A stretch of DNA of 64,000 nucleotides, from positions 37,466-101,465 of the forward strand of contig MFJV01000001.1 in NCBI GenBank assembly GCA_001780985.1, written 5' to 3'. A model generated the notes under the pieces. It made no database searches. It was not told the origin of the DNA and saw only the letters and a program-made list of their open reading frames with translations. The translations under genes were made by a program, and so were the position numbers. This stretch comes from Candidatus Gottesmanbacteria bacterium RIFCSPLOWO2_01_FULL_43_11b (GTDB lineage Bacteria; Patescibacteriota; Microgenomatia; UBA10105; UBA927). Positions 1-64,000 of this stretch are shown here, one piece after another (position 1 is the first letter of the stretch; every line of letters begins with the position of its first letter).

Positions 1-133
1 ACATCCAACGTATGATTTGTTATGTTGCTTGCTTTTTAAAATATATACAAACCACATGCTCTACTCGCCGGAGGCGAAGTCTCGCCTTTGGCGGACCATT
101 GAGCTACACCCGCGCGAATGGCATAATTATAAC

Positions 134-1780
134 ATGATAATCCTGATATTGTCTTTTTTCTTATTGCTGTTTCCTGCTTCTGTTCAAGCTAAATACGATC
201 CTCGGACTGTTCCCAACAATAAATTCGGTATCCACGTTGCTGATGTGAATGACATTGCAGATACCGCAGCACTTGTTAATTCAAGTGGAGGCGATTGGGG
301 GTATGTAACGATTGTCATGCAGAATAATGATCGTGATTTTGGTAAGTGGCACAATATTTTTAATCAAATGCGACGACTTCACCTGATTCCTATTATCCGT
401 TTGGCAACCCATCCGCAAGGAAATTACTGGACTAAACCACAGATAGTTGATGCAAATATAACTGCACAATTTCTTGATAGTCTCAATTGGCCGATTGAAA
501 ATCGCTACGTGGTCCTCTTTAACGAACCAAATCATGCAAAAGAGTGGGGAAATGAAATTAATCCGGAAGGGTATGCGGAAGTTTTTGTGACATACGCACA
601 GGCTCTCAAGTCCGTTTCAGACGATTTCTTTATTCTTCCTGCAGGCTTTGACTCCTCTGCGGCAAATACATCTGATACCCTTGATGCCGAAGAATTTATT
701 AAACGAATGGTAGTTGCAAAACCGGAAATATTGGATCTTTTAGACGGTTGGACGTCGCATTCATACCCAAATCCCGGTTTTTCCGGTTCACCGCTGGCTC
801 GGGGGAAAGGTACCATCAGATCTTATCTTTGGGAGCTTGATTTTATTGGTAAAAATTTGCCCGTGTTTGTTACAGAGACAGGGTGGGTAAACACCGTGGC
901 AAATAATCTTCGCACCGCCGCATCATCTGTTTGGCAGGATCCCGCAATTGTCGCAGTCACACCGTTTGTTTTTAGTTATCAAGGTGAACCATTTGATAAC
1001 TTTTCATGGAAAAAATTAGGAGTGAACGAGTTTTATCCACATTACTTTGAATACCAGGGTTTATCGAAAGTGAAGGGAACACCGAAACAACGTCATTCAT
1101 TTATTGTAGGTACGTCACTTATACCCGACATTCTCGTTAGCTCATCTCACTATAATCTTGAATTGACGATTCAAAATACGGGTCAGGCAATTGTTGGTAC
1201 AAAAGAAGGATATAGTGTAACACTCACTGCACCGGTTGACTTTGAAATTATTCTTGATTCAATTCCGAGCTTTGAACCGGGAGAAACCGCTGCAATCAAA
1301 GCAAAACTAACGACACCAAAAACTATTGGAGAAAATAAAGTAAAACTTTCATTCATCCGCGGAAATGAAACATATACCATTGAAGAAAAAACAGTTACTA
1401 TTGTTCCTCCGCCATCACTTTCCGTTGAAGCAAAACTCGGTTGGCGTAGGGTAAGTAACGCCAGTGATGTTACCGTTCTTGTGTATGAAAGTGATACGAT
1501 AATTCATAAATTTACCGGACTATCAATTGATAATGGTATCCTTTCTGTTGACGGACTAACCGATATAATTCCGGGAAATAGCTACCGTGTCGTTGTCCTT
1601 GTACCGTACTATCTTCCTCGTCAAACTGTCGCTATTTTAAAAGGGGACATCACCACTCTTTCATTCAGACGATTTCTTCCGCTTGACATAAATGGTGACG
1701 GAGCACTCACAATTTCTGACATAGTCTTACTTATCACAAGTAGGCCTGCTGATATTCTTCCGCGCTTCTTCGGACCGTGA
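134..1780 (+). CDS. Secreted clan GH-A glycoside hydrolase (GH5-like), with a C-terminal Ig-like region and a dockerin-like calcium-binding repeat
   Basis: Signal peptide MIILILSFFLLLFPASVQA. LFNEPN acid/base motif and VFVTETGW nucleophile motif typical of clan GH-A. C-terminal DINGDGALTISDIVLLI matches the dockerin D-x-N-x-D-G-x(5)-D pattern. Start taken at an internal ATG after the in-frame upstream extension. Confidence 0.55.
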   Translation: MIILILSFFLLLFPASVQAKYDPRTVPNNKFGIHVADVNDIADTAALVNSSGGDWGYVTIVMQNNDRDFGKWHNIFNQMRRLHLIPIIRLATHPQGNYWTKPQIVDANITAQFLDSLNWPIENRYVVLFNEPNHAKEWGNEINPEGYAEVFVTYAQALKSVSDDFFILPAGFDSSAANTSDTLDAEEFIKRMVVAKPEILDLLDGWTSHSYPNPGFSGSPLARGKGTIRSYLWELDFIGKNLPVFVTETGWVNTVANNLRTAASSVWQDPAIVAVTPFVFSYQGEPFDNFSWKKLGVNEFYPHYFEYQGLSKVKGTPKQRHSFIVGTSLIPDILVSSSHYNLELTIQNTGQAIVGTKEGYSVTLTAPVDFEIILDSIPSFEPGETAAIKAKLTTPKTIGENKVKLSFIRGNETYTIEEKTVTIVPPPSLSVEAKLGWRRVSNASDVTVLVYESDTIIHKFTGLSIDNGILSVDGLTDIIPGNSYRVVVLVPYYLPRQTVAILKGDITTLSFRRFLPLDINGDGALTISDIVLLITSRPADILPRFFGP

Positions 1781-1801
1781 TATACTCTCTTTGGTATACA
1801 T

Positions 1802-3466
1802 ATGGAAGAAAAAAAGGAAGAAGAGCCAAAAGAACTCCTCACACTTACCAAACAAGTTGACCAGATGGTCCACTCATTTGAGGTGGGAATCCGTGAAACG
1901 AAAAAGAAAGAAACACCGATGCATGTGGATGAAATTGCCTCGAGAATTGCAAAATTTTATGAAATGGTAAGGAAAGTTATTGACTGGAAAGAAGATAATG
2001 TCCTTCGTCGTGCCGCAATCGTTCGAATTCTCAAACGCCTGCTTTTCCCAAAAATAAGCGGTGTATCACTGCGGCCTGATATTGATACATATCGAATTGC
2101 CTATAGTGTCACTGCAGATCTTATTCGCGGCGGGCATCTACCCAATGATGAAATTCCGCAGGAGAGCGTTCTCCTGGTCGAGACTGCAGTAAAGAAATAC
2201 CTCCACATTTTAAAACATGCATCATTTGCAACTGCTGATCCGCTTTTGGTTAAGAGAAAAATAAACTTTACGACGTTTCTTATAGACCTTGCTGCCTGTG
2301 AAATCGAAGAAATCCTTACTAACCCCATAAAAGAACGAGCAATTATTCAGACCATGACAGAACTCATGACAGAACGGATTATCGTTTTACCCGAGGGGAG
2401 CATGAATGACGACGAAAAACGAACGCATGTGTTTATTGCCATTTGCCGAACGCTCTATGAGCTTGATGATGAATTTATTATTTACCAACTCTTAAAATTC
2501 AGTTACCCCGGGTGGCATAATCCGGATGCGGAGCAACTTAAAAAACTGACAGAAGAGGTACCAAAAATTTGGAAATCATCAGATTCAATTCTCGATCATC
2601 CGCTTGCACGACAATTCTATACAATCTGTGAACGCGTCGATACAATCTTCATGCTTTTGGGAGATATCTTAGATAAATATGTTGAGGAACCCAAAAAATT
2701 AAAAGAGGCGCTGCAGGAAAAAAATGAATTAACCAAGTTAGCAACGGAAGCTTACGATAAACGGTACAAAACCCTCAAAACCAGGCTTGTTCGACTTGCC
2801 ATATTTTCGACCCTATCTGTATTTCTTTCCAATTGGGTGACGTTTTATATTATCGAAGTACCGCTTGCCGAAGTTTTTTATGAAGGATTCAACTTGTTTA
2901 CGGCATTTATTGACTTCCTCATCCCCACTGCTCTTATGTTTATTCTTGTTGCCATTATCAGGCCTCCGCCCGAGCAGAATGCAAAACGGGTACTTTCCAC
3001 CCTCTATCGATTTGTCTATGAGGATGAAAAGAAACCACTCTTTGAAGTGAGATTACGCAAACGAAGGAACATCTTTTTCACCTTTATCGTCGCTTTCTTA
3101 TATTTTGCAATGATGTTTTTAGTATTGGGTGGAGTTTGGTATATTTTCTATTTCTTCAAACTCCCAATAACATCAGTATTTTTTGATACATTCACGATTG
3201 CGCTTACTATTTTTGCCGCAGTACTCATCCGTAATAAAGCCCGGGAACTCTCAGTTGATGATCGGACAACATTCTGGGAATTTATTCTCGATATGTTTTC
3301 CGTTCCGGTTGCTAAAATAGGGGAGTTTTTAGCTGCAAAATGGAAAGAATACAACATCATTGCAATTTTATTCACCTTCCTAATCGAAACGCCGTTCGTA
3401 GTTGTACTTGATTTTATCGAAAACTGGAGCCAATACCTCAAGGAGCGGCGGAGCGAACTACACTAA
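1802..3466 (+). CDS. Hypothetical protein: soluble N-terminal domain plus about 5 C-terminal transmembrane helices
   Basis: Long ORF with hydrophobic C-terminal segments; no motif recognised. Confidence 0.45.
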   Translation: MEEKKEEEPKELLTLTKQVDQMVHSFEVGIRETKKKETPMHVDEIASRIAKFYEMVRKVIDWKEDNVLRRAAIVRILKRLLFPKISGVSLRPDIDTYRIAYSVTADLIRGGHLPNDEIPQESVLLVETAVKKYLHILKHASFATADPLLVKRKINFTTFLIDLAACEIEEILTNPIKERAIIQTMTELMTERIIVLPEGSMNDDEKRTHVFIAICRTLYELDDEFIIYQLLKFSYPGWHNPDAEQLKKLTEEVPKIWKSSDSILDHPLARQFYTICERVDTIFMLLGDILDKYVEEPKKLKEALQEKNELTKLATEAYDKRYKTLKTRLVRLAIFSTLSVFLSNWVTFYIIEVPLAEVFYEGFNLFTAFIDFLIPTALMFILVAIIRPPPEQNAKRVLSTLYRFVYEDEKKPLFEVRLRKRRNIFFTFIVAFLYFAMMFLVLGGVWYIFYFFKLPITSVFFDTFTIALTIFAAVLIRNKARELSVDDRTTFWEFILDMFSVPVAKIGEFLAAKWKEYNIIAILFTFLIETPFVVVLDFIENWSQYLKERRSELH

Positions 3467-4346
3467 CTTTATAAATTGAAAGGACGAGCGCCAGAACTCC
3501 AAGTATTTGAGTGGGAGATAGTGGTTTATGGAAATAAGTGTAATCCAAAACCACTGCAGAAAGTGGCCAGGCAAGTTCACAGATGGTTGCGATCCGGGCA
3601 GGTGTTCGTTTGAGACCGTAGTAGTAAATAGAAAGTGCAACCATTCCTGTTGAAAGAGCGATTGCAACCAGTGTCAACCATTGCACCTGTGTGAGTGTCG
3701 GTAAAACTGTATTGTGACCTAAACCTACGACGAGTGCCCCAGCCAGTATCGAGGCAAGACCAAATCTTACAGCAGTTGTTAAAAGTGTCGGGAGTCGGAG
3801 TAAGGCGTACCGGCTAAATACTGTTGAAGACCCCCAGGAAAAAGCTGCTCCGATTGCAAAAAGCGCTGCCATTGTTGTTCCGCTTCCTGTGGAAAGATTC
3901 ACCTGTAAATTTGGAAATGATATGAAATACGCAGCAATAAGGGCGGTAATAAACCAGGGGATATAAGCACGGGATAGTTTTTCCTTGAGAATTATCCGTG
4001 CAAATAGTAATACTACGAACGGCTCCAATTGCTGTAAAAGCACAACCACGGAAAATTGTGCAAACTGAACGAGTCCTAAAGCCGAAGTATATAATACCGT
4101 TCCCATAATACTTGAAAGCACTGTTACCCAGGCAAACGCTCCCCAGGTTTTGATGGATATTTTTTTTAATAAATAGCTTTTGTTAAAAACAATGGGGACA
4201 AGGAAGATAAATCCGATGAGGTGTTCTAAAAATACAACAACGATTGGGGGGAGGGAGTATAAACTTACGCGCAGTAATCCGTCAAAACTCCAAAGAAGAG
4301 CTGCAAGAACAACAAAAACCGGTCCGATTGAAAGGACTTTTTTCAT
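3438..4346 (-). CDS. EamA/DMT-family permease (10 TM); candidate ImpX-like riboflavin transporter given the upstream riboswitch-like leader
   Basis: 302 aa, about 10 hydrophobic helices with two EamA-like halves. Preceded on the minus strand by a structured 5' UTR. Confidence 0.65.
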   Translation of the reverse strand: MKKVLSIGPVFVVLAALLWSFDGLLRVSLYSLPPIVVVFLEHLIGFIFLVPIVFNKSYLLKKISIKTWGAFAWVTVLSSIMGTVLYTSALGLVQFAQFSVVVLLQQLEPFVVLLFARIILKEKLSRAYIPWFITALIAAYFISFPNLQVNLSTGSGTTMAALFAIGAAFSWGSSTVFSRYALLRLPTLLTTAVRFGLASILAGALVVGLGHNTVLPTLTQVQWLTLVAIALSTGMVALSIYYYGLKRTPARIATICELAWPLSAVVLDYTYFHKPLSPTQILGVLALVLSIYKVSVVRSAAP

Positions 4347-4391
4347 ATTCCTTCTTTTCCCCCGCTTCCTCTATCATTTCGATAGTTCTCT

Positions 4392-4556
4392 AGCGGGGTT
4401 ATCCCGTTTTTAACGGGACATCCCGACTGTACGGTCGGCCTACGTATTTCGCGTAGTCATGTCCTATTATGGACTCGTGGGCTTTAACCACCGATTGGGA
4501 CTTCCTGCCCTCCGTAGCTTTATGCGAAGGACGGGTCACCCTACCCCGAAGGATAC
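4392..4556 (-). promoter_or_regulatory. FMN riboswitch (RFN element)-like aptamer in the 5' UTR of the EamA transporter
   Basis: Minus-strand RNA reads CCUUCGGGGUAGGGUGA ... AAGCCCACGAGUCC ... CUACGCGAAAUACGUAGGCCGACCGUACAGUCGGGAUG ... closing helix ACCCCGC. The order and sequence of these segments resemble the conserved RFN blocks CUUCGGGGCAGGGUGA / AGCCCGUGACC / GCCGACAGUGAAAGUCUGGAUG. An RBS-proximal hairpin follows. Confidence 0.45.
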
Positions 4557-4561
4557 GTTTA

Positions 4562-4590
4562 TGCTATACCTTTGTGGGAATACCAGTCAA
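4562..4590 (-). promoter_or_regulatory. Sigma70-type promoter (TTGACT-16-TATAGC) driving the riboswitch-EamA transcript
   Basis: Hexamers read on the minus strand immediately upstream of the structured leader. Confidence 0.4.
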
Positions 4591-4602
4591 GAGGTTATCC
4601 GT

Positions 4603-4631
4603 TTGATACGCTTTCTTATCTACGATATACT
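4603..4631 (+). promoter_or_regulatory. Sigma70-type promoter (TTGATA-17-TATACT) for the GIY-YIG gene and tRNA-His
   Basis: Good -35/-10 hexamers with 17-bp spacing. A GC-rich hairpin (4655-4697) lies in the 5' UTR. Confidence 0.45.
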
Positions 4632-4705
4632 ATCGGTATTGGTGGCCCCTGCCCGCCATCGCAAGCATGAGCTTGCTCAGGCGTTGCGGGCGGGGTAGCT
4701 CATTG

Positions 4706-4942
4706 ATGTATTACACATATGTATTAAAGAGTATTGAGGATAATAAGTTTTATATTGGTTTTACTGATAATTTAAAAAAGCGGTTTCGAGAACATCAGAG
4801 AGGCGAAGTTGAATCGACAAGGACGAGACGTCCATTCATTCTAATTTATTACGAAGCTTGTCTTGATAAGGGACAGGCAATAAAGAGAGAGAAATATTTC
4901 AAAACTGGATTTGGTCGAAGATTTTTAAAATCAAGAATTTAA
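4706..4942 (+). CDS. Small GIY-YIG nuclease-domain protein (UPF0213/YhbQ-like)
   Basis: YTYVLKS..KFYIGFTDNLKKRFREH matches the GIY-(10)-YIG motif plus a conserved Arg/Glu. Only about 78 aa. Confidence 0.7.
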   Translation: MYYTYVLKSIEDNKFYIGFTDNLKKRFREHQRGEVESTRTRRPFILIYYEACLDKGQAIKREKYFKTGFGRRFLKSRI

Positions 4943-4944
4943 TT

Positions 4945-5018
4945 GGTGGCGTGTGCCGAACGGCTTAGGCGTCTGCTTGTGGAGCAGATTTTAGCGGGTT
5001 CAACTCCCGTACGCCACC
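4945..5018 (+). tRNA. tRNA-His(GTG) with the extra G-1 paired to C73; CCA is encoded
   Basis: Acceptor GTGGCGT/ACGCCAC with a preceding G pairing to discriminator C. Anticodon stem TCTGC/GCAGA, loop TTGTGGA. T-arm GCGGG-TTCAACT-CCCGT. CCA follows at 5019-5021. Confidence 0.8.
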
Positions 5019-5056
5019 CCAAAATATCAGCTATGTTATGCTATAATGTCGTTACT

Positions 5057-5296
5057 ATGAAAATTAAGAAATTAGACTACTTGATTGAGTTAACGTACGA
5101 CGCATCTTACAAAGGTTACGTTGCGGATGTCGTTAATTTGTTTGGCTGCATGTCTCAAGGAAAGACGAAAAAGGAAGCGTTAGCGAACGCTGAAAAAGCG
5201 ATTAAAGCCTATATGAAAGTACTCGTCAAAACCGGTAAGAATACTGACATTGTTCGAAGAAGCGTCGGCACTCCAATGCCGGTGGCATATGCCTAA
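5057..5296 (+). CDS. hicB: HicB-family antitoxin (UPF0150)
   Basis: 80 aa. YLIELTYDASYKGYVADVVNLFGCMSQGKTKKEALANAEKAIKAYMK matches the HicB N-terminal RNase-H-like-fold pattern. It overlaps the downstream hicA by 8 nt. The upstream in-frame extension is actually tRNA-His. Confidence 0.6.
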   Translation: MKIKKLDYLIELTYDASYKGYVADVVNLFGCMSQGKTKKEALANAEKAIKAYMKVLVKTGKNTDIVRRSVGTPMPVAYA

Positions 5297-5510
5297 ACTT
5301 ACCAATATCTCCGGTAAAAAGGCAGTCAAGGCATTTCTCAAATTCGGCTACGTTCATGTTCACACATCTGGAGATCACGCAATCCTGCAAAAACCAGGGT
5401 CCCCAACACTCTCAATCCCTCTCCATAAAGAAGTAGCACAATTTCTTCTGAAGTCACAAGTCAAGAGGGCCGAAATTTCAATCCGTGATTTAATCCAAGC
5501 ACTGAAATGA
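5289..5510 (+). CDS. hicA: HicA-family mRNA interferase toxin
   Basis: 73 aa. KKAVKAFLKFGY..HTSGDHAIL..PLHKE fits the HicA/YcfA dsRBD-like motif (GSH...H, P.HK). Antitoxin-then-toxin order with overlap. Confidence 0.6.
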   Translation: MPKLTNISGKKAVKAFLKFGYVHVHTSGDHAILQKPGSPTLSIPLHKEVAQFLLKSQVKRAEISIRDLIQALK

Positions 5511-5584
5511 TCTAACCTCATAATTTCCCTTAACTCCCACATCCGCCGTGTTAGTTACCACCAAAAAAATTATTCCCGGAAGAG

Positions 5585-6352
5585 TTAGTTAAAAACGATT
5601 GCGGGAGGAATGCTGATGCGATCAGCGATCGAATAGAGTTCATTCGCCTCAAATCCGAGGATTTCCGGCAAGTAAAGTATCGCCCGCATATTTTTAGCAA
5701 GAGGAGGAGGGTAGGAACTATCAAACTCGCTTTCTCTCGCAATAGTAGCAATATAGAAATGTTCTATCCCAAGTAACTCTGCCGTAGCTCGAACAGTCGC
5801 ACCCGTGCTATAAACATCTTCTGCAATTGTAAGGCCATACCCATCCGGAGTAAGTTTTGCAATCGCCCTTCGGTCTTCCGGCATTATTCCGACATATTTC
5901 GCCTTTCCGGTCGCAAGCCGTGTCACGGGTACATATGCTACTGCGACATCTCCTGTGATATGCTTAACCTCATCGGCGGACTCTCCTCCTATTAACTGAA
6001 TTACTTTCTGCGGTTTTTTGTGAAGAATTGCAATTGCGGTGTCTATAAAAAGACCTGATTTGGTTGATGGTTCTTTAATAACAATCCTGGGTTTCATTTT
6101 TTCAAGTAGACCGGCCATTTCTTTTGAAGATGCAAGTGCCAGTTCATAATTTATGTTTGGATCGGGTATGAAAAAAGCGATTGCTTTCGATTGATTGTCA
6201 CCGACATTCACGAGAGGTAATCCAAAACGACGACCACCGAGTTTTATGGGAAGCCAACGTTTGCCTTCAAAAAGGATAATATCTTCTTTACCATATACAT
6301 CTGGTTTTCCGATAATCATATCGTGCACTCGTTCGAAATAGGGGATTGGCAT
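5585..6352 (-). CDS. Type I phosphoribosyltransferase-domain protein
   Basis: C-terminal LTIAEDVYSTGATVRAT resembles the PRPP-binding motif of type I PRTases. N-terminal about 150 aa unassigned. Confidence 0.45.
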   Translation of the reverse strand: MPIPYFERVHDMIIGKPDVYGKEDIILFEGKRWLPIKLGGRRFGLPLVNVGDNQSKAIAFFIPDPNINYELALASSKEMAGLLEKMKPRIVIKEPSTKSGLFIDTAIAILHKKPQKVIQLIGGESADEVKHITGDVAVAYVPVTRLATGKAKYVGIMPEDRRAIAKLTPDGYGLTIAEDVYSTGATVRATAELLGIEHFYIATIARESEFDSSYPPPLAKNMRAILYLPEILGFEANELYSIADRISIPPAIVFN

Positions 6353-6425
6353 ATATAAGCGGGCAGATAAAAACGACTATAAAGTACCATTCACGCCATT
6401 GTCAAGCTAATCTTTCTCTCCAATT

Positions 6426-6434
6426 TGATATAAT
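6426..6434 (+). promoter_or_regulatory. Extended -10 promoter element (TGaTATAAT) for the tRNA-Arg/tRNA-Lys/GIY-YIG transcript
   Basis: TG-n-TATAAT about 10 nt upstream of tRNA-Arg. Confidence 0.4.
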
Positions 6435-6443
6435 TAGAGCATT

Positions 6444-6517
6444 GCGCCTGTAGCTTAACCGGATAGAGCGTCTGTCTTCGGAACAGAAGGTTGGGGGTTC
6501 GATTCCCTCCAGGCGCG
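6444..6517 (+). tRNA. tRNA-Arg(TCG)
   Basis: Cloverleaf: acceptor GCGCCTG/CAGGCGC, anticodon loop CTTCGGA, T-arm GGGGG-TTCGATT-CCCTC. Confidence 0.8.
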
Positions 6518-6525
6518 CATAATGA

Positions 6526-6597
6526 GGGCGCATAGCTCAACGGTAGAGCAACTTCCTCTTAAGAAGTCGGTTGGAGGTTCGAATCCTCCTGCGCTCA
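6526..6597 (+). tRNA. tRNA-Lys(CTT)
   Basis: Acceptor GGGCGCA/TGCGCTC, anticodon loop CTCTTAA, T-arm GGAGG-TTCGAAT-CCTCC. Confidence 0.8.
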
Positions 6598-6601
6598 CAA
6601 T

Positions 6602-6850
6602 ATGATATGGTTTGTGTATATAGTCCGCTGCGCGGATAATACGCTATATACCGGTATTACCACCGATATTACTAGGAGAGTACGGGAACACAATGGTGAG
6701 ATCGGAACCGGTGCCCGCTATACGCTTTCAAAACGGCCTGTTACTCTTGTGTATTCCAAAAAAATGAAATCGAGAAGTGCCGCACTTATCTACGAAGCAA
6801 AAATAAAAAAGCTTTCCCGTGATGAAAAAAATGCTATGCTTACGGTATGA
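6602..6850 (+). CDS. Small GIY-YIG nuclease-domain protein (second copy), immediately 3' of tRNA-Lys
   Basis: WFVYIVRCADNTLYTGITTDITRRVREHN is a GIY-YIG motif. 82 aa. Starts 5 nt after the tRNA. Confidence 0.7.
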   Translation: MIWFVYIVRCADNTLYTGITTDITRRVREHNGEIGTGARYTLSKRPVTLVYSKKMKSRSAALIYEAKIKKLSRDEKNAMLTV

Positions 6851-7581
6851 ACTTTGATCTTGAAGAACATCTCCGGAAGGAACATAAACGGACTGCGTTT
6901 TCGCAGTACCTCCGGGAAATTGTATACGGCGGAAACGACGGAATTGTGACGACATTTGCGGTTGTTGCAGGCTTTGCGGGTGCACAAAGGGATCCTGCCA
7001 CAAGCGCCGTTCCCGTAGTTTCGGTGCTTCTTTTCGGATTAGCAAATTTGTTTGCAGACGGATTATCCATGAGTCTCGGAAGTTTCCTTTCCATCCGGGC
7101 TGATCAGGATGTGTACAGAAACGAGAGAGCGAAAGAGCATCACGAAATTATACATTCGACGCAATCTGAATTTGACGAAACCGTTGAGATTCTCAAACGC
7201 CAGAAATTTGGGGAAGCTGATGCGCAAGCAATTGCAAAACTGTACCAAAAAAATGAAACCTATTGGACGGAATTTATGATGACCGATGAACTGCAAATGA
7301 CGAATCCTGAAAATGAAAAACCAGTTTCCATTGCACTTGCAACGTTTGGAGCGTTCATCTTTTTTGGTTTTATTCCGCTCGTACCGTATGTGCTTCGGCT
7401 GAAACAGGGAAATCTCTTTGAAATTTCCGTACTTTTTACCGCTGCCGCACTTATATTCTTAGGTTTTTTTCGCGCAATTGTTGCGAGACAGCGGATGCTA
7501 CGGGGAATCATAGAAACGCTCATCGTTGGTGGATCTGCCGCAGGAGTCGCGTATCTCGTTGGCTCATTTTTCAGAATTTGA
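6847..7581 (+). CDS. VIT1/CCC1-family (DUF125) iron/manganese transporter
   Basis: YGGNDGIVTTFAVVAGFAGA signature and C-terminal TM helices. ATGA overlap with the upstream gene. Confidence 0.75.
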   Translation: MNFDLEEHLRKEHKRTAFSQYLREIVYGGNDGIVTTFAVVAGFAGAQRDPATSAVPVVSVLLFGLANLFADGLSMSLGSFLSIRADQDVYRNERAKEHHEIIHSTQSEFDETVEILKRQKFGEADAQAIAKLYQKNETYWTEFMMTDELQMTNPENEKPVSIALATFGAFIFFGFIPLVPYVLRLKQGNLFEISVLFTAAALIFLGFFRAIVARQRMLRGIIETLIVGGSAAGVAYLVGSFFRI

Positions 7582-8216
7582 CAGAAACGCACCTCTATGT
7601 CACTATACTTTTTATGATTAGGAAACTGCTCGTTATAAGTTTTTGGTTTCCAATAGTCCTCGTCCTCCTTATTATTAACCTTGGGCTGTTAATTGATACG
7701 GTTAATCGAAATTCGGAGGAAGTTGTTGCATCTGTTTCTTCTGAACAAACGCATTTTCAGGTAGCCTCATCAGCCAATGGAACCGGAATGGTGTTAGGAA
7801 CTTCAGTTGAAGGGGCTGATGCAAGGTCCATTCTTTTGGAAACTTTTTTGCGTGAACACAAATCGCCAATGGCACCGTACGCAAACTATATTGTTGAAAA
7901 ATCCGATGAGAATGGCATTGATTTTCGCTTGGTTGTCGCAATTGCCATGTGTGAGTCAAATGCAGGAAAGCATATGCCAAAAAGAAATGAATTCAATGCA
8001 TGGGGTATAGGAGTCTATACAGGCCAGCTAACCGGAGCAGGCTTTGATAGTTGGCCGCATGCAATTGACTGGGTGACAACCTATATTCGAGAAAATTATT
8101 ATGATGAGGGACTTATCGATCTTCGGGAAATCGGTGCAAAGTGGGCGCCTCCTTCTGTTGAAAATGGATATTCATGGACAAACTGTGTTGAAGAGTTCCA
8201 GGGAAGTATCCTATAA
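7578..8216 (+). CDS. Membrane-anchored secreted protein; putative GH73-like peptidoglycan hydrolase (paralog 1)
   Basis: N-terminal TM. VVAIAMCESNAGKH...NAWGIGVY resembles the glucosaminidase (GH73/FlgJ-like) catalytic Glu region. Paralogous to 8344-8883. Confidence 0.4.
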   Translation: MTETHLYVTILFMIRKLLVISFWFPIVLVLLIINLGLLIDTVNRNSEEVVASVSSEQTHFQVASSANGTGMVLGTSVEGADARSILLETFLREHKSPMAPYANYIVEKSDENGIDFRLVVAIAMCESNAGKHMPKRNEFNAWGIGVYTGQLTGAGFDSWPHAIDWVTTYIRENYYDEGLIDLREIGAKWAPPSVENGYSWTNCVEEFQGSIL

Positions 8217-8261
8217 ATAAATATTTAGTCCTTCGATATTTCTGAAACAAAGCCTTAGGAC

Positions 8262-8290
8262 TTGACAAGTGTTGTCCTATAGGCTATACT
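8262..8290 (+). promoter_or_regulatory. Sigma70-type promoter (TTGACA-17-TATACT)
   Basis: Consensus hexamers. Followed by a hairpin plus U-run (8300-8343) directly before the start codon. Confidence 0.5.
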
Positions 8291-8343
8291 CCCAGATTAG
8301 ATCCTAAAGTTGATGCCGTCAAACGTATCTGCTTTAGGATTTT

Positions 8344-8883
8344 TTGATGCTTATGAAATACATTGCGCTCATCGCGCTTTTTTTGTCGGCCCTAACCCCT
8401 GTTTTTGCAGAAGGGGAATCTGACGCGGCAGCTTCGCTTGTCGCACACGCAGCCTCCCAGGATGAGCGGGTTGAGCGGCTTACCGACTTCCTTGCTTCCC
8501 AAAACTCGCCATTTGCGGATGAAGCCTCCTATTTTGTTGCTGAAGCTGACCGATTAAACCTAGATTGGAAACTTGTTGCCGCCATTGCCGGTGTTGAATC
8601 AACATTCGGAAAGCATATTCCTACAGGTTCATACAACGCCTGGGGTTGGGGAGTATTTACAGGAACCCAGTGGGGAGTTGCGTTTGCAAACTGGAGGGAT
8701 GGTATTACCCAGGTATCTGAGGGAATCAAGTTTAACTACATCGACAAAGGTGCAGAGACAATTGAACAGATTGGTCGAATTTACGCTGCCTCTCCGGCTT
8801 GGAGCTGGAAGGTGCATTTCTTTCTCGATCAAATTGAAGCATTTGCTCCAAACGACTCAACCCAACTAGATATCACCATCTAA
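8344..8883 (+). CDS. Secreted protein; putative GH73-like peptidoglycan hydrolase (paralog 2)
   Basis: Signal peptide. LVAAIAGVESTFGKH...NAWGWGVF mirrors the upstream paralog. Confidence 0.45.
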   Translation: MMLMKYIALIALFLSALTPVFAEGESDAAASLVAHAASQDERVERLTDFLASQNSPFADEASYFVAEADRLNLDWKLVAAIAGVESTFGKHIPTGSYNAWGWGVFTGTQWGVAFANWRDGITQVSEGIKFNYIDKGAETIEQIGRIYAASPAWSWKVHFFLDQIEAFAPNDSTQLDITI

Positions 8884-8921
8884 GGAACGGTATAATATGC
8901 TTGCCCTGAGTTCATCGAAGG

Positions 8922-9004
8922 GCTCCCGTGGCGGAATCTGGTATACGCGTACGCTTTAGGAGCGTATCCCGCAAGGGTTAGAGGTTCAACTCCTCTCGGG
9001 AGCA
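8922..9004 (+). tRNA. tRNA-Leu(TAG), class II with a long variable arm
   Basis: Acceptor GCTCCCG/CGGGAGC, anticodon stem TACGC/GCGTA with loop TTTAGGA, variable arm CCCGCAAGGG, T-arm AGAGG-TTCAACT-CCTCT. Confidence 0.75.
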
Positions 9005-9008
9005 CATA

Positions 9009-9026
9009 GAAGGTTCGCATACTTCC
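9009..9026 (+). repeat. REP-like palindromic element, copy a (GAAGGTTCGCATACTTCC)
   Basis: Exact copy of the 18-19 bp GGAAG-GTTCGCATA-CTTCC palindrome, immediately 3' of tRNA-Leu. Confidence 0.8.
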
Positions 9027-9076
9027 ACTCTCATTGACCTCTTGAAAAACTACGATGCCAGATGTATTGTGGGAGT

Positions 9077-9334
9077 ATGTTGACGAAAAACGACCTTTCT
9101 CAAATTCAGAAAATTGTTCAGGTTGAAACAAAAAAAATTGTTCAAGTGGAGACAAAAAAAATAGTAAGTAACGAACTTCAAAGAGAATTAAAACCGGTCA
9201 AGAAAGATATAAAAAAAATTAAGAGCGACATAAGTATTATTGTGAAAACATACGACCGAGATTTTGTTCATTTACGACGAAGAGTCAATCGTGTTGAAAG
9301 TCACCTCCAACTTCCTCCATTGCCTGCGTATTGA
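9077..9334 (+). CDS. Small hypothetical protein with a tandem KKIVQVET repeat
   Basis: ORF carrying an imperfect 27-bp tandem repeat; no homolog recognised. Confidence 0.3.
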   Translation: MLTKNDLSQIQKIVQVETKKIVQVETKKIVSNELQRELKPVKKDIKKIKSDISIIVKTYDRDFVHLRRRVNRVESHLQLPPLPAY

Positions 9335-10167
9335 TCAATTTTCCCCTCAATGCTACGATCGATTTAATGCGAAAGATTTTATTTCTAGTTTTACTTGCGT
9401 TGCCGGCCTTGCTTGCATACTCAGTTTATGCTTCTTCCCAACAAGCCTATCAGGACTATGTCTTTCAGGGGGACCTGTACCGCAAGGCATATTCTGAATT
9501 TACCATCGCAAAAAATGAGTATGAGAAGTTTAAGTCACTGGCTAGCGAAACCATTGCACTCGATAAAACCAAGCAGATGCTTACTACCCGCGATTCCTAC
9601 GTCCGCTCCTACTTATTGCTCCTTGTTGAAAAACTCGTTGAAAATCCGGGACTAACCTCCAGTGTACGGAATACTTCCGTTTCGCTTTTGACTGCTGAAG
9701 GTTCATTTTTAGAAAAACACAGCGCACTAGTTTCGGCAGTTGGATCGATATCCGAGACAGTGACTGTCTCTGGGCAGTTTGAATCACGATACGAACCGCT
9801 CGTTGGCATCGTTGAACAAACAAGAACAACGCTCATGCTCGGCAGTCTCAATAGCCTCGCCCTTTCCTACGATTCTACGGTTGCGATGGCACAAAATCTT
9901 ATCACTACTTACCGTGAGAGTTTACCGCCGACCAAACGCGCAACGATTGATCGATGGCTTCTAGAGATTCAAAACAAGCGCGGTCTTTACGAGCAAAAAA
10001 TCGATATCATTACGAGAAAAAATAAGGAACTGGCGGAAAGTGATGCATATGAAATACAACGACAATCCGTTGAAATTGGAGAAGAAGTTGCCGCAGCAAG
10101 ACAATTCCTTTTAGACGGTGCGTCATTTTTAAAAGAACTCGTTGCTGCTCTTAAATACGAAAATTAA
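9331..10167 (+). CDS. Hypothetical secreted coiled-coil protein
   Basis: N-terminal signal/TM (ILFLVLLALPALLAYSVYA) and helical, charged remainder. Confidence 0.4.
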   Translation: MINFPLNATIDLMRKILFLVLLALPALLAYSVYASSQQAYQDYVFQGDLYRKAYSEFTIAKNEYEKFKSLASETIALDKTKQMLTTRDSYVRSYLLLLVEKLVENPGLTSSVRNTSVSLLTAEGSFLEKHSALVSAVGSISETVTVSGQFESRYEPLVGIVEQTRTTLMLGSLNSLALSYDSTVAMAQNLITTYRESLPPTKRATIDRWLLEIQNKRGLYEQKIDIITRKNKELAESDAYEIQRQSVEIGEEVAAARQFLLDGASFLKELVAALKYEN

Positions 10168-10546
10168 TATGGATCAAAATGTGCCGGAAGAACAATCTGC
10201 TTTGATTGAACCAATACAGGAAACTCCACCGGTGCCCAAGAAAAGTGAAGTACCGAAAATAGTTATCATATCTTCACTTGTACTTCTCGCAGTAACTATC
10301 ATTGCTATTGGTGTCGTAAGTTGGAGTCAGAGTCAAAGAGAAATTGCTCAGCCTACTCCCACTCCGGTTCCACCCACGCCAACGCCTGTTCGTATACTTT
10401 CAAAAGTCGCTACAGAGTCAGCATTTATGCAATTTGAGGAAAGTACAGCCAGTCTTTCCGCGCTTATGTCCGGCTACACGATAATCGATAGTACGCTCTC
10501 ACTTCCAAACGTTCAGAGCTCTCCATTGGACTTTGGAAAACCGTAG
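10142..10546 (+). CDS. Hypothetical membrane-anchored protein with a Pro/Thr-rich linker
   Basis: Single TM, then a PTPTPVPPTPTPV linker. Confidence 0.35.
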   Translation: MLLLNTKINMDQNVPEEQSALIEPIQETPPVPKKSEVPKIVIISSLVLLAVTIIAIGVVSWSQSQREIAQPTPTPVPPTPTPVRILSKVATESAFMQFEESTASLSALMSGYTIIDSTLSLPNVQSSPLDFGKP

Positions 10547-10566
10547 TTTTGTGGTACACTCCACAC

Positions 10567-11418
10567 ATGAATTCTTCATTGCAAAAGCTTTCTGACAATA
10601 CTCTTGAGCTTACGATTACGATTCCCTGGGCGGATGTTGCCAAACAATACCAAACCTCCGTCGACGAGGCAGCTGCCAATACGGAACTTTCAGGATTCCG
10701 AAAAGGAAAAGCACCCCGCGATCTTGTTGAAAAGAATCTCGACAAAACAAAAGTCTACGAAGAAGTTCTTAAGGTACTTATCCCTAAAGTTTACAATGAA
10801 GCAGTTACTGAGAAAAAAATTAAACCTATTATTTCCCCGAAAGTTGAACTCAAAGAAGCTAATGAAAACAAAGACTGGGTTATCAGAATTCTCACCTGCG
10901 AAAAGCCGGATGTCACTCTTGGTGATTACAAAAAAGCTATTGGCGATCTTAAAGCAGGTATGAGCGCAAAAATTTGGAAGCCGGGAGATAAACAAGAAGA
11001 AAAACCTCAAACAACCAAACCTACACTCGACGAATTACTTATGGCGCTCTATGGAACGGTGACTATCAGTCTTCCGTCTCTTCTTATTGAGCACGAAGTA
11101 AATAGGCTTCTTTCTGAGCTCATTGACCAAACAAAAAAATTGGGTCTTTCTGTTGAGCAGTACCTTGCATCAACAAAACGCACAGCTGATTCTGTCCGAC
11201 ATGAGTATGAAGAACAGGCTAAGCGTACTCTAACGTTGGAATTTGCCCTTGAGACTATTGCAGACAAAGATGGGGTTCTCATTTCAGATGATGAGATCGA
11301 TACTGTTATTAACACGGCAAAAACAGATGAAGAAAAGAAGGCACTGGCAAATCAGCGATACTACCTGGCTTCGATTCTCCGTCGACAGAAAACACTTGAC
11401 ATGCTTGCGTCTTTATAA
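10567..11418 (+). CDS. tig: Trigger-factor-like chaperone (N-terminal ribosome-binding domain plus C-terminal arm; no PPIase domain evident)
   Basis: GFRKGKAPRDLVEKN matches the trigger factor GFRxGxxP ribosome-binding signature. At about 284 aa it is too short to include an FKBP domain. Confidence 0.55.
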   Translation: MNSSLQKLSDNTLELTITIPWADVAKQYQTSVDEAAANTELSGFRKGKAPRDLVEKNLDKTKVYEEVLKVLIPKVYNEAVTEKKIKPIISPKVELKEANENKDWVIRILTCEKPDVTLGDYKKAIGDLKAGMSAKIWKPGDKQEEKPQTTKPTLDELLMALYGTVTISLPSLLIEHEVNRLLSELIDQTKKLGLSVEQYLASTKRTADSVRHEYEEQAKRTLTLEFALETIADKDGVLISDDEIDTVINTAKTDEEKKALANQRYYLASILRRQKTLDMLASL

Positions 11419-11445
11419 TATAGGATAGTATAATTCCATATCGCC

Positions 11446-12039
11446 ATGACATCAAAGCAGCAAAATCAGAAAAAGTCCGTTACAAACTTCACAAACGACA
11501 ATATTCTTGAGTCGCTTCGGGGAGTAGGTGGCAACGTGGTCAAAACATCAGCTGACACAGCAACAAAAATTAGTAGCGACGTTCTCACGTCTCTTTTTGG
11601 TGCACTTCCTAAATCCGGTGAGCTTAAAGCTAATGAACCGATAGATATCAGAACTGAACAAGAGGCTGTACCTGTTGTTGCCCGAAGACCGGATATACTC
11701 TCCCCTCGAACAGATATTGCGGAATTAAACCTCAAACAGCAAATTGAGGCTGTTCGGATGGAACTCAAGGGTCTTGCTGAATCGCTCAAGAATCTCCATA
11801 CAGAGGTGGAGAAAACCATTAACGAAGTGCCTGTTGAACCGGGAATTTATCATGTCAACTTTTTTGCCCGACTCCGTTCATTTTTGAAAATTCTTCGGGA
11901 GCAAATAGATGACAGTCGCTCATGGATGGCAGTTTCTAACACCCGCAAAAAGAAAATGGGGTACTGGGGCATGTTCAAAAAACACGGAACAACTTTCGGT
12001 CTCTCCGGCGAACGCGCTATTGCCACGCAAGCTGGCTAA
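11446..12039 (+). CDS. Hypothetical protein
   Basis: 197-aa ORF, no recognised motif. TATAAT close to the ATG suggests a leaderless mRNA. Confidence 0.4.
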   Translation: MTSKQQNQKKSVTNFTNDNILESLRGVGGNVVKTSADTATKISSDVLTSLFGALPKSGELKANEPIDIRTEQEAVPVVARRPDILSPRTDIAELNLKQQIEAVRMELKGLAESLKNLHTEVEKTINEVPVEPGIYHVNFFARLRSFLKILREQIDDSRSWMAVSNTRKKKMGYWGMFKKHGTTFGLSGERAIATQAG

Positions 12040-12062
12040 TATATAATAAGGTAGTATCCTTA

Positions 12063-12134
12063 GGACGATTAGCTCAGTGGTAGAGCGCTGCATTCACATT
12101 GCAGATGTCGCAGGTTCAAATCCTGCATCGTCCA
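12063..12134 (+). tRNA. tRNA-Val(CAC)
   Basis: Acceptor GGACGAT/ATCGTCC, D-arm GCTC-AGTGGTA-GAGC, anticodon loop TTCACAT, T-arm GCAGG-TTCAAAT-CCTGC. Confidence 0.8.
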
Positions 12135-12191
12135 CAAGATCCACCTCTTGACCCCCAATAATTAGTAAGTTATCTTACAATTTCCCTGCAC

Positions 12192-12220
12192 TTGACATTT
12201 ATAACTATAGGGTGTATATT
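12192..12220 (+). promoter_or_regulatory. Sigma70-type promoter (TTGACA-17-TATATT) for the giant surface protein gene
   Basis: Perfect -35, 17-bp spacer, good -10, about 30 nt upstream of the ATG. Confidence 0.5.
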
Positions 12221-12249
12221 CCACAGACTATCGGCCTAATGCAACAAAA

Positions 12250-15200
12250 ATGAAATTTTTCCACAAAAGCATTTCATTAATAACTGGCCTTCTCCTGGTA
12301 CTTCAATCATTAGTGCCGGCCCTTAGCATCGCTCCAAATTACGTTTTCGCACAAGATGCAGAAGAACAAGTTCAGGAGCAGGTTGAGCCAACGGCAGCGA
12401 TCGAACCATCTCCCGAACCCACGTTTGAACCAACTCCTACTGAAGAAGTTTTGCCTACTCCTACTGAAGAAGTAAGTCCGACACCGGAAACATCAGAACC
12501 TCCTCATGAAACAAGCCCCCCTGAGCCTGTCGAAGGGGACATTCTTGACGGTGTATCTTCTACTATAATGCCAACACCGCAAGTCAGTTCAGCTACGACG
12601 GAAGAAGGACAAGTTAATGCAATTCTTTTACATGAAGTTGAAGCAAATAGCCTTGATTTAGATTCAGTCGATCCTAAAAGTGCAACACTCTCAACAGATA
12701 AAGCTGATTATGCTCCCACAGACACAGTTGTTATCACAGGCACAAATTTTGATCCAAACACAAACTACACATTATCGATTACATCTGGTGACGAACCGGC
12801 ATATTCATTCCAGACGGCTATAACTACAGATGGTGAAGGAAGCTTTGTCTACGCCCACCAATTGGATGGTACGTATAGGCCAAACTATCAGGTAACAGTC
12901 ACCGCAGGGGAATCTACTGTGGCATCAACCACGTTTACTGATAGCCCTCCTTCCGGCTGTTTCAATGATTCAGCAGGTGCAAATGATGAACCAGGGCAAA
13001 AAGATTTATCAAAAGCGTGTGTAGACTATACAGGGCTTCCAACCTCAATTGACGTTGATTGGAATTGGGATGAAATTGCCTGGTCTGGTGCAAACACCGG
13101 TGATGCATGTAGTCTTTTTGATACGGATAACGATGGATTTGCAAATTATTCGCTGTGTGTTCGGGTTTCAGGTGATCCCGCAACATACCAAAATCATGTA
13201 CTCTTCTCATGTACCGATACAAAAGCAGATCGCTGTAGCGGTTCAGCAGGCATCGCAAATACGAGTTCCTGCACTGCTTCAGTCCAGTCTACAGATCCGT
13301 TTTTAACAGGTGATGAGTATCCTGATGACACAGGTGCAAGTTGTACAATAAATATGGCTGATGTCGGTGGAGCCACAGCAAGTCTTATTGATGTCTGTTC
13401 CTATCCATCTCAACAGCCCAATTCCGATCCATCAGACTGTATTTTTGCTTCAACTGCAAGTCAAACCGGACTTTTGGAGGTTCGAAAAGCATTAAGTCCA
13501 ACCACTGATTCCGGACTATTTAATCTTTCGATTAACAGCATTACATATGCTTTTGATGCTGGCCACAATGGTACTACTGGAGAAAAAGTCGTCGATACGG
13601 GCAATCACACCTTTGGTGAAACCCAAGGCACAGGTACGATTCTCAGCGATTACACAACAACAGTCCAATGTTTAAACGCTGCCGGTGCACAGGTTACAAC
13701 GACTGGAACTAACCCTTGGACTGTTAATATTGCCAATAACGCAGATATTGTTTGTACGATTACCAATACGCTCAACCAGGGCACACTCATCGTTGAAAAA
13801 GTGGTGGTTAATGACAATGGTGGCACACTCCTGGCTAATAACTTTTCTTTCCAAGTTGATGGCGGTACCGCTCAACCATTTGAAGCCGACGGCCACAATG
13901 AGATTACCGTAAGCCCTGGAACATATGATGTCACTGAACCGGCTGTGTCAGGCTATAGCACCACATATGATAACTGTACAGATGTCGTTGTTCCAAACGG
14001 TGGATCTGCTACTTGTATTATTACCAACAACGACCAGCAAGCGTATATCATTGTCGACAAGACAGTAGTTAACGACAACGGTGGATTAGCGGTTGCCAAC
14101 GACTTCCTTTTAACCGTTGATGGTAATCCAGTTTCAGACGGAGCGACCTTCGCAGTTAACCCAGGCGCTCACTCAGTCGGTGAAACGCCTCTTCCTGGCT
14201 ACACGGCCGGGGCTTGGGGTGGAGACTGTGACGTGAATGCAGGTGTCACTGTTAATCTTGGAGAAACAAAGACATGTACTATCACCAACGACGATCAGGC
14301 GGGAATGCTCATAGTCAAAAAGATTGTCACCAACGATAACGGTGGAACTTTGGAAACTGACGACTTTACTTTTGAAGTAAATGGCGGAGGCGCACAGGCA
14401 TTTGAAGCAGATGGCCAAAATGATCTTACGGTAGATGCAGGATCATATACCATAACAGAACCTACGGTTACAGGATATGAAACCTCGTATGACAATTGTA
14501 CGAGAGTTGCTGTCACAAACGGCGGATCTGCAACCTGTACGATCACAAATGACGATATTCAGCCACTTTTGACTGTTACGAAGATTGTCACCAACGATAA
14601 CGGTGGAAACGCGGTTATCTCCGATTTCCCGTTGTTTGTAAATGCAACACAGGTAACTAGCGGTGTACAAAACGGATTTAATGCAGGAAGTTACGTCGTA
14701 AGCGAAACGAGTCTAACTGGCTATACCGGAAACGTTAGCGGCAATTGTGCTGGAAACGGTTCTGTTACACTCGCAATTGGTGACGTAAAAGAATGTACGA
14801 TAACCAATGACGATGTTGCTCCTACGATTACTTTGATTAAATTAGTTAAAAACGATAATGGGGGAACGGCAGACGTTGGAGACTTTATACTCTCACTTGG
14901 CAACGGCAACGTCACGAGTGGTGTTCAAAATACTGTTAATGCAAACACAGCCTATGAAATTGATGAGGCCGGTCCTCTGGGATATGAATTTGTGTCTATT
15001 GCCGGCGACCCTGAATGTCCTTTGGTGCTCGCGGGGAACGTCACTGCAGACGAAGGAAAAAACATTACGTGTACAATCACCAATACCGACCAACCGGCAA
15101 CACTTACACTCATAAAGAACTTACCCAATGATAACGGAGGTACAGCGGGTGATGTCGCCTTCAACGTCTACATTAATACCGTCGCCTCAACATGGGGTAG

Positions 15201-17772
15201 CCACATTCTTGATGCAGGATCATACACAATAAGTGAAGACACGCTTTCCGGCTACACCGCGGGAATTTGGAGCGGCGACTGTGACGAAAACGGCAATGTA
15301 ACACTGCTTCCGGGCGATCAAAAAACGTGTGAAATTACCAATGATGATGAAGCCTCAACCTTGATAGTTAAAAAGATTGTAGTTGGTGGGTCAGCCAGTG
15401 CCAATGACTTCACATTTCAAGTGAATGGTGGAGAACCCAATCCGTTTGAAGCAGACGGTCAAAATGATCTGACACTCGATGCCGGAACGTATACGGTCAC
15501 AGAACCGGAAGTAACCGGTTATTCCGTCTCTTACGATAACTGTACCGAAGTTGTTATTCCAAATGGGGGCACGGAAACATGTACGATTACCAATACCCGT
15601 GATACAGGCGGCCTCACAGTTCATAAGCTCGTCGATAGCGACGCTGACGGTGTATATGAAGGCGCTGATGCAGAAGCAACTGTACTCGGGTTTGATTGGG
15701 GATTTGATCCAAGTGACACCCCCAACGCAATGGGCGCATCACTTTCCTTAGATACTGACAGTTACAATGTCTTTGAAAGTGGCGTTACTGGATATCACTC
15801 GGTCGGTTGGTTCTATACAAATAGTGAGGGAAGCTGTGAAAATCCTGCTGGCAGAGAACCTCCTGCAGTTGTTGATGTAACAAAAGACACAACCACAAAT
15901 ATCACATTCTGTAACACCCGCGATCTTGGAACAATCACAGTTCTTAAAAATATTGACTGGGATGAAAGCGGTCAAATCGGTGATCATCCAAATGATGTAT
16001 TGGGAGATACCACATGGACTTGGGATATTGAAAGCGGGCAGCAAGATATTGCAACCGGAGAATCAAGAACTTTAGCAACTGGAAGCTACACGATAACTGA
16101 AGACGAACAAACGTATTATCAGCTCGTCGGTTGGGTCTGTGACAATGACACGAGTGGTGAGTCAAATAGCATTCCGGTTGACCTTACCCAAGACGGTCAA
16201 AACATTACGTGTACATTCACCAATACACCTGATAAGGGAACTGTGACGGTAAACAAAGACGTTGATTCAGACGGTGATGGTGTTGTTGATATTTTTGGAT
16301 CTAGCGACTGGATTTGGGAATTAGGCAGTCTCGACTACCCAACCGGTACTACAGTAGACGTCGTACCCGGAGACTACTCTCTCACGGAATTTCAGGAGAC
16401 TGATTACCATGTTACAGATCTTACCTGTGATGATATCTCTTTGGGAGCAGTTGAAAGTACCCAAGTAAGCGTTGAACCGGGACAAGATATTACGTGTACA
16501 TTCACAAATACCCGTGACACTGGCGGACTTACTGTACACAAAATGGTTGATGGAGGTGACGGTAACTTTGTCTCTGCTGATCCCGGTGCATTTACCTGGG
16601 GATTTGATTTTGGTAATACCCCCAATGCAATGGGATCAGGACTTACCCTTGTTACGGGAAGCTACAATGTTTATGAAAGTGAAGTTCCCGGATATCACTT
16701 GACTGGTTGGTTCTATACGAATGACGATGCAAGTTGTGAAGATACTGATGGTGGTGAGCCTCCTGCAGTTGTCGATGTAACAAATGGTGACACAACTGAA
16801 ATTACATTCTGTAACGTCCGCGACACCGGTGACCTTCGAGTCAATAAATTTGTCGATACAGATGGCGACGGTGACTATGACTCATTTAATCCGGAAGCAT
16901 TTAAGTGGGGTACGGAAAGTGCTGTTCTTGCCGCTACAGATATGGGATCCAGTCAAACGCTGATTACAGGAACCTACGATGTCTTTGAAAATGATGTTCT
17001 CGGATATCAATTTACCGGTTGGTACACTGGTGATCCTCGGGAAAATCAATTTAGCTGCGATAACCCTGAATTTACAACGCTGCCGACTAACCTTAATGTT
17101 ACGGGTGAAGGATTGGAGATTACCTTATGTAATAAGCTTATGAATCCGGTCTTAACTATTTCAAAGACAAATGATGCTGGTGGAGACAAAAATCCTGGTG
17201 ACAGTGTTGTCTTTACCATTACCGTTGAGGCAACACAAAGCGCAGCGTATAACGTATTTGTCACCGATCTTCCGGATGGTGGATTCACCTACCGCGCAGG
17301 AAGCTGGACTGCAACCAAAAACGGCATTCCGTTTGCGATCACTGAACCGGTCTATGCATCTCCAGGACTCTGGTCAATCGGGGATATGAGTATTGGTGAC
17401 GTAGTTGTTCTTACCTATATTGCTGATATTGCTTCGGATATTACTCCGGGGCTTTACAAAGATCTTGTCTGGGCATTTGGTTGTATATTTGATACCGATT
17501 GTGTGGTAGGAGACGGCAATGATGTTTTGGCTACGGCAATTGACCCGGGATTTGTATCAGAAAACTATGCAGGAACAGGCGTAAATATTGTCAAAGAACA
17601 GCAAAATGGTTCTTCAATTACCGTCGAACAAAAATCAGAAGTTTTGGGGGCATCAACTGAGCTTCCGGCAACCGGAGCAAACGCCAAATGGCTTCTTGTT
17701 GCAGTATTACTATTCTTATCAGGTGTCGGATTTGTCTCTGCCGGAAGATTAGTTCGGAGGTATTATGCGTAA
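12250..17772 (+). CDS. Giant (1840 aa) cell-surface protein: signal peptide, Pro/Glu-rich stalk, at least 12 tandem Ig-like repeats, C-terminal LPATG sortase-sorting signal
   Basis: N-terminal signal peptide. Repeated roughly 90-aa modules (IVKKIVTNDNGGT...TCTITNDD). The C-terminus LPATGANAKWLLVAVLLFLSGVGFVSAGRLVRRYY is an LPXTG motif plus hydrophobic segment plus basic tail. Confidence 0.75.
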   Translation: MKFFHKSISLITGLLLVLQSLVPALSIAPNYVFAQDAEEQVQEQVEPTAAIEPSPEPTFEPTPTEEVLPTPTEEVSPTPETSEPPHETSPPEPVEGDILDGVSSTIMPTPQVSSATTEEGQVNAILLHEVEANSLDLDSVDPKSATLSTDKADYAPTDTVVITGTNFDPNTNYTLSITSGDEPAYSFQTAITTDGEGSFVYAHQLDGTYRPNYQVTVTAGESTVASTTFTDSPPSGCFNDSAGANDEPGQKDLSKACVDYTGLPTSIDVDWNWDEIAWSGANTGDACSLFDTDNDGFANYSLCVRVSGDPATYQNHVLFSCTDTKADRCSGSAGIANTSSCTASVQSTDPFLTGDEYPDDTGASCTINMADVGGATASLIDVCSYPSQQPNSDPSDCIFASTASQTGLLEVRKALSPTTDSGLFNLSINSITYAFDAGHNGTTGEKVVDTGNHTFGETQGTGTILSDYTTTVQCLNAAGAQVTTTGTNPWTVNIANNADIVCTITNTLNQGTLIVEKVVVNDNGGTLLANNFSFQVDGGTAQPFEADGHNEITVSPGTYDVTEPAVSGYSTTYDNCTDVVVPNGGSATCIITNNDQQAYIIVDKTVVNDNGGLAVANDFLLTVDGNPVSDGATFAVNPGAHSVGETPLPGYTAGAWGGDCDVNAGVTVNLGETKTCTITNDDQAGMLIVKKIVTNDNGGTLETDDFTFEVNGGGAQAFEADGQNDLTVDAGSYTITEPTVTGYETSYDNCTRVAVTNGGSATCTITNDDIQPLLTVTKIVTNDNGGNAVISDFPLFVNATQVTSGVQNGFNAGSYVVSETSLTGYTGNVSGNCAGNGSVTLAIGDVKECTITNDDVAPTITLIKLVKNDNGGTADVGDFILSLGNGNVTSGVQNTVNANTAYEIDEAGPLGYEFVSIAGDPECPLVLAGNVTADEGKNITCTITNTDQPATLTLIKNLPNDNGGTAGDVAFNVYINTVASTWGSHILDAGSYTISEDTLSGYTAGIWSGDCDENGNVTLLPGDQKTCEITNDDEASTLIVKKIVVGGSASANDFTFQVNGGEPNPFEADGQNDLTLDAGTYTVTEPEVTGYSVSYDNCTEVVIPNGGTETCTITNTRDTGGLTVHKLVDSDADGVYEGADAEATVLGFDWGFDPSDTPNAMGASLSLDTDSYNVFESGVTGYHSVGWFYTNSEGSCENPAGREPPAVVDVTKDTTTNITFCNTRDLGTITVLKNIDWDESGQIGDHPNDVLGDTTWTWDIESGQQDIATGESRTLATGSYTITEDEQTYYQLVGWVCDNDTSGESNSIPVDLTQDGQNITCTFTNTPDKGTVTVNKDVDSDGDGVVDIFGSSDWIWELGSLDYPTGTTVDVVPGDYSLTEFQETDYHVTDLTCDDISLGAVESTQVSVEPGQDITCTFTNTRDTGGLTVHKMVDGGDGNFVSADPGAFTWGFDFGNTPNAMGSGLTLVTGSYNVYESEVPGYHLTGWFYTNDDASCEDTDGGEPPAVVDVTNGDTTEITFCNVRDTGDLRVNKFVDTDGDGDYDSFNPEAFKWGTESAVLAATDMGSSQTLITGTYDVFENDVLGYQFTGWYTGDPRENQFSCDNPEFTTLPTNLNVTGEGLEITLCNKLMNPVLTISKTNDAGGDKNPGDSVVFTITVEATQSAAYNVFVTDLPDGGFTYRAGSWTATKNGIPFAITEPVYASPGLWSIGDMSIGDVVVLTYIADIASDITPGLYKDLVWAFGCIFDTDCVVGDGNDVLATAIDPGFVSENYAGTGVNIVKEQQNGSSITVEQKSEVLGASTELPATGANAKWLLVAVLLFLSGVGFVSAGRLVRRYYA

Positions 17773-18703
17773 ACTTGTTACAGCTCTAACCATATTCATG
17801 TTTGCAGGCGCTGTTTATGCGGCAAACCTTGACGTGCGAATTGAACAGCCAAAGTCACCGACCAACCAAAATAGTTTTCCTGTGCATTTTGTTGCTCTTG
17901 ATATATTAGACCGTCCGGTTACTGTTAAATGTTTCAAAAAGGGTCCATCCGATGGTGGATTTGTCCAGTTTGGCAGCGACATAAATCTTGCCTCGGGAGG
18001 AAACAGCGGAAATTGTGACGTCAATAGCTCTATTCTTACAGGAAACGGGACGTATGAATTTAAAGTAGAAGCAACTGCAGGTAGCGACTCTGATTCAGAG
18101 ACCACCAGTGTTGTCTATAATACAGACGGCCCGGGTGATCCGCGTGACTATCAGAAAAACAAAACTAACAGTTGTGAATACACCATTCACTTTAAAACTG
18201 CAGATGATGCAGGTAAAACAGTAAAAGTCGAAGTATACCGTTCAGAAAACATGTCATTTAATACAGACAGCGGTACGCGCGTAGGAACAGTCGGTGCGGG
18301 CTCAAATGAAACGAAAGATTTTACAAACACCATTCCTGACTGCAACAAAACCTATTACTATGCTATTCGATCTTTCGATAGCACCGGAAATGGCTCTGGA
18401 GTCGTCGGGGATAGCGTGACAACAACAACTGTTATTAACCCAACACCGACTCCGGGCGGAACGGCATCTGCAATTGCGGTAAGTGGCGGATCAGTATTGG
18501 ATGAAACAGCTCCGGAAACTACACCTGAGTCAACACCGACACCCCAACCTTCATTGGAAGATGTGGAAGGTAGTGTTGAAGGAATTGCAACAGGAGATGC
18601 ATCGTCATCTAACAATCTCTATGGATGGCTCCTTGGCGGTGGTATACTGGGAGTAGGAATATTGCTCTATGCCATCGCAAAAAGCCGCAAACAAGCTCGC
18701 TAA
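17765..18703 (+). CDS. Secreted protein with a C-terminal membrane anchor; possible minor sortase substrate or fibre subunit
   Basis: Signal peptide, Ig-like content, C-terminal GWLLGGGILGVGILLYAIAKSRKQAR. Translationally coupled to the upstream giant gene. Confidence 0.45.
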   Translation: MRKLVTALTIFMFAGAVYAANLDVRIEQPKSPTNQNSFPVHFVALDILDRPVTVKCFKKGPSDGGFVQFGSDINLASGGNSGNCDVNSSILTGNGTYEFKVEATAGSDSDSETTSVVYNTDGPGDPRDYQKNKTNSCEYTIHFKTADDAGKTVKVEVYRSENMSFNTDSGTRVGTVGAGSNETKDFTNTIPDCNKTYYYAIRSFDSTGNGSGVVGDSVTTTTVINPTPTPGGTASAIAVSGGSVLDETAPETTPESTPTPQPSLEDVEGSVEGIATGDASSSNNLYGWLLGGGILGVGILLYAIAKSRKQAR

Positions 18704-19280
18704 ATCGTTTACAAGCCTCGGTATCCTTCTTATTCTCATATCAGCAGTTATTGCTATCCTGACGTTTCTTCCTGTTGCCAAAGAAGAAATCAGCTATGCC
18801 TTCCGTCCAAAAAATATAACTGCTGAGATTGTCCCTGTTGACACGGACTTCGGTATCGTTATTCCCAAATTAAATGCGAATAGTAAAGTGATAACAAACG
18901 TCGACCCGTTTGACAGTCGAATTTACCAAATCGCATTGACCCAAGGTGTTGCCCATGCGAGAGGGACCGGACTTCCCGGAGCTCCCGGTAATGTTTTTTT
19001 ATTCTCTCACTCCTCAGTCAATTTTTATGAAGCATCCCGCTACAATTCAGTATTTTACCTCTTAACGAAACTTGAACTTGATGATGAAATACAGATTTAT
19101 TATCAAGGAAATAAATACACCTATACGATAAGAAACAAATCTATTGTGTTGCCTACTGATGTCCAGTATCTCAAAGCATTAAATGCTGATAGAGAAACGG
19201 TGACTCTTATGACCTGCTGGCCGCCGGGGACAACGTTTAAGCGTCTTCTTGTCATTGCGGAGCGTAAAGTTGACGAATAG
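18669..19280 (+). CDS. Sortase (transpeptidase)
   Basis: N-terminal TM, catalytic His region NVFLFSHS, active-site TLMTCWP (TLxTC). Confidence 0.7.
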   Translation: MPSQKAANKLAKSFTSLGILLILISAVIAILTFLPVAKEEISYAFRPKNITAEIVPVDTDFGIVIPKLNANSKVITNVDPFDSRIYQIALTQGVAHARGTGLPGAPGNVFLFSHSSVNFYEASRYNSVFYLLTKLELDDEIQIYYQGNKYTYTIRNKSIVLPTDVQYLKALNADRETVTLMTCWPPGTTFKRLLVIAERKVDE

Positions 19281-19307
19281 GTAAATGAGTACTATAGTAT
19301 TCCGGCT

Positions 19308-19787
19308 GTGAATATTGTCGTTATCATCATTGCCTCAATAATTGTTATTGCCGGTGCCCTCGCACGTCCTTCTAAAATTGAAGAGCAAGAACCAGTCCTT
19401 GGCGAAACAGCTACAGTTGAAGAAACTCCGACGCCAACTCCACAGAAGGATGCGAACCTTCCAACTATCACCCCCACCCCAACCCTGCAGCCACCCGAGA
19501 AGGATGCGAACCTTCTATGGCAGTATCCAAACAGCAGTATTATTACAAAAAGCGAGACTGCACTTATACTTGAATCCAATGGCGATGTGGATGCAATAAC
19601 CGATTGGTACAAAGAAAAAATTAAAGCCATGGGGATGAACGCAAAATCATTTGTCGTTACAAAAACGAACGGAAATGTCCTTAATAAACTTGTGGGTGAC
19701 AACGGAAACATCGAAATTCGCGTCGAAATTTCAAAATCCGCGGGTGAAAGCACTGTTCGGATTGTTGTGACCTATCATACCTCTTGA
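19308..19787 (+). CDS. Small membrane-anchored protein carrying two in-frame REP-like insertions (KDANLP) in its Pro/Thr linker
   Basis: GTG start, N-terminal TM. The two element copies are translated as QKDANLPTI and EKDANLLWQ. Confidence 0.4.
   Translation: MNIVVIIIASIIVIAGALARPSKIEEQEPVLGETATVEETPTPTPQKDANLPTITPTPTLQPPEKDANLLWQYPNSSIITKSETALILESNGDVDAITDWYKEKIKAMGMNAKSFVVTKTNGNVLNKLVGDNGNIEIRVEISKSAGESTVRIVVTYHTS
19445..19462 (-). repeat. REP-like palindromic element, copy b (GGAAGGTTCGCATCCTTC, reverse orientation)
   Basis: C-variant of the repeat loop, lying inside the coding sequence. Confidence 0.7.
19499..19515 (-). repeat. REP-like palindromic element, copy c (reverse orientation, C-variant)
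   Basis: GAAGGATGCGAACCTTC, 37 bp from copy b, in the same ORF. Confidence 0.7.
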
Positions 19788-19845
19788 CAGAGGCTATTTT
19801 TGTTGTTACTATACGCCAAATTCGACCTGCCCCGAAATCCTCATA

Positions 19846-20505
19846 ATGAAACATCGCAATTCGTCAACAATAACGCTTGAGCTTCCCAATGCTATGGCTG
19901 TGTTTATTTCCCGATTCAAACAAATAGTCTCACGACCGCTTGCTCGTGTAAATTTTAAACTTCCGAGAGATCCGCAAAAGAAATTACCGTACATTTTGCT
20001 CGGCGTCATTATCATTGGTGCGGTCGGCCTTGGAATCAATACACTGGTTAAAACCAGTGGAGATTCTAGAGTTGAGATAAAAGCTGCAAGGGCAACGCAG
20101 GCAATCAATAAAGAATTTTCTTTCCCTCTTAAAGACGACAAGGGGAAAGTTGTTACCACAATTACGTATACAGTAGAAGCAGCAGAACTTCGTGATGAAA
20201 TTGTTGTCAAAGGCCAACGGGCAAGTTCAGTCAGAGGAAGAACGTTTCTTACCATCCCTCTTAAAATTAATAATCCATATAATCAGGCAATAGAAATTCA
20301 GTCAAAGGATTACATCAGATTAATCGTCAATGGAAAGGACAAAGATCTTTTAGCTGCTGATATTCACAACGACCCGGTAACTGTACAAGCCTCTTCAACC
20401 AAACAAACCCGTCTTGGTTTTCCGATTAACGATACGGACAAAAACATTGTTCTCCGCGTCGGAGAACTTAACGGCACAAAAGAAGATATTACGCTTACTT
20501 TTTAA
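19846..20505 (+). CDS. Hypothetical protein with an N-terminal TM anchor
   Basis: ORF with hydrophobic segment ILLGVIIIGAVGLGINTLV. Confidence 0.4.
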   Translation: MKHRNSSTITLELPNAMAVFISRFKQIVSRPLARVNFKLPRDPQKKLPYILLGVIIIGAVGLGINTLVKTSGDSRVEIKAARATQAINKEFSFPLKDDKGKVVTTITYTVEAAELRDEIVVKGQRASSVRGRTFLTIPLKINNPYNQAIEIQSKDYIRLIVNGKDKDLLAADIHNDPVTVQASSTKQTRLGFPINDTDKNIVLRVGELNGTKEDITLTF

Positions 20506-20511
20506 AAACAC

Positions 20512-20715
20512 ATGGCACAGGCATTTATTCAGGGAACAGCCAAAGTCAAACTTTCCACACAAAAAATAACCCCGCAACTTCTTTCGGAAATAGAAGCAGC
20601 CCTCCATTTGGTCAGAAATTACGGAAGCATCGAAATCTACGTGCAGAACAGTATAGTCACCCAAATCACAGTTCGGAATATAAAGAAAACACAGGTTGGC
20701 TTGACTGGTACTTGA
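20512..20715 (+). CDS. Small DUF2292-like protein
   Basis: 67 aa. YGSIEIYVQNSIVTQITVRNIKK resembles the YGSV-I-VQDG-V-I short-protein family. Confidence 0.3.
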   Translation: MAQAFIQGTAKVKLSTQKITPQLLSEIEAALHLVRNYGSIEIYVQNSIVTQITVRNIKKTQVGLTGT

Positions 20716-20867
20716 CAAACGATATTTAATTAGGCTAAATAGTTCATAGTACTAGTGAATTAGATCACAATTCCACTGCCCCAAATAGTTTTTCCCTGCC
20801 CAACTAAAGAACGCTGACCGCGAACGGAGGCTTCCCTTCTTAGATCCTGAGCTTGTCGAAGGATTGA

Positions 20868-20888
20868 GGAGAGGCGCCTCCGTTTTTT
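20868..20888 (+). terminator. Putative intrinsic terminator (GGAG-AGGCGC-CTCC + T6)
   Basis: Short GC hairpin followed by TTTTTT. Lies in the long structured leader of the repeat-protein gene. Confidence 0.35.
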
Positions 20889-20984
20889 AATCCGCTTAAG
20901 CGGAAAACGGAGTTCTGAAGTGCACTAGCCCCGCGAAGCTTTAGCGAAGTGGGGAATATACGACGAAGGGAGGTGAAAATAATA

Positions 20985-22226
20985 ATGAATAAATTATATA
21001 AACAATTCGTCTCTGTTTTGGCGACCGGGTCTTTGTTACTCAGCGTCGTTGCTCCAGTTTCAGCGACAACGCTCGAAATTTCTGGAAACGGCAGTAGTAG
21101 TGACAACGACATCACTTTTGATGTCGACCAGACCACATCAGTAACCCAGACCAATGACGCCGATGTTTACAACAACATTGATGCCGAGGCAAAAACCGGT
21201 GGGAACGATGCAAATGATAACACTGGCGGCGATGTTTCTATCGAAACGGGTGATGCCACGACTGAAGTCAAGGCTGCAACAACCGTCAATAGCAATTCCG
21301 CTTCCGTCGATTGTTGTGCAACGCAGGATGTTGACGTGCTCATTTCCGGTAACGGATCTGACAGCGACAACACGGTGGATCTTGACATAAATCAAGACTC
21401 AAAGTCTGGTACATATGTCAAACAGACGAACACTGCTGACGTGACTAATGAAGTCGATGCGGATGCAAAAACTGGCTGGAATGACGCGGAAGACAACACT
21501 GGTGGCGATGTTTCTATCGAAACCGGGGATGCTGAAACGTCAGTTACCTTATCCACAACCGCTAATGCCAACTGGGCACAGGTCGGTGATGGTGGACAGG
21601 GTAGCGCTGTCAGCTTGAAAATTCTCGGCAATGGAACCCACAGTGACAACGACATAGACTTGGATCTTGACAGTCTAATTTCTGTCATTCAATCCAATGA
21701 CGCGGATGTCTACAACGATGTTGATGCGAACGCAAAAACTGGTGGGAACGATGCCAATGACAACACTGGTGGTGATGTTTCCATCGAAACAGGTGACGCA
21801 GAAACAACAGTAGAAGTCGACAACATGGTCAACTTTAACTGGGCAGACGTTGACTGCGGATGTCTCTTTGATGTTCTCGGAAAAATAGCCGGAAACGGTT
21901 CTGATTCCGATAATACAATCACAGCAGACCTTTATCCTGAACTTTTTGTCGACCAAGACAACACTGCTTTAGGAAGTGGTGGGTTGAATAATGATATTGA
22001 TGCGGACGCAAAAACCGGCCACAACGATGCAGAAGACAACACTGGTAGCGTAGAGGGAGGAGATCCATCTATCGAAACCGGCGATGCCGAAAGTACTGTT
22101 GAAGTTTCCAACGCAGGAAACAGCAACGTCTTCGGTGAAGATGTTCCGAGTGATTGGCCAGAGTTCGAATTCAACTTCAACCTTACGTTGAGTTGGTCAC
22201 AGCTTATGGCTTTACTCGGTCTGTAA
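20985..22226 (+). CDS. Secreted tandem-repeat protein (four roughly 90-aa modules); paralog family member 1
   Basis: Strong SD GGGAGGTG. Signal peptide. Modules read ISGNGSxSDN...DADAKTGGNDAxDNTGGDVSIETGDA...VDCC. Confidence 0.55.
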   Translation: MNKLYKQFVSVLATGSLLLSVVAPVSATTLEISGNGSSSDNDITFDVDQTTSVTQTNDADVYNNIDAEAKTGGNDANDNTGGDVSIETGDATTEVKAATTVNSNSASVDCCATQDVDVLISGNGSDSDNTVDLDINQDSKSGTYVKQTNTADVTNEVDADAKTGWNDAEDNTGGDVSIETGDAETSVTLSTTANANWAQVGDGGQGSAVSLKILGNGTHSDNDIDLDLDSLISVIQSNDADVYNDVDANAKTGGNDANDNTGGDVSIETGDAETTVEVDNMVNFNWADVDCGCLFDVLGKIAGNGSDSDNTITADLYPELFVDQDNTALGSGGLNNDIDADAKTGHNDAEDNTGSVEGGDPSIETGDAESTVEVSNAGNSNVFGEDVPSDWPEFEFNFNLTLSWSQLMALLGL

Positions 22227-22323
22227 ATACCTATCGGTTCGTAGGGTGATTCTTAGGAAGCACTTCGCTAAGACACCCTACGACCGAGAAGGAAAAAAAG
22301 TTTAAAGTTTTAAAGTTAAACTA

Positions 22324-24435
22324 ATGAAGAAATTACAAAAAATAGTTTCGGTGTTAAGCGTAGGACTCTTAGTCTTTGGACAACTTGCGCCGATTGTCCG
22401 TGCTCAGGAAGCACCAACAGCTCCTACTGCGCCTTCTGCGCCTGAAGCACCGACATACGACGAACCAGCTCCCACTCCTCCTCCAGCACCGACCCTTGAG
22501 GAAGAAACAACGACTAATACTGAAGAAACACCTCCCGAAGAACAGCAAACTGAAGAAACCACTGTTACCCAAACGTCTGAAACAGAAGAAGGGGGGGAGG
22601 ACGGTTCGGGGGGAAATGTCGGTGATACAGAAATTAACACCGGTGACGCAACGACAACAGCAACAGGCATGACAGAAGCAAATAACAACTCCTCCTCCAT
22701 AGCCGATTGTTGTGAGAGCGAAGGAATAACTGTAGCAAATACAGGAAATGGGTCTGATTCTACTAATACTGGTTCAGTTGTTCTTGCTGATACAAACAAT
22801 ACCTTTCAGAATAATTCTGCAACAGTCGTAAGTGACGTCGATGGCGAGAGCAACACAGGTGACAACGATTCTTCCGGAAATGTCGGCAATACCACAATTA
22901 ATACCGGCGACGCCAATACATCCGGAACACTTATAACCGCAGTCAATACCAATGTCGACGGCATTATGGTTTCGGAGTTTAACGTTATCGACGATCATGT
23001 TGGCGATATCATCCTTGACTTTAATTCCGGCTGTATTAGCGGCTGTGGTGGCGATACAGCAATCATAAACAGCGGAAACGGATCTGATTCAACTAATACA
23101 GGAACTGCTGATATCACAAATGCTGACAACACGTTCCAGACAAATGACGCAACAGTGCTTAACGGAATGGTATTGGATTCAAATAGCGGTGACAACACAG
23201 GGGACAAGAACACTGGCGGGGACACAACTATTACAACCGGTGATGCCAATATATCTGCTAATCTTTTAACATTTGCCAACAACAACCTTTCCGGTGACGT
23301 CATCTATTCTGTTGTCAATATCTACGGAGATCTCCTGGGAGACATCATCTTCCCGGAGAGTGAATTTACAAACTGCTGCGGCACGTCAGCAACTCTGGCA
23401 AATACCGGCAATGGTTCAGATTCAACAAATACGACTGATGTAAATCTTACGAACACTGATACATCAGTTCAGAATAATGTCGCTATCATAGAAAACAATC
23501 TCGACATGGAGGCAACAAGTGGAGACAACAGTACGAGCAAAAACACCGGTGGAAACAATTCAATTACCACAGGAGATACGAGTATCGACGCACAGGTTGT
23601 TAATGTCGCAAACACAAATATTGACGGTGGAAACTGGTGGTTGGTGTTAGTGAATGAAGCAGGTAACTGGATCGGACATATATTGGGCGCAGACGGCTCA
23701 TACGCCGGATCTGTGGGAACTGAGTTTGAAGTTAATGAAGCAGGAGAGATCACAGTAACCAATAGCGGGAATGGTTCAGGATCGACCAACACGGGTACGG
23801 TCAATCAAGACACATCAAATACCACAATTCAAAATAACACTGCACACGTGGTTAATAATGTAACACTTGATGCCAACACGGGAGGCAATAGCGCGAGTAA
23901 AAATACCGGCGGCAACAGTACGATCGAAACAGGTGATGCCAATATAGTTGCCAACATCGTTAACTTCGTCAACAACAACATAATAGGCGGAGGCAAGCTA
24001 TTCGTTACGGTCATTAATGTATTCGGCAGCTGGACAGGAAACTTCCTTCCACCCGGTTTCCAAAAACCAGCGGCACAGGCAGCAAATAATCCGGAAATTG
24101 GCGGAGCAGACGTACACCAAGGATCAAACAGTCAATCAAACTCAAACTCACAATCGTCTAACTCATCCGGAAACAGCGGAAACAGTTCAACAACGACAAC
24201 TGCTACAGTTGAGACGACAGATCCGGAGGGTACAACGCAATTAACGTTTGCCGCAGGACAATTGGGGAGTGTCCATATATTAGGTACAACCACCACTGAT
24301 GATGCGGAACCGGTTACCCAGGGCCGTCAGGTAGTCCAAATAAATCTTGCATGGTTGCTTTTGTTGATACCATGTGCTATACTCCTCGTCGTGTTGCGCC
24401 GATTACGACGTAACGCATCTGCCACTGCCTCCTAA
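22324..24435 (+). CDS. Secreted tandem-repeat protein (703 aa) with a C-terminal hydrophobic anchor; paralog family member 2
   Basis: Signal peptide, a Pro/Ala/Thr/Glu-rich region, repeated NTG-D-NTGGN-I-TGDA modules with CC/CxC pairs. C-terminal LLLIPCAILLVVLRRLRRN. Confidence 0.55.
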   Translation: MKKLQKIVSVLSVGLLVFGQLAPIVRAQEAPTAPTAPSAPEAPTYDEPAPTPPPAPTLEEETTTNTEETPPEEQQTEETTVTQTSETEEGGEDGSGGNVGDTEINTGDATTTATGMTEANNNSSSIADCCESEGITVANTGNGSDSTNTGSVVLADTNNTFQNNSATVVSDVDGESNTGDNDSSGNVGNTTINTGDANTSGTLITAVNTNVDGIMVSEFNVIDDHVGDIILDFNSGCISGCGGDTAIINSGNGSDSTNTGTADITNADNTFQTNDATVLNGMVLDSNSGDNTGDKNTGGDTTITTGDANISANLLTFANNNLSGDVIYSVVNIYGDLLGDIIFPESEFTNCCGTSATLANTGNGSDSTNTTDVNLTNTDTSVQNNVAIIENNLDMEATSGDNSTSKNTGGNNSITTGDTSIDAQVVNVANTNIDGGNWWLVLVNEAGNWIGHILGADGSYAGSVGTEFEVNEAGEITVTNSGNGSGSTNTGTVNQDTSNTTIQNNTAHVVNNVTLDANTGGNSASKNTGGNSTIETGDANIVANIVNFVNNNIIGGGKLFVTVINVFGSWTGNFLPPGFQKPAAQAANNPEIGGADVHQGSNSQSNSNSQSSNSSGNSGNSSTTTTATVETTDPEGTTQLTFAAGQLGSVHILGTTTTDDAEPVTQGRQVVQINLAWLLLLIPCAILLVVLRRLRRNASATAS

Positions 24436-24453
24436 ACCTGCCTTTTATTTTTT

Positions 24454-25038
24454 ATGAAATTTTTCTTATCTATTATTTCATTTCTTCTTGCCGGATATTT
24501 TTTTGCAACCGCAATACACGCGGATGAATTTATTATTGAAGGCAATGCAGATGGAAGTGAAAATTCCATAAACTTCGAGTCGTCTTCACAAACAAACGTC
24601 ACGCAATCTAACCAAATGGATGTAAATAACCAAGTTGATGCCGATGCCAACACAGGTGGGAACAACACTGATGGTGGTTCCGTAGAAACCGGCGATGCGT
24701 CGGTCTGGGTACAAATCAAAAATTTCTTTAACTGGAATCAAGCAGATGTTGACGACTGTTGCCCGGAAGGCGTTACGCCAACCCCAACAGTCTACGATCC
24801 CGGTAAACCCACACCAACACCAACCACAGCCCCTGGAGTTGGAGGACCAGGACCATCCAATGGAGATGGCGGAAATGGTGGGGGAGGAAACGGTGGAGGC
24901 GGTGGTGCCGGAGAAGTACTTGGACTTTCAGCTGCAGCGGGTGAACCGACGACAGAAATCCTCTTCTACACTTTGGGTGCGCTATGCCTAGCCCTCGGAG
25001 GCGCCATGTTGCGCCAACCAAAAAATCTTCTCTCATAA
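24454..25038 (+). CDS. Small secreted repeat-family protein (one module) with a PT/Gly linker and a C-terminal hydrophobic anchor; paralog 3
   Basis: Signal peptide. Module NADGSENSINFES...DADANTGGNNTDGGSVETGDAS...DDCC. C-terminal TM plus RQPKN. Confidence 0.5.
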   Translation: MKFFLSIISFLLAGYFFATAIHADEFIIEGNADGSENSINFESSSQTNVTQSNQMDVNNQVDADANTGGNNTDGGSVETGDASVWVQIKNFFNWNQADVDDCCPEGVTPTPTVYDPGKPTPTPTTAPGVGGPGPSNGDGGNGGGGNGGGGGAGEVLGLSAAAGEPTTEILFYTLGALCLALGGAMLRQPKNLLS

Positions 25039-25643
25039 TAGCTTGGATTTCTTCCCATCGTCGCACAGTTGGTTTATGGTTTCTCATGCTCGGATTCCTT
25101 TTTGTCACGTTTCCGACTGCCTACAAAACTCTCTACACAGGAACATTAACACCTCCACAGGCTTCTCTAGAAACATCATCTTCAACAACAAACATTTTTG
25201 ATTTTGGCCCGATTCGCATTGACCAAAAACTCTTAGGTTTAACTGTTCCTTCTCAACAACCTCTTCGCATTGTGATTCCTTCGCGAAAAATTGATCTCTC
25301 TGTTGTTGAAGCACCTGTTATCAACGGGTACTGGGAACTTTCTGAAACAACCGCTTCTCATGGCGTAGGATCGGCTAATCCGGGTGAAATCGGCAATACC
25401 GTCATCTTTGCTCATGCCAGAGAGGGTCTCTTTTTACCTATTCGGGACATTCAAGTGAGTGAGGTTATCTATGTACTCACCAAAGACCGCTGGTATCGCT
25501 ATACAGTGGCTCAGACACAGCTTGTAGATCCCAATCAGGTAGAAGTTATCGCTCCCACCCCAGACGAAACGCTCACTCTTTTCACCTGCTCCGGTTTCTT
25601 CGATACCAAGCGTTTGATTGTAATTGCGAAGCCACAACGATAG
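24984..25643 (+). CDS. Sortase (second copy)
   Basis: N-terminal TM, catalytic His VIFAHA, active-site TLFTCSG. Its stop TAG lies within a REP-like element. Confidence 0.6.
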   Translation: MPSPRRRHVAPTKKSSLIIAWISSHRRTVGLWFLMLGFLFVTFPTAYKTLYTGTLTPPQASLETSSSTTNIFDFGPIRIDQKLLGLTVPSQQPLRIVIPSRKIDLSVVEAPVINGYWELSETTASHGVGSANPGEIGNTVIFAHAREGLFLPIRDIQVSEVIYVLTKDRWYRYTVAQTQLVDPNQVEVIAPTPDETLTLFTCSGFFDTKRLIVIAKPQR

Positions 25644-25660
25644 AAGGTTCGCATACTTCC
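25643..25660 (+). repeat. REP-like palindromic element, copy d (GAAGGTTCGCATACTTCC)
   Basis: Exact copy, overlapping the sortase stop codon. Confidence 0.8.
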
Positions 25661-25663
25661 ATA

Positions 25664-25722
25664 AAAAAGCCCCACCTGGGCAGACCTGTCCGCCAACTGG
25701 CGGGCCATGATGGGGCTTTTTC
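25664..25722. terminator. Bidirectional intrinsic terminator between convergent genes
   Basis: AAAAAGCCCCA...(internally structured loop)...TGGGGCTTTTT, with symmetrical A/T runs on both sides. Confidence 0.6.
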
Positions 25723-25738
25723 TCTCCAAAATCGAGAA

Positions 25739-26338
25739 TTACTCAGTCAATGTATTCGTTGAACCTGTGACAGTTACACCTGTCGTGTCTGTTGCATTTC
25801 CGCTTGTATTCGTAACAACACTTCCTGTGTTGCCGTTAGCTCTATTGCGTCGAGAGCGAGCTCGAGACACCGCTAAAACCCCGACTAACTGTCCATTACT
25901 TTGTCCTCTCACCTTCGTGTTAACGAGTGGAGCTACTACCGTATTTGTTGAATCTTTTCCGTTGCCACTAATTTCGGTTGTCGGAGGGTCTCCGCATCCA
26001 CACGGACTACTCAACGTTGCGGTATTAGAGCTTCCAGTCACAACAACAGATGTTGTAGCGGTCGCATCACCACTCGTGTTAGTCACTACTGAGTTAGTGT
26101 TATTATTTGCTTGATTTCCTCCCGTTTTTGCCGAAGAGAACGCACCAATCAAAATTAATGACTCGTTTGATTGTCCAACAACATCGGTATTTGTTTCTGA
26201 TGCAACAATCGTGTTCGTTGATCCTGCGCCATTATCCATGATTTCAAGATCAGCAGCTAGAGCCACTGGAGAAACGATAGTTGCAACCAAACTTAATGAA
26301 GCAACTGTTGCACCAAATTTTACTAATTGTTTTTGCAT
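25739..26338 (-). CDS. Secreted repeat-family protein on the opposite strand (paralog 4)
   Basis: Strong SD AAAGGAGGTGAAAC. Signal peptide. ISGNGKDSTNTV...ANNNTNSVVTNTSGDAT modules, CGCG pair. Confidence 0.5.
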   Translation of the reverse strand: MQKQLVKFGATVASLSLVATIVSPVALAADLEIMDNGAGSTNTIVASETNTDVVGQSNESLILIGAFSSAKTGGNQANNNTNSVVTNTSGDATATTSVVVTGSSNTATLSSPCGCGDPPTTEISGNGKDSTNTVVAPLVNTKVRGQSNGQLVGVLAVSRARSRRNRANGNTGSVVTNTSGNATDTTGVTVTGSTNTLTE

Positions 26339-26592
26339 TTTTTTGTTTCACCTCCTTTCATAAAAAAACCACTCCAAATCTATGGAATGGTTATTCTATA
26401 TAAACGAAATATTTGGGCAGAGTCATCGTAATTTCAAAAGGAGGCAACTGTTAACGCACTTTTTACTTTTGGCAGGATGCGAAACAATTGCCTCCGTTTG
26501 CGGTGGGCAGTTTTAATTATCCGCATACTAGTTTTCATGTAGCACTCTGTCAAGATCATCAAAGTGGATCTATTTGATTTATAATAGTACTC

Positions 26593-27093
26593 ATGTATAC
26601 AGCTCTCTCTATATTTTTTTTCACAGTTCATATTTTCTTTGCATTTTTTGTTTTGTATTTATGCATTTCGTTTTTTACCGGAGCACCGTTTGTTCCGTCA
26701 AACAAAAATAGTGTTGCTGCGATGATTGAAATTGCAAAATTAAAACCGGGAATGAAAATATATGATCTGGGATCCGGAGACGGAAGAATTTTAATGGAGG
26801 CTACTAACAAAGGAGCTCATGCTGTCGGGATTGAGATGAATCCATATCTCGTTTTATGGAGTCGGATAAGAAAGTTACAGGTGAGATGGCAAAGTTTTTG
26901 GCGCACAAATATTTCAGATGCAGATGTCATTTTCGTTTACTTACTGCCCAATCATATGAGAAAACTTGAAAAAAAATTGAAGAGAGAGCTTCGACCGGGT
27001 GCACTCGTCGTCTCCAACAGTTTTATTTTTCCTAACCTGCAGAGTGTGAGGCAAGACAAAAAAAACCATGTCTATGTCTTTCGTGTAGTATAA
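26593..27093 (+). CDS. Class I SAM-dependent methyltransferase with an N-terminal TM segment
   Basis: Motif I KIYDLGSGDGRILMEA. TATAAT 7 nt upstream of the ATG suggests a leaderless transcript. Confidence 0.55.
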   Translation: MYTALSIFFFTVHIFFAFFVLYLCISFFTGAPFVPSNKNSVAAMIEIAKLKPGMKIYDLGSGDGRILMEATNKGAHAVGIEMNPYLVLWSRIRKLQVRWQSFWRTNISDADVIFVYLLPNHMRKLEKKLKRELRPGALVVSNSFIFPNLQSVRQDKKNHVYVFRVV

Positions 27094-27102
27094 TGGGGGA
27101 GC

Positions 27103-27675
27103 ATGTCAATAAGTTTTGAGGGGCAGCAAACTGATGAACGAATATTGGCTGAAATTCGCTCATACGCGTTGAGTAAATACATTGCCATTGTAAAAATAAT
27201 CTTGCTGTCCGTTTTCTTCTATTTTGTATTGCGTTCTATAGGTAACGTCGTTCCCCAATTTGCCTCTCTTCTCACTATTTTCGGTTCACTCTTTTCTCTC
27301 GCTCTTTTTGTTATCGGCACATGGTGGAATAATCTTGTGTATACCCGTGACCGCACGTATATTACAGATCGGCGCATTATCCGCTTTGATCAGGTTTCTC
27401 CGTTTTTTAGAACCAAACGCGAACTATTCTGGAATGAGGCATTAAAAGCAAAAGGCTATGCACCCAATCTCTTCTTTCGCATGATGAAAGTGGGAACGCT
27501 TGAGGTAGATCCTATCATGGGGGAGAGAGAAAACGTTATAGTTAAGGATGTGTATTATTTTGAGGATTTAGCAAATTATATTGATAAAATTCTCTATACG
27601 TTTAAAAACAAACCTGTTGAAATTGCTGCAATACAACCATTTGTTGCCAAACCCCGGGGACAAAGAGACACATAG
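27103..27675 (+). CDS. Hypothetical membrane protein (2 TM)
   Basis: ORF with two hydrophobic helices. Its stop TAG is part of a REP-like element. Confidence 0.4.
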   Translation: MSISFEGQQTDERILAEIRSYALSKYIAIVKIILLSVFFYFVLRSIGNVVPQFASLLTIFGSLFSLALFVIGTWWNNLVYTRDRTYITDRRIIRFDQVSPFFRTKRELFWNEALKAKGYAPNLFFRMMKVGTLEVDPIMGERENVIVKDVYYFEDLANYIDKILYTFKNKPVEIAAIQPFVAKPRGQRDT

Positions 27676-27691
27676 AAGGTTCGCATACTTC
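27675..27691 (+). repeat. REP-like palindromic element, copy e, between convergent stop codons
   Basis: CATAGAAGGTTCGCATACTTCTA overlaps the stop of 27103-27675 (+) and the stop of the RAYT gene (-). Confidence 0.8.
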
Positions 27692-28386
27692 TATTCTTCG
27701 CCTCTATCGATAATATAGTTTTCTATCACCTTCGCTTCTTGTTCTGAAATAACCGCATCCACAAACTCTTTATATCGATTCGGCAACCCCTTAAAATACG
27801 AAAGTACCAAATCCGTACTCGTTACTTGTTGGAAGGTTCGCATACTTCCAATCGCATACACACGGTAATCGCTGAATAACCAATGTTCAGGTTTCTGTAC
27901 TAACCCAGCAACTACCGGATTCAAATGAATGTACCGAACTACTTGTAAAAGATCTGGGTCGCTAGGGATATTTTTGATTTTGAATCTTCCCTGAAAAATA
28001 GCTCCTTCACGATTATACTTTTTATTAAACTTGTGGCTGTACGTAATACACAGCCTTCGCACCAACTCCGGTATTGGTTGAAAGGAGACGGGATTTGTTT
28101 CTGCTTTTTGTTGAATCAAAAGATGAAAATGATTAGGCATAAGACAATAAGCGAGTACGGAAAGTAAAGACTTAAATAATCCGTTGCTTTTTGGATCGGC
28201 TTTATACGTGACAGGAACTGGAAGGTTCGCATCCTTCTTCTCCGGAAAACCAGCAACAAGATATCGAAGAATATCTTCAAAACTATGGTAATCCTCTGAA
28301 TCTAAAAACGTTGGAAGCTTCGCGACCCCTCTGTTGTATATATGATAGACTCCGTGTTCGAAGTATTCTGGTCGAAAATGGGGCAT
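27691..28386 (-). CDS. IS200-like HUH tyrosine transposase of the REP-associated (RAYT/TnpA-REP) type
   Basis: YHIYNRG, HUH motif MPNHFHLL, and the C-terminal catalytic-Tyr region RYIHLNPVVAGLV...HWLFSDY resemble E. coli RayT/YafM. Flanked by REP-like copies at both ends and containing two more (GSMRTF, KDANLP) in-frame. Start taken at the internal ATG (MPHFRP); the TTG-extended ORF would absorb copy h. Confidence 0.65.
   Translation of the reverse strand: MPHFRPEYFEHGVYHIYNRGVAKLPTFLDSEDYHSFEDILRYLVAGFPEKKDANLPVPVTYKADPKSNGLFKSLLSVLAYCLMPNHFHLLIQQKAETNPVSFQPIPELVRRLCITYSHKFNKKYNREGAIFQGRFKIKNIPSDPDLLQVVRYIHLNPVVAGLVQKPEHWLFSDYRVYAIGSMRTFQQVTSTDLVLSYFKGLPNRYKEFVDAVISEQEAKVIENYIIDRGEE
27831..27849 (+). 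repeat. REP-like palindromic element, copy f (inside the RAYT gene)
   Basis: GGAAGGTTCGCATACTTCC, translated on the minus strand as GSMRTF. Confidence 0.8.
28220..28237 (+). repeat. REP-like palindromic element, copy g (inside the RAYT gene, C-variant)
   Basis: GGAAGGTTCGCATCCTTC, translated as KDANLP. Confidence 0.75.
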
Positions 28387-28390
28387 TAAT

Positions 28391-28409
28391 GGAAGGTTCG
28401 CATACTTCC
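28391..28409 (+). repeat. REP-like palindromic element, copy h (just upstream of the RAYT start)
   Basis: GGAAGGTTCGCATACTTCC, 5 nt upstream of the ATG. Confidence 0.8.
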
Positions 28410-28422
28410 ATCGTGTAGTCAA

Positions 28423-29217
28423 CTACTCAGCTTTGATGATAAAAGTTAAAAGCTTCATTCCGGCACCAAAGTCCCGTTCGTAGAGGGCGATGCGCGCTGT
28501 CTCCCGAATCTTCTTTCCCCAATCTGACGGATTTTCAAAAATTCCCTCAAGAAATGCCTGTGACCCTCTCGGTTGCCAGAAAGAAAATTTGCTTGTCTGA
28601 TTCACTGTCGTAAATGAGTCAAGGTGTGCGTAAATCGTCTCAAGTTGTTCGTAGTCATGAGCATTGGGATGTTCGTTACTTGGCGGGCCGTCGGGATCAC
28701 TTGTGTAGTCCATGCATGTCCCTAAATTTGGATTATCAAAAGCTTCATCCTGATGGTCAAGCCCCAGCGTGTGGCCAACCTCCTGACACATCACGAGGTT
28801 TTTCCACGCCGGCGTATTGTATGTTGAAGTATTAAAGTAGCTATCGTTTACTTTCGCTAAACCTTTCGTAATATGGTCTCCGCTCACCCAAATCTGAGCC
28901 AGTCCCAACCAGCCATTTCGACCATAGCGATAATTACATGCTTCGACACGTCCGCTGGTTGCGCGACATCGACGCGCATTGGTTCCCCCGGCAACAATCG
29001 TAGTATCAAGCACGGACGAAACGCTCCAGTCGCTTGAGGTCGTCACCAGGTACGGATCCCAGCTTGAGGAAAGATTGTCTCCGAGTTTAAGAGTAAATGG
29101 ATTGGCGGTTCGCGCCCAGTGGTAGTTTCCCCACGAGTGATTCGCTTTTGCCGTTCCGGTATATGAAAAGAAGAAAAAACCTAAAAGAAGCAAAACAAAC
29201 AGTTTAACAAGTTTCAT
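28423..29217 (-). CDS. Secreted zinc metalloprotease of the metzincin type (HExxHxxGxxH)
   Basis: Signal peptide. CQEVGHTLGLDHQ zinc-binding motif. Snapalysin/matrixin-like size. Confidence 0.65.
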   Translation of the reverse strand: MKLVKLFVLLLLGFFFFSYTGTAKANHSWGNYHWARTANPFTLKLGDNLSSSWDPYLVTTSSDWSVSSVLDTTIVAGGTNARRCRATSGRVEACNYRYGRNGWLGLAQIWVSGDHITKGLAKVNDSYFNTSTYNTPAWKNLVMCQEVGHTLGLDHQDEAFDNPNLGTCMDYTSDPDGPPSNEHPNAHDYEQLETIYAHLDSFTTVNQTSKFSFWQPRGSQAFLEGIFENPSDWGKKIRETARIALYERDFGAGMKLLTFIIKAE

Positions 29218-29251
29218 ACATTTCGTATCCTACCTAACAAGTCTAAGTAAG

Positions 29252-29269
29252 CTTGACAATAATGTCAAG
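29252..29269. promoter_or_regulatory. Perfect palindrome CTTGACAATAATGTCAAG; candidate operator carrying a TTGACA -35 box in each direction
   Basis: 7-4-7 inverted repeat 35 bp upstream of the metalloprotease start. On the minus strand it reads TTGACA-17-TAGACT. Confidence 0.4.
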
Positions 29270-29371
29270 TGATGGTTTTCTTAAATATGGGGAGCTCGTG
29301 AAACGGGCTGAGAGTTCCGTCAGTAGACGGATGACCCTTTGAACCTGTTCGGATAATGCCGGCGGAGGGAC

Positions 29372-30064
29372 ATGAACGTAGAACGCGTATTTCTCAAACG
29401 AATCGATAAAGCAAATCTCGTGTGTCAACAACACCAAATTTGTAACCACGACCACAAGCATCACAAACGCGTTCTTGAAAACGCACTTGTTATAAACAGC
29501 ATCCTACCAAAACCTTTTAACGAACGGGATATACATACACTTGTTCTCGGCCATGACATCGGCTATAGTTGCCAAGGAATTGTCTGGGTAGGGAAAAATG
29601 CTATTAATCATGCTCAACGAGGTAATGAAGTTCTCAAACGCGCTGCGACAATATTTCTGAGAGGCCAAGAAAAAATCGCCGTAGTCGCGCTTATTAATAC
29701 ACTCCCCACAAACACAAAAGAAGCCATAGCACGTCTTGAGGCAACCGATCCTCTTCCTGCCGCAATTAAACTGGCTGATTGTCTAGACTACTTTCACACT
29801 GATCGTGTCAAGCATGTCCCTCAACCCTATCCTGACGAACATAACTACTACTTTTTAGCTAAGAGTGTTACGTCATACACAATCCATAACGAAGCACCCA
29901 AAACACTCGCATGGACCATTGATCTCAAGCCGGGCGTCGACAAAACCTTGTGGGAGTCGACCGCACAAGCAAATTTTCAACAAATTTTTACTCTTGCAGA
30001 ACTCTTTGCACAACGACTGCATTTTACATTTCGACTCGCATTGACATTGAATGGGGAGGCATGA
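29372..30064 (+). CDS. Hypothetical protein, possibly an HD-domain phosphohydrolase
   Basis: H..H...LVLGHDIGY...D pattern compatible with an HD domain. Weak. Confidence 0.3.
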   Translation: MNVERVFLKRIDKANLVCQQHQICNHDHKHHKRVLENALVINSILPKPFNERDIHTLVLGHDIGYSCQGIVWVGKNAINHAQRGNEVLKRAATIFLRGQEKIAVVALINTLPTNTKEAIARLEATDPLPAAIKLADCLDYFHTDRVKHVPQPYPDEHNYYFLAKSVTSYTIHNEAPKTLAWTIDLKPGVDKTLWESTAQANFQQIFTLAELFAQRLHFTFRLALTLNGEA

Positions 30065-30136
30065 TATAAAACGTATACTTCTCGCTTGTATGAGACCTTA
30101 CCAACCTCAAAGAGAAGCGCTCTATCTGCGTAAAGA

Positions 30137-30195
30137 TAGAAAGTGAGTCACCAAGTTGGATGGAACCTCCCGCAAAGCGGGATCCAACAAGTAGG
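30137..30195 (+). promoter_or_regulatory. Structured leader/attenuator upstream of thrS (compound hairpin plus T6)
   Basis: TCACCAAGTTGGAT-[TCCCGC-AAA-GCGGGA]-ATCCAACAAGTAGGTGGC followed by TTTTTT. A further imperfect palindrome lies at 30223-30262. Confidence 0.4.
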
Positions 30196-30324
30196 TGGCT
30201 TTTTTGATGTGTTAGTTAATAAGTGAATTCTGATTCACGAATTTACTAACTATCAATCCCGTATCAGCGCTCCTCGCGAGTGCGAGGCTGTAAGCCTCCA
30301 GCGCGAGGCAAGCTTGGTACTGGG

Positions 30325-32100
30325 ATGGTGTACAATAAAATTATGAACGACGAACAATTAACCAATTTGCGTCACTCTGCTGCACATCTACTTGCCAAAG
30401 CGGTCAAGGAATTATGGCCTGGAGCACACAACGCAATTGGCCCCGCCATTGAAAACGGGTTTTATCAGGATTTTGATATGGGTGACCATAAAATTTCTGA
30501 AGAGGACTTTCCCAAAATTGAAGCGAAAATGAGAGAAATTCTTCCCACCTGGCAAAAATTCTCATTCAACGAAGTCACACTCGCAGAAGCCAAGAAATTA
30601 TTTAAAGACAATAAATATAAAGTGGAAATGGCAACTGAATTTGCTAAAGAGGGCAAAAAACTCATGACCAACGATCCGGGCGACTTTTTGGATCTTTGCA
30701 AAATGGGTCACGTAGAAAACCCATCAAAAGAACTTATTCACTTCAAGCTTCTTTCAGTTGCCGGCGCCTACTGGCGGGGGAGTGAAAAGAATAAGATGCT
30801 CACAAGAATTTACGGCACCTGCTGGCCGTCTCAAAAAGAACTCGATTCCTACCTTCATCAACTCGAAGAAGCCAAAAAACGCGACCACAGAAAGCTCGGA
30901 AAAGACCTTGGGTTGTTCGTATTCTCAGATCTTGTTGGTGCTGGACTCCCGCTTCTCACGCCGAAAGGCGCAACAATCCGGCGGATTCTGGAGCGATTCA
31001 TAGTGGATGAGGAGCTCAAACGCGGCTACAGCCATGTGTATACCCCTCCTCTTGCTAAAGTCGATTTATACCGAACTAGCGGTCATTATCCTTACTACAA
31101 AGAGACGATGTACCCGTCGATGAAAATAGATGAGGATGAGCTCATTTTGCGCCCTATGACTTGTCCTCATCACTTTATGCTTTACAAATCCGAACCAAGA
31201 AGTTATCGCGACCTTCCTATCCGATATGCCGAAATTTCGCCACAATTCAGATACGAAAAAAGCGGAGAACTCACAGGGCTTATGAGGGTTCGTACATTCA
31301 TGCTTTCTGATGCGCATATTATTACCCAGCCTGAAAATGCAAAAAGTGAAATCAGGAAGGTTCTTGATCTTATCGACTATGTGAACAAATCTTTGGGACT
31401 TACACGTGGTCGCGATTATCGCTACCGACTCTCACTTGGCGACAGAAATGAAGAGATAAAATACCAGAAGGATGACGCTGCATGGGATAAGGCAGAAGCC
31501 ATTCTTCGTCAAGTGCTCGATGAAGTAAAAGCGCCCTATTTTGAAGCGCCAAACGAGGCGGCATTTTATGGACCAAAAATAGACGTACAGATTAAAAACG
31601 TCAACGGGAAAGAAGATACTGCATTTACAGTTCAGTATGACTTCGTCATGCCGAAACGCTTTAAACTTACATACATCGATCAGTCAGGCAAAGAAGTACA
31701 GCCGGTTGTGGTGCACAGAGCCTCCCTGGGCGCTTTTGAACGAACGATAGCGTTCCTTATTGAGAAGTACGCGGGAGCGTTCCCTTTGTGGCTCGCGCCC
31801 GTTCAGGTTGAGGTCATTCCTATTGCCGAACGGCACAATAAAGCCGCTCTAGAGGCCGTAGAGAGGCTAAAAACGGTAGATATACGGGCAGAGGCAGATA
31901 CAAGGAATGAACCTATGCAGGCTAAAGTGAGAAATCATGCGTTGCAAAAAGTGCCATATCTGGCTATAATCGGAGATCAGGAGTTAAAAAATCAGACCCT
32001 CGCAATTCGTACGCGGGGAGGTAAGGATCTCAAAGGGCTAACCTTTGAGGATTTCCTTGCCAAGCTCAAAGAAGAGATTGAAGCCAAGCTACCAACGTAA
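30325..32100 (+). CDS. thrS: Threonyl-tRNA synthetase (compact form lacking the N-terminal TGS domain)
   Basis: HSAAHLLAKA editing-site motif and class II aaRS motifs (FRYE, GLTRG). Alternative start at 30343. Confidence 0.85.
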   Translation: MVYNKIMNDEQLTNLRHSAAHLLAKAVKELWPGAHNAIGPAIENGFYQDFDMGDHKISEEDFPKIEAKMREILPTWQKFSFNEVTLAEAKKLFKDNKYKVEMATEFAKEGKKLMTNDPGDFLDLCKMGHVENPSKELIHFKLLSVAGAYWRGSEKNKMLTRIYGTCWPSQKELDSYLHQLEEAKKRDHRKLGKDLGLFVFSDLVGAGLPLLTPKGATIRRILERFIVDEELKRGYSHVYTPPLAKVDLYRTSGHYPYYKETMYPSMKIDEDELILRPMTCPHHFMLYKSEPRSYRDLPIRYAEISPQFRYEKSGELTGLMRVRTFMLSDAHIITQPENAKSEIRKVLDLIDYVNKSLGLTRGRDYRYRLSLGDRNEEIKYQKDDAAWDKAEAILRQVLDEVKAPYFEAPNEAAFYGPKIDVQIKNVNGKEDTAFTVQYDFVMPKRFKLTYIDQSGKEVQPVVVHRASLGAFERTIAFLIEKYAGAFPLWLAPVQVEVIPIAERHNKAALEAVERLKTVDIRAEADTRNEPMQAKVRNHALQKVPYLAIIGDQELKNQTLAIRTRGGKDLKGLTFEDFLAKLKEEIEAKLPT

Positions 32101-32122
32101 ATTTTACAAGCTAAACTACCAA

Positions 32123-32605
32123 ATCACGAGTCCGCAGGTGCGGCTTTTGGATGAGGCAGGGAAGCAAATCGGCGTTGTCAGTAAACTTGAGGCGCTGCAA
32201 AAAGCCAAAGAAGCTGGCATAGACGTCGTTGAAATTGCGCAGAATGCAAAGCCGCCGGTGGCAAAGCTTATTGATTTTAAAAAATTTAAGTATCAGGAGT
32301 CCAAAAAGGAGCGGGAAAGCAGAAAGAGCCAGAAAAATGTCGGTGTTAAAGAAATCAGGCTTCGGCCATTTATCGGCGCTCACGATTTTAATACACGGGT
32401 AGCAAAAGGAAAAGAGTTTCTAAAAGACGGTAATCAGGTAAAATTGAGCGTATTTTTCCGGGGTCGGGAGATTACAAGAAAAGAATTCGGGTACGATATC
32501 ATGAAGCGCTATATTGGGCAGATGGAATCGATCAAAGTCGTCAGAGAACCGCATATGGAAGGAAGGACACTCGTAGCAATGCTCGTTAATGTCAAAAAAT
32601 CATGA
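32123..32605 (+). CDS. infC: Translation initiation factor IF-3; the start is non-canonical and uncertain (ATC at 32123 or GTG at 32138)
   Basis: VRLLDEAGKQIGVVS...AKPPVAKLIDFKKFKYQ is typical of IF-3. There is no in-frame ATG after the thrS stop, consistent with the AUU/AUC autoregulatory starts known for infC. Confidence 0.7.
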   Translation: MTSPQVRLLDEAGKQIGVVSKLEALQKAKEAGIDVVEIAQNAKPPVAKLIDFKKFKYQESKKERESRKSQKNVGVKEIRLRPFIGAHDFNTRVAKGKEFLKDGNQVKLSVFFRGREITRKEFGYDIMKRYIGQMESIKVVREPHMEGRTLVAMLVNVKKS

Positions 32606-32796
32606 AAGTTAAAACGAAAAAAATTGTTTCAAAACGATTTAAAGTTACCGGAACCGGTAAAATTATGCACCGGGTGCAGGGAGCACGGCATCTTCGGAGG
32701 AAAAAAAGTAAAAGGAGACAGCGAAGACAGGATAAAATGGTTCAAGTAACCACACGAGCGTTTGAACGAAACATTGCCCGATTTCTTGATGTCTAA
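32602..32796 (+). CDS. rpmI: Ribosomal protein L35
   Basis: MKVKTKKIVSKRFKVTGTGK. ATGA overlap with infC. Confidence 0.85.
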   Translation: MKVKTKKIVSKRFKVTGTGKIMHRVQGARHLRRKKSKRRQRRQDKMVQVTTRAFERNIARFLDV

Positions 32797-32798
32797 CT

Positions 32799-33149
32799 AT
32801 GAGAATAAAACGGGGAGTAACCAGTCACGCCAAACATAAAAAATTACTGCGATCAACAAAAGGCTATCGCATGACCAAGCGCCGGCTCGTTCGTGTAGCT
32901 CGGGAAGCCTATCTTCATGCGGGTGAATATGCATTTGCAGGGAGAAAAAACCGGAAGCGCGATTTCCGAAGACTGTGGATTACAAGAATTTCCGAGGCAG
33001 TCAAACTACGGGGACTCTCATACAGTTCATTTATCCATAAACTTAAAGAAGCAAACATTGAACTCGACCGGAAGGTACTTGCAGATCTCGTCGTCGAAGA
33101 CCCTGAAGTTTTCGAAGAAGTTCTTGATGAAGTAAAATCAGTGAATTGA
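32799..33149 (+). CDS. rplT: Ribosomal protein L20
   Basis: MRIKRGVTSHAKHKKLL...RDFRRLWITRI. Confidence 0.9.
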   Translation: MRIKRGVTSHAKHKKLLRSTKGYRMTKRRLVRVAREAYLHAGEYAFAGRKNRKRDFRRLWITRISEAVKLRGLSYSSFIHKLKEANIELDRKVLADLVVEDPEVFEEVLDEVKSVN

Positions 33150-33154
33150 TTCTT

Positions 33155-33180
33155 GTCATTCCGGGCTTGACCCGGAATCC
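33155..33180 (+). repeat. Second palindromic repeat family, copy 1 (GTCATTCCGGGCTTGACCCGGAATCC)
   Basis: Stem ATTCCGGG / CCCGGAAT around a CTTGA loop, 5 nt after the rplT stop. Confidence 0.7.
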
Positions 33181-33217
33181 GCCTCATTTCCTTCTTGACC
33201 TATTATCACTCCCAGTA

Positions 33218-33243
33218 CCCCGCACAAGCGGGGTTTATTTTTT
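33218..33243 (+). terminator. Intrinsic terminator (CCCCGC-ACAA-GCGGGG + T-run) between rplT and pheS
   Basis: Perfect 6-bp GC stem followed by TTTATTTTTT. Ends the thrS-infC-rpmI-rplT unit or attenuates pheST. Confidence 0.7.
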
Positions 33244-33275
33244 GGAGCGTAAAACGTACAATAAAATAGATTGAT

Positions 33276-34376
33276 ATGGCGGAAGAAATTATATCGGCGA
33301 CGAATTTAATTAGTTTGCTTATTCAGGCTCAAGAGGAAGCGCTTGAGCTTATTAAATCGGGTAGTAAATCAAGTGAAGAACTTCGACTGCTAATTTTAGG
33401 GGCAAAAAGCGATATCGCTCGTCTCACCAAACAAATCCGGCTTGTTTCCAAAGAAGAACGGCAAAAGGTGGGGCCGGTTGTAACTCAAGTTAAACGGTCG
33501 ATCGAAGAAGCCCTCGGACAACTACCGACCCGGAATGTATCAAAAGAATGGATTGACGTTACTATGTCCGGGATTCGTCCTCCCCAAGGGCACCTTCACA
33601 TTGTCTCGCAGGCAATCATAGAAATCACGAGAATTTTTGAGCGTATTGGGTTTACCCGCGTACGGCATCCGGAGGTTGACTGGGACTGGTATGCGTTTGA
33701 ATCCCTCAATATGCCGGCAAATCATCCGGCACGGGATGAATGGGAAACGTTTTTTATAGAGTCTTCTTTGTCATTCCGGCCGTTGAGCCGGAATCCATCA
33801 TCGAGAAAAACCCGGATCCCGGGTCGAGCCCAGGATGACAATCAGCATATTGTTCTGACTCCCCATACATCCAACGGACAGGTTCGGGAAATGGAAAAAA
33901 AGAATTTACCTATACGGATGATTAACATTGCAAAATGTTACCGCAGACAATCAGATGTATCACATGTCCCCATGTTTCATCAATTCGAGGGATTATATAT
34001 AGACAGAAGTGTTTCCATCGGGCACCTGAAAGGTGTTCTTGATTATTTTGTTAAACAATTTTTCGGGCCTCAAAGAAAGTCGCGTATCAGACCATTTCAT
34101 TTTCAATTTACTGAACCGTCGTTTGAAGTCGATATAACGTGCGGAGTCTGTTTAGGAAAAGGTTGTAAACTCTGTAAGTCCGGCTGGCTGGAATTAGGTG
34201 GTGCAGGCATGGTACACCCTGAAGTTCTCAAAAACGGTGGTATTGATCCTGAAAAATATTCAGGTTTTGCGTTCGGATGGGGAATAGAGCGAACCTACAT
34301 GATGAAAGCAGGAACACAACTAGACGATATAAGATTATTGTATTCAAACGATATACGTTTCTTAGAACAATTTTAA
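33276..34376 (+). CDS. pheS: Phenylalanyl-tRNA synthetase alpha subunit carrying an in-frame insertion of about 25 aa derived from a palindromic element
   Basis: HPARDEWETF...HVPMFHQFEGL, FTEPSFEV and GLGLERT-like motifs. The insertion SSLSFRPLSRNPSSRKTRIPGRAQDDNQ sits where E. coli PheS has only TTR. Confidence 0.85.
   Translation: MAEEIISATNLISLLIQAQEEALELIKSGSKSSEELRLLILGAKSDIARLTKQIRLVSKEERQKVGPVVTQVKRSIEEALGQLPTRNVSKEWIDVTMSGIRPPQGHLHIVSQAIIEITRIFERIGFTRVRHPEVDWDWYAFESLNMPANHPARDEWETFFIESSLSFRPLSRNPSSRKTRIPGRAQDDNQHIVLTPHTSNGQVREMEKKNLPIRMINIAKCYRRQSDVSHVPMFHQFEGLYIDRSVSIGHLKGVLDYFVKQFFGPQRKSRIRPFHFQFTEPSFEVDITCGVCLGKGCKLCKSGWLELGGAGMVHPEVLKNGGIDPEKYSGFAFGWGIERTYMMKAGTQLDDIRLLYSNDIRFLEQF
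33770..33839 (+). repeat. Inverted pair of second-family palindromic units inserted in-frame within pheS
   Basis: GTCATTCCGGCCGTTGAGCCGGAATCC (33770-33796), then a 17-nt spacer, then the reverse-oriented unit GGATCCCGGGTCGAGCCCAGGATGAC (33814-33839). Both closely match copy 1 at 33155. Confidence 0.7.
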
Positions 34377-34381
34377 AATTT

Positions 34382-36280
34382 ATGAATATTTTGGTTCCTG
34401 ATTCATGGCTTCGTGAATACCTTAAAACGAAAGCTACTCCTTCTCAAATAAAAGAGTATCTGTCGCTTTGCGGTCCTTCTGTTGAAAGGATTACTAAAGA
34501 CAGGGTCTATGAAATTGAAATCACGTCAAATAGACCGGATAGCATGTCAATTTTTGGTGTTGCGAGAGAGGCAGCCGCGATATTACCCCGCTTCGGAATT
34601 CCGGCCAAATTAGCCCTACAAGGAGTCTCCTTGAAGGGCAAGGAGAGTCACCAACGGAAACTTAAACTTACGGTAAAGACTGATTCAAAACTCAATCCCC
34701 GCTGGACATCGGTTGTGTTCGATGATGTCAATGTCGGGGTATCTCCGAAATGGCTTTCAGAGTGGTTGGAACTCTCAGGTATCAGGTCAATAAATAATGT
34801 CATTGATGTAACAAACTTTCTCATGCGCGCGTTCGGCCAGCCGGCTCATGTCTTTGACTATGATACAATCTCCGGTCACAGTATGAAACTTCGTGCTTCC
34901 AAAAAAAGAGAAAAGATTACAACGCTTGATGGAAAAACACATACGTTACCCGGCGACGACATTGTGATTGAAGATGGGTCGGGAAAACTAATTGATCTAT
35001 GCGGAATTATGGGGGGAAAGAATTCTTCTGTAACGGATAAAACTACCCGCGTCATCCTGTTTTTACAAACCTATGATCCGTCCCACATTCGGAAAACATC
35101 AATGATGGTATCACACCGTACTGAAGCTGCAAGTCTTTTTGAAAAAGGACTTGATACTGAATCTATTATGCCGGTCTTTCTCAAAGGCGTTTCCATGATG
35201 CAGGAGTTGACTGGTGGAAAAATTGCAAGCGCAGTTACTGATATGTATCCGTCACCGTACAAATCTAACATCGTTTCAGTAAACCTATCAAAAATAGTTT
35301 CATACATCGGTGATATAACAGAGGCAGAAATCAAAAAAATTCTTGAACCGTTAGGATTTACGGTAAAAAAGGATTTGCATGTTGTTGTACCTAGTTTTCG
35401 TCGTGATGTCACTCTCGATGTCGATATTATTGAAGAAATTGCCAGAATTTACGGTTATCACAACATTACATCAACTCTTCCTAAAGGAGAACTCCCAATG
35501 ACAATACAAAATCCGATGTTATTTTGGGAGGAAGAAACAAAAATTCGATTACGTGACTGGGGATACACTGAACTTTTAACATATTCCATGATTTCAGAAG
35601 AACAAATGGATACTTTTGTATTAGATAAATCTAAAGCATATAAAATATCAAATCCTTTATCCAATGAATGGCTCTATATGCGACCGAGTCTTCTTCCTTC
35701 AGTACTTTCCGCGGTCAAACAAAATTTGAATATCCGTGAAGACTTAAAGTTATTTGAATTATCGTTTGTTTATGAGCTCAGACAAAACGATTTACCTCTC
35801 GAAAAACCAATGCTCATCGTTGTCTGGACAGGGAAAAAATATCCGGAAGCAAAAGGATTAGCGGAGGCGCTTTTCGATGTATTTGGTATTCCGTTTCCGG
35901 AAGCCATCAAGGAGTATGGATCAATTGAAATACTAGCTGGTGAAATAACGGTATTATATTTGGATTTTTCCCGGCTTGTTGCAAATGCTAAGCCAATAAA
36001 AACCTACAAACCCATTCCCAAATATCCGCCCATTGTTGAAGACCTTGCATTTGTTGTACCGGAACAATTCGAAGTCGGTCCGCTTATTGCGCTACTCAAA
36101 AAAGCTCACCCACTCGTTTTTCATGTCAGCCTCCTCGACGTCCATGGAAGTATGCGAACCTTCCATATTGAATATCAGAATTCGAAGAAGAATTTAACAA
36201 ACGAATATGTTACCCCAATCCGTGAAAAACTGATTCGTCTGGCCGAAGAAAAATTTGGTGTAACAATTAAAAACCCCTAG
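34382..36280 (+). CDS. pheT: Phenylalanyl-tRNA synthetase beta subunit (compact, about 632 aa) with a 6-aa REP-derived insertion near the C-terminus
   Basis: Begins MNILVPDSWLREYL. B3/4 and B5 regions recognisable. GSMRTF at the C-terminal domain is encoded by REP-like copy i. Confidence 0.8.
   Translation: MNILVPDSWLREYLKTKATPSQIKEYLSLCGPSVERITKDRVYEIEITSNRPDSMSIFGVAREAAAILPRFGIPAKLALQGVSLKGKESHQRKLKLTVKTDSKLNPRWTSVVFDDVNVGVSPKWLSEWLELSGIRSINNVIDVTNFLMRAFGQPAHVFDYDTISGHSMKLRASKKREKITTLDGKTHTLPGDDIVIEDGSGKLIDLCGIMGGKNSSVTDKTTRVILFLQTYDPSHIRKTSMMVSHRTEAASLFEKGLDTESIMPVFLKGVSMMQELTGGKIASAVTDMYPSPYKSNIVSVNLSKIVSYIGDITEAEIKKILEPLGFTVKKDLHVVVPSFRRDVTLDVDIIEEIARIYGYHNITSTLPKGELPMTIQNPMLFWEEETKIRLRDWGYTELLTYSMISEEQMDTFVLDKSKAYKISNPLSNEWLYMRPSLLPSVLSAVKQNLNIREDLKLFELSFVYELRQNDLPLEKPMLIVVWTGKKYPEAKGLAEALFDVFGIPFPEAIKEYGSIEILAGEITVLYLDFSRLVANAKPIKTYKPIPKYPPIVEDLAFVVPEQFEVGPLIALLKKAHPLVFHVSLLDVHGSMRTFHIEYQNSKKNLTNEYVTPIREKLIRLAEEKFGVTIKNP
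36146..36164 (-). repeat. REP-like palindromic element, copy i (reverse orientation) inside pheT
   Basis: GGAAGTATGCGAACCTTCC; 18 nt in-frame, giving GSMRTF. Confidence 0.8.
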
Positions 36281-36289
36281 CCCGTACGT

Positions 36290-37483
36290 ATGAAGAAAAC
36301 CATTGTTGTTGGTGTAACCGGAGGGATTGCGGCGTATAAGATGGTTGAGCTTGTCGAAAAATTGAAAACACAGGGAAATCGGACGGTTGTGGTCATGACA
36401 CCGAGTGCGATGAAGATTACATCCTCCAAAGATTTTGAAAAAGCATCCGGAGAAAAAGTCATCAGTGAATTATTTCAAAAAAACTTTGATTACAGAAAAA
36501 TACTGAAAGCGCGAAAAGTCGAACATATTAGTTTGGTACAATCAGCCAATCTTATTGTTATCGCTCCGGCAACAGCAAATATCATTGCAAAACTTGCGCA
36601 GGGAATTGCAGATGATTATCTAACCACAAGTATACTTGCTGCAACATGTCCTATTATCATTTGTCCTTCGATGAACGTGTATATGTGGCATCATCCTGCA
36701 ACGCAAAAAAATATTTCAATTCTTAAATCTTTCGGTTACCACATTATTGATCCTGATTCGGGAATGCTTGCATGCGGCTATGAAGGGCAGGGAAGGCTCG
36801 CAGCAATCGAAACGATTTTGCAGCAAATTAACAATTTAACAAAATTAACGAAACAACTTCAAGGGAAAAGGATAGTAGTTACCGCCGGCGGAACCAGGGA
36901 ACCGATTGATGATGTCCGCTTTATTACGAATAAAAGTTCAGGCAAAATGGGAGCTGCAATTGCCGAAAGCGCGTATTTGCGGGGAGCTGATGTATTGCTT
37001 CTTCGTGCAAAAACGTCTGTTAAACCGCGACTGGATATAAAGGAAAAACTTTTTGAAACTGCGGATGATTTAGAAAAATTATTATTAAAAGAAATTCGTG
37101 ACTACGATATTTGTATCCACACTGCCGCTGTGTCGGATTTTTCTATAAAGAATATTAAAGGAAAGTTATCGAGTGATGAAAAACATACGGTTATTTTAGA
37201 ACCGCGTCAAAAAATTCTTGATCAAATAAAAAGAGTAAACCCAAAAATATTTCTTGTCGCTTTTAAAGCTGAAGTCGGATTATCGGATAAACAACTCCTT
37301 GAAAAAGCGAGAAAAATTCAAGCAAACATGATTGTTGCTAATCACGTAGGCAGATCTGACCGGGGTTTCGAATCCGATAACAATGAAGTGTTTATCCTTG
37401 GTAAAACCATCCGTCATGTTCTGCTCTCCCCAAAATCTGTCGTTTCCGAAATAATACTCGATGAAATCGTTCGCGCCTGCTAA
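36290..37483 (+). CDS. coaBC: Bifunctional phosphopantothenoylcysteine decarboxylase / phosphopantothenate-cysteine ligase
   Basis: N-terminal flavoprotein domain (VGVTGGIAAYK, PAMN-like) and C-terminal CoaB domain. Confidence 0.85.
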   Translation: MKKTIVVGVTGGIAAYKMVELVEKLKTQGNRTVVVMTPSAMKITSSKDFEKASGEKVISELFQKNFDYRKILKARKVEHISLVQSANLIVIAPATANIIAKLAQGIADDYLTTSILAATCPIIICPSMNVYMWHHPATQKNISILKSFGYHIIDPDSGMLACGYEGQGRLAAIETILQQINNLTKLTKQLQGKRIVVTAGGTREPIDDVRFITNKSSGKMGAAIAESAYLRGADVLLLRAKTSVKPRLDIKEKLFETADDLEKLLLKEIRDYDICIHTAAVSDFSIKNIKGKLSSDEKHTVILEPRQKILDQIKRVNPKIFLVAFKAEVGLSDKQLLEKARKIQANMIVANHVGRSDRGFESDNNEVFILGKTIRHVLLSPKSVVSEIILDEIVRAC

Positions 37484-38207
37484 TATCAGTCTCATTTTCA
37501 AAGCACTCAAACGCGGATCTCTTGGGGTGGGATTTACCGTGGATAAAGGGGTAACTGCCGAAGTTTATCCGTCAAAAAAAACAAAGATATTTTTTAATGG
37601 TAAAAGAATACTTTTTCCAACTGTTGAAGCAATCCTCACAAAACCAACAAAAGTATTGTTGAAATCTGATTTGCCTCTGGGAGCAGGATTTGGGTTAAGC
37701 GGGGCTTCTGCATTTGCTACAGCTCTTGCGACTCGCAATAAAACAAAACTCGAATGCGCAAAAATTGCACACCGGGCAGAAGTAAAAAATAAAACCGGAT
37801 TAGGCGACGTCGTGAACCAATATTACGGAGGATTCTTAGTAAAACGGGTTTCAAGTGCAAAGTTTCAAGTGCAGAGAATTCCAATCAAGAATATTCCCCT
37901 GTACTGTATTTCTTACGGAAAACTTCTTACGTCTTCTATATTGCAAAACGAAAAACTCATCAAACGAATAAACATTGCTGCAGACAGTGCACTTGAAAAA
38001 ATTAATCGAAAAATGAAGCTTGCTGAAATTCTTACTGTTGCAAAAAAATTTGCGATCGAAAGCGGACTATTAACGTCGAAAAGAGTAATACATTTAATTG
38101 AGAACGTTGAAAACCGAGGCGGACATGCATCGATGATAATGTTAGGAGAAGGAGTCGTCAGTGATATTCCGTTTGAAGGAGCGATAAAACTTATGGTGTC
38201 GGGGTAG
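37461..38207 (+). CDS. GHMP-family small-molecule kinase, translationally coupled to coaBC (candidate pantoate/pantothenate-pathway kinase)
   Basis: PLGAGFGLSGASAFATALA matches the GHMP ATP-binding motif. 23-nt overlap with the coaBC end. Confidence 0.5.
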   Translation: MKSFAPANISLIFKALKRGSLGVGFTVDKGVTAEVYPSKKTKIFFNGKRILFPTVEAILTKPTKVLLKSDLPLGAGFGLSGASAFATALATRNKTKLECAKIAHRAEVKNKTGLGDVVNQYYGGFLVKRVSSAKFQVQRIPIKNIPLYCISYGKLLTSSILQNEKLIKRINIAADSALEKINRKMKLAEILTVAKKFAIESGLLTSKRVIHLIENVENRGGHASMIMLGEGVVSDIPFEGAIKLMVSG

Positions 38208-40758
38208 GGGTGGGGGTACTGTAGGGTTGGTTGACACCTATACGAACTTGGGTTTCGGCGCTTCTTCCGGAATTATCATACGCTTTTGCTTTAATCGTGT
38301 GATTGCCGTTGCTCATTGAAATCGTTTCCGTGATTTTATTGGATGACCTGTCCTTGACAAGGCTTCCGTCAAGGTAAAGTTCAATTTTTGTAATATCACT
38401 GTTGCTTCCTGCCTCAGCTACGACTTTCACATTATTATCATTGACCTGCGACGTATCTCCGGGTTCTTTAATGGAAACCACAATATCTTCTGCACCGGAG
38501 GCAACTTCTGTTGGGGGATGGAACTTGCTATCTGATTGACTGGCTACCCAGGCATCAATTGCTTCCTGCCATCTGTTTTTTCCGTCAGTTGAAACCGGAT
38601 CATCTTCTTTAAATACAACAAATGATTTTGCATCATATTCACCTTTTGCAATATCAACGCTGCTTGCAAGTTTATTGCTGTCTTTCCTTGAAATTTTAAG
38701 CTGCTGGTAAATATATGCAGGTCCGGTTGGTTCTGTTCCCCGAATAAATAGCTCTTTTCTCGTCGCACTTCCCTCAAATGGTAATCCTCCGCCATAGGCG
38801 TCTACGTCTATTTCAACAATTGAATCCGGTCGTCGAAATTGTTCATCGGGAATATCTTTAATCACTTCCCGCATGATACGGTTCCAAATGGGAGCCGCAC
38901 CGGTAACTCCGGATGCTAACGACGGATGCATGGGAGAATTGTCGTTATTTCCAACCCATGTTCCGACCACTCGTGTCGTGGTGTATCCAATTGTCCAGTT
39001 GTCGCGTTTATCATCTGTGGTTCCGGTTTTGACGGCAACGGTACTCCCGGGAATATAGAGATACGAGCGAAGCCCGAATATTTCCTTACGTGCTTCATTA
39101 TCCGAGAGAATATGGGAAATAAGATACGCAACATCTTCTTCCAAAACCCGTCTTCCGGCTATGGGTTTGTGTTCATATAAAACTTTTCCCTTCTGATCAA
39201 CGACTTTGAGGACCGATACAGGATCCATGCGATTCCCGCCGGTTGCAAGTACTCCGAAAGCTGTTGCCATGTCAATGAGCCGAATCTCACCACCGCCTAA
39301 TGTTAGGGATAATCCTATTCGCCGAATATTAGCATCGGTCGGTTCCAATGTAGTCAGCCCCATATCAAATGCTGTTCGAAGCACATCTTTGACTCCGACA
39401 AGCGCACTCACTTTAACGGCAATTGTGTTAATTGAGTTTGCCAGAGCAAAACGGAGTTGTATTGGTCCGCGGAATTTACTATCGTAGTTTTTTGGATTAT
39501 ATTCCGGCTTTACCGGATCACCGGAGGGATATTTCGTATCAACGTCTAAAAGAAGCATTGAGGGGGTATATCCTTTTTTAAATGCAGCAGCATAGGTTAT
39601 TGGTTTAATTGAACTTCCCGGCTGCCTCAATCCTTGGGTAACCACATTAAACATGAGTCCACCGCTATCGGTTGCCACGTAATCTTTACTTCCTACCATT
39701 GCCAAAATTTCACCGCTTGTTGCGTCTGTGACAATTGCAGCACCGTTACTTACCTTCAGTCCTTTGGCTTTATTAACTTCTTCTTTAACAATAGTTTGGG
39801 CTTTTTCCTGAATTTTCCAGTCAAGAGTTGTCGTGACAATGAGTCCTCCTGAATCAACTGCCTTTGATCCTAATTTTTCAACGAGTTGGTCGCGGACATA
39901 GGCGACAAAATGAGGCGCACGTAGCCCCACATCACCTTGAGTAAATTGAACTTTTTCAAGCTCTTCTCTTATTTGTGTTTCTTGAGTAGCTGAAATATAG
40001 CCATCCTCACGCATCCGTCGAAGAACTGCTTGGCCGCGGTTTACATATGCTTTATCTTCACCGGTAAAAGGGGAATAGCGTGATGGCGCTTGAGGAAGTC
40101 CGGCTAAAATAACAGACTCAACTAACGTAAGATCATGTACTGGTTTTGCAAAATAGTATTCAGATGCCGCAACGACTCCGACAGCGGTTCCGCCGTAGGG
40201 CGCTTCGTTGAGATACATTTGCAAAATTTCATCTTTGCTGTATTTTCGTTCAATTTGAATCGAAAGAATTGCTTCTTTAATTTTTCTGGGCAGCGTACGT
40301 TCCTGGGTAAGGAGCGCGTTTTTCACCAATTGCTGGGTTAGCGTTGATCCTCCCTGACAGCGCCTGGTTAATACACAGGAAACTAGTCCTCTGACAATTC
40401 CTGCTGTCGATAGCCCCTGATGTTCGTAAAAACCTTTATCTTCTATTGCAACGGTTGCGTCTTTAAGGTGTTGGGGGATATCTTCTGCTTTAACTGGGAT
40501 TCTATTTTCGTTTTCAAAAATATCGTAGAGTTTTTCGCCGTTTCGATCGAGGATTTCCGTTGACAGTCCTTCAACGCGTCGTACTTTATCAGGGCGGGGG
40601 AGGTCTTTAGCGTACCAGGCAAACATGATGCCGGTCATAAGTGTTAAACCTACAATTGCAAGAAATCCTACTGTTGCAACACTGGACCAAAATTTAAGCC
40701 GTGCACTCCTCGTTCCGAACATCCTCTTCCTCTGCCGCTCCATAAAGTAATCGTACAT
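38191..40758 (-). CDS. Class A penicillin-binding protein (glycosyltransferase plus transpeptidase) with C-terminal Ig-like and Pro/Thr-rich extensions
   Basis: N-terminal TM. GT51 motifs (EDKGFYEHQG, RQGGSTLTQQ). Transpeptidase SSIKP, SxN and KTGT. C-terminal PYSTPTPTPTP. Confidence 0.85.
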   Translation of the reverse strand: MYDYFMERQRKRMFGTRSARLKFWSSVATVGFLAIVGLTLMTGIMFAWYAKDLPRPDKVRRVEGLSTEILDRNGEKLYDIFENENRIPVKAEDIPQHLKDATVAIEDKGFYEHQGLSTAGIVRGLVSCVLTRRCQGGSTLTQQLVKNALLTQERTLPRKIKEAILSIQIERKYSKDEILQMYLNEAPYGGTAVGVVAASEYYFAKPVHDLTLVESVILAGLPQAPSRYSPFTGEDKAYVNRGQAVLRRMREDGYISATQETQIREELEKVQFTQGDVGLRAPHFVAYVRDQLVEKLGSKAVDSGGLIVTTTLDWKIQEKAQTIVKEEVNKAKGLKVSNGAAIVTDATSGEILAMVGSKDYVATDSGGLMFNVVTQGLRQPGSSIKPITYAAAFKKGYTPSMLLLDVDTKYPSGDPVKPEYNPKNYDSKFRGPIQLRFALANSINTIAVKVSALVGVKDVLRTAFDMGLTTLEPTDANIRRIGLSLTLGGGEIRLIDMATAFGVLATGGNRMDPVSVLKVVDQKGKVLYEHKPIAGRRVLEEDVAYLISHILSDNEARKEIFGLRSYLYIPGSTVAVKTGTTDDKRDNWTIGYTTTRVVGTWVGNNDNSPMHPSLASGVTGAAPIWNRIMREVIKDIPDEQFRRPDSIVEIDVDAYGGGLPFEGSATRKELFIRGTEPTGPAYIYQQLKISRKDSNKLASSVDIAKGEYDAKSFVVFKEDDPVSTDGKNRWQEAIDAWVASQSDSKFHPPTEVASGAEDIVVSIKEPGDTSQVNDNNVKVVAEAGSNSDITKIELYLDGSLVKDRSSNKITETISMSNGNHTIKAKAYDNSGRSAETQVRIGVNQPYSTPTPTPTP

Positions 40759-40779
40759 AGGTACTATTCTACTTGATAC

Positions 40780-40808
40780 TTGAAAAAAATGACAAATTGT
40801 GGTATAGT
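40780..40808 (+). promoter_or_regulatory. Sigma70-type promoter (TTGAAA-17-TATAGT) driving the T-box-like leader
   Basis: Consensus-like hexamers with 17-bp spacing. Confidence 0.5.
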
Positions 40809-40814
40809 AGATTC

Positions 40815-41131
40815 ACAATTGAATAGGAAAAGCGTTGAAAGAGACTCTAGTAGATGGCTTATTGAGACATAAGAGAGAAGACGGTTGTTGCAAGATCTTC
40901 CGTTAATAAGCAATCGAATTACCCTCTGGAGCTGAGTAAAATCCGGGTAAGCCCGTAAGCGCTGAAAGCGAATGTTGCCAAAGCAAAGTTCGCAAATGAG
41001 GCTAAGGTAGAACCGACCTCTGGTCGGTTTTTTAGTGCTTTAGCAGTGCAAGGTGGTACCGCCTATTTTGAAGGCCCTTGTAAATTTCTAATCCGTTAGC
41101 TGACGGATTGGGGATTTGCAAGGGCTTTTTT
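40815..41131 (+). promoter_or_regulatory. T-box-riboswitch-like leader ending in an intrinsic terminator
   Basis: AGGTGGTACCGCC (41051-41063) closely matches the T-box AGGGUGGNACCGCG. A terminator follows (GAAGGCCCTTG...CAAGGGC + T6, 41070-41131), whose 3' arm could alternatively pair with the CAAGG of the T-box. About 230 nt of structured RNA precedes it. Confidence 0.45.
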
Positions 41132-41134
41132 ATT

Positions 41135-41204
41135 GCTGGGGTATTGGAACCGCTGGCGGAGTTTATCCCGCACCGCGGGAGAGGTTCGAATCCTCCCCTC
41201 AGCA
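41135..41204 (+). other. tRNA-like element (7-bp acceptor stem plus canonical T-arm) without a normal D/anticodon region
   Basis: GCTGGGG ... AGAGG-TTCGAAT-CCTCC-CCTCAGC-A. Acceptor pairs 1-7/66-72 include one G-U. The internal 38 nt form only two short hairpins (CCGC-TG-GCGG and CCCGC-ACC-GCGGG). Confidence 0.35.
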
Positions 41205-41226
41205 CTTATGAAAGGAGGTGAAAAGT

Positions 41227-41619
41227 ATGCCAAAAGAATTATTGTCGTCTGATTTAGTAGGATTACCCAAAAACTTTGGGAACGATCGTGAGACCGCTCT
41301 CCGAGCGATGGCCATTGATTTAAATATTGAACAGTCTCTGCTCGAACCGTTTTCGCGAACCGACCACAACATAATATTCTGGTTACTAAAAGATGATCAT
41401 ATGGAAGCGATAGGTCAGTTTATTAAAGACCCTGAAACTTTCCGCAGTGAACATCAAAAACTATTTTCAGTTGCCGAAGAACACTTACACTGGCAAGACA
41501 TATGGGTAACCGGAAATTGGTTTTGGGCGTCAACCAGAGATTTGGATCGTGCAACAAAGGATTTACAGGCTGAGTTAGACAAATTAAATCAGCCAAAGGT
41601 CGATAATCGGCCACAATGA
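41227..41619 (+). CDS. Hypothetical protein
   Basis: Strong extended SD AAAGGAGGTGAAAAGT before the ATG. No recognised domain. Confidence 0.45.
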   Translation: MPKELLSSDLVGLPKNFGNDRETALRAMAIDLNIEQSLLEPFSRTDHNIIFWLLKDDHMEAIGQFIKDPETFRSEHQKLFSVAEEHLHWQDIWVTGNWFWASTRDLDRATKDLQAELDKLNQPKVDNRPQ

Positions 41620-41647
41620 ACAACATTTTAAAAGGAGGTGAAAATAT

Positions 41648-41896
41648 ATGCGTACATGTGAACATCTTGACAACGGAATGTGTCAAGGTATGAAAATTTT
41701 AAAAAATGAAAAGGGAGTCTCGTTGGCAATCAAACATTTACCTAAATTTGCAATGGCGCTTGGCGTAGATGGTGAAAATGGAAAATTTACTTGGATTGCT
41801 CAGTGCGTTGTGGCAAACGAACCTGCCAACCAAAGACATTGTTCCGATTTTAAATTTCATGAAATTTTTCACTCGGATATTGGTAAATTGTATTGA
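41648..41896 (+). CDS. Hypothetical small Cys-containing protein
   Basis: Same extended SD AAAGGAGGTGAAAATAT. 82 aa. Confidence 0.45.
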   Translation: MRTCEHLDNGMCQGMKILKNEKGVSLAIKHLPKFAMALGVDGENGKFTWIAQCVVANEPANQRHCSDFKFHEIFHSDIGKLY

Positions 41897-42016
41897 TAAA
41901 TGCCCAAACGGAGACAGGTAACCACCTTCGGCTGGGCACAAGAAATTTTTTTGTGATATACTAACGGCCTATGACAGTCCGAATACAATATTGGTACCAA
42001 TTCACTTATTCCCAAA

Positions 42017-42084
42017 CCGGGAGGGTTGGTACTGCATAAAATACTTATTTTTTAACCAACATAACTCCCGAAAGGGAGTTTTTT
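42017..42084 (+). promoter_or_regulatory. T-box-like antiterminator/terminator attenuator upstream of the racemase-tyrS operon
   Basis: GGGAGGGTTGGTACTGC approximates the T-box AGGGTGGTACCGC. GGGAGGGTTGGT can pair with ACCAACATAACTCCC. That pairing competes with the terminator CTCCC-GAAA-GGGAG + T7 (42063-42084), which ends 12 nt before the racemase ATG. Confidence 0.4.
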
Positions 42085-42096
42085 TGTGGAAATCAT

Positions 42097-42747
42097 ATGA
42101 AAACAGTAGGCATTATCGGAGGATTCGGGCCGGAAGCTACAGCACAGTTTTACATGGGGCTGACGGCTAAAACACGAACGAACATACTTGTTCGTCATGT
42201 TTTCGTGCCCAGAAAACTGGAACACGATGCCCTTATCTCGGGAAATAACTTAGATGCGTTTAAACCACTTCTTGTTTCTGCAGCAATGGAGTTGGAAAAA
42301 AACGGCGCAGATATTATTGTGCTTCCGTGTAATACGCTTCATATTCATGAAGATGCTATCCGCTCGGCTCTTGGTATACCGTTTATCAGCATTATCGAAG
42401 AAACTGCGCGGTTTCTTCACAAACAAAATATCTCAAAAATCGGATTTCTTGGAACACGTGTTACTATTCGAGAAAATTTATTCAAAAAAAGAGCAAACGG
42501 CACCACATTTATTACGATTCCTTCTTCAGTACAACGACGTATTGATTTTGGACTTGACCAGTTTGTCGGAGAACAAAAAGATAAAAATTTAAAATCTGCT
42601 CTCCATGAATCTTTCCGGTTTTTCCGTAACAAAAACGTTCAGGATGTGCTTCTGGCATGCACGGATTTTCATGGTCTTTGTCCCAATGGTGTGCGGATTC
42701 ACGATACACTCGATATACTGGTTCGTGCGACAATAGATATGATATAG
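42097..42747 (+). CDS. Asp/Glu/hydantoin racemase family protein (aspartate-racemase-like)
   Basis: GIIGGFGPEATAQFY, VLPCNTLH and LACTDFH match the two-Cys racemase family signature. Confidence 0.65.
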   Translation: MKTVGIIGGFGPEATAQFYMGLTAKTRTNILVRHVFVPRKLEHDALISGNNLDAFKPLLVSAAMELEKNGADIIVLPCNTLHIHEDAIRSALGIPFISIIEETARFLHKQNISKIGFLGTRVTIRENLFKKRANGTTFITIPSSVQRRIDFGLDQFVGEQKDKNLKSALHESFRFFRNKNVQDVLLACTDFHGLCPNGVRIHDTLDILVRATIDMI

Positions 42748-42761
42748 TTAAGGAGAAAACT

Positions 42762-43949
42762 ATGGATAATGTTGAGGAATTATTGACGCGTGGAGTTGAA
42801 AATATTATTCCGAATAAAGAAAAACTTCGGAAGCTTCTTGAGAGCGGCCTGCCTGCGCAGGCAGGTAAAAAGCTCAATATTTACCTGGGGATTGATCCCA
42901 CAGCTACACAAATTCACATTGGCCACGCAGTACCTCTTCGAAAACTTAATGCGTTTGCCCAACTTGGTCACAATGTTACGTTTCTCATCGGTGATTTTAC
43001 GGCATTAATAGGGGATACGTCAGATAAAGATAGCGAGCGCCCCGTATTAACCAGTGAACAGATTAAAGAGAATTTTCAAACATACAAAAAACAAGCGGAA
43101 AAAGTTTTGGATTTTTCCAAAGTTAAAGTTCGTTTTAACAGTGAGTGGCTCAAAGATTTGAAGTTTGCTGACATTGTGAAATTATGTCAGCATTTCTCAG
43201 CCGGAGATTTTGTCGGTCGCGAGCTTATTAAAAAAAGATTACAGGAAGGCAAAAAAGTTGGTCTTCACGAACTTCTTTACCCGGTAATGCAAGGGTACGA
43301 CAGCTATTTCATGGACACCGATATCCAATTGGGTGGTACTGACCAAACATTTAATATGCAGGCGGGTCGTGTTTTTCAAAAAGATTTACGTAATAAAGAA
43401 TCGTTTATTATTGCCAATGGTTTTCTGGACGGAACAGACGGCAGGAAAATGAGTAAAACATGGAATAATGCAATCTGGTTGACAGACGAACCTAACGATA
43501 TGTTTGGCAAGGTTATGTCGTTATCCGATACCCTCATTGTTTCCTACTTTACTCTGGCAACCAATGCGTCAATCGATGAAATCGAGTCAGTCAAAAAGAG
43601 GCTAAGTAGCAAAGAGAACCCTATGAAACTCAAAATTGATCTTGCGCATCGCATGGTTACGGAACTTCATAGTAAAGCTCTTGCTAATGCAGCTCAAAAC
43701 GAATTCGAGCGGGTCCATCAAAAAGGAGATACACAATCCGTTTCTGCGCCGACACTTAAAGCAACAGCGGGACTTACTCTTACTGATGCGTTAATCACCG
43801 GTAGTCTTGTACAGAGTAAGTCGGAAGTAAAAAGACTCCTTCAACAGAAAGCGATCGAACAAAACGGAGTAGTGGTAACCAACGATACAAAAGTTTCAGC
43901 AGGTGATATACTGAGAATCGGTAAAAAGAAATTCCTCAAACTCGTATGA
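42762..43949 (+). CDS. tyrS: Tyrosyl-tRNA synthetase with a C-terminal S4 domain
   Basis: HIGH motif (IHIGHAV), KMSKT in place of KMSKS, GDFTALIGD, C-terminal S4-like region. Confidence 0.8.
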   Translation: MDNVEELLTRGVENIIPNKEKLRKLLESGLPAQAGKKLNIYLGIDPTATQIHIGHAVPLRKLNAFAQLGHNVTFLIGDFTALIGDTSDKDSERPVLTSEQIKENFQTYKKQAEKVLDFSKVKVRFNSEWLKDLKFADIVKLCQHFSAGDFVGRELIKKRLQEGKKVGLHELLYPVMQGYDSYFMDTDIQLGGTDQTFNMQAGRVFQKDLRNKESFIIANGFLDGTDGRKMSKTWNNAIWLTDEPNDMFGKVMSLSDTLIVSYFTLATNASIDEIESVKKRLSSKENPMKLKIDLAHRMVTELHSKALANAAQNEFERVHQKGDTQSVSAPTLKATAGLTLTDALITGSLVQSKSEVKRLLQQKAIEQNGVVVTNDTKVSAGDILRIGKKKFLKLV

Positions 43950-44067
43950 ACTTTTTTAGGCGACACGAACGCGTTTGGAAAATTATTGTTATAATTGCAA
44001 CGGTTGCGCTCATCGCTACATCCTTCATCCCCCTTCTTTCCGCTGGATTGTGAATTATTTCTAATAT

Positions 44068-44688
44068 ATGAAAAAACTATTTTTGACCTCCTACTCAAGC
44101 TTGGTTTTAGATAAGATTGTTGATATTTTGCCGGCCAAACCAGAATTGCTAAAATTAGCTTTTATTCCAACCGCGCGTGACCCATATCATATCACCGCGA
44201 AAGTTGATCCGGAAAAAGAAAAACTTAAATCAATGGGATTTTCTATTAAAACCGTCGATTTAAAAAACAAATCAAAAGAACAATTACGAAAAGAGTTAGA
44301 AAATATTGATGTTATTTTTGTTGCTGGAGGCAATACTTTCTATTTGCTTGAAAAAACAATAGAAAGCGGATTTGATAGTCTTCTCAAAGAATTGATTAAT
44401 AATGGAGTTATTTATATTGGGTCAAGTGCCGGCTCTGTATTAGTTGGTCCGGATATTGATATTACGAGAGAACTAGATGACCCAAACAAAGCTCCTCGGC
44501 TTTCCACAACAAAAGGAGTTGGATTGGTAGATTTTATTGTTTTGCCTCATTTTGGAGAAGGGGTATATAGCGATAAAGTTGAGAAAATTTATGAGAAATG
44601 GAAACATTCACCGTATACTGTAATTCCGCTCACAAACAAGCAAGCAATTATTGTCGAAAATAAAACCTATAGAATTATATCTATCTAA
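44068..44688 (+). CDS. pepE: Peptidase family S51 (dipeptidase E / cyanophycinase-like)
   Basis: FIPTA...VAGGNTFYLL...GSSAGS catalytic Ser region. Confidence 0.65.
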   Translation: MKKLFLTSYSSLVLDKIVDILPAKPELLKLAFIPTARDPYHITAKVDPEKEKLKSMGFSIKTVDLKNKSKEQLRKELENIDVIFVAGGNTFYLLEKTIESGFDSLLKELINNGVIYIGSSAGSVLVGPDIDITRELDDPNKAPRLSTTKGVGLVDFIVLPHFGEGVYSDKVEKIYEKWKHSPYTVIPLTNKQAIIVENKTYRIISI

Positions 44689-44773
44689 AAACATACAATC
44701 TCATTAATTTCTACTTAATAATACTGTATAAATAAAAGTAGGTGAGTGGCCAATTAAACGCTATAATCAGGAC

Positions 44774-46795
44774 ATGGAGCTTACCCTTTCGTCTTCGGTT
44801 CAGTACGTCCCCCGGGTTGGACCCAAGATGGCAACAAAACTTGAAATACTGGGTATTAAAACAGTCGAAGATCTTCTTTGGTACGCACCTTTCCGCTACA
44901 ACGACTACTCAATTATTTCTCCGATTGCCCGTATGCAACCCGGTGAAACCGTTACTGTTCGAGGCTACGTGATCTCCATGAAAAACGCATTTACAAAAAC
45001 AGGGAAAAAACTTCAGCAGGCAAAAATCCGCGATAGTTCCGGAACGTTGGATGTTATTTGGTTTAACCAAATGTATCTGACAAACATTATAAAAGTCGGA
45101 GATACACTGAGTTTAAGCGGAAAGGTTGATTGGTTCGGGCGAAGTATAGTCATGATCTCCCCTGAATACGAGATTTACAAAGAGCAAAGTTTACATACAG
45201 GCCGGCTTGTGCCTGTGTATTCGGAAACAGAAGGCTTAAGTTCAAAGTGGCTCCGCGGCAGAATCGCGTTTGTAATCGAGTCCTGTCTTGAAAAGCTTGA
45301 GGAATACATCCCCGAATTTATTAGAAATGAAAATAAACTGCCTGATATTACTCATGCAATTTCTTCCGTTCATTTCCCAAAAACAAATCATGAGGCAGAG
45401 TTAGCGCGTCAACGGCTTGCCTTTGACGAACTATTCCTTTTAATTATGCGGGCAAAAGAGCAGAAACGGCATTGGCAAATGACTAAAAAATCCCATCCTA
45501 TGAATGTAAATACTTCGACCGTTGCTGAGATTATTTCATCGCTTCCATTTGAACTTACCGGAGATCAAAAAAAAGCAGTAAACGAAATATTAGATGATCT
45601 AAAAAAACCGATTCCTATGAACCGACTTTTAGAAGGAGACGTGGGAAGCGGAAAAACCGTCGTAGCTGCAATTGCCATGTATATAGTGAAAAAAAATGGT
45701 TTTCAGTCGCTTCTTATGGCACCAACAGAAATTCTGGCTACCCAGCATTTTGAAACGTTATCCCAGTTTTTATCTCCCCTTGGAATATCAGTTGGTCTTA
45801 TTACCGGCGCACATAAGGACAAAGGGGCTATTGATGTATATGTAGGAACCCATGCACTTCTTTTTCAAAAATATACCTCGGGGCGTATAGCACTAATTGT
45901 TATTGACGAACAGCAGCGCTTCGGCGTTGCCCAAAGGGGGCTTCTTGCAAAAAAAACGAGTCGAGGAAAAAATGCGCATCTCCTTACTATGACCGCAACG
46001 CCCATTCCGCGAACCGTTGCCCACACTATGTACGGCAATCTCGATCTTTCTATCCTTAAAGAGATGCCTGTTGGTCGATTAAAAGTAAAAACATGGGTCG
46101 TAGATCGCGAAAAACGGACTGCTGCATACGCTTGGATACAAAAACAGATTGCTGAGGAACACGCTCAAGCGTTTATTGTGTGTCCGCTTATTGAAGAGTC
46201 GGAATCAATGAGTACAGTAAAGGCGGTAAACAAAGAATATAGAAGACTTAAAAAAGACGTATTCCCACGTTTACGACTGGGGCTATTGCACGGAAGAATG
46301 AACTCATCTAAAAAATCATCGGTTCTTACGAAATTTCGTGATCAAAAACTCGATATTTTAGTTACCACTCCGGTGGTTGAGGTTGGTATCGATATCCCCA
46401 ACGCAACTATTATGATGATTGAGGCGGCTGATCGATTCGGACTATCCCAACTTCACCAGCTTCGCGGGCGTGTCGGGAGGAGAAATAAACCATCCTACTG
46501 TCTTCTTTTTACTGAAAAAGAACAAGACACCGTAATTACCCGCCTTAAAGCAATGGAGCGTGTTTATAATGGTCCGGAGCTAGCTGAACTTGATCTTAGG
46601 CTTCGGGGTCCGGGAGAACTTTTTGGAAACTTGCAGCACGGTTTCACTACTCTTCGGGTTGCGAGTTTTTCTGATACGGAACTTATTAGTCAGGCTAAAG
46701 CATCTGCGGAGCGTCTGTTTGCACTCGATCCTGATCTTACGGCTCATCCGCTCTTGAGAGGGAAGCTCAAATCTAGTATAATTCTACCCGTATGA
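44774..46795 (+). CDS. recG: ATP-dependent DNA helicase RecG
   Basis: Wedge domain, GDVGSGKT Walker A, DEQQRFGV, TATPIPRT, QLRGRVGR. TATAAT 7 nt before the ATG suggests a leaderless transcript. Confidence 0.85.
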   Translation: MELTLSSSVQYVPRVGPKMATKLEILGIKTVEDLLWYAPFRYNDYSIISPIARMQPGETVTVRGYVISMKNAFTKTGKKLQQAKIRDSSGTLDVIWFNQMYLTNIIKVGDTLSLSGKVDWFGRSIVMISPEYEIYKEQSLHTGRLVPVYSETEGLSSKWLRGRIAFVIESCLEKLEEYIPEFIRNENKLPDITHAISSVHFPKTNHEAELARQRLAFDELFLLIMRAKEQKRHWQMTKKSHPMNVNTSTVAEIISSLPFELTGDQKKAVNEILDDLKKPIPMNRLLEGDVGSGKTVVAAIAMYIVKKNGFQSLLMAPTEILATQHFETLSQFLSPLGISVGLITGAHKDKGAIDVYVGTHALLFQKYTSGRIALIVIDEQQRFGVAQRGLLAKKTSRGKNAHLLTMTATPIPRTVAHTMYGNLDLSILKEMPVGRLKVKTWVVDREKRTAAYAWIQKQIAEEHAQAFIVCPLIEESESMSTVKAVNKEYRRLKKDVFPRLRLGLLHGRMNSSKKSSVLTKFRDQKLDILVTTPVVEVGIDIPNATIMMIEAADRFGLSQLHQLRGRVGRRNKPSYCLLFTEKEQDTVITRLKAMERVYNGPELAELDLRLRGPGELFGNLQHGFTTLRVASFSDTELISQAKASAERLFALDPDLTAHPLLRGKLKSSIILPV

Positions 46796-46989
46796 CACCG
46801 CTTCCAAAACGGAGATTATCTCGTAGGAGACAAGGAAAAAGAAGAGCAGCACTCAAATTTCCCCTCGGAACTCTCATAAAGTGTGCAAACTGCGGCAAAA
46901 TGCGTTTACCACACAGAGCATGTCCTCACTGTGGTTATTACGACGGGAAAGTGATATTTGTGAAAAAAGTAAAGAAAACGAAAAAGTGA
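46792..46989 (+). CDS. rpmF: Ribosomal protein L32
   Basis: [16 protein letters not shown] plus a zinc-ribbon CANCGK..CPHCG. Confidence 0.85.
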
Positions 46990-47303
46990 AAACTTCCGCT
47001 GACCCCAGGCACCGTCGCCGAATAAAACGCATGCAGCGAATCTTTGCATCCAGTTTCGATTCGTCAAGTAATGATGCAGTTATTGACGAAAAGATTGCAG
47101 GAGCAGCACCGGAATGGCCATTACCGAAAATTTCAAAAATTGACCTTGCGATTTTACGATTGGCGGTTACTGAACTTGTTGAGAAAAAAGAGCCTCCGAA
47201 AGTTATTATTGATGAAGCAGTGGAACTTGCAAAACAATTCGGTAACGACAATAGCTCTAAATTTGTAAACGGAGTACTCGGTACAATTCTTAAATCTCTA
47301 TGA
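46986..47303 (+). CDS. nusB: Transcription antitermination factor NusB (GTG start overlapping the rpmF stop as GTGA)
   Basis: [17 protein letters not shown] then [12 protein letters not shown]...FVNGVLG. Alternative ATG start at 47031. Confidence 0.7.
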
Positions 47304-47986
47304 CATTTGATGATCTTCAAAAAAAAGTTGGAATTCAATTTAAAGACACGGCGCTTCTTAAACATGCGTTTATCCACAGATCGTATCTTAACGAAAACAA
47401 GCAAATTACTTCATCCAATGAACGACTCGAATTTTTAGGAGACGCAGTATTATCCTTCCTCACCTCAAATTTTCTCTATAAAACCTACCCGCAATATCCT
47501 GAGGGAGTACTTACAAATATCCGTTCAAGTCTCGTTAAAACACAGAGCCTTGGTGACGTAGCAAAAACACTTAATTTCGGCGAGCTTTTGTTTTTAAGCC
47601 GGGGGGAAGAAGAGTCGGAAGGGCGAAAAAATTCATCGCTTCTTGCTGACACATTTGAGGCATTCTTGGGAGCGCTCTTTTTAGACCAGGGAATTGAGAA
47701 AGCGCAACGGTTTCTTGAACAATACCTCTTCACTAAAACCAGCCATGTGATAACCAGTAGGTCCTATATTGATTTTAAAAGCTTACTCCAGGAAATCATT
47801 CAGGAAAAATCACGTATATCACCCACATATCGGGTAACAAAAACAGAAGGCCCTGATCATTCAAAAACATTTTGGGTCGAAGCGGTCATGGAAAATAACG
47901 TATTAGGAATTGGAAAAGGAAAATCTAAGCAGGAAGCAGAGCAACAAGCAGCCACGGACGCCCTTGAGAAGTTAGGCAAAATTTGA
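47300..47986 (+). CDS. rnc: Ribonuclease III
   Basis: [11 protein letters not shown] signature plus a C-terminal dsRBD. Confidence 0.85.
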
Positions 47987-47999
47987 TAAAATTTGTATT

Positions 48000-48239
48000 A
48001 TGGTAAAAATACGTCTAGCTCAAACAGGAGCCAAAAACAGTAGAAAATACAGAATCGTTGCCATAGAGGAAGGGAAGCGAAGAGACGGGCGTACAATCGA
48101 ACTGCTTGGCTTCTATGACCCACAAGTTAACCCACCACACCTTAGTATTAAGCGTGACCGTGTTTCATACTGGCTCTCTGTTGGAGCCCAGTTAACCGAC
48201 GGAACCAAAAAACTTCTCAGTGAAAAAAAGATTCAATGA
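48000..48239 (+). CDS. rpsP: Ribosomal protein S16
   Basis: MVKIRLAQTGAKNSRKYRIVA. Confidence 0.85.
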   Translation: MVKIRLAQTGAKNSRKYRIVAIEEGKRRDGRTIELLGFYDPQVNPPHLSIKRDRVSYWLSVGAQLTDGTKKLLSEKKIQ

Positions 48240-48475
48240 AAGATACCCTTCTATATCTTGTCACAGCGCTCGTTGATAATCCAAAAGATGTTGAGGTTAC
48301 AGAGTCAAACGAAAATGACCGAGTACTCTTGTCGTTATCGGTTAACCCCGCGGATATGGGCAAAATTATCGGAAAAAGCGGGAGAATTATTAAAGCACTT
48401 CGGGATCTTATGAAAGTATTGGCTGCCAAACGCAACCAATACGTTGATATCGTACTATCAGAAGAAGCAAAATGA
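48236..48475 (+). CDS. KH-domain RNA-binding protein (YlqC-like)
   Basis: GKIIGKSGRIIKALR KH motif. Conserved position between rpsP and trmD. Confidence 0.7.
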   Translation: MKDTLLYLVTALVDNPKDVEVTESNENDRVLLSLSVNPADMGKIIGKSGRIIKALRDLMKVLAAKRNQYVDIVLSEEAK

Positions 48476-49125
48476 ACATTACGATCCTTACTCTCTTCCC
48501 CGACATGATACGTTCGGCGTTAAACCACTCGATAATAAAACGGGCACTAAGTGCAGGTATACTCAAAATTACACTCGTTAATATCAGGGATTTTACGACT
48601 GACTCGTATAAATCGGTTGACGATCATCCCTATGGCGGGGGAGTCGGAATGATCATGCGCGTTGATGTTATTGACAGAGCACTCCAAAACCAGCGAGGGA
48701 AAAAAATCCTTCTTGATCCGCAAGGAAAACAATTTACACAAAGCACAGCCCGAAAGCTAAGTAAACTTGAAACTATAATACTAATCTGCGGGCACTATGA
48801 GGGAGTTGATGAGCGGGTTCGATCTATCGTTGATGAACAAATCTCCATCGGTGATTATGTTTTAACCGGTGGTGAAATTCCTGCACTTGTTGTTGTTGAC
48901 AGTGTTGCACGGCTTATTCCCGGTGTTTTATCAAAAGAAGAAGCGACTATCCACGAGTCTTTTTCCCCAAAACTCCTTGAGTACCCTCAATACACCCGGC
49001 CAGATGAGTACAAAGGAATGTCCGTTCCTGATATTCTCAAAGGTGGCAACCATGCCCAAATTGCAAAGTGGAGAATAGAACAAGCGAAAAAGAAAACATT
49101 ATCCCGCCGCCCTGATCTGGGTTAG
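48472..49125 (+). CDS. trmD: tRNA (guanine37-N1)-methyltransferase
   Basis: TLFPDM, ICGHYEGVDERV and GGE motifs of TrmD (SPOUT). Confidence 0.85.
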   Translation: MNITILTLFPDMIRSALNHSIIKRALSAGILKITLVNIRDFTTDSYKSVDDHPYGGGVGMIMRVDVIDRALQNQRGKKILLDPQGKQFTQSTARKLSKLETIILICGHYEGVDERVRSIVDEQISIGDYVLTGGEIPALVVVDSVARLIPGVLSKEEATIHESFSPKLLEYPQYTRPDEYKGMSVPDILKGGNHAQIAKWRIEQAKKKTLSRRPDLG

Positions 49126-49859
49126 GGGGCGAAGGGGTCAGGTTTGGCGATACCAATTGATGGAGGGGGCAGTTCCGTAGCTTGGGTAAGATTTGGGAGT
49201 GCTGCTACTTTTGCGATAACTTCTTCTTCCTCTGTTGATAGTGGAGATAGCTTTGCTTGTGCACTCGCTGCTCCAATTGAAAGTGGAGCAAAGTAACTTT
49301 CCATTTCTATTTTTGCCTGTACGTTTCCTGATACGCCGAGAGCCAGGTCAAAACTCTTAATTCCCATAAATCGACGAACTCTCCCTATCGTCTCAAAAAA
49401 TTGCAATACATTTTCTATGGGGCCGTCGATAAGCGCTGAAAACTGAACTGCTTTAGCACCAGAAGAATGTGCAGGCGATTTCTGGGCGGATTCCGTTGAT
49501 AATGATCCTCCTCCTGAGAGAGATACATTGAGTAAACTCACTCCGGACTGTCCGCTTACCCCCTCAAGTGTTACAAAAAGGGTCGGTACTGATGTTGTTG
49601 TTGGGACAGCAGCGCTCATTTCAAAAAGATCGCTTTTAAGAGACTCGCTGCTTTGTGAATTGAGGATATTCATTTTGTCAGAAAGATCGTTCATGTCTTT
49701 TTGAACGGTACTTTGCTGACCAAAAAGATTTATAGAAGATTGAATCGCCGGAATTATGCCAAAGATAGTTCCGAAAAAAATGACCAACAAAACAACAATC
49801 TGCCGAAGGAGCGGCTGGTATTCCCGAAAAAAACGGCGCTGTTCAATAGAAAGTTTCAT
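49122..49859 (-). CDS. pilO: Type IV pilus inner-membrane assembly protein PilO-like
   Basis: N-terminal TM plus coiled coil. Position after pilM-pilN. Confidence 0.5.
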   Translation of the reverse strand: MKLSIEQRRFFREYQPLLRQIVVLLVIFFGTIFGIIPAIQSSINLFGQQSTVQKDMNDLSDKMNILNSQSSESLKSDLFEMSAAVPTTTSVPTLFVTLEGVSGQSGVSLLNVSLSGGGSLSTESAQKSPAHSSGAKAVQFSALIDGPIENVLQFFETIGRVRRFMGIKSFDLALGVSGNVQAKIEMESYFAPLSIGAASAQAKLSPLSTEEEEVIAKVAALPNLTQATELPPPSIGIAKPDPFAP

Positions 49860-50398
49860 AAAACCGGAATAAATGTAATAACTAAACGTGATATTCCTTC
49901 TTTATCAATCCCAAATGAAGAAACTTGGGGACTGAGAATTTTTTTATTCTCTGTATCGGTTAATATCTCTGCAAGTATTGGGAACATTTCTTCAGTCGTA
50001 TTTGTTTGTATAGTCGCAACGACACGCCGTTTCGCATCAACTGCGATGGAAGATAGTGCCGGGGGAGGGGCTATTTCTGTCATTCGTGATAATGTTGACC
50101 CCCAATGTATCTGATCTTGTATAATTTTTCCTACAATTATGCCTCTTTGTTTAAGAGCCACAAGAAGTGCTTCTGCCTCCGCTTGTGCAGTAATTTGGGA
50201 TCGGAGTCTATCCCGTGCGCTTGTTAGTGTTGTTAAACGGAGCCTAAGGACTGCATACACTCCGCCAACGAGTAAACTAACGATCACAAAAATAGTTAAC
50301 CCGGTAACTGTAGTCTTTTGAAGGTTACCAATAAGATGAGAAAGACTCCCGGGAATCTTTGTTTGAGTAATGAGATTTATGGAACGGTTTTCTTCCAT
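49856..50398 (-). CDS. pilN: Type IV pilus assembly protein PilN-like
   Basis: Single TM, coiled coil, coupled to pilM. Confidence 0.5.
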   Translation of the reverse strand: MEENRSINLITQTKIPGSLSHLIGNLQKTTVTGLTIFVIVSLLVGGVYAVLRLRLTTLTSARDRLRSQITAQAEAEALLVALKQRGIIVGKIIQDQIHWGSTLSRMTEIAPPPALSSIAVDAKRRVVATIQTNTTEEMFPILAEILTDTENKKILSPQVSSFGIDKEGISRLVITFIPVL

Positions 50399-50417
50399 GT
50401 TGATTTGTATCTTTTAT

Positions 50418-51437
50418 TTACCGTAATGACAGTCCAACGGCAACGCTAAACACAGGGCCTTGTGAATCAAGTGCTGTGAACCTATTGTCGCGTTTTATTC
50501 CAATCCATGGATTAACCAACTGGGTCTCTATATTCATCTCGCTTGCTATATACACAACCATTCCGGGAACTTTTGACGTACCTCCAGAAAGAATAATAAC
50601 CTCTACGTGTTGATTGGGGTGTTCCTTTTCGTAAAATGCAATTGCCCGTTTCATTTCTCCGATAATAGTATCCATAATTGGTTTTACCGCCTCAACAATT
50701 TTTCCCTCCAGCTTATTTGTTTCTAATCCATAGATTTTTTTGTATTCCTCAGCCTGTGAAATATCAAATTCAAGCCGTTGAGCAAGCGCTCTCGAAAGCG
50801 CTTCACCACCGCTACTTATCGAACGTGTAAATGATAGAACTCCGTCTTCTAAGATGGCAAAGTCAGTGGTTTGAGCGCCTAATGAGGCAACCATCACGGT
50901 TCGAAGTGATGGCGTGGTTCTGATTACAGCGCGTGAGGCTGCAATAATTTCCGTTTCCACACCGACAGGTGTAATTTCAGCAAGTTCTAAAATTGTTAAG
51001 TACTTTTCCACTAAAACTTTAGGAGCAGCAACAAGGAGTGCTTCCATTGTTGATTTACCCGTTTGTTTACTATCGCGCAAGATTGTAAAGTCTAAATTTA
51101 CCTGATCAAGAGGAAGTGGAATATACTGTTCAGCTTCCCATCGCATGGCAGAAGAAAGTTCACGAGCAGATAGTTGCGGTACTGCGATAACTCTCGTAAA
51201 TACCTGTGATTCGGGGAGTGCCACATTGGCATCCCGGCTTTTGGCTCCGATATCTTTCAGGAGTTTTTTAAGTGCTACTGCCACTGCTTCGTAATCAACG
51301 CTGCTATTACTGCTTAATGCTCCGGGTGGTGTTGGAATTGATCCAGCAGAAAGAAGAGACGCTGTTTTAATATCTTTTGATATCTCCACGACTTTAATGC
51401 TATGAGAACCAATATCAACCCCAAGTATTGCATTCAT
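50418..51437 (-). CDS. pilM: Type IV pilus assembly ATPase-fold protein PilM
   Basis: Actin-like/FtsA fold start ILGVDIGSHSIKVVE. Confidence 0.75.
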   Translation of the reverse strand: MNAILGVDIGSHSIKVVEISKDIKTASLLSAGSIPTPPGALSSNSSVDYEAVAVALKKLLKDIGAKSRDANVALPESQVFTRVIAVPQLSARELSSAMRWEAEQYIPLPLDQVNLDFTILRDSKQTGKSTMEALLVAAPKVLVEKYLTILELAEITPVGVETEIIAASRAVIRTTPSLRTVMVASLGAQTTDFAILEDGVLSFTRSISSGGEALSRALAQRLEFDISQAEEYKKIYGLETNKLEGKIVEAVKPIMDTIIGEMKRAIAFYEKEHPNQHVEVIILSGGTSKVPGMVVYIASEMNIETQLVNPWIGIKRDNRFTALDSQGPVFSVAVGLSLR

Positions 51438-51461
51438 ATGGGCAGTCTGACAGCTATCTTT

Positions 51462-52286
51462 TTAGTAGCCAAATGAACTCTGACTATAGACAGCTGCGTC
51501 GAAAAGAGTGGGGGCGGAGGTGTATGTGTTGTCGACAACCACCTTTCTGGTCACACCTGTTTGGGTGGTGCCGACAGATTCTATCCGGCTTCCTTGAAGA
51601 GGGAGGCCTGATCCTGAACTGAAGGCAAATTGTGCATCCGCATAGACTGGGCGAAATCGTAATGCTATTAGAATATCCTGATTTGGTTGTATACTGTAGG
51701 AGGCAAATGAGAGTGTTTTTTTGTGGACATTCTCGAGTCCACATCCGGTACTTGCGGAAGAAATTTTTGTAAAATTATTGGTGTCAGCTCGTGATGAGTC
51801 AGGGTCAAATGCATCCCGGGCGACTTGGTAGGTTCCGTCAGCAGAATTCCTATATAAAAGTGAAATGACAACTGCAGTCTCGGGATTTCCCCGGCTCCAA
51901 CAGATATCGATGTTATCTCCTCCGTAGGTCACAATTTCAGAGATTGTTCCATCGGCATTATGTTCCACAAACCAGAATGTGTCTGTTGCTGCAATTGGCG
52001 TCTTTTTGGGAAATTTATAATCACCGATAACTCCACCCAAAGCATTTACTGTCGTTGTGTAGGTAATCCCTGATGTTAAAACTTGTGCGCCTGCTGTTCC
52101 TTGACCGCTTCGGAGAGCTTCTTCGATGCCTGCCTCAGCAGCTGAGAAAGCCCGTGCTGATTCTTCAACTTGGCCGCTTATTGATGTATCAATGGTTGTT
52201 CTGCCGATAACAGAGAGTGCGACGGTTACCCCAACAGCTAATACGAGAAGTGTAATAAGGACGATTTGTCCAGATTGTCTTTTCAT
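51462..52286 (-). CDS. Pilus-associated protein with a pilin-like hydrophobic N-terminus but no Glu+5 (PilX-like?)
   Basis: MKRQSGQIVLITLLVLAVG. Located between pilM and the pilin array. Confidence 0.35.
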   Translation of the reverse strand: MKRQSGQIVLITLLVLAVGVTVALSVIGRTTIDTSISGQVEESARAFSAAEAGIEEALRSGQGTAGAQVLTSGITYTTTVNALGGVIGDYKFPKKTPIAATDTFWFVEHNADGTISEIVTYGGDNIDICWSRGNPETAVVISLLYRNSADGTYQVARDAFDPDSSRADTNNFTKISSASTGCGLENVHKKTLSFASYSIQPNQDILIALRFRPVYADAQFAFSSGSGLPLQGSRIESVGTTQTGVTRKVVVDNTYTSAPTLFDAAVYSQSSFGY

Positions 52287-52307
52287 ATTTTTATTGTATA
52301 ACACTTT

Positions 52308-52850
52308 TTACTGCCGCGTCACAACAGTTGTTTGAAACTGTGTACTGGCCTTTTCAAATTGAGCTTCCGGCGTTCCAAGTTGTGATAGGGTAAACAGTAT
52401 TTGAATCTCCTTTTTTTCCTCGGCAATATCAGTGCAGATAAATGTGAGTGCGTTCGTACAAGAACTACCTAACGTAACGTTCTGATTTGTCAGGTATTCG
52501 GTTCTTGTTGCGCTTGTCGACGCAATACGTGCAATGGTGCCGTCCATTTGGCAGTCAAATGTTGTCGAATTTCCGTCAGTATTTAATAGTGAGAGGGATG
52601 ACGTTGTGGTACCCCCGGAACTACATGTCGTCGTAACCGATGAGGCATTTCGAATCATTCGTGACATCACGCTTAATGAGAAATCTCCGTTTTGCTTAAC
52701 CGTCGTCAAAAGATTTGTTTTGATATTAGTTCGCACCATGCTAAAAAAGCTTTGAGCAATCACCGAACCAACAATAGCAATAATACCCACGGAAACCAGT
52801 ATTTCAATAAGGGTAAAACCCCGCCAGTGGGCGGGCTGGCTTTTTTTCAT
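52308..52850 (-). CDS. Type IV prepilin-type protein (class III signal RG|FTLIE)
   Basis: MKKSQPAHWRGFTLIEILVSVGI; cleavage motif and Glu+5. Confidence 0.65.
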   Translation of the reverse strand: MKKSQPAHWRGFTLIEILVSVGIIAIVGSVIAQSFFSMVRTNIKTNLLTTVKQNGDFSLSVMSRMIRNASSVTTTCSSGGTTTSSLSLLNTDGNSTTFDCQMDGTIARIASTSATRTEYLTNQNVTLGSSCTNALTFICTDIAEEKKEIQILFTLSQLGTPEAQFEKASTQFQTTVVTRQ

Positions 52851-53275
52851 ATGTTTATTGTCCACTCGGTAAAAAACGTGGTGAGCGTGCTTTGGTGCGT
52901 TGCTCCACCATCTTGCCAACTTACGACACTCACTATATCCATACGTAAGTTGGTCTCGTTCCATGAAAAGGTAACAGCCCTCGTAAATGTATTATCAATA
53001 TTTATTGGGCAGGCTGTAATTGCCTGGGTCCATACACCGTCTTTATCAAGGCACCACAGGCCGGTCATATCATGAAACTCCGTCCAATTTTCATCACGGA
53101 GTTTCCGCGTTAACTCGATTGCTTCCTGGTTATATGAAACTGCTAAACTCCTCAATCTACTCTGATCGCTTGTTCTTATTGCAGTTGTTCCGCCTCCAAT
53201 TAGGCCAGTGACAAGGAGTAATACAATTCCAAGTGCGACCACGATTTCGGCTAGAGTCTGTCCTTTTTGATTCAT
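52847..53275 (-). CDS. Minor pilin/pseudopilin (KG|QTLAEIVVAL)
   Basis: Prepilin-like N-terminus with Glu+5. Confidence 0.55.
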   Translation of the reverse strand: MNQKGQTLAEIVVALGIVLLLVTGLIGGGTTAIRTSDQSRLRSLAVSYNQEAIELTRKLRDENWTEFHDMTGLWCLDKDGVWTQAITACPINIDNTFTRAVTFSWNETNLRMDIVSVVSWQDGGATHQSTLTTFFTEWTINI

Positions 53276-53289
53276 AAGAAAACATTCTG

Positions 53290-53781
53290 CTATTGGAATC
53301 CTCCGTCGGTGATCGTACCGTTCACTTCAACAACTATGTCGTAATTATGATTAAATCCGGAGACTGTTATTGTGACTGAATTATTTATATTCACTAACCC
53401 CCGCGTTAATACTCCGAATATAAGTGTCGTGGGAACGGGTACAAAAGACGTTGTGGTAGGGAGTGTTACATTCGTTATTGAGCCCACAAGCCCTTCAGGA
53501 GTACATTGTGCTTGGATACTATAGGAAGACTGGGTAAAGTTTACTGTGTAGCCGGTTAGTTCTGTGCAGCCGCTGGTTGGTTTTACACCGGATTGCGCCC
53601 TACTTTGTGCAAGACGTAAATTTGCTTTCACTGTTTGAGCTGTCTGTTTGACAACTTGGCTTTGGTTGTAGTTGTTGTAACTAATAAGTAACCCGCCCAA
53701 TAGAAGCATCAGGACTCCTATGGAAACAAGGAGCTCAATAAGGGTAATACCAAAGCAGCGTGGAATGTGACGATTCGTCAT
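53290..53781 (-). CDS. Type IV prepilin-type protein (CFG|ITLIELLVSI)
   Basis: Class III signal plus Glu+5. Confidence 0.6.
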   Translation of the reverse strand: MTNRHIPRCFGITLIELLVSIGVLMLLLGGLLISYNNYNQSQVVKQTAQTVKANLRLAQSRAQSGVKPTSGCTELTGYTVNFTQSSYSIQAQCTPEGLVGSITNVTLPTTTSFVPVPTTLIFGVLTRGLVNINNSVTITVSGFNHNYDIVVEVNGTITDGGFQ

Positions 53782-54233
53782 GGACTTTTTAATCCGTAAT
53801 TGTGGGAATTAACCGTATCGGGTGTGCAGGTATCGGTGGGGTTCTCCGTTTCAATGAGACTGCTTACGCAGTAACCGTAATAGTTACCGCTTACTAAGTT
53901 GGTTGCCTGATAGCGATAAACCTGAGTAGTACTTTTCGGGTCGCTGGGAATCGCTGCCATGTAACTTGAAACAAGTGTTGCAGATAAGTTACTTGCATCC
54001 GTCCAGCTGCCGCTTCCCGTATTTGGATACCCCCCGTTATCGGATCTGTACATTTCCAAAGCAGATCGGATCTGCTCCATATCGCTTTTCCGTTTTGTAT
54101 CACGGCTTCTTTTGTTGATATTGGTGTAGGAAACAATGCCGATAGCGGTAAGAACGGAAATTATGGTTGCGGTTACCAGAACTTCAACAAGTGTAAATCC
54201 CCGCCAGTGGGCGGGCTGGCTGTTTTTTTTCAT
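53778..54233 (-). CDS. Type IV prepilin-type protein (RG|FTLVEVLV)
   Basis: Shares a near-identical leader-coding stretch of about 35 nt with the gene at 52308-52850. Confidence 0.65.
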   Translation of the reverse strand: MKKNSQPAHWRGFTLVEVLVTATIISVLTAIGIVSYTNINKRSRDTKRKSDMEQIRSALEMYRSDNGGYPNTGSGSWTDASNLSATLVSSYMAAIPSDPKSTTQVYRYQATNLVSGNYYGYCVSSLIETENPTDTCTPDTVNSHNYGLKSP

Positions 54234-54643
54234 TGGAGATTTTTAACACAAAAGTACGCACCGCTCCCGAAGGTACAGGACGCATCGGATGCATTTCCCA
54301 ATGTCGTTGTCCCTTCAAGGAGTGCACAACTGCAGTATGTTGCGCCGGTTGCGTCGCAGGTTATGGTGTAGGCAACACTGGTTTTCGGATCTTTGGGAAT
54401 TCCGGCTGGTAGGTACGTTGTTCCTACAGTGCATGAAGCAGAGGTTGGGTACGCGCGGTTATCTGCGTAGTACTGCTCAAGTCCATTCTGGATAGCTCGG
54501 AGGTCTCCCTGACGTCTACCATCTCTGCTTTTTTTCTGTGCTGAAGTAAATGCCGCGGTACCGATGGAAATGAGAATGCCTATAATTGCAACAACAACCA
54601 AAACCTCAAGGAGAGTAAAACCACGTACGAATCGTTGTTTCAT
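54230..54643 (-). CDS. Type IV prepilin-type protein (RG|FTLLEVLVVV), with a conserved pilin alpha1 region
   Basis: MKQRFVRGFTLLEVLVVVAIIGILISIGTAAF. Confidence 0.65.
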   Translation of the reverse strand: MKQRFVRGFTLLEVLVVVAIIGILISIGTAAFTSAQKKSRDGRRQGDLRAIQNGLEQYYADNRAYPTSASCTVGTTYLPAGIPKDPKTSVAYTITCDATGATYCSCALLEGTTTLGNASDASCTFGSGAYFCVKNLQ

Positions 54644-55322
54644 AGAGAATTGAGATAAGCGCACCGAGTATAAGAAACGGGCCAAATGCAATTTTGCTTT
54701 TTAGCCCCGCACGCTTTCTTAAAATTAGTATGACACCCACAATAGCTCCAGTCAAGAATGCAACATAGAGTGCAAAAGCGATTCTGGGAAATCCTAAAAA
54801 GAGTCCCAGGAGGAATCCAAGTTTAACGTCTCCTAACCCCATACCTCGCCCTTTTGTAATTATCCACAGGAGGAGGAAAAAGAGTGCTGCACCAATGCCG
54901 GGAATAAAATATGGCTTCGATAGGAGAGCACCAAGAATTCCCACAAGAATCATGCTATCCGGGATAATTTGATATTTAAGGTCTGCAACAAAAATAACAA
55001 GGAGTGCACAAAAAATAATCATGAATGCATATTGGGGATACAGCAATAGAAAACCAAAGCCTGTTGTTAATTCAATAAGAGGATACTGTAATGATAGTCG
55101 TTTGTGACATCGTCTGCATCGGCCAAATTGTCCGATATATGAAATTATGGGAACAAGTTCAAACCAACGAAGCTTTTTGTTACAATGGTCACAGTGCGAC
55201 CTGCCCCAAATTGTCTGCCCCCTCGGTAACCGGTCAATGAGCACATTCATAAACGATCCGAAAGAAATACCGAGTAAAAAAAATACAATAGGAGTCACGA
55301 ACATACCGTAGCATACAAACAT
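54606..55322 (-). CDS. pilD: Prepilin peptidase (A24 family) with an N-terminal zinc-finger
   Basis: CDHCNKKLRWFELVPIISYI..CRRCHKRL and the catalytic Asp-containing TM core. Confidence 0.8.
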   Translation of the reverse strand: MFVCYGMFVTPIVFFLLGISFGSFMNVLIDRLPRGQTIWGRSHCDHCNKKLRWFELVPIISYIGQFGRCRRCHKRLSLQYPLIELTTGFGFLLLYPQYAFMIIFCALLVIFVADLKYQIIPDSMILVGILGALLSKPYFIPGIGAALFFLLLWIITKGRGMGLGDVKLGFLLGLFLGFPRIAFALYVAFLTGAIVGVILILRKRAGLKSKIAFGPFLILGALISILYETTIRTWFYSP

Positions 55323-55324
55323 AT

Positions 55325-57511
55325 ATGTTTACAACAAAAAGATATTGGCACGACTTAGTTTGTATTCTGTTTATTTTTTTCGTCATCGGATTATTTTTTC
55401 TGCCGCTATTTTGGCCGCAACAAAAACTTATTGTAACGCCGGATTTTGGCAGAAGCGACGCATGGCACTTCAGTTTTCCGACGAAATATCTCCTTTGGGA
55501 AAGTATCCAGCAAAATAAACTCCCGCTGTGGACCGATAAAATAGGTACGGGTTTTCCAATATTTGCAGAAGGACAGATTGGGGCTCTCTATATACCAAAT
55601 CTCATTATATACAAACTTTCGTCAAATCCGGTTGCTGCATATAACTTAAGCTATGTTTTTACCATGCTTACGCTCGGGTGGGGGATGTACGTATGGTTAC
55701 GGACACTGAAAATTTCCTATATTCCAAGTTTATTCGGCGCTCTCACTTTGATTCTTTCAGGTATTGTTGTCTTACAGTTTCCCCATGTGACCCTTCTCCA
55801 AGGATTTTCGCTATTACCCTGGTTTATGGCAGTTATTCAAAAACTCAGTGAAAAATTCAGCAGACGTCTTATTGGAATAGCTGCAATTCTTCTTTCACAA
55901 CAATTCTTTGCTGGTTTTCCTCAAGCAACGTTTCTTACATTACTTTTTGCGGGGTCATGGGCTCTTTTTGATCGTATTCTCATTCCGTTTATCCTTGTAG
56001 TTTTTCTCGGAATTGGTATAAGTGCTATTCAGATTCTCCCTTCGTGGGAGTTTATTAAGGAAGCAGGTATCTCCGGAGGATTATCTCCGGGGATGGCGAG
56101 CTACTTTTCATTCCCGCTTGTTCATCTTTTAAGTTTTTTTAATCCTTTTGCCGTCGGCAACCCAAAGTTCGGAACCTATCCGCCTTTTTCAGAATTCGAC
56201 GGGAGTATTTTTTGGGAAAATACGGGCTATGTTGGCCTTTTGCCACTCACTCTTCTCCTTATTCCTCTTCGGTATCGAAACAAACGTACTGTCTTCTTTT
56301 TTGCAGTACTGCTTATGTCCTTTCTTTTCATGTGGGGGAGTCACTCGCCGCTCTATTTTATTTACTCAATCTGGCCATTTAACCTCTTTCGCGTCCCGTC
56401 ACGATTTTTATGGATTTTTGTGTTTGCATTGCTCACTCTCTCATCCTTGGCTATACAAAAGATTTTTGATCTCAAAGTAAAAAGAACTCTCATTGGCCTC
56501 ACTCTCGTTCTCATACTCATAAATACCGGTCAATTATTCTTTCTTTGGAAACCGTATCACTTGATAGAAAATGCAGACCTCTGGGTTAAAAAACCGGAAC
56601 TAGCGACTCTCATTTCAAAAACCTCACGAATGCTTACTCTCGGAGCTGAATCTGCCCATAATGCATTCTTTTTAAAATCCGGCTGGAAAGAAGAAAATCC
56701 GTATCTATCGCTTCGATCTACTTTAGCGCCTGATAGCAATATTATTTGGGATATTTCTCAACACGAAGCATATGCAGGAAGATCACTTCGACGCCCGGGT
56801 TTTGTGGATAGCTTGCTATTGAGTCATATGCATATAAATGAAAATGAAGCATCGGGATCCGCTATGTTTCAAAAACTTATTGATCTCCTTGGAATAACGC
56901 ACGTTGTTAGTACCCTCCCTTTAACTTTTGATACTAATCTTCAGAAACCGCTCATTTTTGACCAACAGATTAACGGTACAGGTGATTATGTGCGGCTTTA
57001 TGTAAATCCAACTGCCTTACCACGAGCGTATTTTGCAACTGACACAATTAGCGTCCGTACGGTGGAGTCTGCAATTTCAGCATTAACTAAAGATTCGTTT
57101 GATCCAAAAAAATCCGTACTTGTTGAAAAAGACTTATCAGTGCCTTATGGAGAAGGGGGATCTGTAAATGTCGAATCTAGTAAATCAAATGAGCTTATCG
57201 TAACCACCCAAAGTGAGACTCCTGGGGTTTTAGTCACCCTGGATACATTCTATCCGGGTTGGCATGCATATATTGATGGAAGATCTGAGGTTGAAATATT
57301 TCCGGTTAATATTAGGTTTAGGGGGGTTGTTGTTCCAAAGGGGAGTCATACAGTAACATTCATCTATTCCCCGAATAGCGTTCGAGTTGGGGCCGCTGTT
57401 AGTTTAATGGCGTTTCTCGTTCTTGTTGTTCTTTTTCGAACTGAGAAAAAAGTTCTCCGGCCCGCACCTGTTCTCCGCAGGCGCGGTAAGCCTCGGACTC
57501 GTAGAGGGTGA
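55325..57511 (+). CDS. YfhO-family polytopic membrane protein (putative glycosyltransferase)
   Basis: Multi-TM N-terminal domain with a YfhO-like start, plus a large extracytoplasmic C-terminal domain. Overlaps the convergent DUF2723 gene by 113 bp. Confidence 0.5.
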   Translation: MFTTKRYWHDLVCILFIFFVIGLFFLPLFWPQQKLIVTPDFGRSDAWHFSFPTKYLLWESIQQNKLPLWTDKIGTGFPIFAEGQIGALYIPNLIIYKLSSNPVAAYNLSYVFTMLTLGWGMYVWLRTLKISYIPSLFGALTLILSGIVVLQFPHVTLLQGFSLLPWFMAVIQKLSEKFSRRLIGIAAILLSQQFFAGFPQATFLTLLFAGSWALFDRILIPFILVVFLGIGISAIQILPSWEFIKEAGISGGLSPGMASYFSFPLVHLLSFFNPFAVGNPKFGTYPPFSEFDGSIFWENTGYVGLLPLTLLLIPLRYRNKRTVFFFAVLLMSFLFMWGSHSPLYFIYSIWPFNLFRVPSRFLWIFVFALLTLSSLAIQKIFDLKVKRTLIGLTLVLILINTGQLFFLWKPYHLIENADLWVKKPELATLISKTSRMLTLGAESAHNAFFLKSGWKEENPYLSLRSTLAPDSNIIWDISQHEAYAGRSLRRPGFVDSLLLSHMHINENEASGSAMFQKLIDLLGITHVVSTLPLTFDTNLQKPLIFDQQINGTGDYVRLYVNPTALPRAYFATDTISVRTVESAISALTKDSFDPKKSVLVEKDLSVPYGEGGSVNVESSKSNELIVTTQSETPGVLVTLDTFYPGWHAYIDGRSEVEIFPVNIRFRGVVVPKGSHTVTFIYSPNSVRVGAAVSLMAFLVLVVLFRTEKKVLRPAPVLRRRGKPRTRRG

Positions 57512-59300
57512 TATTGGGCTGCGGAGTAAAACTTGTCTCTTTGGCTTTACTAAAATGTTCAAGTGATTTTTGGCAATCATCTAAAAATAGCTCGGTAAGT
57601 CCAAGGTACATGTAGCTATCAGAGAGTTCAGTATCACCACTAATATTGATCGCTAGTTCAAACTGATGTTTTGCCTCTGCTAGTTTACCCGCCCGCACCA
57701 GCAATTTCCCTAGCTCAATTCTTGCTCCCATATAGACGTTTAAAACATCTGAGAGCATGAGATGGCTATATCGGGATAATAAACCAGCTTTGGGGTCATG
57801 ATACGTATTCCATACTGTTTCGTTTGTTTTAATAAGATCGTCAAAAGAAGGAAGATCAACTTCTTTTGTTAGGGTAAAAACGAGACCGAGCGGAACCCAA
57901 AAATACCCATCAGGCACCGTTAGTCTCGCATTACTCACGATGGGGAAATTTTTCGCATTGGATTCAATAAACTCACGCATAGTTTTTCCTGTAGATAGAA
58001 CGTCCGGATAGTTTTTAGCTAGTATTGAAGGATAGTCTGGTGAGGATAATCGCGCTGTATGAAGTAGTTTAATATCCTTTCTTTTTCCCAAGGCGTACCT
58101 CGCATATTGAGAAGTAAAAAGCGGTGTATCTCGTTGGAGAAGAAGTATTGCTCCATATGGCGTAGAGTTAAGTATATCAAGAGCGAGATTTTCGGCCGTC
58201 CTATCGACTCTAAGCCCCCAAAATCGCCATAGGGTCGTCCCATTGGAAAGGAGCGGGTAAAAAAACAATACTATTATTAAAAGAGTGGCAATGGATTTAC
58301 GGGTAAAGTCAAATATTCCCGCAACGCCACATCCGATAAAAATAGAGAGAAAGATATAACTAGGCAACAAAAACCGTTCGTAGGTTCCTAAGGTAAACCT
58401 ATTAACCAGCGGAAAACTCGCATAAAAGAAAAAAAATGGTCCGAGAAAAAAAAGCGCAAAAAATAGTCCCAGTGCAAACCGTTTATCTTTTCGCCATATC
58501 CAAATACATCCAATTATAGATAGAAGTATTCCTACAAGTTGAAAATCGAGGTAGGTAAATGTTACGTACGTTTTTACCTGCAGAATGCGGTCAGAGAGCT
58601 GACTGCCGTAAAATCCGCTTGATACAAATGTCCCGTAATCTTCACGGGTCAGCAAACGGATAAAATTTTTAAAATTCACCGCCCTATCCCAATTAATGAT
58701 TGCATTTCCGGAAGCCGCTATGGGTATATAGAAGTAGGGCAGAAGGCCGAGAATAAGAGGAACCGGTCGAATTTTCCTTACCCAATAGAGCAGGGTGGGG
58801 ACGAAAAAGAGGATGACGTGGTGGTGGGCGAGGGACAGTCCAAAAACAAAACTCACCCAAATATTGCGACGGGTGTAGATAAGATAGGTGAGAAGTATCA
58901 GAAATAAATCAAACAGAGCAAACACTTCCGCAGTTGTGCTGTAGAGGAAAAATAAATAATTACCCACTAGTACTAGGGAAGCAAAAATTCCTGCTACGAG
59001 TCTCCCGGTCATTTTCCATACAAGAACCATCACGAGGGTTGCGGTGACTGCATGGGGGATCGATGAGAGAAGGCTAAGGCGCCATACAACAGAAAAAAAC
59101 GGCAATTTCGAAAATAGGAATCCTAACAATGTATAGAGCGGGTAGCCCGGCGGGTGGGGGACGCCGCCAAGGTATGCAGCAGTGACAAGATCCCCTGTAT
59201 CACCGCCGTAAATTCCATTCGCTTGAAATAATAAGAATAGAAGCCACAAAAAAAGGCCCCAGACATATGGCAGGACAACTGTCATACTCTTAGAAACCAT
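57399..59300 (-). CDS. DUF2723 (TMEM260-like) membrane glycosyltransferase with C-terminal TPR repeats
   Basis: GGDTGDLVTAAYLGGVPHPPGYPLYTLLG matches the DUF2723 GDxGE...HPPGYPL signature. Multi-TM; TPR-like tail. Confidence 0.55.
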   Translation of the reverse strand: MVSKSMTVVLPYVWGLFLWLLFLLFQANGIYGGDTGDLVTAAYLGGVPHPPGYPLYTLLGFLFSKLPFFSVVWRLSLLSSIPHAVTATLVMVLVWKMTGRLVAGIFASLVLVGNYLFFLYSTTAEVFALFDLFLILLTYLIYTRRNIWVSFVFGLSLAHHHVILFFVPTLLYWVRKIRPVPLILGLLPYFYIPIAASGNAIINWDRAVNFKNFIRLLTREDYGTFVSSGFYGSQLSDRILQVKTYVTFTYLDFQLVGILLSIIGCIWIWRKDKRFALGLFFALFFLGPFFFFYASFPLVNRFTLGTYERFLLPSYIFLSIFIGCGVAGIFDFTRKSIATLLIIVLFFYPLLSNGTTLWRFWGLRVDRTAENLALDILNSTPYGAILLLQRDTPLFTSQYARYALGKRKDIKLLHTARLSSPDYPSILAKNYPDVLSTGKTMREFIESNAKNFPIVSNARLTVPDGYFWVPLGLVFTLTKEVDLPSFDDLIKTNETVWNTYHDPKAGLLSRYSHLMLSDVLNVYMGARIELGKLLVRAGKLAEAKHQFELAINISGDTELSDSYMYLGLTELFLDDCQKSLEHFSKAKETSFTPQPNITLYESEAYRACGEQVRAGELFSQFEKEQQERETPLN

Positions 59301-59311
59301 TTCTTGTTAAC

Positions 59312-59836
59312 TTACTGTACGCAGTAGAAGCAACTCTCAAGTCCGCCGGATGATTCTGATATACAACCGCTCGTTGCAAGGCCGCCGCTACCGTATACTG
59401 TATTTGCGTTCGCATTGAATGTTTTTGACTCCGGATCGTAACACACCGCAAGGTGGTCAACGGCAGTCGACGTCACAAGCATTTTTGCTAAATTGCCCGT
59501 TCCCGCAATGTCCATGAACCGATTCTTGAGCTCTCCTGCGTTTACGAGCGACGTAATATCGGATCCCATGGTGTCTGCCCCTCGTGCAGTAAATGTCGTT
59601 CCGGTTCCCCATGTAAACTGACCTTTGGTAGAGTAGTACCTAAGGTTTGCATTAAGGAACTCAGCGACCATGTTGGAAACTGATGTATCTCTCCCTTTCT
59701 TCAGCTGTTCAAACGGGTCCACGGTTGCTAAAAGTCCTATTGCGAGTGCTCCCAGAAGTGCGATGACGATAAGAAGCTCAACGAGGGTAAAACCCTGCCT
59801 GCCGGCAGGCTGGACATGGGACAGATATTTTTTCAT
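59312..59836 (-). CDS. pilA: Type IV pilin (candidate major pilin; RQG|FTLVELLIVIALLGALAIG; C-terminal Cys pairs)
   Basis: Class III signal, Glu+5, conserved alpha1 helix, C-terminal CxxxxC disulfide loop. Confidence 0.7.
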   Translation of the reverse strand: MKKYLSHVQPAGRQGFTLVELLIVIALLGALAIGLLATVDPFEQLKKGRDTSVSNMVAEFLNANLRYYSTKGQFTWGTGTTFTARGADTMGSDITSLVNAGELKNRFMDIAGTGNLAKMLVTSTAVDHLAVCYDPESKTFNANANTVYGSGGLATSGCISESSGGLESCFYCVQ

Positions 59837-59903
59837 AAAATTTACCTCTACATTTAGGTCTATCAGTCTTTGTACACCCTTGTCAAGTCCCTAAATTACT
59901 CTT

Positions 59904-61115
59904 TTATTTAATTTGACTTGTAAGGTTATATATTGGGGTAATTACTGAAATAACGATAAACCCAACACCAAGACCCAAAACCACCATGATGACCGGTTCA
60001 ATTGCGGTCGTTAAACCTTTGACGAGTCGCTCTGATTCTGTTTGAAAGTATCGTGAGAGCTTGGTTAACGTGTCATCAAGTTTTCCCGTTTCCTCTCCTA
60101 CTTTCATCATTTGGGAGACAATTGGCGGAAATACACTATACTGGGCAAAACTGTCAGCCAAGGGGAGACCTTTCTCCACACGCACCGCAGCATCTGCTAC
60201 AGCATTACGAAAAAGTATATTATCAAGAGATCCTTTGAGAATGCGCAGTCCTTCCAGGATATGAATGCCACTTCCGATAAGCATTGCAAGCGTTCTTGTA
60301 AATTCAACGAGAATTACTTTTCTTTTAAGGTCACCAACTATGGGAACTTTCAGGATTAACGTGTCCATGATTGTTTGGCCGACCGGTGTTTTTTTCCAAC
60401 GGGCAAAACCAATATACATGCCGATGATTGCAGCAATGGCAAGCCACCAAAATCGGACAAACAATGAGGAAACGTCAATGAGGAATTGAGTGCTAGCAGG
60501 AAGCTCCGTTCCAAAATCTTTATACAGTTCCGTAAGTTTCGGAATCACCACCGTCATCATGATAAAAACAACAACCGTCATTCCGATCATAATAATTGCC
60601 GGATACACCATTGCTCCCCCGACTTTTCCCCGAAAGTCCCGTTCATTCTCCATAGTTTCTGCGAGTCTATTAAGCACTTTATCGAGTGTTCCGGAGGATT
60701 CTCCTGCACGAATAAGTGCAATATAAATTGAGGAAAAATACTTAGGATACCTTGCGAGTGCGTCACCAAGATTTCCACCTGCAATAATTTGCGAGGCAAC
60801 ATCATCAAGCATAGAGGATAAAAGTGGATTTTCTGTTTGATTCCGTAAAATTGTGAGTGACTCAGGTAAAGAGAGACCGGCAGTTATCATTGTTGAAAGC
60901 TGCTGAGTAAAATTTACAATATCACCAAAACTAACTCTTCGAAATCGTGACAAAATGCTCGGAAGTGGTGACTGATCTCGTCCTGTAACGAGTTCAACAA
61001 CAAAAAGCTTTTTATCCCGGAGAACCCGGACAGCAGCAGGTGAGGAGGGGGCTTCCACAATACCACTTACTTGCTTTCCATCATTATCTCGAGCCTTATA
61101 GGTATAAAAAGCCAT
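59904..61115 (-). CDS. pilC: Type IV pilus platform protein PilC (GspF family)
   Basis: Two GspF repeats and 3 TM. 403 aa. Confidence 0.8.
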   Translation of the reverse strand: MAFYTYKARDNDGKQVSGIVEAPSSPAAVRVLRDKKLFVVELVTGRDQSPLPSILSRFRRVSFGDIVNFTQQLSTMITAGLSLPESLTILRNQTENPLLSSMLDDVASQIIAGGNLGDALARYPKYFSSIYIALIRAGESSGTLDKVLNRLAETMENERDFRGKVGGAMVYPAIIMIGMTVVVFIMMTVVIPKLTELYKDFGTELPASTQFLIDVSSLFVRFWWLAIAAIIGMYIGFARWKKTPVGQTIMDTLILKVPIVGDLKRKVILVEFTRTLAMLIGSGIHILEGLRILKGSLDNILFRNAVADAAVRVEKGLPLADSFAQYSVFPPIVSQMMKVGEETGKLDDTLTKLSRYFQTESERLVKGLTTAIEPVIMVVLGLGVGFIVISVITPIYNLTSQIK

Positions 61116-61121
61116 AGGGTA

Positions 61122-62177
61122 TTATTGCGTTTTGAGTAACCTCCCGAGCTCATCAGGACGGATTGCAAAAGAGGATGCTGTTTCCAAAGTAATTTTCCGT
61201 TCAGTTACTGCTCGGGAAAGCGATGTTTCGAGCGTCATCATACCAATCTCTGCTGATGTTTGAATGACATTATCAATTAAATGAGTCTTACCATCGCGAA
61301 TGAGTGTCCGAACAGCAGGCGTTGCCAAAAGTACTTCAGAAACAACTGTTCGTCCACCTGATGTTGTCGGAACTAATCGTTGAGAAATGACTCCCTCAAG
61401 TACTGATGAAAGTTGAATTTTAATTTGCGCCTGTTGATTTTCCGGAAATACATCAACAATACGGTCAATTGTTTGGGCAGCTGAGTTTGTATGGAGTGTT
61501 GCAAATACAAGATGCCCTGTTTCAGCAATGGTAAGTGTTGCAGCAATCGTTTCATAGTCACGCATCTCACCAACAAGCACAACGTCGGGATCTTCCCGAA
61601 GGACACTTCGCAGTGCAATTGACCACGAGTGGGTATCGCTGTGCATCTCCCGTTGCGAAATAAGGGAGAGTCCCGGAGGATATATGTATTCAATAGGATC
61701 TTCAATAGTAATTATATGGAGGGATTTTGATTGGTTAATTGCACCAATCATTGCAGCAAGGGTCGTTGATTTTCCGTGACCGGTTGGACCGGTAACTAAA
61801 ATTAGCCCTTGGCGACGTTTAACAAACTCGTGACAAATTGTTGGGAGACCCAATTCATCAATCGTTCTAATTTTAGCCGGGATCAGTCGAAATGATGCAC
61901 CAATCGTTCCTTTTTGATAGTAGGCGTTGGCACGAAACCGTCCCACAGCCGCAGGAACGGAAAAATCAATTTCTTTATTTGTAAGAAAGAGTTCTTTTTG
62001 TTGAGTGCTAAAAACAGCAAATACCAGATTCTCAAGTTCTTCTTTTACGAGCGGTTTGGTTCCTTCAACCGAAACAAGTTTCCCGGCAACTCTCAGAACC
62101 GGTGGGAATCCGGCAACCAAATGTAGGTCAGACGCCTCCAAACGAACTGTTTCAGCAAATAGTTGATTGATATCCAT
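61122..62177 (-). CDS. pilT: Twitching-motility retraction ATPase PilT
   Basis: GPTGHGKSTT Walker A. Asp box and His box of PilT/GspE ATPases. 351 aa. Confidence 0.8.
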   Translation of the reverse strand: MDINQLFAETVRLEASDLHLVAGFPPVLRVAGKLVSVEGTKPLVKEELENLVFAVFSTQQKELFLTNKEIDFSVPAAVGRFRANAYYQKGTIGASFRLIPAKIRTIDELGLPTICHEFVKRRQGLILVTGPTGHGKSTTLAAMIGAINQSKSLHIITIEDPIEYIYPPGLSLISQREMHSDTHSWSIALRSVLREDPDVVLVGEMRDYETIAATLTIAETGHLVFATLHTNSAAQTIDRIVDVFPENQQAQIKIQLSSVLEGVISQRLVPTTSGGRTVVSEVLLATPAVRTLIRDGKTHLIDNVIQTSAEIGMMTLETSLSRAVTERKITLETASSFAIRPDELGRLLKTQ

Positions 62178-62182
62178 AAATA

Positions 62183-63901
62183 TTAGTCCTGGGCAACTCT
62201 CAATACTTCCTCAAGTGTTGTCACTGCCTCAAGTACTTTGAGATACCCATCCTGTTTCATTGTAATCATGCCCTCTGAAACTGCTTTATCTTCAATATCT
62301 TTCATGGGGGTTCTCGTTAAAATGAGCTTACTTATCGCATCTGTCACAGGAAACACTTCAAATATACCGACTCTTCCATGATAGCCTGTTTTTGAACAAT
62401 TGGAACAATCAGCTCCATTCATTGTTCCTTTTCCTCGATAGAGTTTCATTGAAGATCCTTGGGGGAGTAAATTGCCTAAAACTTTCTTTACATCCTCAGA
62501 AACTGCTGCCTCGGGTTCATATTCTTCTTTACAGACACTACAAATTCTCCGCGCAATCCGTTGCCCGACAACAGCATTGAGCGCACTTGCGACCAAAAAC
62601 GGTTCTGCGCCTAAATCCAAAAGGCGGGGGATGGCCCCAGCTGCATTATTCGTGTGAAGTGTAGAAAATACTAAGTGGCCGGTTAATGCTGCCTGAATTG
62701 CAAGATCGGTCGTTTCTTTATCACGAATCTCTCCAACCAAAATTATATTAGGGTCTTGTCGTAAAAAACTACGCAGTCCCGTTGCAAAGGTAAGTCCTGC
62801 GGTCGGATTAATTTGCACCTGATTAATACCTGCAATTTGGTACTCAACAGGATCTTCGAGGGTGAGAATATTCACTCTGGAATTATTGAGCTTAGATAGC
62901 ACTGCGTAGAGTGTCGTCGTTTTTCCACTTCCCGTTGGCCCGGTTACTAAGATAATACCGTGGGGTCTCGTTATTGATGTTTCAAGATGTTTAAGTGCCA
63001 GTCCCCGAAGTCCTAACTCATTCATGGTGGGAACCCCACCGGATTTTTTGAGGAGCCGCATCACAATTTTTTCTCCGTGTACGGTCGGAAGTGACGAAAC
63101 ACGGAGGTCAACTTCGTTTTCTCCCATTTTAAAATTAAACCGTCCGTCTTGTGGAATTCTTTTCTCATCAATTTTCATGTCTGCTAAAATTTTAATACGC
63201 GAAATAACCGCCTCTTGAAGTCTCCGGGGTAGTGCAAGCCGCTCTTCTAAAATTCCGTCAACACGGTAGCGAACTCGTGTATCACCTAGTTGCGGTTCAA
63301 CGTGCACATCTGATGCACGAAGTCTTATTGCTTGTTCTAAAATTGCAGATACTATTTGCGCAATCGGCGCTTCACGAATAACCTCTCCAAGTTTTCCTGC
63401 CTCATATGTTTTTATCTCCTCCGGAGCTTCTTTGAGTGCTGCGGTCACATCTGCACCCATCTCTTGTGTGTAGATATCCTCAATTGTTGCGAGAATATCA
63501 TCTTTCATTGCCATGAATGGCTTAATTGTTTTTCCGGATTTTTTCTCAAGAAATTCAAGTACCTGAAAGTCAAGTGGGTCGAGCATGGCAACGGATAATT
63601 CGTTTGTTTTTTCGTCGTAGAGGAATGGAGCTAATGTATACCGTCTACTCACAGGTTCCGGAATAAAATTTACAACGTCCGGAGAAATTGAACGCACGCC
63701 GAGAGTGACAAAGGGAATGTTGAGAGTTTTTGCCCGGGCTTTTGTGACATCAATCTCAGTTACTAACCGTTTTCTTGTTATCAGTTCTTCAATGGAAGTT
63801 CCGGTTGAAAGGGATTGGGTATTGAGCTCTTCTGCTTGCTTTGGTGTTAACTTTTTATCAGCAACAAGCGCTTCTAATAATTGTTGGGCAGCAATGGCCA
63901 T
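62183..63901 (-). CDS. pilB: Type IV pilus extension ATPase PilB (GspE family) with N-terminal GSPII_E_N domain and a tetracysteine zinc motif
   Basis: GPTGSGKTTTLYA Walker A. CSVCKEEY...CSNCSKTG. Confidence 0.85.
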   Translation of the reverse strand: MAIAAQQLLEALVADKKLTPKQAEELNTQSLSTGTSIEELITRKRLVTEIDVTKARAKTLNIPFVTLGVRSISPDVVNFIPEPVSRRYTLAPFLYDEKTNELSVAMLDPLDFQVLEFLEKKSGKTIKPFMAMKDDILATIEDIYTQEMGADVTAALKEAPEEIKTYEAGKLGEVIREAPIAQIVSAILEQAIRLRASDVHVEPQLGDTRVRYRVDGILEERLALPRRLQEAVISRIKILADMKIDEKRIPQDGRFNFKMGENEVDLRVSSLPTVHGEKIVMRLLKKSGGVPTMNELGLRGLALKHLETSITRPHGIILVTGPTGSGKTTTLYAVLSKLNNSRVNILTLEDPVEYQIAGINQVQINPTAGLTFATGLRSFLRQDPNIILVGEIRDKETTDLAIQAALTGHLVFSTLHTNNAAGAIPRLLDLGAEPFLVASALNAVVGQRIARRICSVCKEEYEPEAAVSEDVKKVLGNLLPQGSSMKLYRGKGTMNGADCSNCSKTGYHGRVGIFEVFPVTDAISKLILTRTPMKDIEDKAVSEGMITMKQDGYLKVLEAVTTLEEVLRVAQD

Positions 63902-64000
63902 ATATTCATTATTGTTACTTTCGTACTATAATGCAAGCGTACAATGCACACATTTCTCTACGTCGGAGCAACGAAGGAAAAAAGGAAAAGGGTAATTGAG

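Follow-up and report, generated by a model that had tools for sequence, protein, structure and literature searches.

In the 64,000-nt stretch of DNA that was analysed (the window), the region 40826-41082 is a T-box leader with tyrosine specificity, and the 70-nt element that follows its terminator, 41135-41204, is a truncated derivative of tRNA-Tyr(GUA). Its conservation is close to that of the real tRNA and much higher than that of the adjacent terminator. By analogy, we consider it probable, at roughly 0.55, that the element is a bacterial counterpart of the t-elements of plant mitochondria and would serve as an RNase P/RNase Z cutting signal which splits the riboswitch leader from the mRNA. 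A search of the literature returned no report of a T-box located before a tRNA gene or of a tRNA-like element after a T-box.

Promoter-like site and tyrosine-specific T-box leader

The following features were assigned to the leader region:

40780-40808, + strand: promoter-like site, −35 TTGAAA, 17-nt spacer, TG-extended −10 TATAGT; 10 of 12 consensus positions matched
40826-41082, + strand: T-box leader, match to RF00230 over model positions 1-219 (full length)
40832-40932, + strand: Stem I with K-turn (GCGUUGA.../...CUGGAGC), specifier loop with S-turn (AGUA / GAA), AG bulge (AGAGA) and distal loop (GGUUGUUGCAA), according to the Rfam alignment
40920-40922, + strand: specifier codon UAC (Tyr) in the context GAA-U-UAC-C, in register in the Rfam alignment
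41011-41033, + strand: lineage-specific insertion in Stem III, hairpin AACCGACC-UCU-GGUCGGUU and then a U-run; terminator- or pause-like
41047-41082, + strand: antiterminator; helix A1 41047-41053 / 41076-41082, 7-nt bulge UGGUACC 41054-41060, helix A2 41061-41064 / 41072-41075
41070-41131, + strand: intrinsic terminator, 28-bp hairpin 41070-41129 and six-U run 41126-41131

An earlier note made from the letters of this DNA had described a near-consensus promoter here, and the TTGAAA-17-TATAGT site with its TG extension was indeed found; it overlaps, and diverges from, a promoter-like site of the PBP1A gene on the − strand. The leader that lies 3' of it is about 320 nt long. All features picked out in the earlier note were located where it had placed them or within 1-2 nt.

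The T-box-like leader proposed there matched RF00230 over the full length of the model with 80.5 bits (E 8.8e-18 locally, 8e-16 over the whole window), which is below the gathering score of 93 bits, so that the leader goes unreported at the default threshold. Orthologous leaders scored 95.4-115.1 bits and exceeded the gathering score in four loci; homologues of the leader were detected by nhmmer in at least 11 loci. Stem I carries the distal AG bulge and distal loop which form the platform for the tRNA elbow, and both AGAGA and GGUUGUUGCAA were aligned to the consensus AGAGA and GgUUGGUGaaA with high posterior probability. The specifier codon, whose identification within Stem I had been left as a task, is UAC. 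The same codon occupies the specifier position in 20 of the 23 non-redundant homologous leaders (16 found by regular expression and 4 by eye). The base 3' of the specifier is C in the window, as against the usual conserved purine, and is A in some orthologues.

The T-box sequence AAGGTGGTACCGCC lies at 41050-41063, and folding of 41040-41082 alone produced the helix, bulge and helix of the antiterminator. The UGGU of the bulge, present in all 23 homologous leaders, is complementary to the tRNA 3' end ACCA, and the discriminator A found in every tRNA-Tyr of the clade matches this bulge. The terminator hairpin is exceptionally stable (−41.1 kcal/mol, z = −9.4; none of 200 shuffled sequences was equally stable). 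Its 5' arm and the 3' strands of the antiterminator have the segment 41070-41082 in common, and the two folds are therefore mutually exclusive, in line with the suggestion that one arm of the terminator can alternatively pair with the 5' side of the T-box.

A truncated tRNA-Tyr behind the terminator

The tRNA-like element (TLS) has the following parts, all on the + strand:

41135-41204: truncated tRNA-Tyr-derived element, 70 nt, delimited by its fold, comparison with tRNA-Tyr and covariance model R1
41135-41141 / 41197-41203: acceptor stem of 7 bp with one G-U pair; G1-C72
41142-41149: linker with invariant GGA at 41146-41148
41150-41178: central hairpin, a single long hairpin in place of the D and anticodon arms
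41181-41184 / 41192-41195: T-arm, loop UUCGAAU; T-loop GGTTCGAATCC at 41183-41193
41204: discriminator A; no encoded CCA

The element begins with G41135. Its position right after the U-run had been recognized correctly, with a spacing of 4 nt that turned out to be 3 nt. The T-arm, the 7-bp acceptor stem and the discriminator A were all present as described before, and neither a D-arm nor an anticodon arm was found. The sequence GGTTCGAATCC occurs twice in the 64 kb (0.06 occurrences expected), the second copy being located inside a tRNA-Lys, and the acceptor-pair pattern occurs once (0.00 expected), both of them clearly in excess of chance. ARAGORN, which the earlier note had recommended, called neither a tRNA on the element nor a tmRNA, and RF00005 gave no match at E <= 10; the best match within the tRNA clan was tRNA-Sec, which reached 19.8 bits where 47 is the gathering score. 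The covariance model R1 scored 76.1 bits at 41135-41204 and at most 34.6 bits with genuine tRNAs. The previous guess of a degenerate tRNA or a tRNA mimic can be made specific: the element is a truncated tRNA-Tyr.

The canonical 7-bp acceptor, the T-arm with a UUCRANY loop and the discriminator are present, and the acceptor and T helices are 100% paired in 8 copies. A canonical tRNA has a 7-nt anticodon loop with a conserved anticodon; the central loops of the element are 4-8 nt long and unrelated among the copies. An anticodon-like loop in the central hairpin was rejected because these loops vary in both length and sequence. The linker sequence UGGAACCGC resembles the T-box sequence UGGUACCGC and was considered as a second antiterminator. 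Since its flanks cannot form helix A1, this likeness is probably coincidental.

Tyrosine T-box loci of related genomes

In many related Microgenomates, a genuine tRNA-Tyr begins 3-17 nt past the same T-box terminator and tyrS lies 1-3.4 kb downstream. A genuine tRNA-Tyr(GTA) that has its acceptor, T-arm and discriminator in common with the element stands behind the homologous T-box in the loci L001, L047, L005 and L002 and in 26 of 29 metagenomic loci. Between the T-box/tRNA and tyrS, the relatives carry widely differing genes (racemase, shikimate enzymes, DAHP synthase, methyltransferases, HEPN/NTase, orphans). The order T-box, tRNA-Tyr, variable cargo and tyrS is best explained as the ancestral arrangement, in which, judging from the sequences, the riboswitch would control the gene of the very tRNA that it senses. 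ARAGORN found no genuine tRNA-Tyr gene of the window genome within the 64-kb window.

Various states of the element were encountered among the relatives. L111 represents an intermediate form in which a remodelled D-arm is still present. The element and a genuine tRNA-Tyr stand in tandem in L104, L106, L108 and L112, the element being 3-12 nt upstream of the tRNA (3 nt in L112), and in L002 the two flank a pair of small ORFs. A divergent copy with unchanged architecture was found in another clade (L007). The element is absent from L115, where the T-box is directly followed by an ORF with a Shine-Dalgarno (SD) sequence, and from L001 and L117, which have the tRNA only; it is therefore dispensable. 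L115 has a hairpin and U-run similar to the Stem III insertion of the window T-box.

The SD sequence follows the discriminator at a median distance of 8 nt for the tRNA (18 cases) and of 9.5 nt in the 4 cases of the truncated element. A long ORF without an SD sequence begins 1-3 nt past the tRNA-Tyr discriminator in L090, L095, L099, L102 and L107 (its complete copies have about 270-296 aa), and RNase Z cleavage would therefore yield a leaderless mRNA there. The protein of about 290 aa encoded after tRNA-Tyr in several loci was also considered as a TyrRS paralogue, and the hhalign comparison was not significant (probability 0.6%, E 0.09).

Conservation of the element

The truncated element was detected in eight distinct copies, all behind this tyrosine T-box and none elsewhere in the 775 kb searched. 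The acceptor stem, GGA linker, T-arm and discriminator A are kept in all eight, with the T-loop, the linker GGA and the discriminator being invariant, and the same three-helix fold was predicted independently for each unique copy. G1-C72 and A73 are likewise found in 8/8 copies. Helix pairing reached 93.7%, as against 47-58% in slid controls, and four pairs had changed on both sides; the set is small (8 unique sequences, several of them closely related) and gives modest covariation statistics. In 7 of the 8 copies, the linker and the base of the central hairpin have one invariant sequence (GAUGGAACCGC ... GCGGGAGAGG), and the loops of the hairpin (AGUUUAUC, AAAAUAC, CAAAUA, AGAA) differ in size and sequence.

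The identity of the element was 89-93% where that of tRNA-Tyr was 93-99%, and 78% where that of the adjacent terminator was 52%. Between genomes whose TyrRS proteins are only about 78-83% identical, the element retained 78-93% nucleotide identity and the adjacent terminator hairpin 52-56%. The earlier note had named, as one outcome that would speak against it, a region with no T-box match and a tRNA-like element not conserved in related genomes; the T-box model matched and the element is kept in the relatives.

Downstream genes and a second leader

The genes and signals downstream of the element, all on the + strand, are as follows:

41214-41619: SD GGAGG (41214-41218, 9 nt past the discriminator) and ORF1 (ATG 41227; 130 aa; orphan)
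41648-41896: ORF2, 82 aa, small four-cysteine protein of a rare family recurring in Tyr T-box operons
41933-42087: second, independent leader; promoter-like TGGGCA-18-TATACT at 41933-41962, ORF at 41971-42039, antiterminator/terminator pair, hairpin 42063-42080 and U-run
42097-42747: Asp/Glu racemase
42762-43949: tyrosyl-tRNA synthetase (TyrRS, tyrS)

ORF1 had no match in Pfam or NCBIfam, and the homologue search returned only a fragment of ORF1 itself. ORF2 gave only the self-match in a word-indexed search; an exhaustive HMMER search among 1.8 billion representatives gave 8 matches, weak or small, and no family name, and homologues occur in L002, L084 and L001. The TyrRS encoded at 42762-43949 showed 100% identity to the one of Ca. 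Gottesmanbacteria bacterium RIFCSPLOWO2_01_FULL_43_11b. The ORF of the second leader comprises 22 codons and is aromatic (MTVRIQYWYQFTYSQTGRVGTA, stop), and we read 41933-42087, on the basis of these sequence features, as a putative aromatic leader-peptide attenuator. A tRNA-Tyr remnant in the gap between ORF2 and the racemase gene (41897-42096) was found neither by ARAGORN nor by blastn; the gap is taken up by the attenuator. Racemase and tyrS had been counted to the T-box operon previously, which does not agree with the promoter-like site, the leader peptide and the terminator just upstream of the racemase gene. Because of this separate leader, the T-box unit proper consists of the tRNA-like element, ORF1 and ORF2, and any read-through from the T-box toward racemase-tyrS would meet a second attenuator.

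Proposed function of the element

According to the mechanism that we propose, a sigma-70-type promoter would drive a transcriptional T-box riboswitch for tRNA-Tyr. Uncharged tRNA-Tyr would pair through its GUA anticodon with the specifier UAC and through its ACCA end with UGGU in the bulge, which would stabilise the antiterminator and allow RNA polymerase to pass the terminator. The first sequence transcribed beyond it would be the 70-nt relic of a tRNA-Tyr gene, which has lost the parts needed for decoding (D-arm, anticodon arm and variable arm) and has kept those used in end processing (7-bp acceptor stem with G1-C72, U8, canonical T-arm, discriminator A and no encoded CCA), and the GG(A) linker of which may build an elbow by docking with the T-loop. 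RNase P would then cut at G41135 and remove the riboswitch leader with its very stable terminator hairpin, and RNase Z would cut after A41204, leaving an mRNA 5' end 9 nt upstream of the SD sequence of ORF1. Both cleavages, as well as their benefit, are inferred. Two marks of a t-element were found here, homology to a tRNA gene with the decoding parts lost and the position at an mRNA boundary. The genuine tRNA-Tyr that occupies the same site in relatives must itself be excised from the same precursor, which supports the processing reading.

Some observations run against a processing signal. The close relatives L115, L001 and L117 manage without the element. The genuine tRNA-Tyr of the tandem loci L104, L106, L108 and L112 could alone give a processing site, and the element is therefore redundant there for punctuation. 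Moreover, the constraint on the hairpin base and linker exceeds the expected needs of RNase P/Z recognition.

A tentative alternative is that the element is a functional, stable tRNA-Tyr mimic, which is induced by the T-box, excised, provided with CCA and then active in trans, perhaps as a TyrRS ligand, as a tyrosine acceptor for non-ribosomal use, or as a partial agonist or decoy of the T-box. Two of the three surfaces contacted by a T-box (elbow and ACCA end) are kept and the anticodon is not; G1-C72 and A73, the acceptor identity features for TyrRS, are present in every copy, and the long central hairpin is located at the site that the long variable arm has in tRNA-Tyr. Conservation close to that of the real tRNA extends to the linker and hairpin base, which are not tRNA-like. 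The element is the most conserved product of the T-box unit in the window, where ORF1 is an orphan. In its favour, too, the element persists beside a genuine tRNA-Tyr, although no further processing signal is needed there, and the recruitment of a pseudo-tRNA has a precedent in tRNA-Other of Bacillus cereus (PMC3399842). Nevertheless, no target or partner could be identified from the sequence, the variable size and sequence of the hairpin loops leave no conserved loop for recognition, the element has a patchy distribution and was lost repeatedly, and the closest analogue, the plant t-element, is not aminoacylated. A bolder reading, of low probability, is that the Tyr T-box of Microgenomates controls the gene of its own ligand together with tyrS in a closed autoregulatory loop, which is not known for T-boxes, and, in a Gottesmanbacteria subclade, instead induces an anticodon-less tRNA-Tyr mimic that acts in trans once excised and CCA-tailed (TyrRS substrate or ligand, or T-box co-effector). 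If so, the element would be a regulatory tRNA mimic under riboswitch control and not a mere cutting signal.

It is unlikely that the element is a non-functional pseudogene, i.e. an upstream copy that arose when tRNA-Tyr was duplicated in tandem and that decays while being passively carried in the operon. The element cannot decode, the four tandems resemble the product of a duplication, L111 resembles a decay intermediate, and the close relatives L115, L001 and L117 have no copy. Passive decay is, however, hard to reconcile with the difference in identity between the element and the adjacent terminator hairpin, with helices kept by compensatory changes, with the three-helix fold predicted for every copy, with the invariant GGA, T-loop and discriminator, or with the same architecture of the L007 copy in another clade. 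Gene conversion cannot account for the conservation, since the acceptor stems of the tandem copies differ from those of the neighbouring tRNAs.

The scar of an integration repeats no more than the 3' part of a tRNA. The element has both acceptor strands, correctly paired, and a new internal hairpin, which makes it very improbable that it is the att-site remnant of a site-specific integration into tRNA-Tyr, with the genes up to tyrS as integrated cargo. The variable gene content between the T-box/tRNA and tyrS and the two small ORFs flanked by the element and a genuine tRNA-Tyr in L002 would fit such an event, but no integrase gene was found in any locus examined and only 3 nt separate the element from the tRNA in L112.

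That 40780-41204 is one stable RNA, a divergent tmRNA or RNase P RNA as the earlier note had considered, can practically be dismissed: the acceptor stem and T-arm without an anticodon arm recall the tRNA-like domain of tmRNA in architecture only, the T-box model accounts in full for the 257 nt upstream, neither ARAGORN nor RF00023 (E <= 10) found a tmRNA, there is no tag ORF, the element has U3-A70 and not the G3-U70 needed for alanylation, and RF00010/RF00011 had no match at E <= 10 in 40650-41350. A search of the region for another known RNA family likewise gave no hits.

Implications

The first item under T-box control in these loci is the gene of the sensed tRNA or its conserved stump. This points to a new regulatory logic in which a tRNA would induce its own synthesis along with that of the synthetase. 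With the element as a processing signal, the punctuation of mRNAs by tRNAs, best known from mitochondria, would extend to free bacterial operons, and 3' processing of a tRNA would apparently produce leaderless mRNAs in some of them. Annotation pipelines miss both the T-box, owing to its sub-threshold score, and the tRNA-derived element. The loci offer a testable system in the poorly understood Patescibacteria.

Comparison with known systems

T-box riboswitches are understood to sense whether a tRNA is charged and to regulate genes for synthetases, biosynthesis and transporters. The window leader shares with the tyrS-class T-box (RF00230; Bacillus subtilis tyrS) the Stem I K-turn, the S-turn, the UAC specifier and the distal platform motifs, as well as the UGGN bulge matching the tRNA discriminator, the competing antiterminator and terminator, and tyrS and aromatic-amino-acid genes downstream. 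It differs in its occurrence in Patescibacteria/Microgenomates, its score below the gathering value, the C after the specifier, the reduced Stem II region and the hairpin and U-run inserted in Stem III. It also differs in its first downstream product, which is not a protein gene: relatives have a tRNA-Tyr gene there, and the window has the truncated derivative of one.

The t-elements of plants descend from tRNAs; they are cleaved by RNase P and RNase Z and receive a CCA tail, and they are not aminoacylated (Forner et al. 2007, PMC1920247; PMC11658184). Like those of plant mitochondria, the element described here is derived from a tRNA gene, keeps the acceptor and T-arm, marks an mRNA end, has no encoded CCA and plays no role in translation. 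In contrast to them, it is bacterial and located downstream of a riboswitch, its cleavage is a prediction, and one conserved hairpin replaces the D and anticodon arms. A tRNA-like fold inside a longer transcript and without a functional anticodon is also known from mascRNA of MALAT1 (RF01684), with which the element has the acceptor, T-arm and short middle hairpin in common. However, mascRNA is a vertebrate RNA of unrelated sequence, and the RF01684 score of 19.4 bits is far under the gathering value of 42.5, so the resemblance is one of shape only. The tRNA-like domain of tmRNA similarly has an acceptor stem and T-arm, a reduced D region and a long helix replacing the anticodon arm, whereas the element comprises 70 nt in total, without G3-U70, an mRNA-like domain, a tag ORF or a model match. 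The B. cereus pseudo-tRNA 'tRNA-Other' is non-translational and was proposed to be a structural module in a larger RNA (Rogers et al. 2012, PMC3399842). The element is, like it, tRNA-derived and has no role in translation, but while tRNA-Other has kept the cloverleaf and flanks a genomic island, the element is truncated and lies inside a T-box operon.

A tyrosine T-box leader

The region 40780-41204 was read in an earlier note as a near-consensus promoter followed by about 320 nt of structured, T-box-like RNA and a tRNA-like element. The features concerned are the following (L numbers in the text denote comparison loci, i.e. tyrS-anchored loci of related genomes and metagenome or other contigs).

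40780-40808, forward strand: promoter-like site TTGAAA-17-TG-TATAGT (consensus comparison), with the ~320-nt leader downstream
40920-40922, forward strand: specifier codon UAC (Tyr), from the RF00230 alignment
41050-41063, forward strand: T-box sequence AAGGTGGTACCGCC, inside the leader
41070-41131, forward strand: terminator hairpin and U-run (-41.1 kcal/mol, z = -9.4)
41135-41204, forward strand: tRNA-like element of 70 nt, starting three nt past the terminator U-run
41227-41619, forward strand: ORF1, an orphan
41648-41896, forward strand: ORF2, of a rare ~80-aa family with four conserved cysteines

At gathering thresholds, the Rfam scan reported no family over the leader and element. The permissive scan matched RF00230 to the leader in full length (model positions 1-219) with 80.5 bits, which falls below the cut-off of 93 bits; E was 8.8e-18 locally and 8e-16 across the whole window, where this is the only T-box. 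The K-turn, S-turn (AGUA/GAA), AG bulge and distal loop are all in register with the RF00230 alignment, and the specifier position reads GAA-U-UAC-C, so that the codon is UAC (Tyr). Folded alone, the 3' domain forms a canonical antiterminator (two helices flanking the 7-nt bulge UGGUACC), whose UGGU is complementary to ACCA, corresponding to discriminator A. Its 3' strands (41072-41082) fall inside the 5' strand of the terminator and the two structures are therefore mutually exclusive, as the earlier note had proposed. With nhmmer, 11 of the 80 tyrS-anchored reference loci proved to have a homologous leader ahead of tyrS, and further contigs carry one as well. Four of these leaders exceed the Rfam gathering score (95.4-115.1 bits); UGGU is present in 23/23 non-redundant leaders and UAC at the specifier position in 20/23 (16 by regular expression, 4 by eye). 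By its sequence, the leader is a tyrosine T-box, ordinary for the family, with a score below threshold and insertions specific to the lineage.

The Stem III insertion, upstream of the T-box sequence, contains an 8-bp hairpin with a U-run (41011-41033) which resembles an intrinsic terminator or pause site and has a similar counterpart in L115. A second T-box core sequence (GGTGGNACCG and U-run) lies downstream of tyrS at L106 5756. The TyrRS of the window is 100% identical to that of Candidatus Gottesmanbacteria bacterium RIFCSPLOWO2_01_FULL_43_11b, whereas the TyrRS of L106 shares only ~41% identity with it; despite this divergence, L106 has >85-90% identity to L002 in the T-box, the truncated element and tRNA-Tyr. 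Elsewhere in the window, a TPP riboswitch (29278-29387, forward strand) scored 61.7 bits, above the gathering score, and a full-length FMN riboswitch match (RF00050; 4411-4517, reverse strand; E 8e-10) scored 55.3 bits, below its gathering score of 66.2.

A truncated tRNA-Tyr gene behind the terminator

The element has the 7-bp acceptor stem, perfect T-loop GGTTCGAATCC and discriminator A described previously, and neither a D-arm nor an anticodon arm. The T-loop 11-mer occurs twice in 64 kb (0.06 expected), the other occurrence being tRNA-Lys, and the paired acceptor pattern once in the window (0.00 expected). By membership tests, the element is not a tRNA, a tmRNA or an RNase P RNA. The divergent tmRNA or RNase P offered as an alternative in the earlier note was thus abandoned, as neither family, nor any other, accounts for the region. 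ARAGORN did not locate the genuine tRNA-Tyr of this genome in the 64-kb window. The acceptor stem (GCUGAGG/CCUCAGC), T-arm and discriminator match the genuine tRNA-Tyr of L001, L047, L005 and L002. Sequence comparison identifies the element as a truncated derivative of a tRNA-Tyr gene, in line with the degenerate tRNA or tRNA mimic that had been considered.

Eight distinct copies were found: in the window, L002 (=L119), L085, L104 (=L106), L108, L111, L112 and L007 (=L101), the last being divergent. The L111 copy is an apparent intermediate between tRNA-Tyr and the truncated element, since a hairpin persists where the D-arm would be, remodelled into one of 8 bp closed by a GAAA loop. A genuine tRNA-Tyr follows the element after 12 nt in L104, L106 and L108, after 3 nt in L112, and after two small ORFs in L002.

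The T-box and tRNA-Tyr in related genomes

In the tyrS-anchored loci L001, L047, L005 and L002, ARAGORN placed a genuine tRNA-Tyr(GTA) downstream of the homologous T-box and ahead of tyrS. Scanning metagenomes for a T-box core, an acceptor 5' strand and a T-loop, in this order and separated by gaps, gave 29 loci, 26 of them with a genuine tRNA-Tyr(GTA). It mostly starts 3-17 nt past the terminator U-run, a spacing produced by the scan pattern, which is biased to short gaps and a fixed acceptor sequence; in the tyrS-anchored loci the spacing is at least ~125 nt (L001, L047, L005 and L117: 125-370 nt; L002, with two small ORFs between: 820 nt). On every contig of sufficient length, tyrS follows 0.9-3.4 kb further downstream. 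A recurrent order thus emerges: T-box(Tyr), then tRNA-Tyr, then a variable cargo, and finally tyrS. Among the cargo genes are those for shikimate dehydrogenase, dehydroquinase, chorismate synthase, DAHP synthase, aminotransferases, racemase and methyltransferases, and orphans. None of these tRNA-Tyr or element genes encodes CCA.

The interval from PBP1A (reverse strand) to tyrS is a gene-turnover hotspot (L110-L120 and the window), also holding a methyltransferase with Meth_synt_2 and a HEPN/nucleotidyltransferase pair; its flanks, divergent PBP1A and tyrS-recG-nusB-rnc-rpsP, are syntenic. In three relatives (L001 4746-4877, L112 124-244, L117 2488-2615), a conserved structured spacer of ~125 nt, including GGTTAGTT...AAATTCA.ATT...AGTTTACTAACC with a hairpin, separates the T-box terminator from the tRNA-Tyr or truncated element.

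Conservation of the element

Folded singly, every copy takes one shape: acceptor stem, 8-11-nt linker, long central hairpin, T-arm and discriminator. A covariance model derived from these eight sequences gave 59.6-99.3 bits for its own members and no more than 34.6 bits for genuine tRNAs. Run over 775 kb of related sequence, it detected no other copy, which confines the element to the position after this T-box. In an alignment of only eight sequences, fitted to the very structure under test, 93.7% of cells are paired, against 47-58% once the partners are shifted by 1-3 columns; changes on both sides occur in four pairs. These statistics support the predicted structure; conservation is more telling. 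Element and tRNA-Tyr identities are 89 and 99% (L002-L112), 90 and 94% (L002-L106) and 93 and 93% (L112-L106), respectively. In the comparison of the window with L002, the element and the TyrRS protein are each 78% identical, and the neighbouring terminator hairpin only 52%.

D-loop G18/G19 dock on the T-loop to form the tRNA elbow. The linker GGA (41146-41148) is invariant in 8/8 copies, L007 included, and we infer that it replaces G18/G19. Since neither the length nor the sequence of the central hairpin loops is constant, an anticodon is absent. In a rough neighbour-joining tree of TyrRS, the window-type element is restricted to one Gottesmanbacteria subclade, interleaved with element-free relatives, and the L007 copy falls in a different clade. 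The outgroups carry the T-box followed by tRNA-Tyr, which we take as the ancestral arrangement.

Proposed function

These comparisons show a conserved tRNA-Tyr derivative, of predicted structure, which would be made only on read-through of a Tyr-specific T-box. A genuine tRNA-Tyr at the same position would have to be excised from its precursor by RNase P and RNase Z. The truncated element appears to retain precisely the features used by RNase P, RNase Z and the CCA-adding enzyme, so that cuts would be expected at G41135 and after A41204. They would release the mRNA from the riboswitch leader, with a new 5' end 9 nt ahead of the ORF1 Shine-Dalgarno (SD) sequence. Genuine tRNA-Tyr genes have a median of 8 nt between discriminator and SD (n=18), truncated elements one of 9.5 nt (n=4). 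In five loci (L090, L095, L099, L102, L107), an ORF without SD starts 1-3 nt past the tRNA-Tyr discriminator, and its mRNA would thus be leaderless after the predicted RNase Z cleavage. The SD spacing and these adjacent ORFs support a putative punctuation role of the tRNA position in general.

The element is most likely a processing signal, an RNase P/RNase Z site that would free the mRNA from its leader. A purely processing role is opposed by three points: such a site is superfluous in loci with a genuine tRNA-Tyr just 3-12 nt downstream, the linker and hairpin base are invariant in sequence, and the close relatives L115, L001 and L117 do without the element. A trans-acting tRNA-Tyr mimic, serving as a ligand of TyrRS or of the T-box, is therefore a serious rival to the processing signal, and neutral decay of a tRNA-Tyr copy a weaker one.

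Genes downstream of the element

Homologue and family-model searches gave no relatives of ORF1. The ORF2 family (RxCEHL..G.C ... HxPKF ... C ... C.DF) has only 8 matches among 1.8 billion representative proteins and recurs in the Tyr T-box operons of L002 (3927-), L084 and L001 (5008-). The motif YAUGAAAGGAGG directly follows the discriminator in the window (41205-41218, CUUAUGAAAGGAGG), L117 (CAUAUGAAAGGAGG), L097 and L005; in the window, its AUG opens just a 14-codon out-of-frame ORF overlapping the ORF1 SD. A conserved protein of ~270-296 aa (where complete) is encoded directly after tRNA-Tyr in L090 (299-1180), L099 (2356-3183, reverse strand), L107 (581-1471), L095 and L102. Pfam, NCBIfam and PDB gave no match to it. 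Its profile alignment with the TyrRS catalytic domain is collinear but non-significant (hhalign E 0.09, probability 0.6%); it might still have a very remote class-I synthetase-like fold.

A second leader upstream of racemase-tyrS

Neither ARAGORN nor sequence comparison found a tRNA remnant in the gap between ORF2 and the racemase gene. The gap contains a second leader.

41933-42087, forward strand: aromatic leader-peptide attenuator, directly 5' of racemase-tyrS (sequence and fold)
41933-41962, forward strand: its promoter-like site
41971-42039, forward strand: near-leaderless 22-codon ORF, MTVRIQYWYQFTYSQTGRVGTA and stop
42063-42080, forward strand: terminator hairpin, followed by a U-run (U7)

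In the predicted fold, an antiterminator segment over the last codons of the ORF (GGGAGGGUUGG) could base-pair with the terminator's 5' arm, the same arrangement as in classical attenuators. Similar Tyr/Phe-rich leader peptides and CUCCC/GGGAG terminators precede the tyrS operons of L009 (two such leaders in tandem), L014, L018, L021, L022, L116 and L120. Given the second promoter-like site, leader peptide and terminator, tyrS in this genome would be controlled through a leader-peptide attenuator, which may act in series with the T-box. The T-box does lie upstream of the two small genes, as the earlier note stated, whereas racemase-tyrS, which it placed downstream of the same leader, has its own promoter-like site and attenuator. 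For tyrS, it seems that Microgenomates rely on either a T-box or a leader peptide, or on both.

Comparison with known systems

The full texts of open-access papers, to which the search extended, brought up neither a T-box preceding a tRNA gene nor a tRNA-like element behind a T-box; this is absence of evidence. The tRNA-derived module, and the placing of a T-box before its cognate tRNA to which it points, would surprise specialists and are directly testable. The best documented analogue of the proposed processing role would be the plant-mitochondrial t-element, which derives from a tRNA, is cut by RNase P and RNase Z, carries a CCA tail and modified bases, and is not aminoacylated (PMC1920247; PMC11658184). 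In its proposed working, the window element is most like such t-element or mascRNA-type processing modules; evolutionarily, it is a pseudo-tRNA, as is tRNA-Other of Bacillus cereus (PMC3399842).

Follow-up and report, generated by a model that had tools for sequence, protein, structure and literature searches.

Positions 49122 to 63901 of the window (the whole stretch of DNA analysed, 64 kb long) hold a type IV pilus locus without a secretin, from a Gottesmanbacteria-type CPR bacterium, an ultrasmall inhabitant of groundwater. We propose here, with moderate confidence, that this locus contains a pilin-accessory (pilin-dedicated) O-glycosylation cassette. Gene content and order, family membership, the conservation of essential residues, and the conserved adjacency of pilA and the gene for a TMEM260-like enzyme are established directly. 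The genes run in the order pilB-pilT-pilC-pilA, TMEM260-like GT-C, convergent YfhO GT-C, pilD, five prepilins, PilX-like, pilM, and two PilN/O-like genes. Families were assigned with Pfam and NCBIfam models (E values follow the model names; a slash marks prepilin cleavage).

62183..63901, minus strand: pilB, pilus extension ATPase, 572 aa (Pfam T2SSE 7.8e-127 and MshEN 5.7e-14)
61122..62177, minus strand: pilT, retraction ATPase, 351 aa (Pfam T2SSE 5.9e-45)
59904..61115, minus strand: pilC, platform protein, 403 aa (Pfam T2SSF 9e-64, two stretches)
59312..59836, minus strand: pilA, major prepilin and proposed acceptor, 174 aa (N_methyl 3.1e-07 and TIGR02532)
57399..59300, minus strand: TMEM260-like (DUF2723) GT-C with predicted Rossmann-like and TPR domains, 633-aa ORF (PF11028)
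55325..57511, plus strand: YfhO-family GT-C, 728 aa, convergent with the TMEM260-like gene (PF09586)
57399..57511, no strand: 113-bp convergent overlap of the two glycosyltransferase ORFs (ORF coordinates)
54606..55322, minus strand: pilD, prepilin peptidase, 238 aa (A24_N_bact 1.2e-29 and Peptidase_A24 6.6e-13)
54230..54643, minus strand: prepilin pp1, 137 aa from ATG (N_methyl 8.9e-08, GspG-like N-terminus, L151 gene call)
53778..54233, minus strand: prepilin pp2, 151 aa (T2SSG 1.2e-06 and N_methyl 7.7e-06)
53290..53781, minus strand: prepilin pp3, 163 aa (N_methyl 1.1e-04 and GspH-like matches)
52847..53275, minus strand: prepilin-like pp4, 142 aa, G/QTLAE (N_methyl 20.8 bits, cut-off 21.2; ComGE-like and XpsI-like matches)
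52308..52850, minus strand: prepilin pp5, 180 aa from an internal Met (N_methyl 1.8e-05, L151 gene call)
51462..52304, minus strand: PilX-like protein, 274-280 aa (PilX_N 4.2e-04, 20.7 bits, cut-off 25.5; position conserved in relatives)
50418..51437, minus strand: pilM, 339 aa (PilM_2 4.6e-62)
49856..50398, minus strand: putative PilN-like single-pass membrane protein, 180 aa (after pilM, size, one N-terminal membrane helix)
49122..49859, minus strand: putative PilO-like single-pass membrane protein, 245 aa (position, size, one N-terminal membrane helix)

L151 is a longer public contig with the same locus and the source of the public gene calls. These give shorter starts for the TMEM260-like protein (Met6 at 59285, the probable start, leaving 628 aa), pp1 (137 aa; its ORF counted from TTG extends to 54691), pp5 (180 aa), and the PilX-like protein (274 aa). 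The start codons (ATG) of pilD and the divergent YfhO gene are 2 bp apart. PilB, PilT, PilC, PilD, PilM, and prepilins with the G/F-x-x-x-E signal are all present, and pilT orthologues in related loci share 64-79% identity. An earlier, sequence-only reading had named these genes, and all were found where it had placed them, including the overlap of exactly 113 bp. Some of its names need qualification. Six prepilins had been counted, and the N_methyl motif occurs in PilA and five others, although pp4 falls just under the cut-off. In the proposed pilMNO set, PilM is firmly matched, but the PilN-like and PilO-like ORFs matched no Pfam or NCBIfam model and were named for their place in the locus, their size, and one membrane helix at the N-terminus; their orthologues share 26-43% (position kept) and 22-39% identity, respectively. 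The PilX-like protein does match PilX_N, but weakly and below threshold. The architecture is secretin-less, as had been read, with no Secretin domain in window ORFs of at least 150 aa or, in L151, within 6 kb upstream of its pilB; such an absence is no novelty, being already known for CPR and for monoderms. The window further contains genes for a 1840-aa surface protein with SpaA repeats and for sortases.

The 633-aa protein matches PF11028 (TMEM260-like) over residues 34-173 (E=1.7e-15, 57.7 bits, cut-off 24.2), and the public gene calls give it the same TMEM260-like/DUF2723 annotation. A family profile of 21 homologues matches human TMEM260 (9rql_A; E=1.5e-66, 228 bits) from profile positions 13-471 to chain residues 33-490, which comprise the membrane core and the Rossmann-like domain. 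Judged by these profile matches, the protein is a true TMEM260 homologue. The TMEM260 residues whose mutation kills activity are D52, H67, R264, Y267, R355, and D441 (bioRxiv 10.64898/2026.03.17.711096). They align with D34, H49, R219, Y222, R309, and D391 of the 633-aa protein, all six invariant across the 21 homologues (alignment A1). The DUF2723/TMEM260-like assignment made earlier is thereby upheld, on much stronger grounds than the letters alone could give, with one correction: the loop motif, given as GDxGE, reads GGDTGD...HPPGYPL, and human TMEM260 has GDSGE. An AF2 model (pLDDT 84, pTM 0.83) is helical at 4-360, forms an alpha/beta domain at 385-480, and shows helical repeats at 507-628. 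When the model was compared with the PDB using Foldseek, it matched the GT-Cs PglB, AftA, DPY19, ALG9, and ALG12 and TPR proteins of the OGT type and MamA. As modelled, the protein is built like TMEM260, with 11 helices forming a GT-C core that is followed by Rossmann-like and TPR domains.

In every one of the 21 related loci with ≥33% identity, and in about 40 of the 71 loci overall, the TMEM260-like gene is immediately preceded by a prepilin gene on the same strand. In the window, 11-26 nt separate pilA from the enzyme gene. The pair is intact where pilBTC is inverted (L015, L027, L033, L036, and L039) and where pilBTC is distant (L041 and L068). Records of pilA-linked loci are labelled Gottesman-, Woese-, Roizman-, and Levyibacteria and Paceibacterota; synteny among these relatives partly reflects shared ancestry and is hence not independent evidence. 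The pilin linkage recurs independently in Nitrospirota, where L058 carries pilB, pilC, four tandem pilins, and then a TMEM260-like homologue, and in three Elusimicrobia loci with a pilin just downstream of the homologue. No pilus gene lies close to some 30 more distant homologues (Bdellovibrio, Verrucomicrobia, Acidobacteria, and others), so the TMEM260-like family as a whole is not pilin-specific. The sequence-only reading had staked pilin O-glycosylation on both family assignments and on conserved gene order; both families hold and the adjacency is conserved even in rearranged pilus loci, which supports that reading, with the pilin as putative acceptor and the sugar and YfhO contribution likewise presumed.

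The 728-aa protein matches PF09586 (YfhO) in two stretches (E=2.9e-17, 62.8 bits, cut-off 28.5), confirming its earlier assignment. It has 425 homologues, many of them on the same contigs as TMEM260-like homologues; NCBI and JGI give its homologues the name YfhO. T38-P39-D40, G42, and D45 in its first outside loop are invariant (21 homologues), and no relative with a solved structure was found. The TMEM260-like and YfhO genes overlap by about 15-140 bp in most related loci. Of the two protein ends, that of the TMEM260-like enzyme (..ETPL) is conserved, while the YfhO tail past the last membrane helix is basic and unconserved. YfhO occupies the same place in 21 of the 34 pilA-linked loci. The slot after the TMEM260-like gene is a variable glycosylation island, which in relatives holds YfhO, PMT_2/PMT GT-Cs, GT2s, a GDP-fucose-synthase-like SDR, and methyltransferases. 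The island GT2s are most similar to the polyprenyl-phosphate-sugar synthases AglJ, PpgS, ArnC, and PgfS, and such genes occur in the equivalent island of L017, L020, L029, and L044; no GT2 polyprenyl-phosphate-sugar synthase turned up in the 64-kb window, nor did a flippase or a sugar-nucleotide gene. YfhO is an accessory, lineage-variable partner and not the equal of the TMEM260-like enzyme.

PilA (cleavage site G/FTLVE; 1323 homologues) contains N_methyl as its only Pfam domain. Its Ser/Thr-rich stretches, at residues 72-95 past helix alpha-1 and in a Cys-bounded C-terminal loop, are variable. Pilin C-termini had been singled out earlier as the place to look for Ser/Thr-rich glycosylation sites. 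The PilA loop is indeed Ser/Gly/Thr-rich and flexible in the model (pLDDT <50 at 147-168), but at 19% PilA is no richer in Ser/Thr than the minor pilins (20-30%), and a different pilin could thus be the acceptor. To our knowledge, there is no direct evidence for a glycan on any CPR pilin.

The closest functional precedent, by analogy, is one that the earlier reading did not name: Pseudomonas TfpW, the pilin D-arabinofuranosyltransferase of P. aeruginosa group IV (Pa5196/PA7). Its gene is immediately downstream of pilA, as here, and it resembles the 633-aa protein in size (about 640 aa), GT-C fold, about 11 membrane helices, large extracytoplasmic C-terminal TPR domain, and an acidic motif in the first outside loop. 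TfpW modifies Ser/Thr of the major pilin from a polyprenyl-phosphate-linked sugar, and the same is proposed here. Its hallmarks DDX (loop 1) and YX6PFX7P (loop 4) are, however, absent from the 633-aa protein, which has GGDxGD...HPPGYPL instead; a regex search of that protein found neither DD within the first 60 residues nor YX6PFX7P. The present system differs further in lacking D-Araf pathway genes in the window, in its secretin-less CPR host, and in the lack of a terminator separating pilA from the enzyme gene. Our best reading is that the 633-aa protein would work like TfpW while probably belonging to a different GT-C family. Human TMEM260 (PF11028) is an ER protein O-mannosyltransferase for the IPT domains of MET, RON, and plexins. 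It shares the three-part architecture and the six essential residues, including the Rossmann-domain catalytic base, whereas the bacterial enzyme would sit in the cytoplasmic membrane, presumably drawing on a bacterial polyprenyl-phosphate sugar where TMEM260 uses dolichol-P-Man, and presumably acting on a type IV pilin; Pfam detected no IPT domain in PilA. The literature mentions bacterial TMEM260 homologues solely as "distant homologs" and assigns them no function, and we found no paper linking DUF2723/TMEM260 to pilins.

TfpO/PilO and PglL (Wzy_C) also glycosylate type IV pilin Ser/Thr at the outer face of the membrane, as proposed here, and tfpO directly follows pilA, in the position of the TMEM260-like gene. 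They belong to an unrelated protein family, however, and transfer preassembled undecaprenyl-pyrophosphate-linked oligosaccharides en bloc. Searches with Pfam and NCBIfam found no TfpO/PglL homologue and no Wzy_C-type oligosaccharyltransferase among the locus proteins; the earlier description of a "non-PglL/TfpO route" is right for that reason. For the YfhO protein, the relatives are the YfhO-domain GT-Cs PgtC2 (S. pyogenes and S. pneumoniae) and PgfM1/PgfM2 (S. mutans); PgtC2 and PgfM1 O-glycosylate Ser/Thr-rich extracytoplasmic protein segments (PMC12041528). The S. mutans Pgf operon likewise pairs two GT-Cs and adjoins its own adhesin substrates. The 728-aa protein is only weakly similar to them (NCBIfam PgfM1 model, 18.5 bits, cut-off 1400), no GT2 partner (GtrB/PgfS) adjoins its gene in the window, and the putative substrate is a pilin, not a sortase-anchored adhesin. 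YfhO of the Firmicutes B. subtilis and Listeria, which acts with CsbB (GT2) and GtcA, is of the same Pfam family and follows the same three-component logic of cytoplasmic GT2, flippase, and outside GT-C. The acceptor there is teichoic acid, whereas the context here is a pilus and not cell-wall genes, and no CsbB or GtcA homologue was found near the YfhO gene in the window.

It is unlikely, though worth weighing, that the TMEM260-like enzyme, with or without YfhO, is instead a general extracytoplasmic O-glycosylation system for many Ser/Thr-rich surface proteins, comparable to Neisseria PglL or streptococcal PgtC2. Its clients would be the minor pilins, the PilX-like protein, and sortase-anchored adhesins, with PilA one at most. 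The Ser/Thr content of the minor pilins, which equals or exceeds that of PilA, fits this, as do the SpaA-repeat protein and sortases in the window, the service of PgtC2 and PgfM1 to several unrelated membrane proteins, and the distant TMEM260-like homologues without pilus neighbours. However, the adjacency is specific to the pilA orthologue and outlasts separation from the minor-pilin operon (L041 and L068), and human TMEM260 is narrow, TPR-guided, and client-specific. We find it about equally unlikely that both GT-Cs decorate non-protein envelope polymers (teichoic-acid-like polymers, lipoglycans, or cell-wall polysaccharide), with the pilus location a matter of inherited synteny or surface-structure co-regulation. 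YfhO of B. subtilis and Listeria does glycosylate lipoteichoic and wall teichoic acids (PMC5836110), glycolipids or polysaccharides are the targets of many GT-C families, and no glycosylated CPR pilin is known to us. Against this, the sole characterised TMEM260-family member is a protein O-mannosyltransferase whose acceptor-side catalytic base and TPR domain are conserved in the 633-aa protein, and the tight pilA coupling survives rearrangements, with the pilin link recurring in Nitrospirota and Elusimicrobia. Finally, a non-catalytic pilin chaperone or assembly adaptor with a degenerate GT core, akin to TfpY-type accessory proteins or TPR pilotins, is very hard to credit: TPR domains do bind proteins and some accessory proteins encoded after pilA, such as TfpY, are non-enzymatic (PMC11841053), but six donor-binding or catalytic TMEM260 residues invariant across homologues at 46-61% identity would be unexpected in a dead enzyme.

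For the favoured pilin-dedicated cassette, we infer as follows that a pilin is the acceptor, which sugar it receives, in what order the steps run, and what the biological benefit would be. PilA and the TMEM260-like enzyme would be co-transcribed, given the 11-26 nt between genes, and PilA would use its N-terminal helix to enter the membrane, leaving its globular part outside. The 11-helix GT-C core would bind a polyprenyl-phosphate hexose, with mannose the likeliest, and the enzyme's extracytoplasmic TPR domain would capture an extended Ser/Thr-rich pilin segment. The sugar would then pass to Ser/Thr ahead of pilin polymerisation, with the Rossmann-like-domain Asp D391 as base. YfhO, a second GT-C using lipid-linked monosaccharide donors, may add a further or different sugar.

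The pairing of pilA with the enzyme gene is kept in many related lineages, whose pili therefore probably carry a coat of sugars, attached by a previously undescribed route. The YfhO slot is lineage-variable, with other GT-Cs or donor-synthesis genes elsewhere, so the pilus glycan would differ between lineages. If this is true, the pay-off may be that pili are masked from phages or that host attachment is tuned.

The type IV pilus locus of the window contains a strictly conserved pair of genes, pilA and the gene for a TMEM260-like (DUF2723) GT-C enzyme, with a variable glycosylation island behind it. ORF listing and translation of the window place the pilus genes in one uninterrupted block, from 63901 down to 49122, as follows.

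62183-63901, minus strand, pilB (Pfam/NCBIfam)
61122-62177, minus strand, pilT (Pfam/NCBIfam)
59904-61115, minus strand, pilC (Pfam/NCBIfam)
59312-59836, minus strand, pilA, a 174-aa prepilin (prepilin signal)
57399-59300, minus strand, TMEM260-like polytopic protein, 633 aa (PF11028, 57.7 bits against a cut-off of 24.2)
55325-57511, plus strand, YfhO polytopic protein, 728 aa (PF09586, 62.8 bits against a cut-off of 28.5)
54606-55322, minus strand, pilD (Pfam/NCBIfam)
After pilD, minus strand, five prepilin-type genes, a 280-aa PilX_N-like protein, pilM and two small single-pass membrane proteins

The YfhO gene is the sole plus-strand gene of the block. PilB, PilT, PilC, PilD, PilM and the prepilin signals are supported by Pfam and NCBIfam, which also give weak TPR matches at the C-terminus of the 633-aa protein; PilN and PilO matched no family model in Pfam/NCBIfam and take their names from position and topology only. 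The pilus locus and gene order put forward in the sequence-only reading were borne out by the ORF listing and Pfam/NCBIfam, with some gene starts corrected. So was the claimed absence of a secretin: a domain search found none in any sizeable window ORF, and none lies within 6 kb beyond pilB on a longer public contig of the same organism.

At 100% identity, the locus proteins match 'ACD_36' entries, which come from an uncultured bacterium of groundwater, and their relatives are labeled Candidatus Gottesmanbacteria or Patescibacteria. The remaining window carries housekeeping genes, a class A PBP, an 1840-aa SpaA-repeat surface protein and two sortases, a content in keeping with a small CPR genome of the monoderm type; in such organisms, a pilus without a secretin is to be expected and already known. 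A second surface-fibre/adhesin locus (12250-25643) comprises the 1840-aa protein with seven SpaA_2 prealbumin-fold repeats (12250-17772), the sortases (18669-19280 and 24984-25643) and several large ORFs, among them 20949-22226 and 22324-24435, that gave no Pfam hit. A TPP riboswitch (29278-29387, plus strand; 61.7 bits against a gathering score of 54.3) precedes a 230-aa ORF (29372-30064) and runs slightly into its start; this ORF gave no Pfam hit and may encode an unrecognized thiamine-related transporter. The window's lowest-GC stretch (0.39 at 26-28 kb) contains an ORF of 243 aa (27691-28422, minus strand) that has an IS200-like Y1 transposase domain (E=1.2e-06).

A profile of 21 homologues of the 633-aa protein matches the human TMEM260 structure (9rql/9rqm/9rqn) at E=1.5e-66, spanning the membrane core and extending into the luminal domain. 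TMEM260 is a protein-specific O-mannosyltransferase that is inactive as D52A (Larsen et al., PMC10214176). In its structure, D52 and H67 form a sugar-recognition motif, R264 and Y267 lie in the donor loop, R355 in TMH 10 contacts the donor mannose, D441 in a Rossmann-like domain is the catalytic base, and the TPR domain is necessary and sufficient to recruit extended acceptor peptides (2026 preprint, bioRxiv 10.64898/2026.03.17.711096). The counterparts of these six residues in the window protein are D34, H49, R219, Y222, R309 and D391; none of the six varies among homologues 46-61% identical to the window protein, and the active site is intact. In the AlphaFold model (pLDDT 84, pTM 0.83), about 11 membrane helices are followed by an alpha/beta domain (385-480) and then by TPR-like repeats (507-628); Foldseek searches of the PDB with it returned the GT-C enzymes PglB, AftA, DPY19, ALG9 and ALG12 and TPRs of the OGT or MamA type. 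The profile match, the six invariant residues, and the model with its fold matches give good support to placing the protein in the TMEM260 family and make a catalytically dead scaffold unlikely. The family assignments of the sequence-only reading, DUF2723/TMEM260 and YfhO, thus hold; the loop motif that it gave as GDxGE reads GGDTGD.

A homologue scan with one genome per species yielded 80 loci with 55% down to 24% identity to the 633-aa protein, on which the window's pilus proteins were placed by tblastn and prepilin signals were searched. Among loci with enough upstream sequence, a prepilin gene lies directly upstream on the same strand in 21/21 at identities of at least 33%, in 37/49 at 28% or above and in 2/22 below 28%; over all identities the count is 39/71, or 40/71 with L033, where the prepilin was placed by tblastn only. 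Conservation of gene order, the check proposed by the sequence-only reading, was thereby found for the pilA-enzyme adjacency at every locus in the highest identity class. The pilin-linked loci are labeled Gottesman-, Woese-, Roizman- and Levyibacteria, with one Paceibacterota. The pair is intact in five loci where pilB-pilT-pilC is inverted (L015, L027, L033, L036 and L039) and in two where it lies several kilobases from other pilus genes (L041 and L068). The gap between the two genes is 11-26 nt (window), which leaves no space for a terminator. The partner of pilA that stays constant is the TMEM260-like gene.

Outside the CPR, the majority of homologues have no pilus neighbors, with two kinds of exception. 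In a Nitrospirota locus (L058, 5714-9302), pilB, pilC and four tandem near-identical 102-aa pilins precede the homologue; in three from Elusimicrobia (L062, L063 and L072), a prepilin gene lies 0.7-0.8 kb downstream of it. Both look like independent recurrences of the pilin association. Many third-party MAGs carrying the CPR-type locus are titled 'uncultured Gammaproteobacteria bacterium' (L001, L005, L011-L014, L020-L022 and others); since their gene content and closest relatives point to Patescibacteria, these titles look wrong. A metagenome scan with the PilA alignment and the pattern GFTL[IV]ELL[IV] gave, among the matches listed, mostly unrelated pilins on short contigs.

PilA orthologues conserve the alpha-1 helix, GELK, VCFxPESKSF, DPNTxY and a C-terminal Cys loop (C...CYYCVQ). 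Their variable parts, located after alpha-1 (e.g., GTGTT, NTATTTN) and in or before the C-terminal loop, are Ser/Thr/Gly-rich. The PilA model (pLDDT 72) drops below pLDDT 50 at residues 147-168, which are predicted to be flexible. Protein glycosyltransferases of the TMEM260 and YfhO types target extended Ser/Thr-rich segments; the Ser/Thr-rich flexible segments of PilA are compatible with its being the acceptor but are no proof of it, and the minor pilins are as Ser/Thr-rich as PilA.

Three of the six prepilin genes carry a perfect GC-rich hairpin in the stretch that codes for the leader peptide (59798-59809 in pilA, 54200-54215 and 52820-52835), just 5′ of the GFTL cleavage site (cut after G). 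That of pilA, CCTGCC/GGCAGG, encodes QPAGRQ. The leaders of the second and fifth prepilin genes after pilD share an identical 16-mer, CCCGCCCACTGGCGGG, which encodes QPAHWR and has a near copy after a sortase gene (25689-25704). Leaders of the form ..PAGRQGFTL or ..LPARQGFTL are present in some orthologues elsewhere, not in all. The element could be a translation-damping mRNA hairpin or a small palindromic insert tolerated in a cleaved leader.

Two YfhO-family proteins, PgtC2 and PgfM1, use undecaprenyl-phosphate sugars to O-glycosylate streptococcal surface proteins on extracytoplasmic segments rich in Ser/Thr (PMC12041528); the substrates of the family are thus wider than teichoic acids. An invariant TPDxGxxD motif is present in the first outside loop of the window YfhO, and a profile of the YfhO alignment found no match among PDB sequences. 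YfhO homologues share contigs with TMEM260-like homologues, and in 21 of the 34 pilA-linked loci with downstream room, the gene right after the TMEM260-like one is a convergent YfhO gene. From lineages without YfhO and from gaps between YfhO and pilD, the same slot was found to hold PMT_2/PMT-type GT-C proteins, a GDP-fucose-synthase-like SDR, methyltransferases, and GT2s whose best NCBIfam similarities, all below the equivalog cut-offs, are to the polyprenyl-phosphate-sugar synthases AglJ, PpgS, ArnC and PgfS. Several related loci also have an uncharacterized polytopic protein of ~410-460 aa between the glycosyltransferases and pilD (L018 4335-5624, L019 4263-5654, L021 14116-15465, L025 14004-15347, L040 2090-3316 and L047 14095-15360). 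Its members have the motifs PNLGFFS.P.F and VLKEAP in common; the one scanned, from L021, had no Pfam hit, and the protein could be a further glycosyltransferase or a flippase. Since the partner of pilA is constant and the slot that follows changes in content, the region behind the TMEM260-like gene is a variable glycosylation island.

The 3′ ends of the YfhO and 633-aa genes overlap by exactly the 113 bp claimed from sequence (57399-57511), and most related loci have convergent overlaps of ~15-140 bp. A frameshift or assembly artefact was rejected: both ORFs are full length, independent assemblies agree, and overlaps are similar in most relatives. The TMEM260-like C-terminus (..ETPL..) is conserved across relatives. 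Past the last membrane helix, the YfhO tail is basic but its sequence is not conserved, so a functional role for it was also set aside in favor of the simplest reading; the overlap is real, and the tail is probably just a read-on cytoplasmic tail. pilD (ATG at 55322, minus strand) and YfhO (ATG at 55325, plus strand) start divergently with 2 bp between them (0-120 bp in relatives), which puts the promoters within neighboring coding sequence; alternatively, transcription reads through into pilD and the genes downstream of it, antisense to YfhO. Scans of 49-64 kb found no excess over shuffles of consensus sigma-70 promoters (25 versus 28 +/- 5.5) or of terminators (18 versus 14.6 +/- 4.3).

In function, the nearest system is the pilin-accessory cassette of Pseudomonas, in particular TfpW, a GT-C protein of 646 aa that combines 11 predicted helices with a TPR domain, periplasmic and C-terminal. 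The TfpW gene comes immediately after pilA, and the protein is needed for D-arabinofuranose on pilin Ser/Thr. The 633-aa enzyme resembles TfpW on every architectural count but lacks its DDX and YX6PFX7P motifs (TfpW being compared through published motifs only), belongs by sequence to the TMEM260 family, and is unrelated to the Wzy_C-type TfpO/PglL transferases. We rate the locus as a pilin-accessory glycosyltransferase cassette in which both the GT-C family and the kind of bacterium differ from the known case. We infer that a hexose, probably mannose, is attached to the pilin and that YfhO contributes to this glycan; no donor synthase lies within the 64-kb window. Pilin O-glycosylation by a non-PglL/TfpO route, as the sequence-only reading had it, is supported by the gene-order comparison. 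Full-text literature searches for 'DUF2723' returned one paper only, the TMEM260 paper, and none for TMEM260 combined with pilin; CPR pili papers found in this way describe no pilin glycosyltransferase, and a Saccharibacteria study only predicts possible O-glycosylation sites.

CPR bacteria rely on type IV pili for attaching to and living on host cells, and we know of nothing on the modification of these pili. The conserved pilin-coupled glycosyltransferase predicts that they are glycosylated and names a candidate enzyme. It would be a third independent enzyme family recruited directly after pilA, next to Wzy_C-type TfpO/PglL and TfpW, and the variable island suggests glycan diversification, which is relevant to phage-host and symbiont-host recognition. 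We tentatively propose, at somewhat below an even chance, that a large clade among the bacterial TMEM260 homologues consists of O-mannosyl (hexosyl) transferases dedicated to type IV pilins and that CPR pili are coated by a two-GT-C system, of which the second component and the donor genes form a fast-swapping island; the glycan would therefore act as a surface code, specific to each lineage, in host attachment or phage evasion. To our knowledge, the TMEM260 family is known only from the human congenital-disease enzyme, its only characterized relative, mutated in a heart and kidney malformation syndrome. The pair offers a first concrete substrate hypothesis for bacterial TMEM260/DUF2723 proteins and, if the proposal is true, the first substrate for the prokaryotic side of the family; a small bacterial enzyme-substrate pair could be a tractable model of the TMEM260 mechanism.
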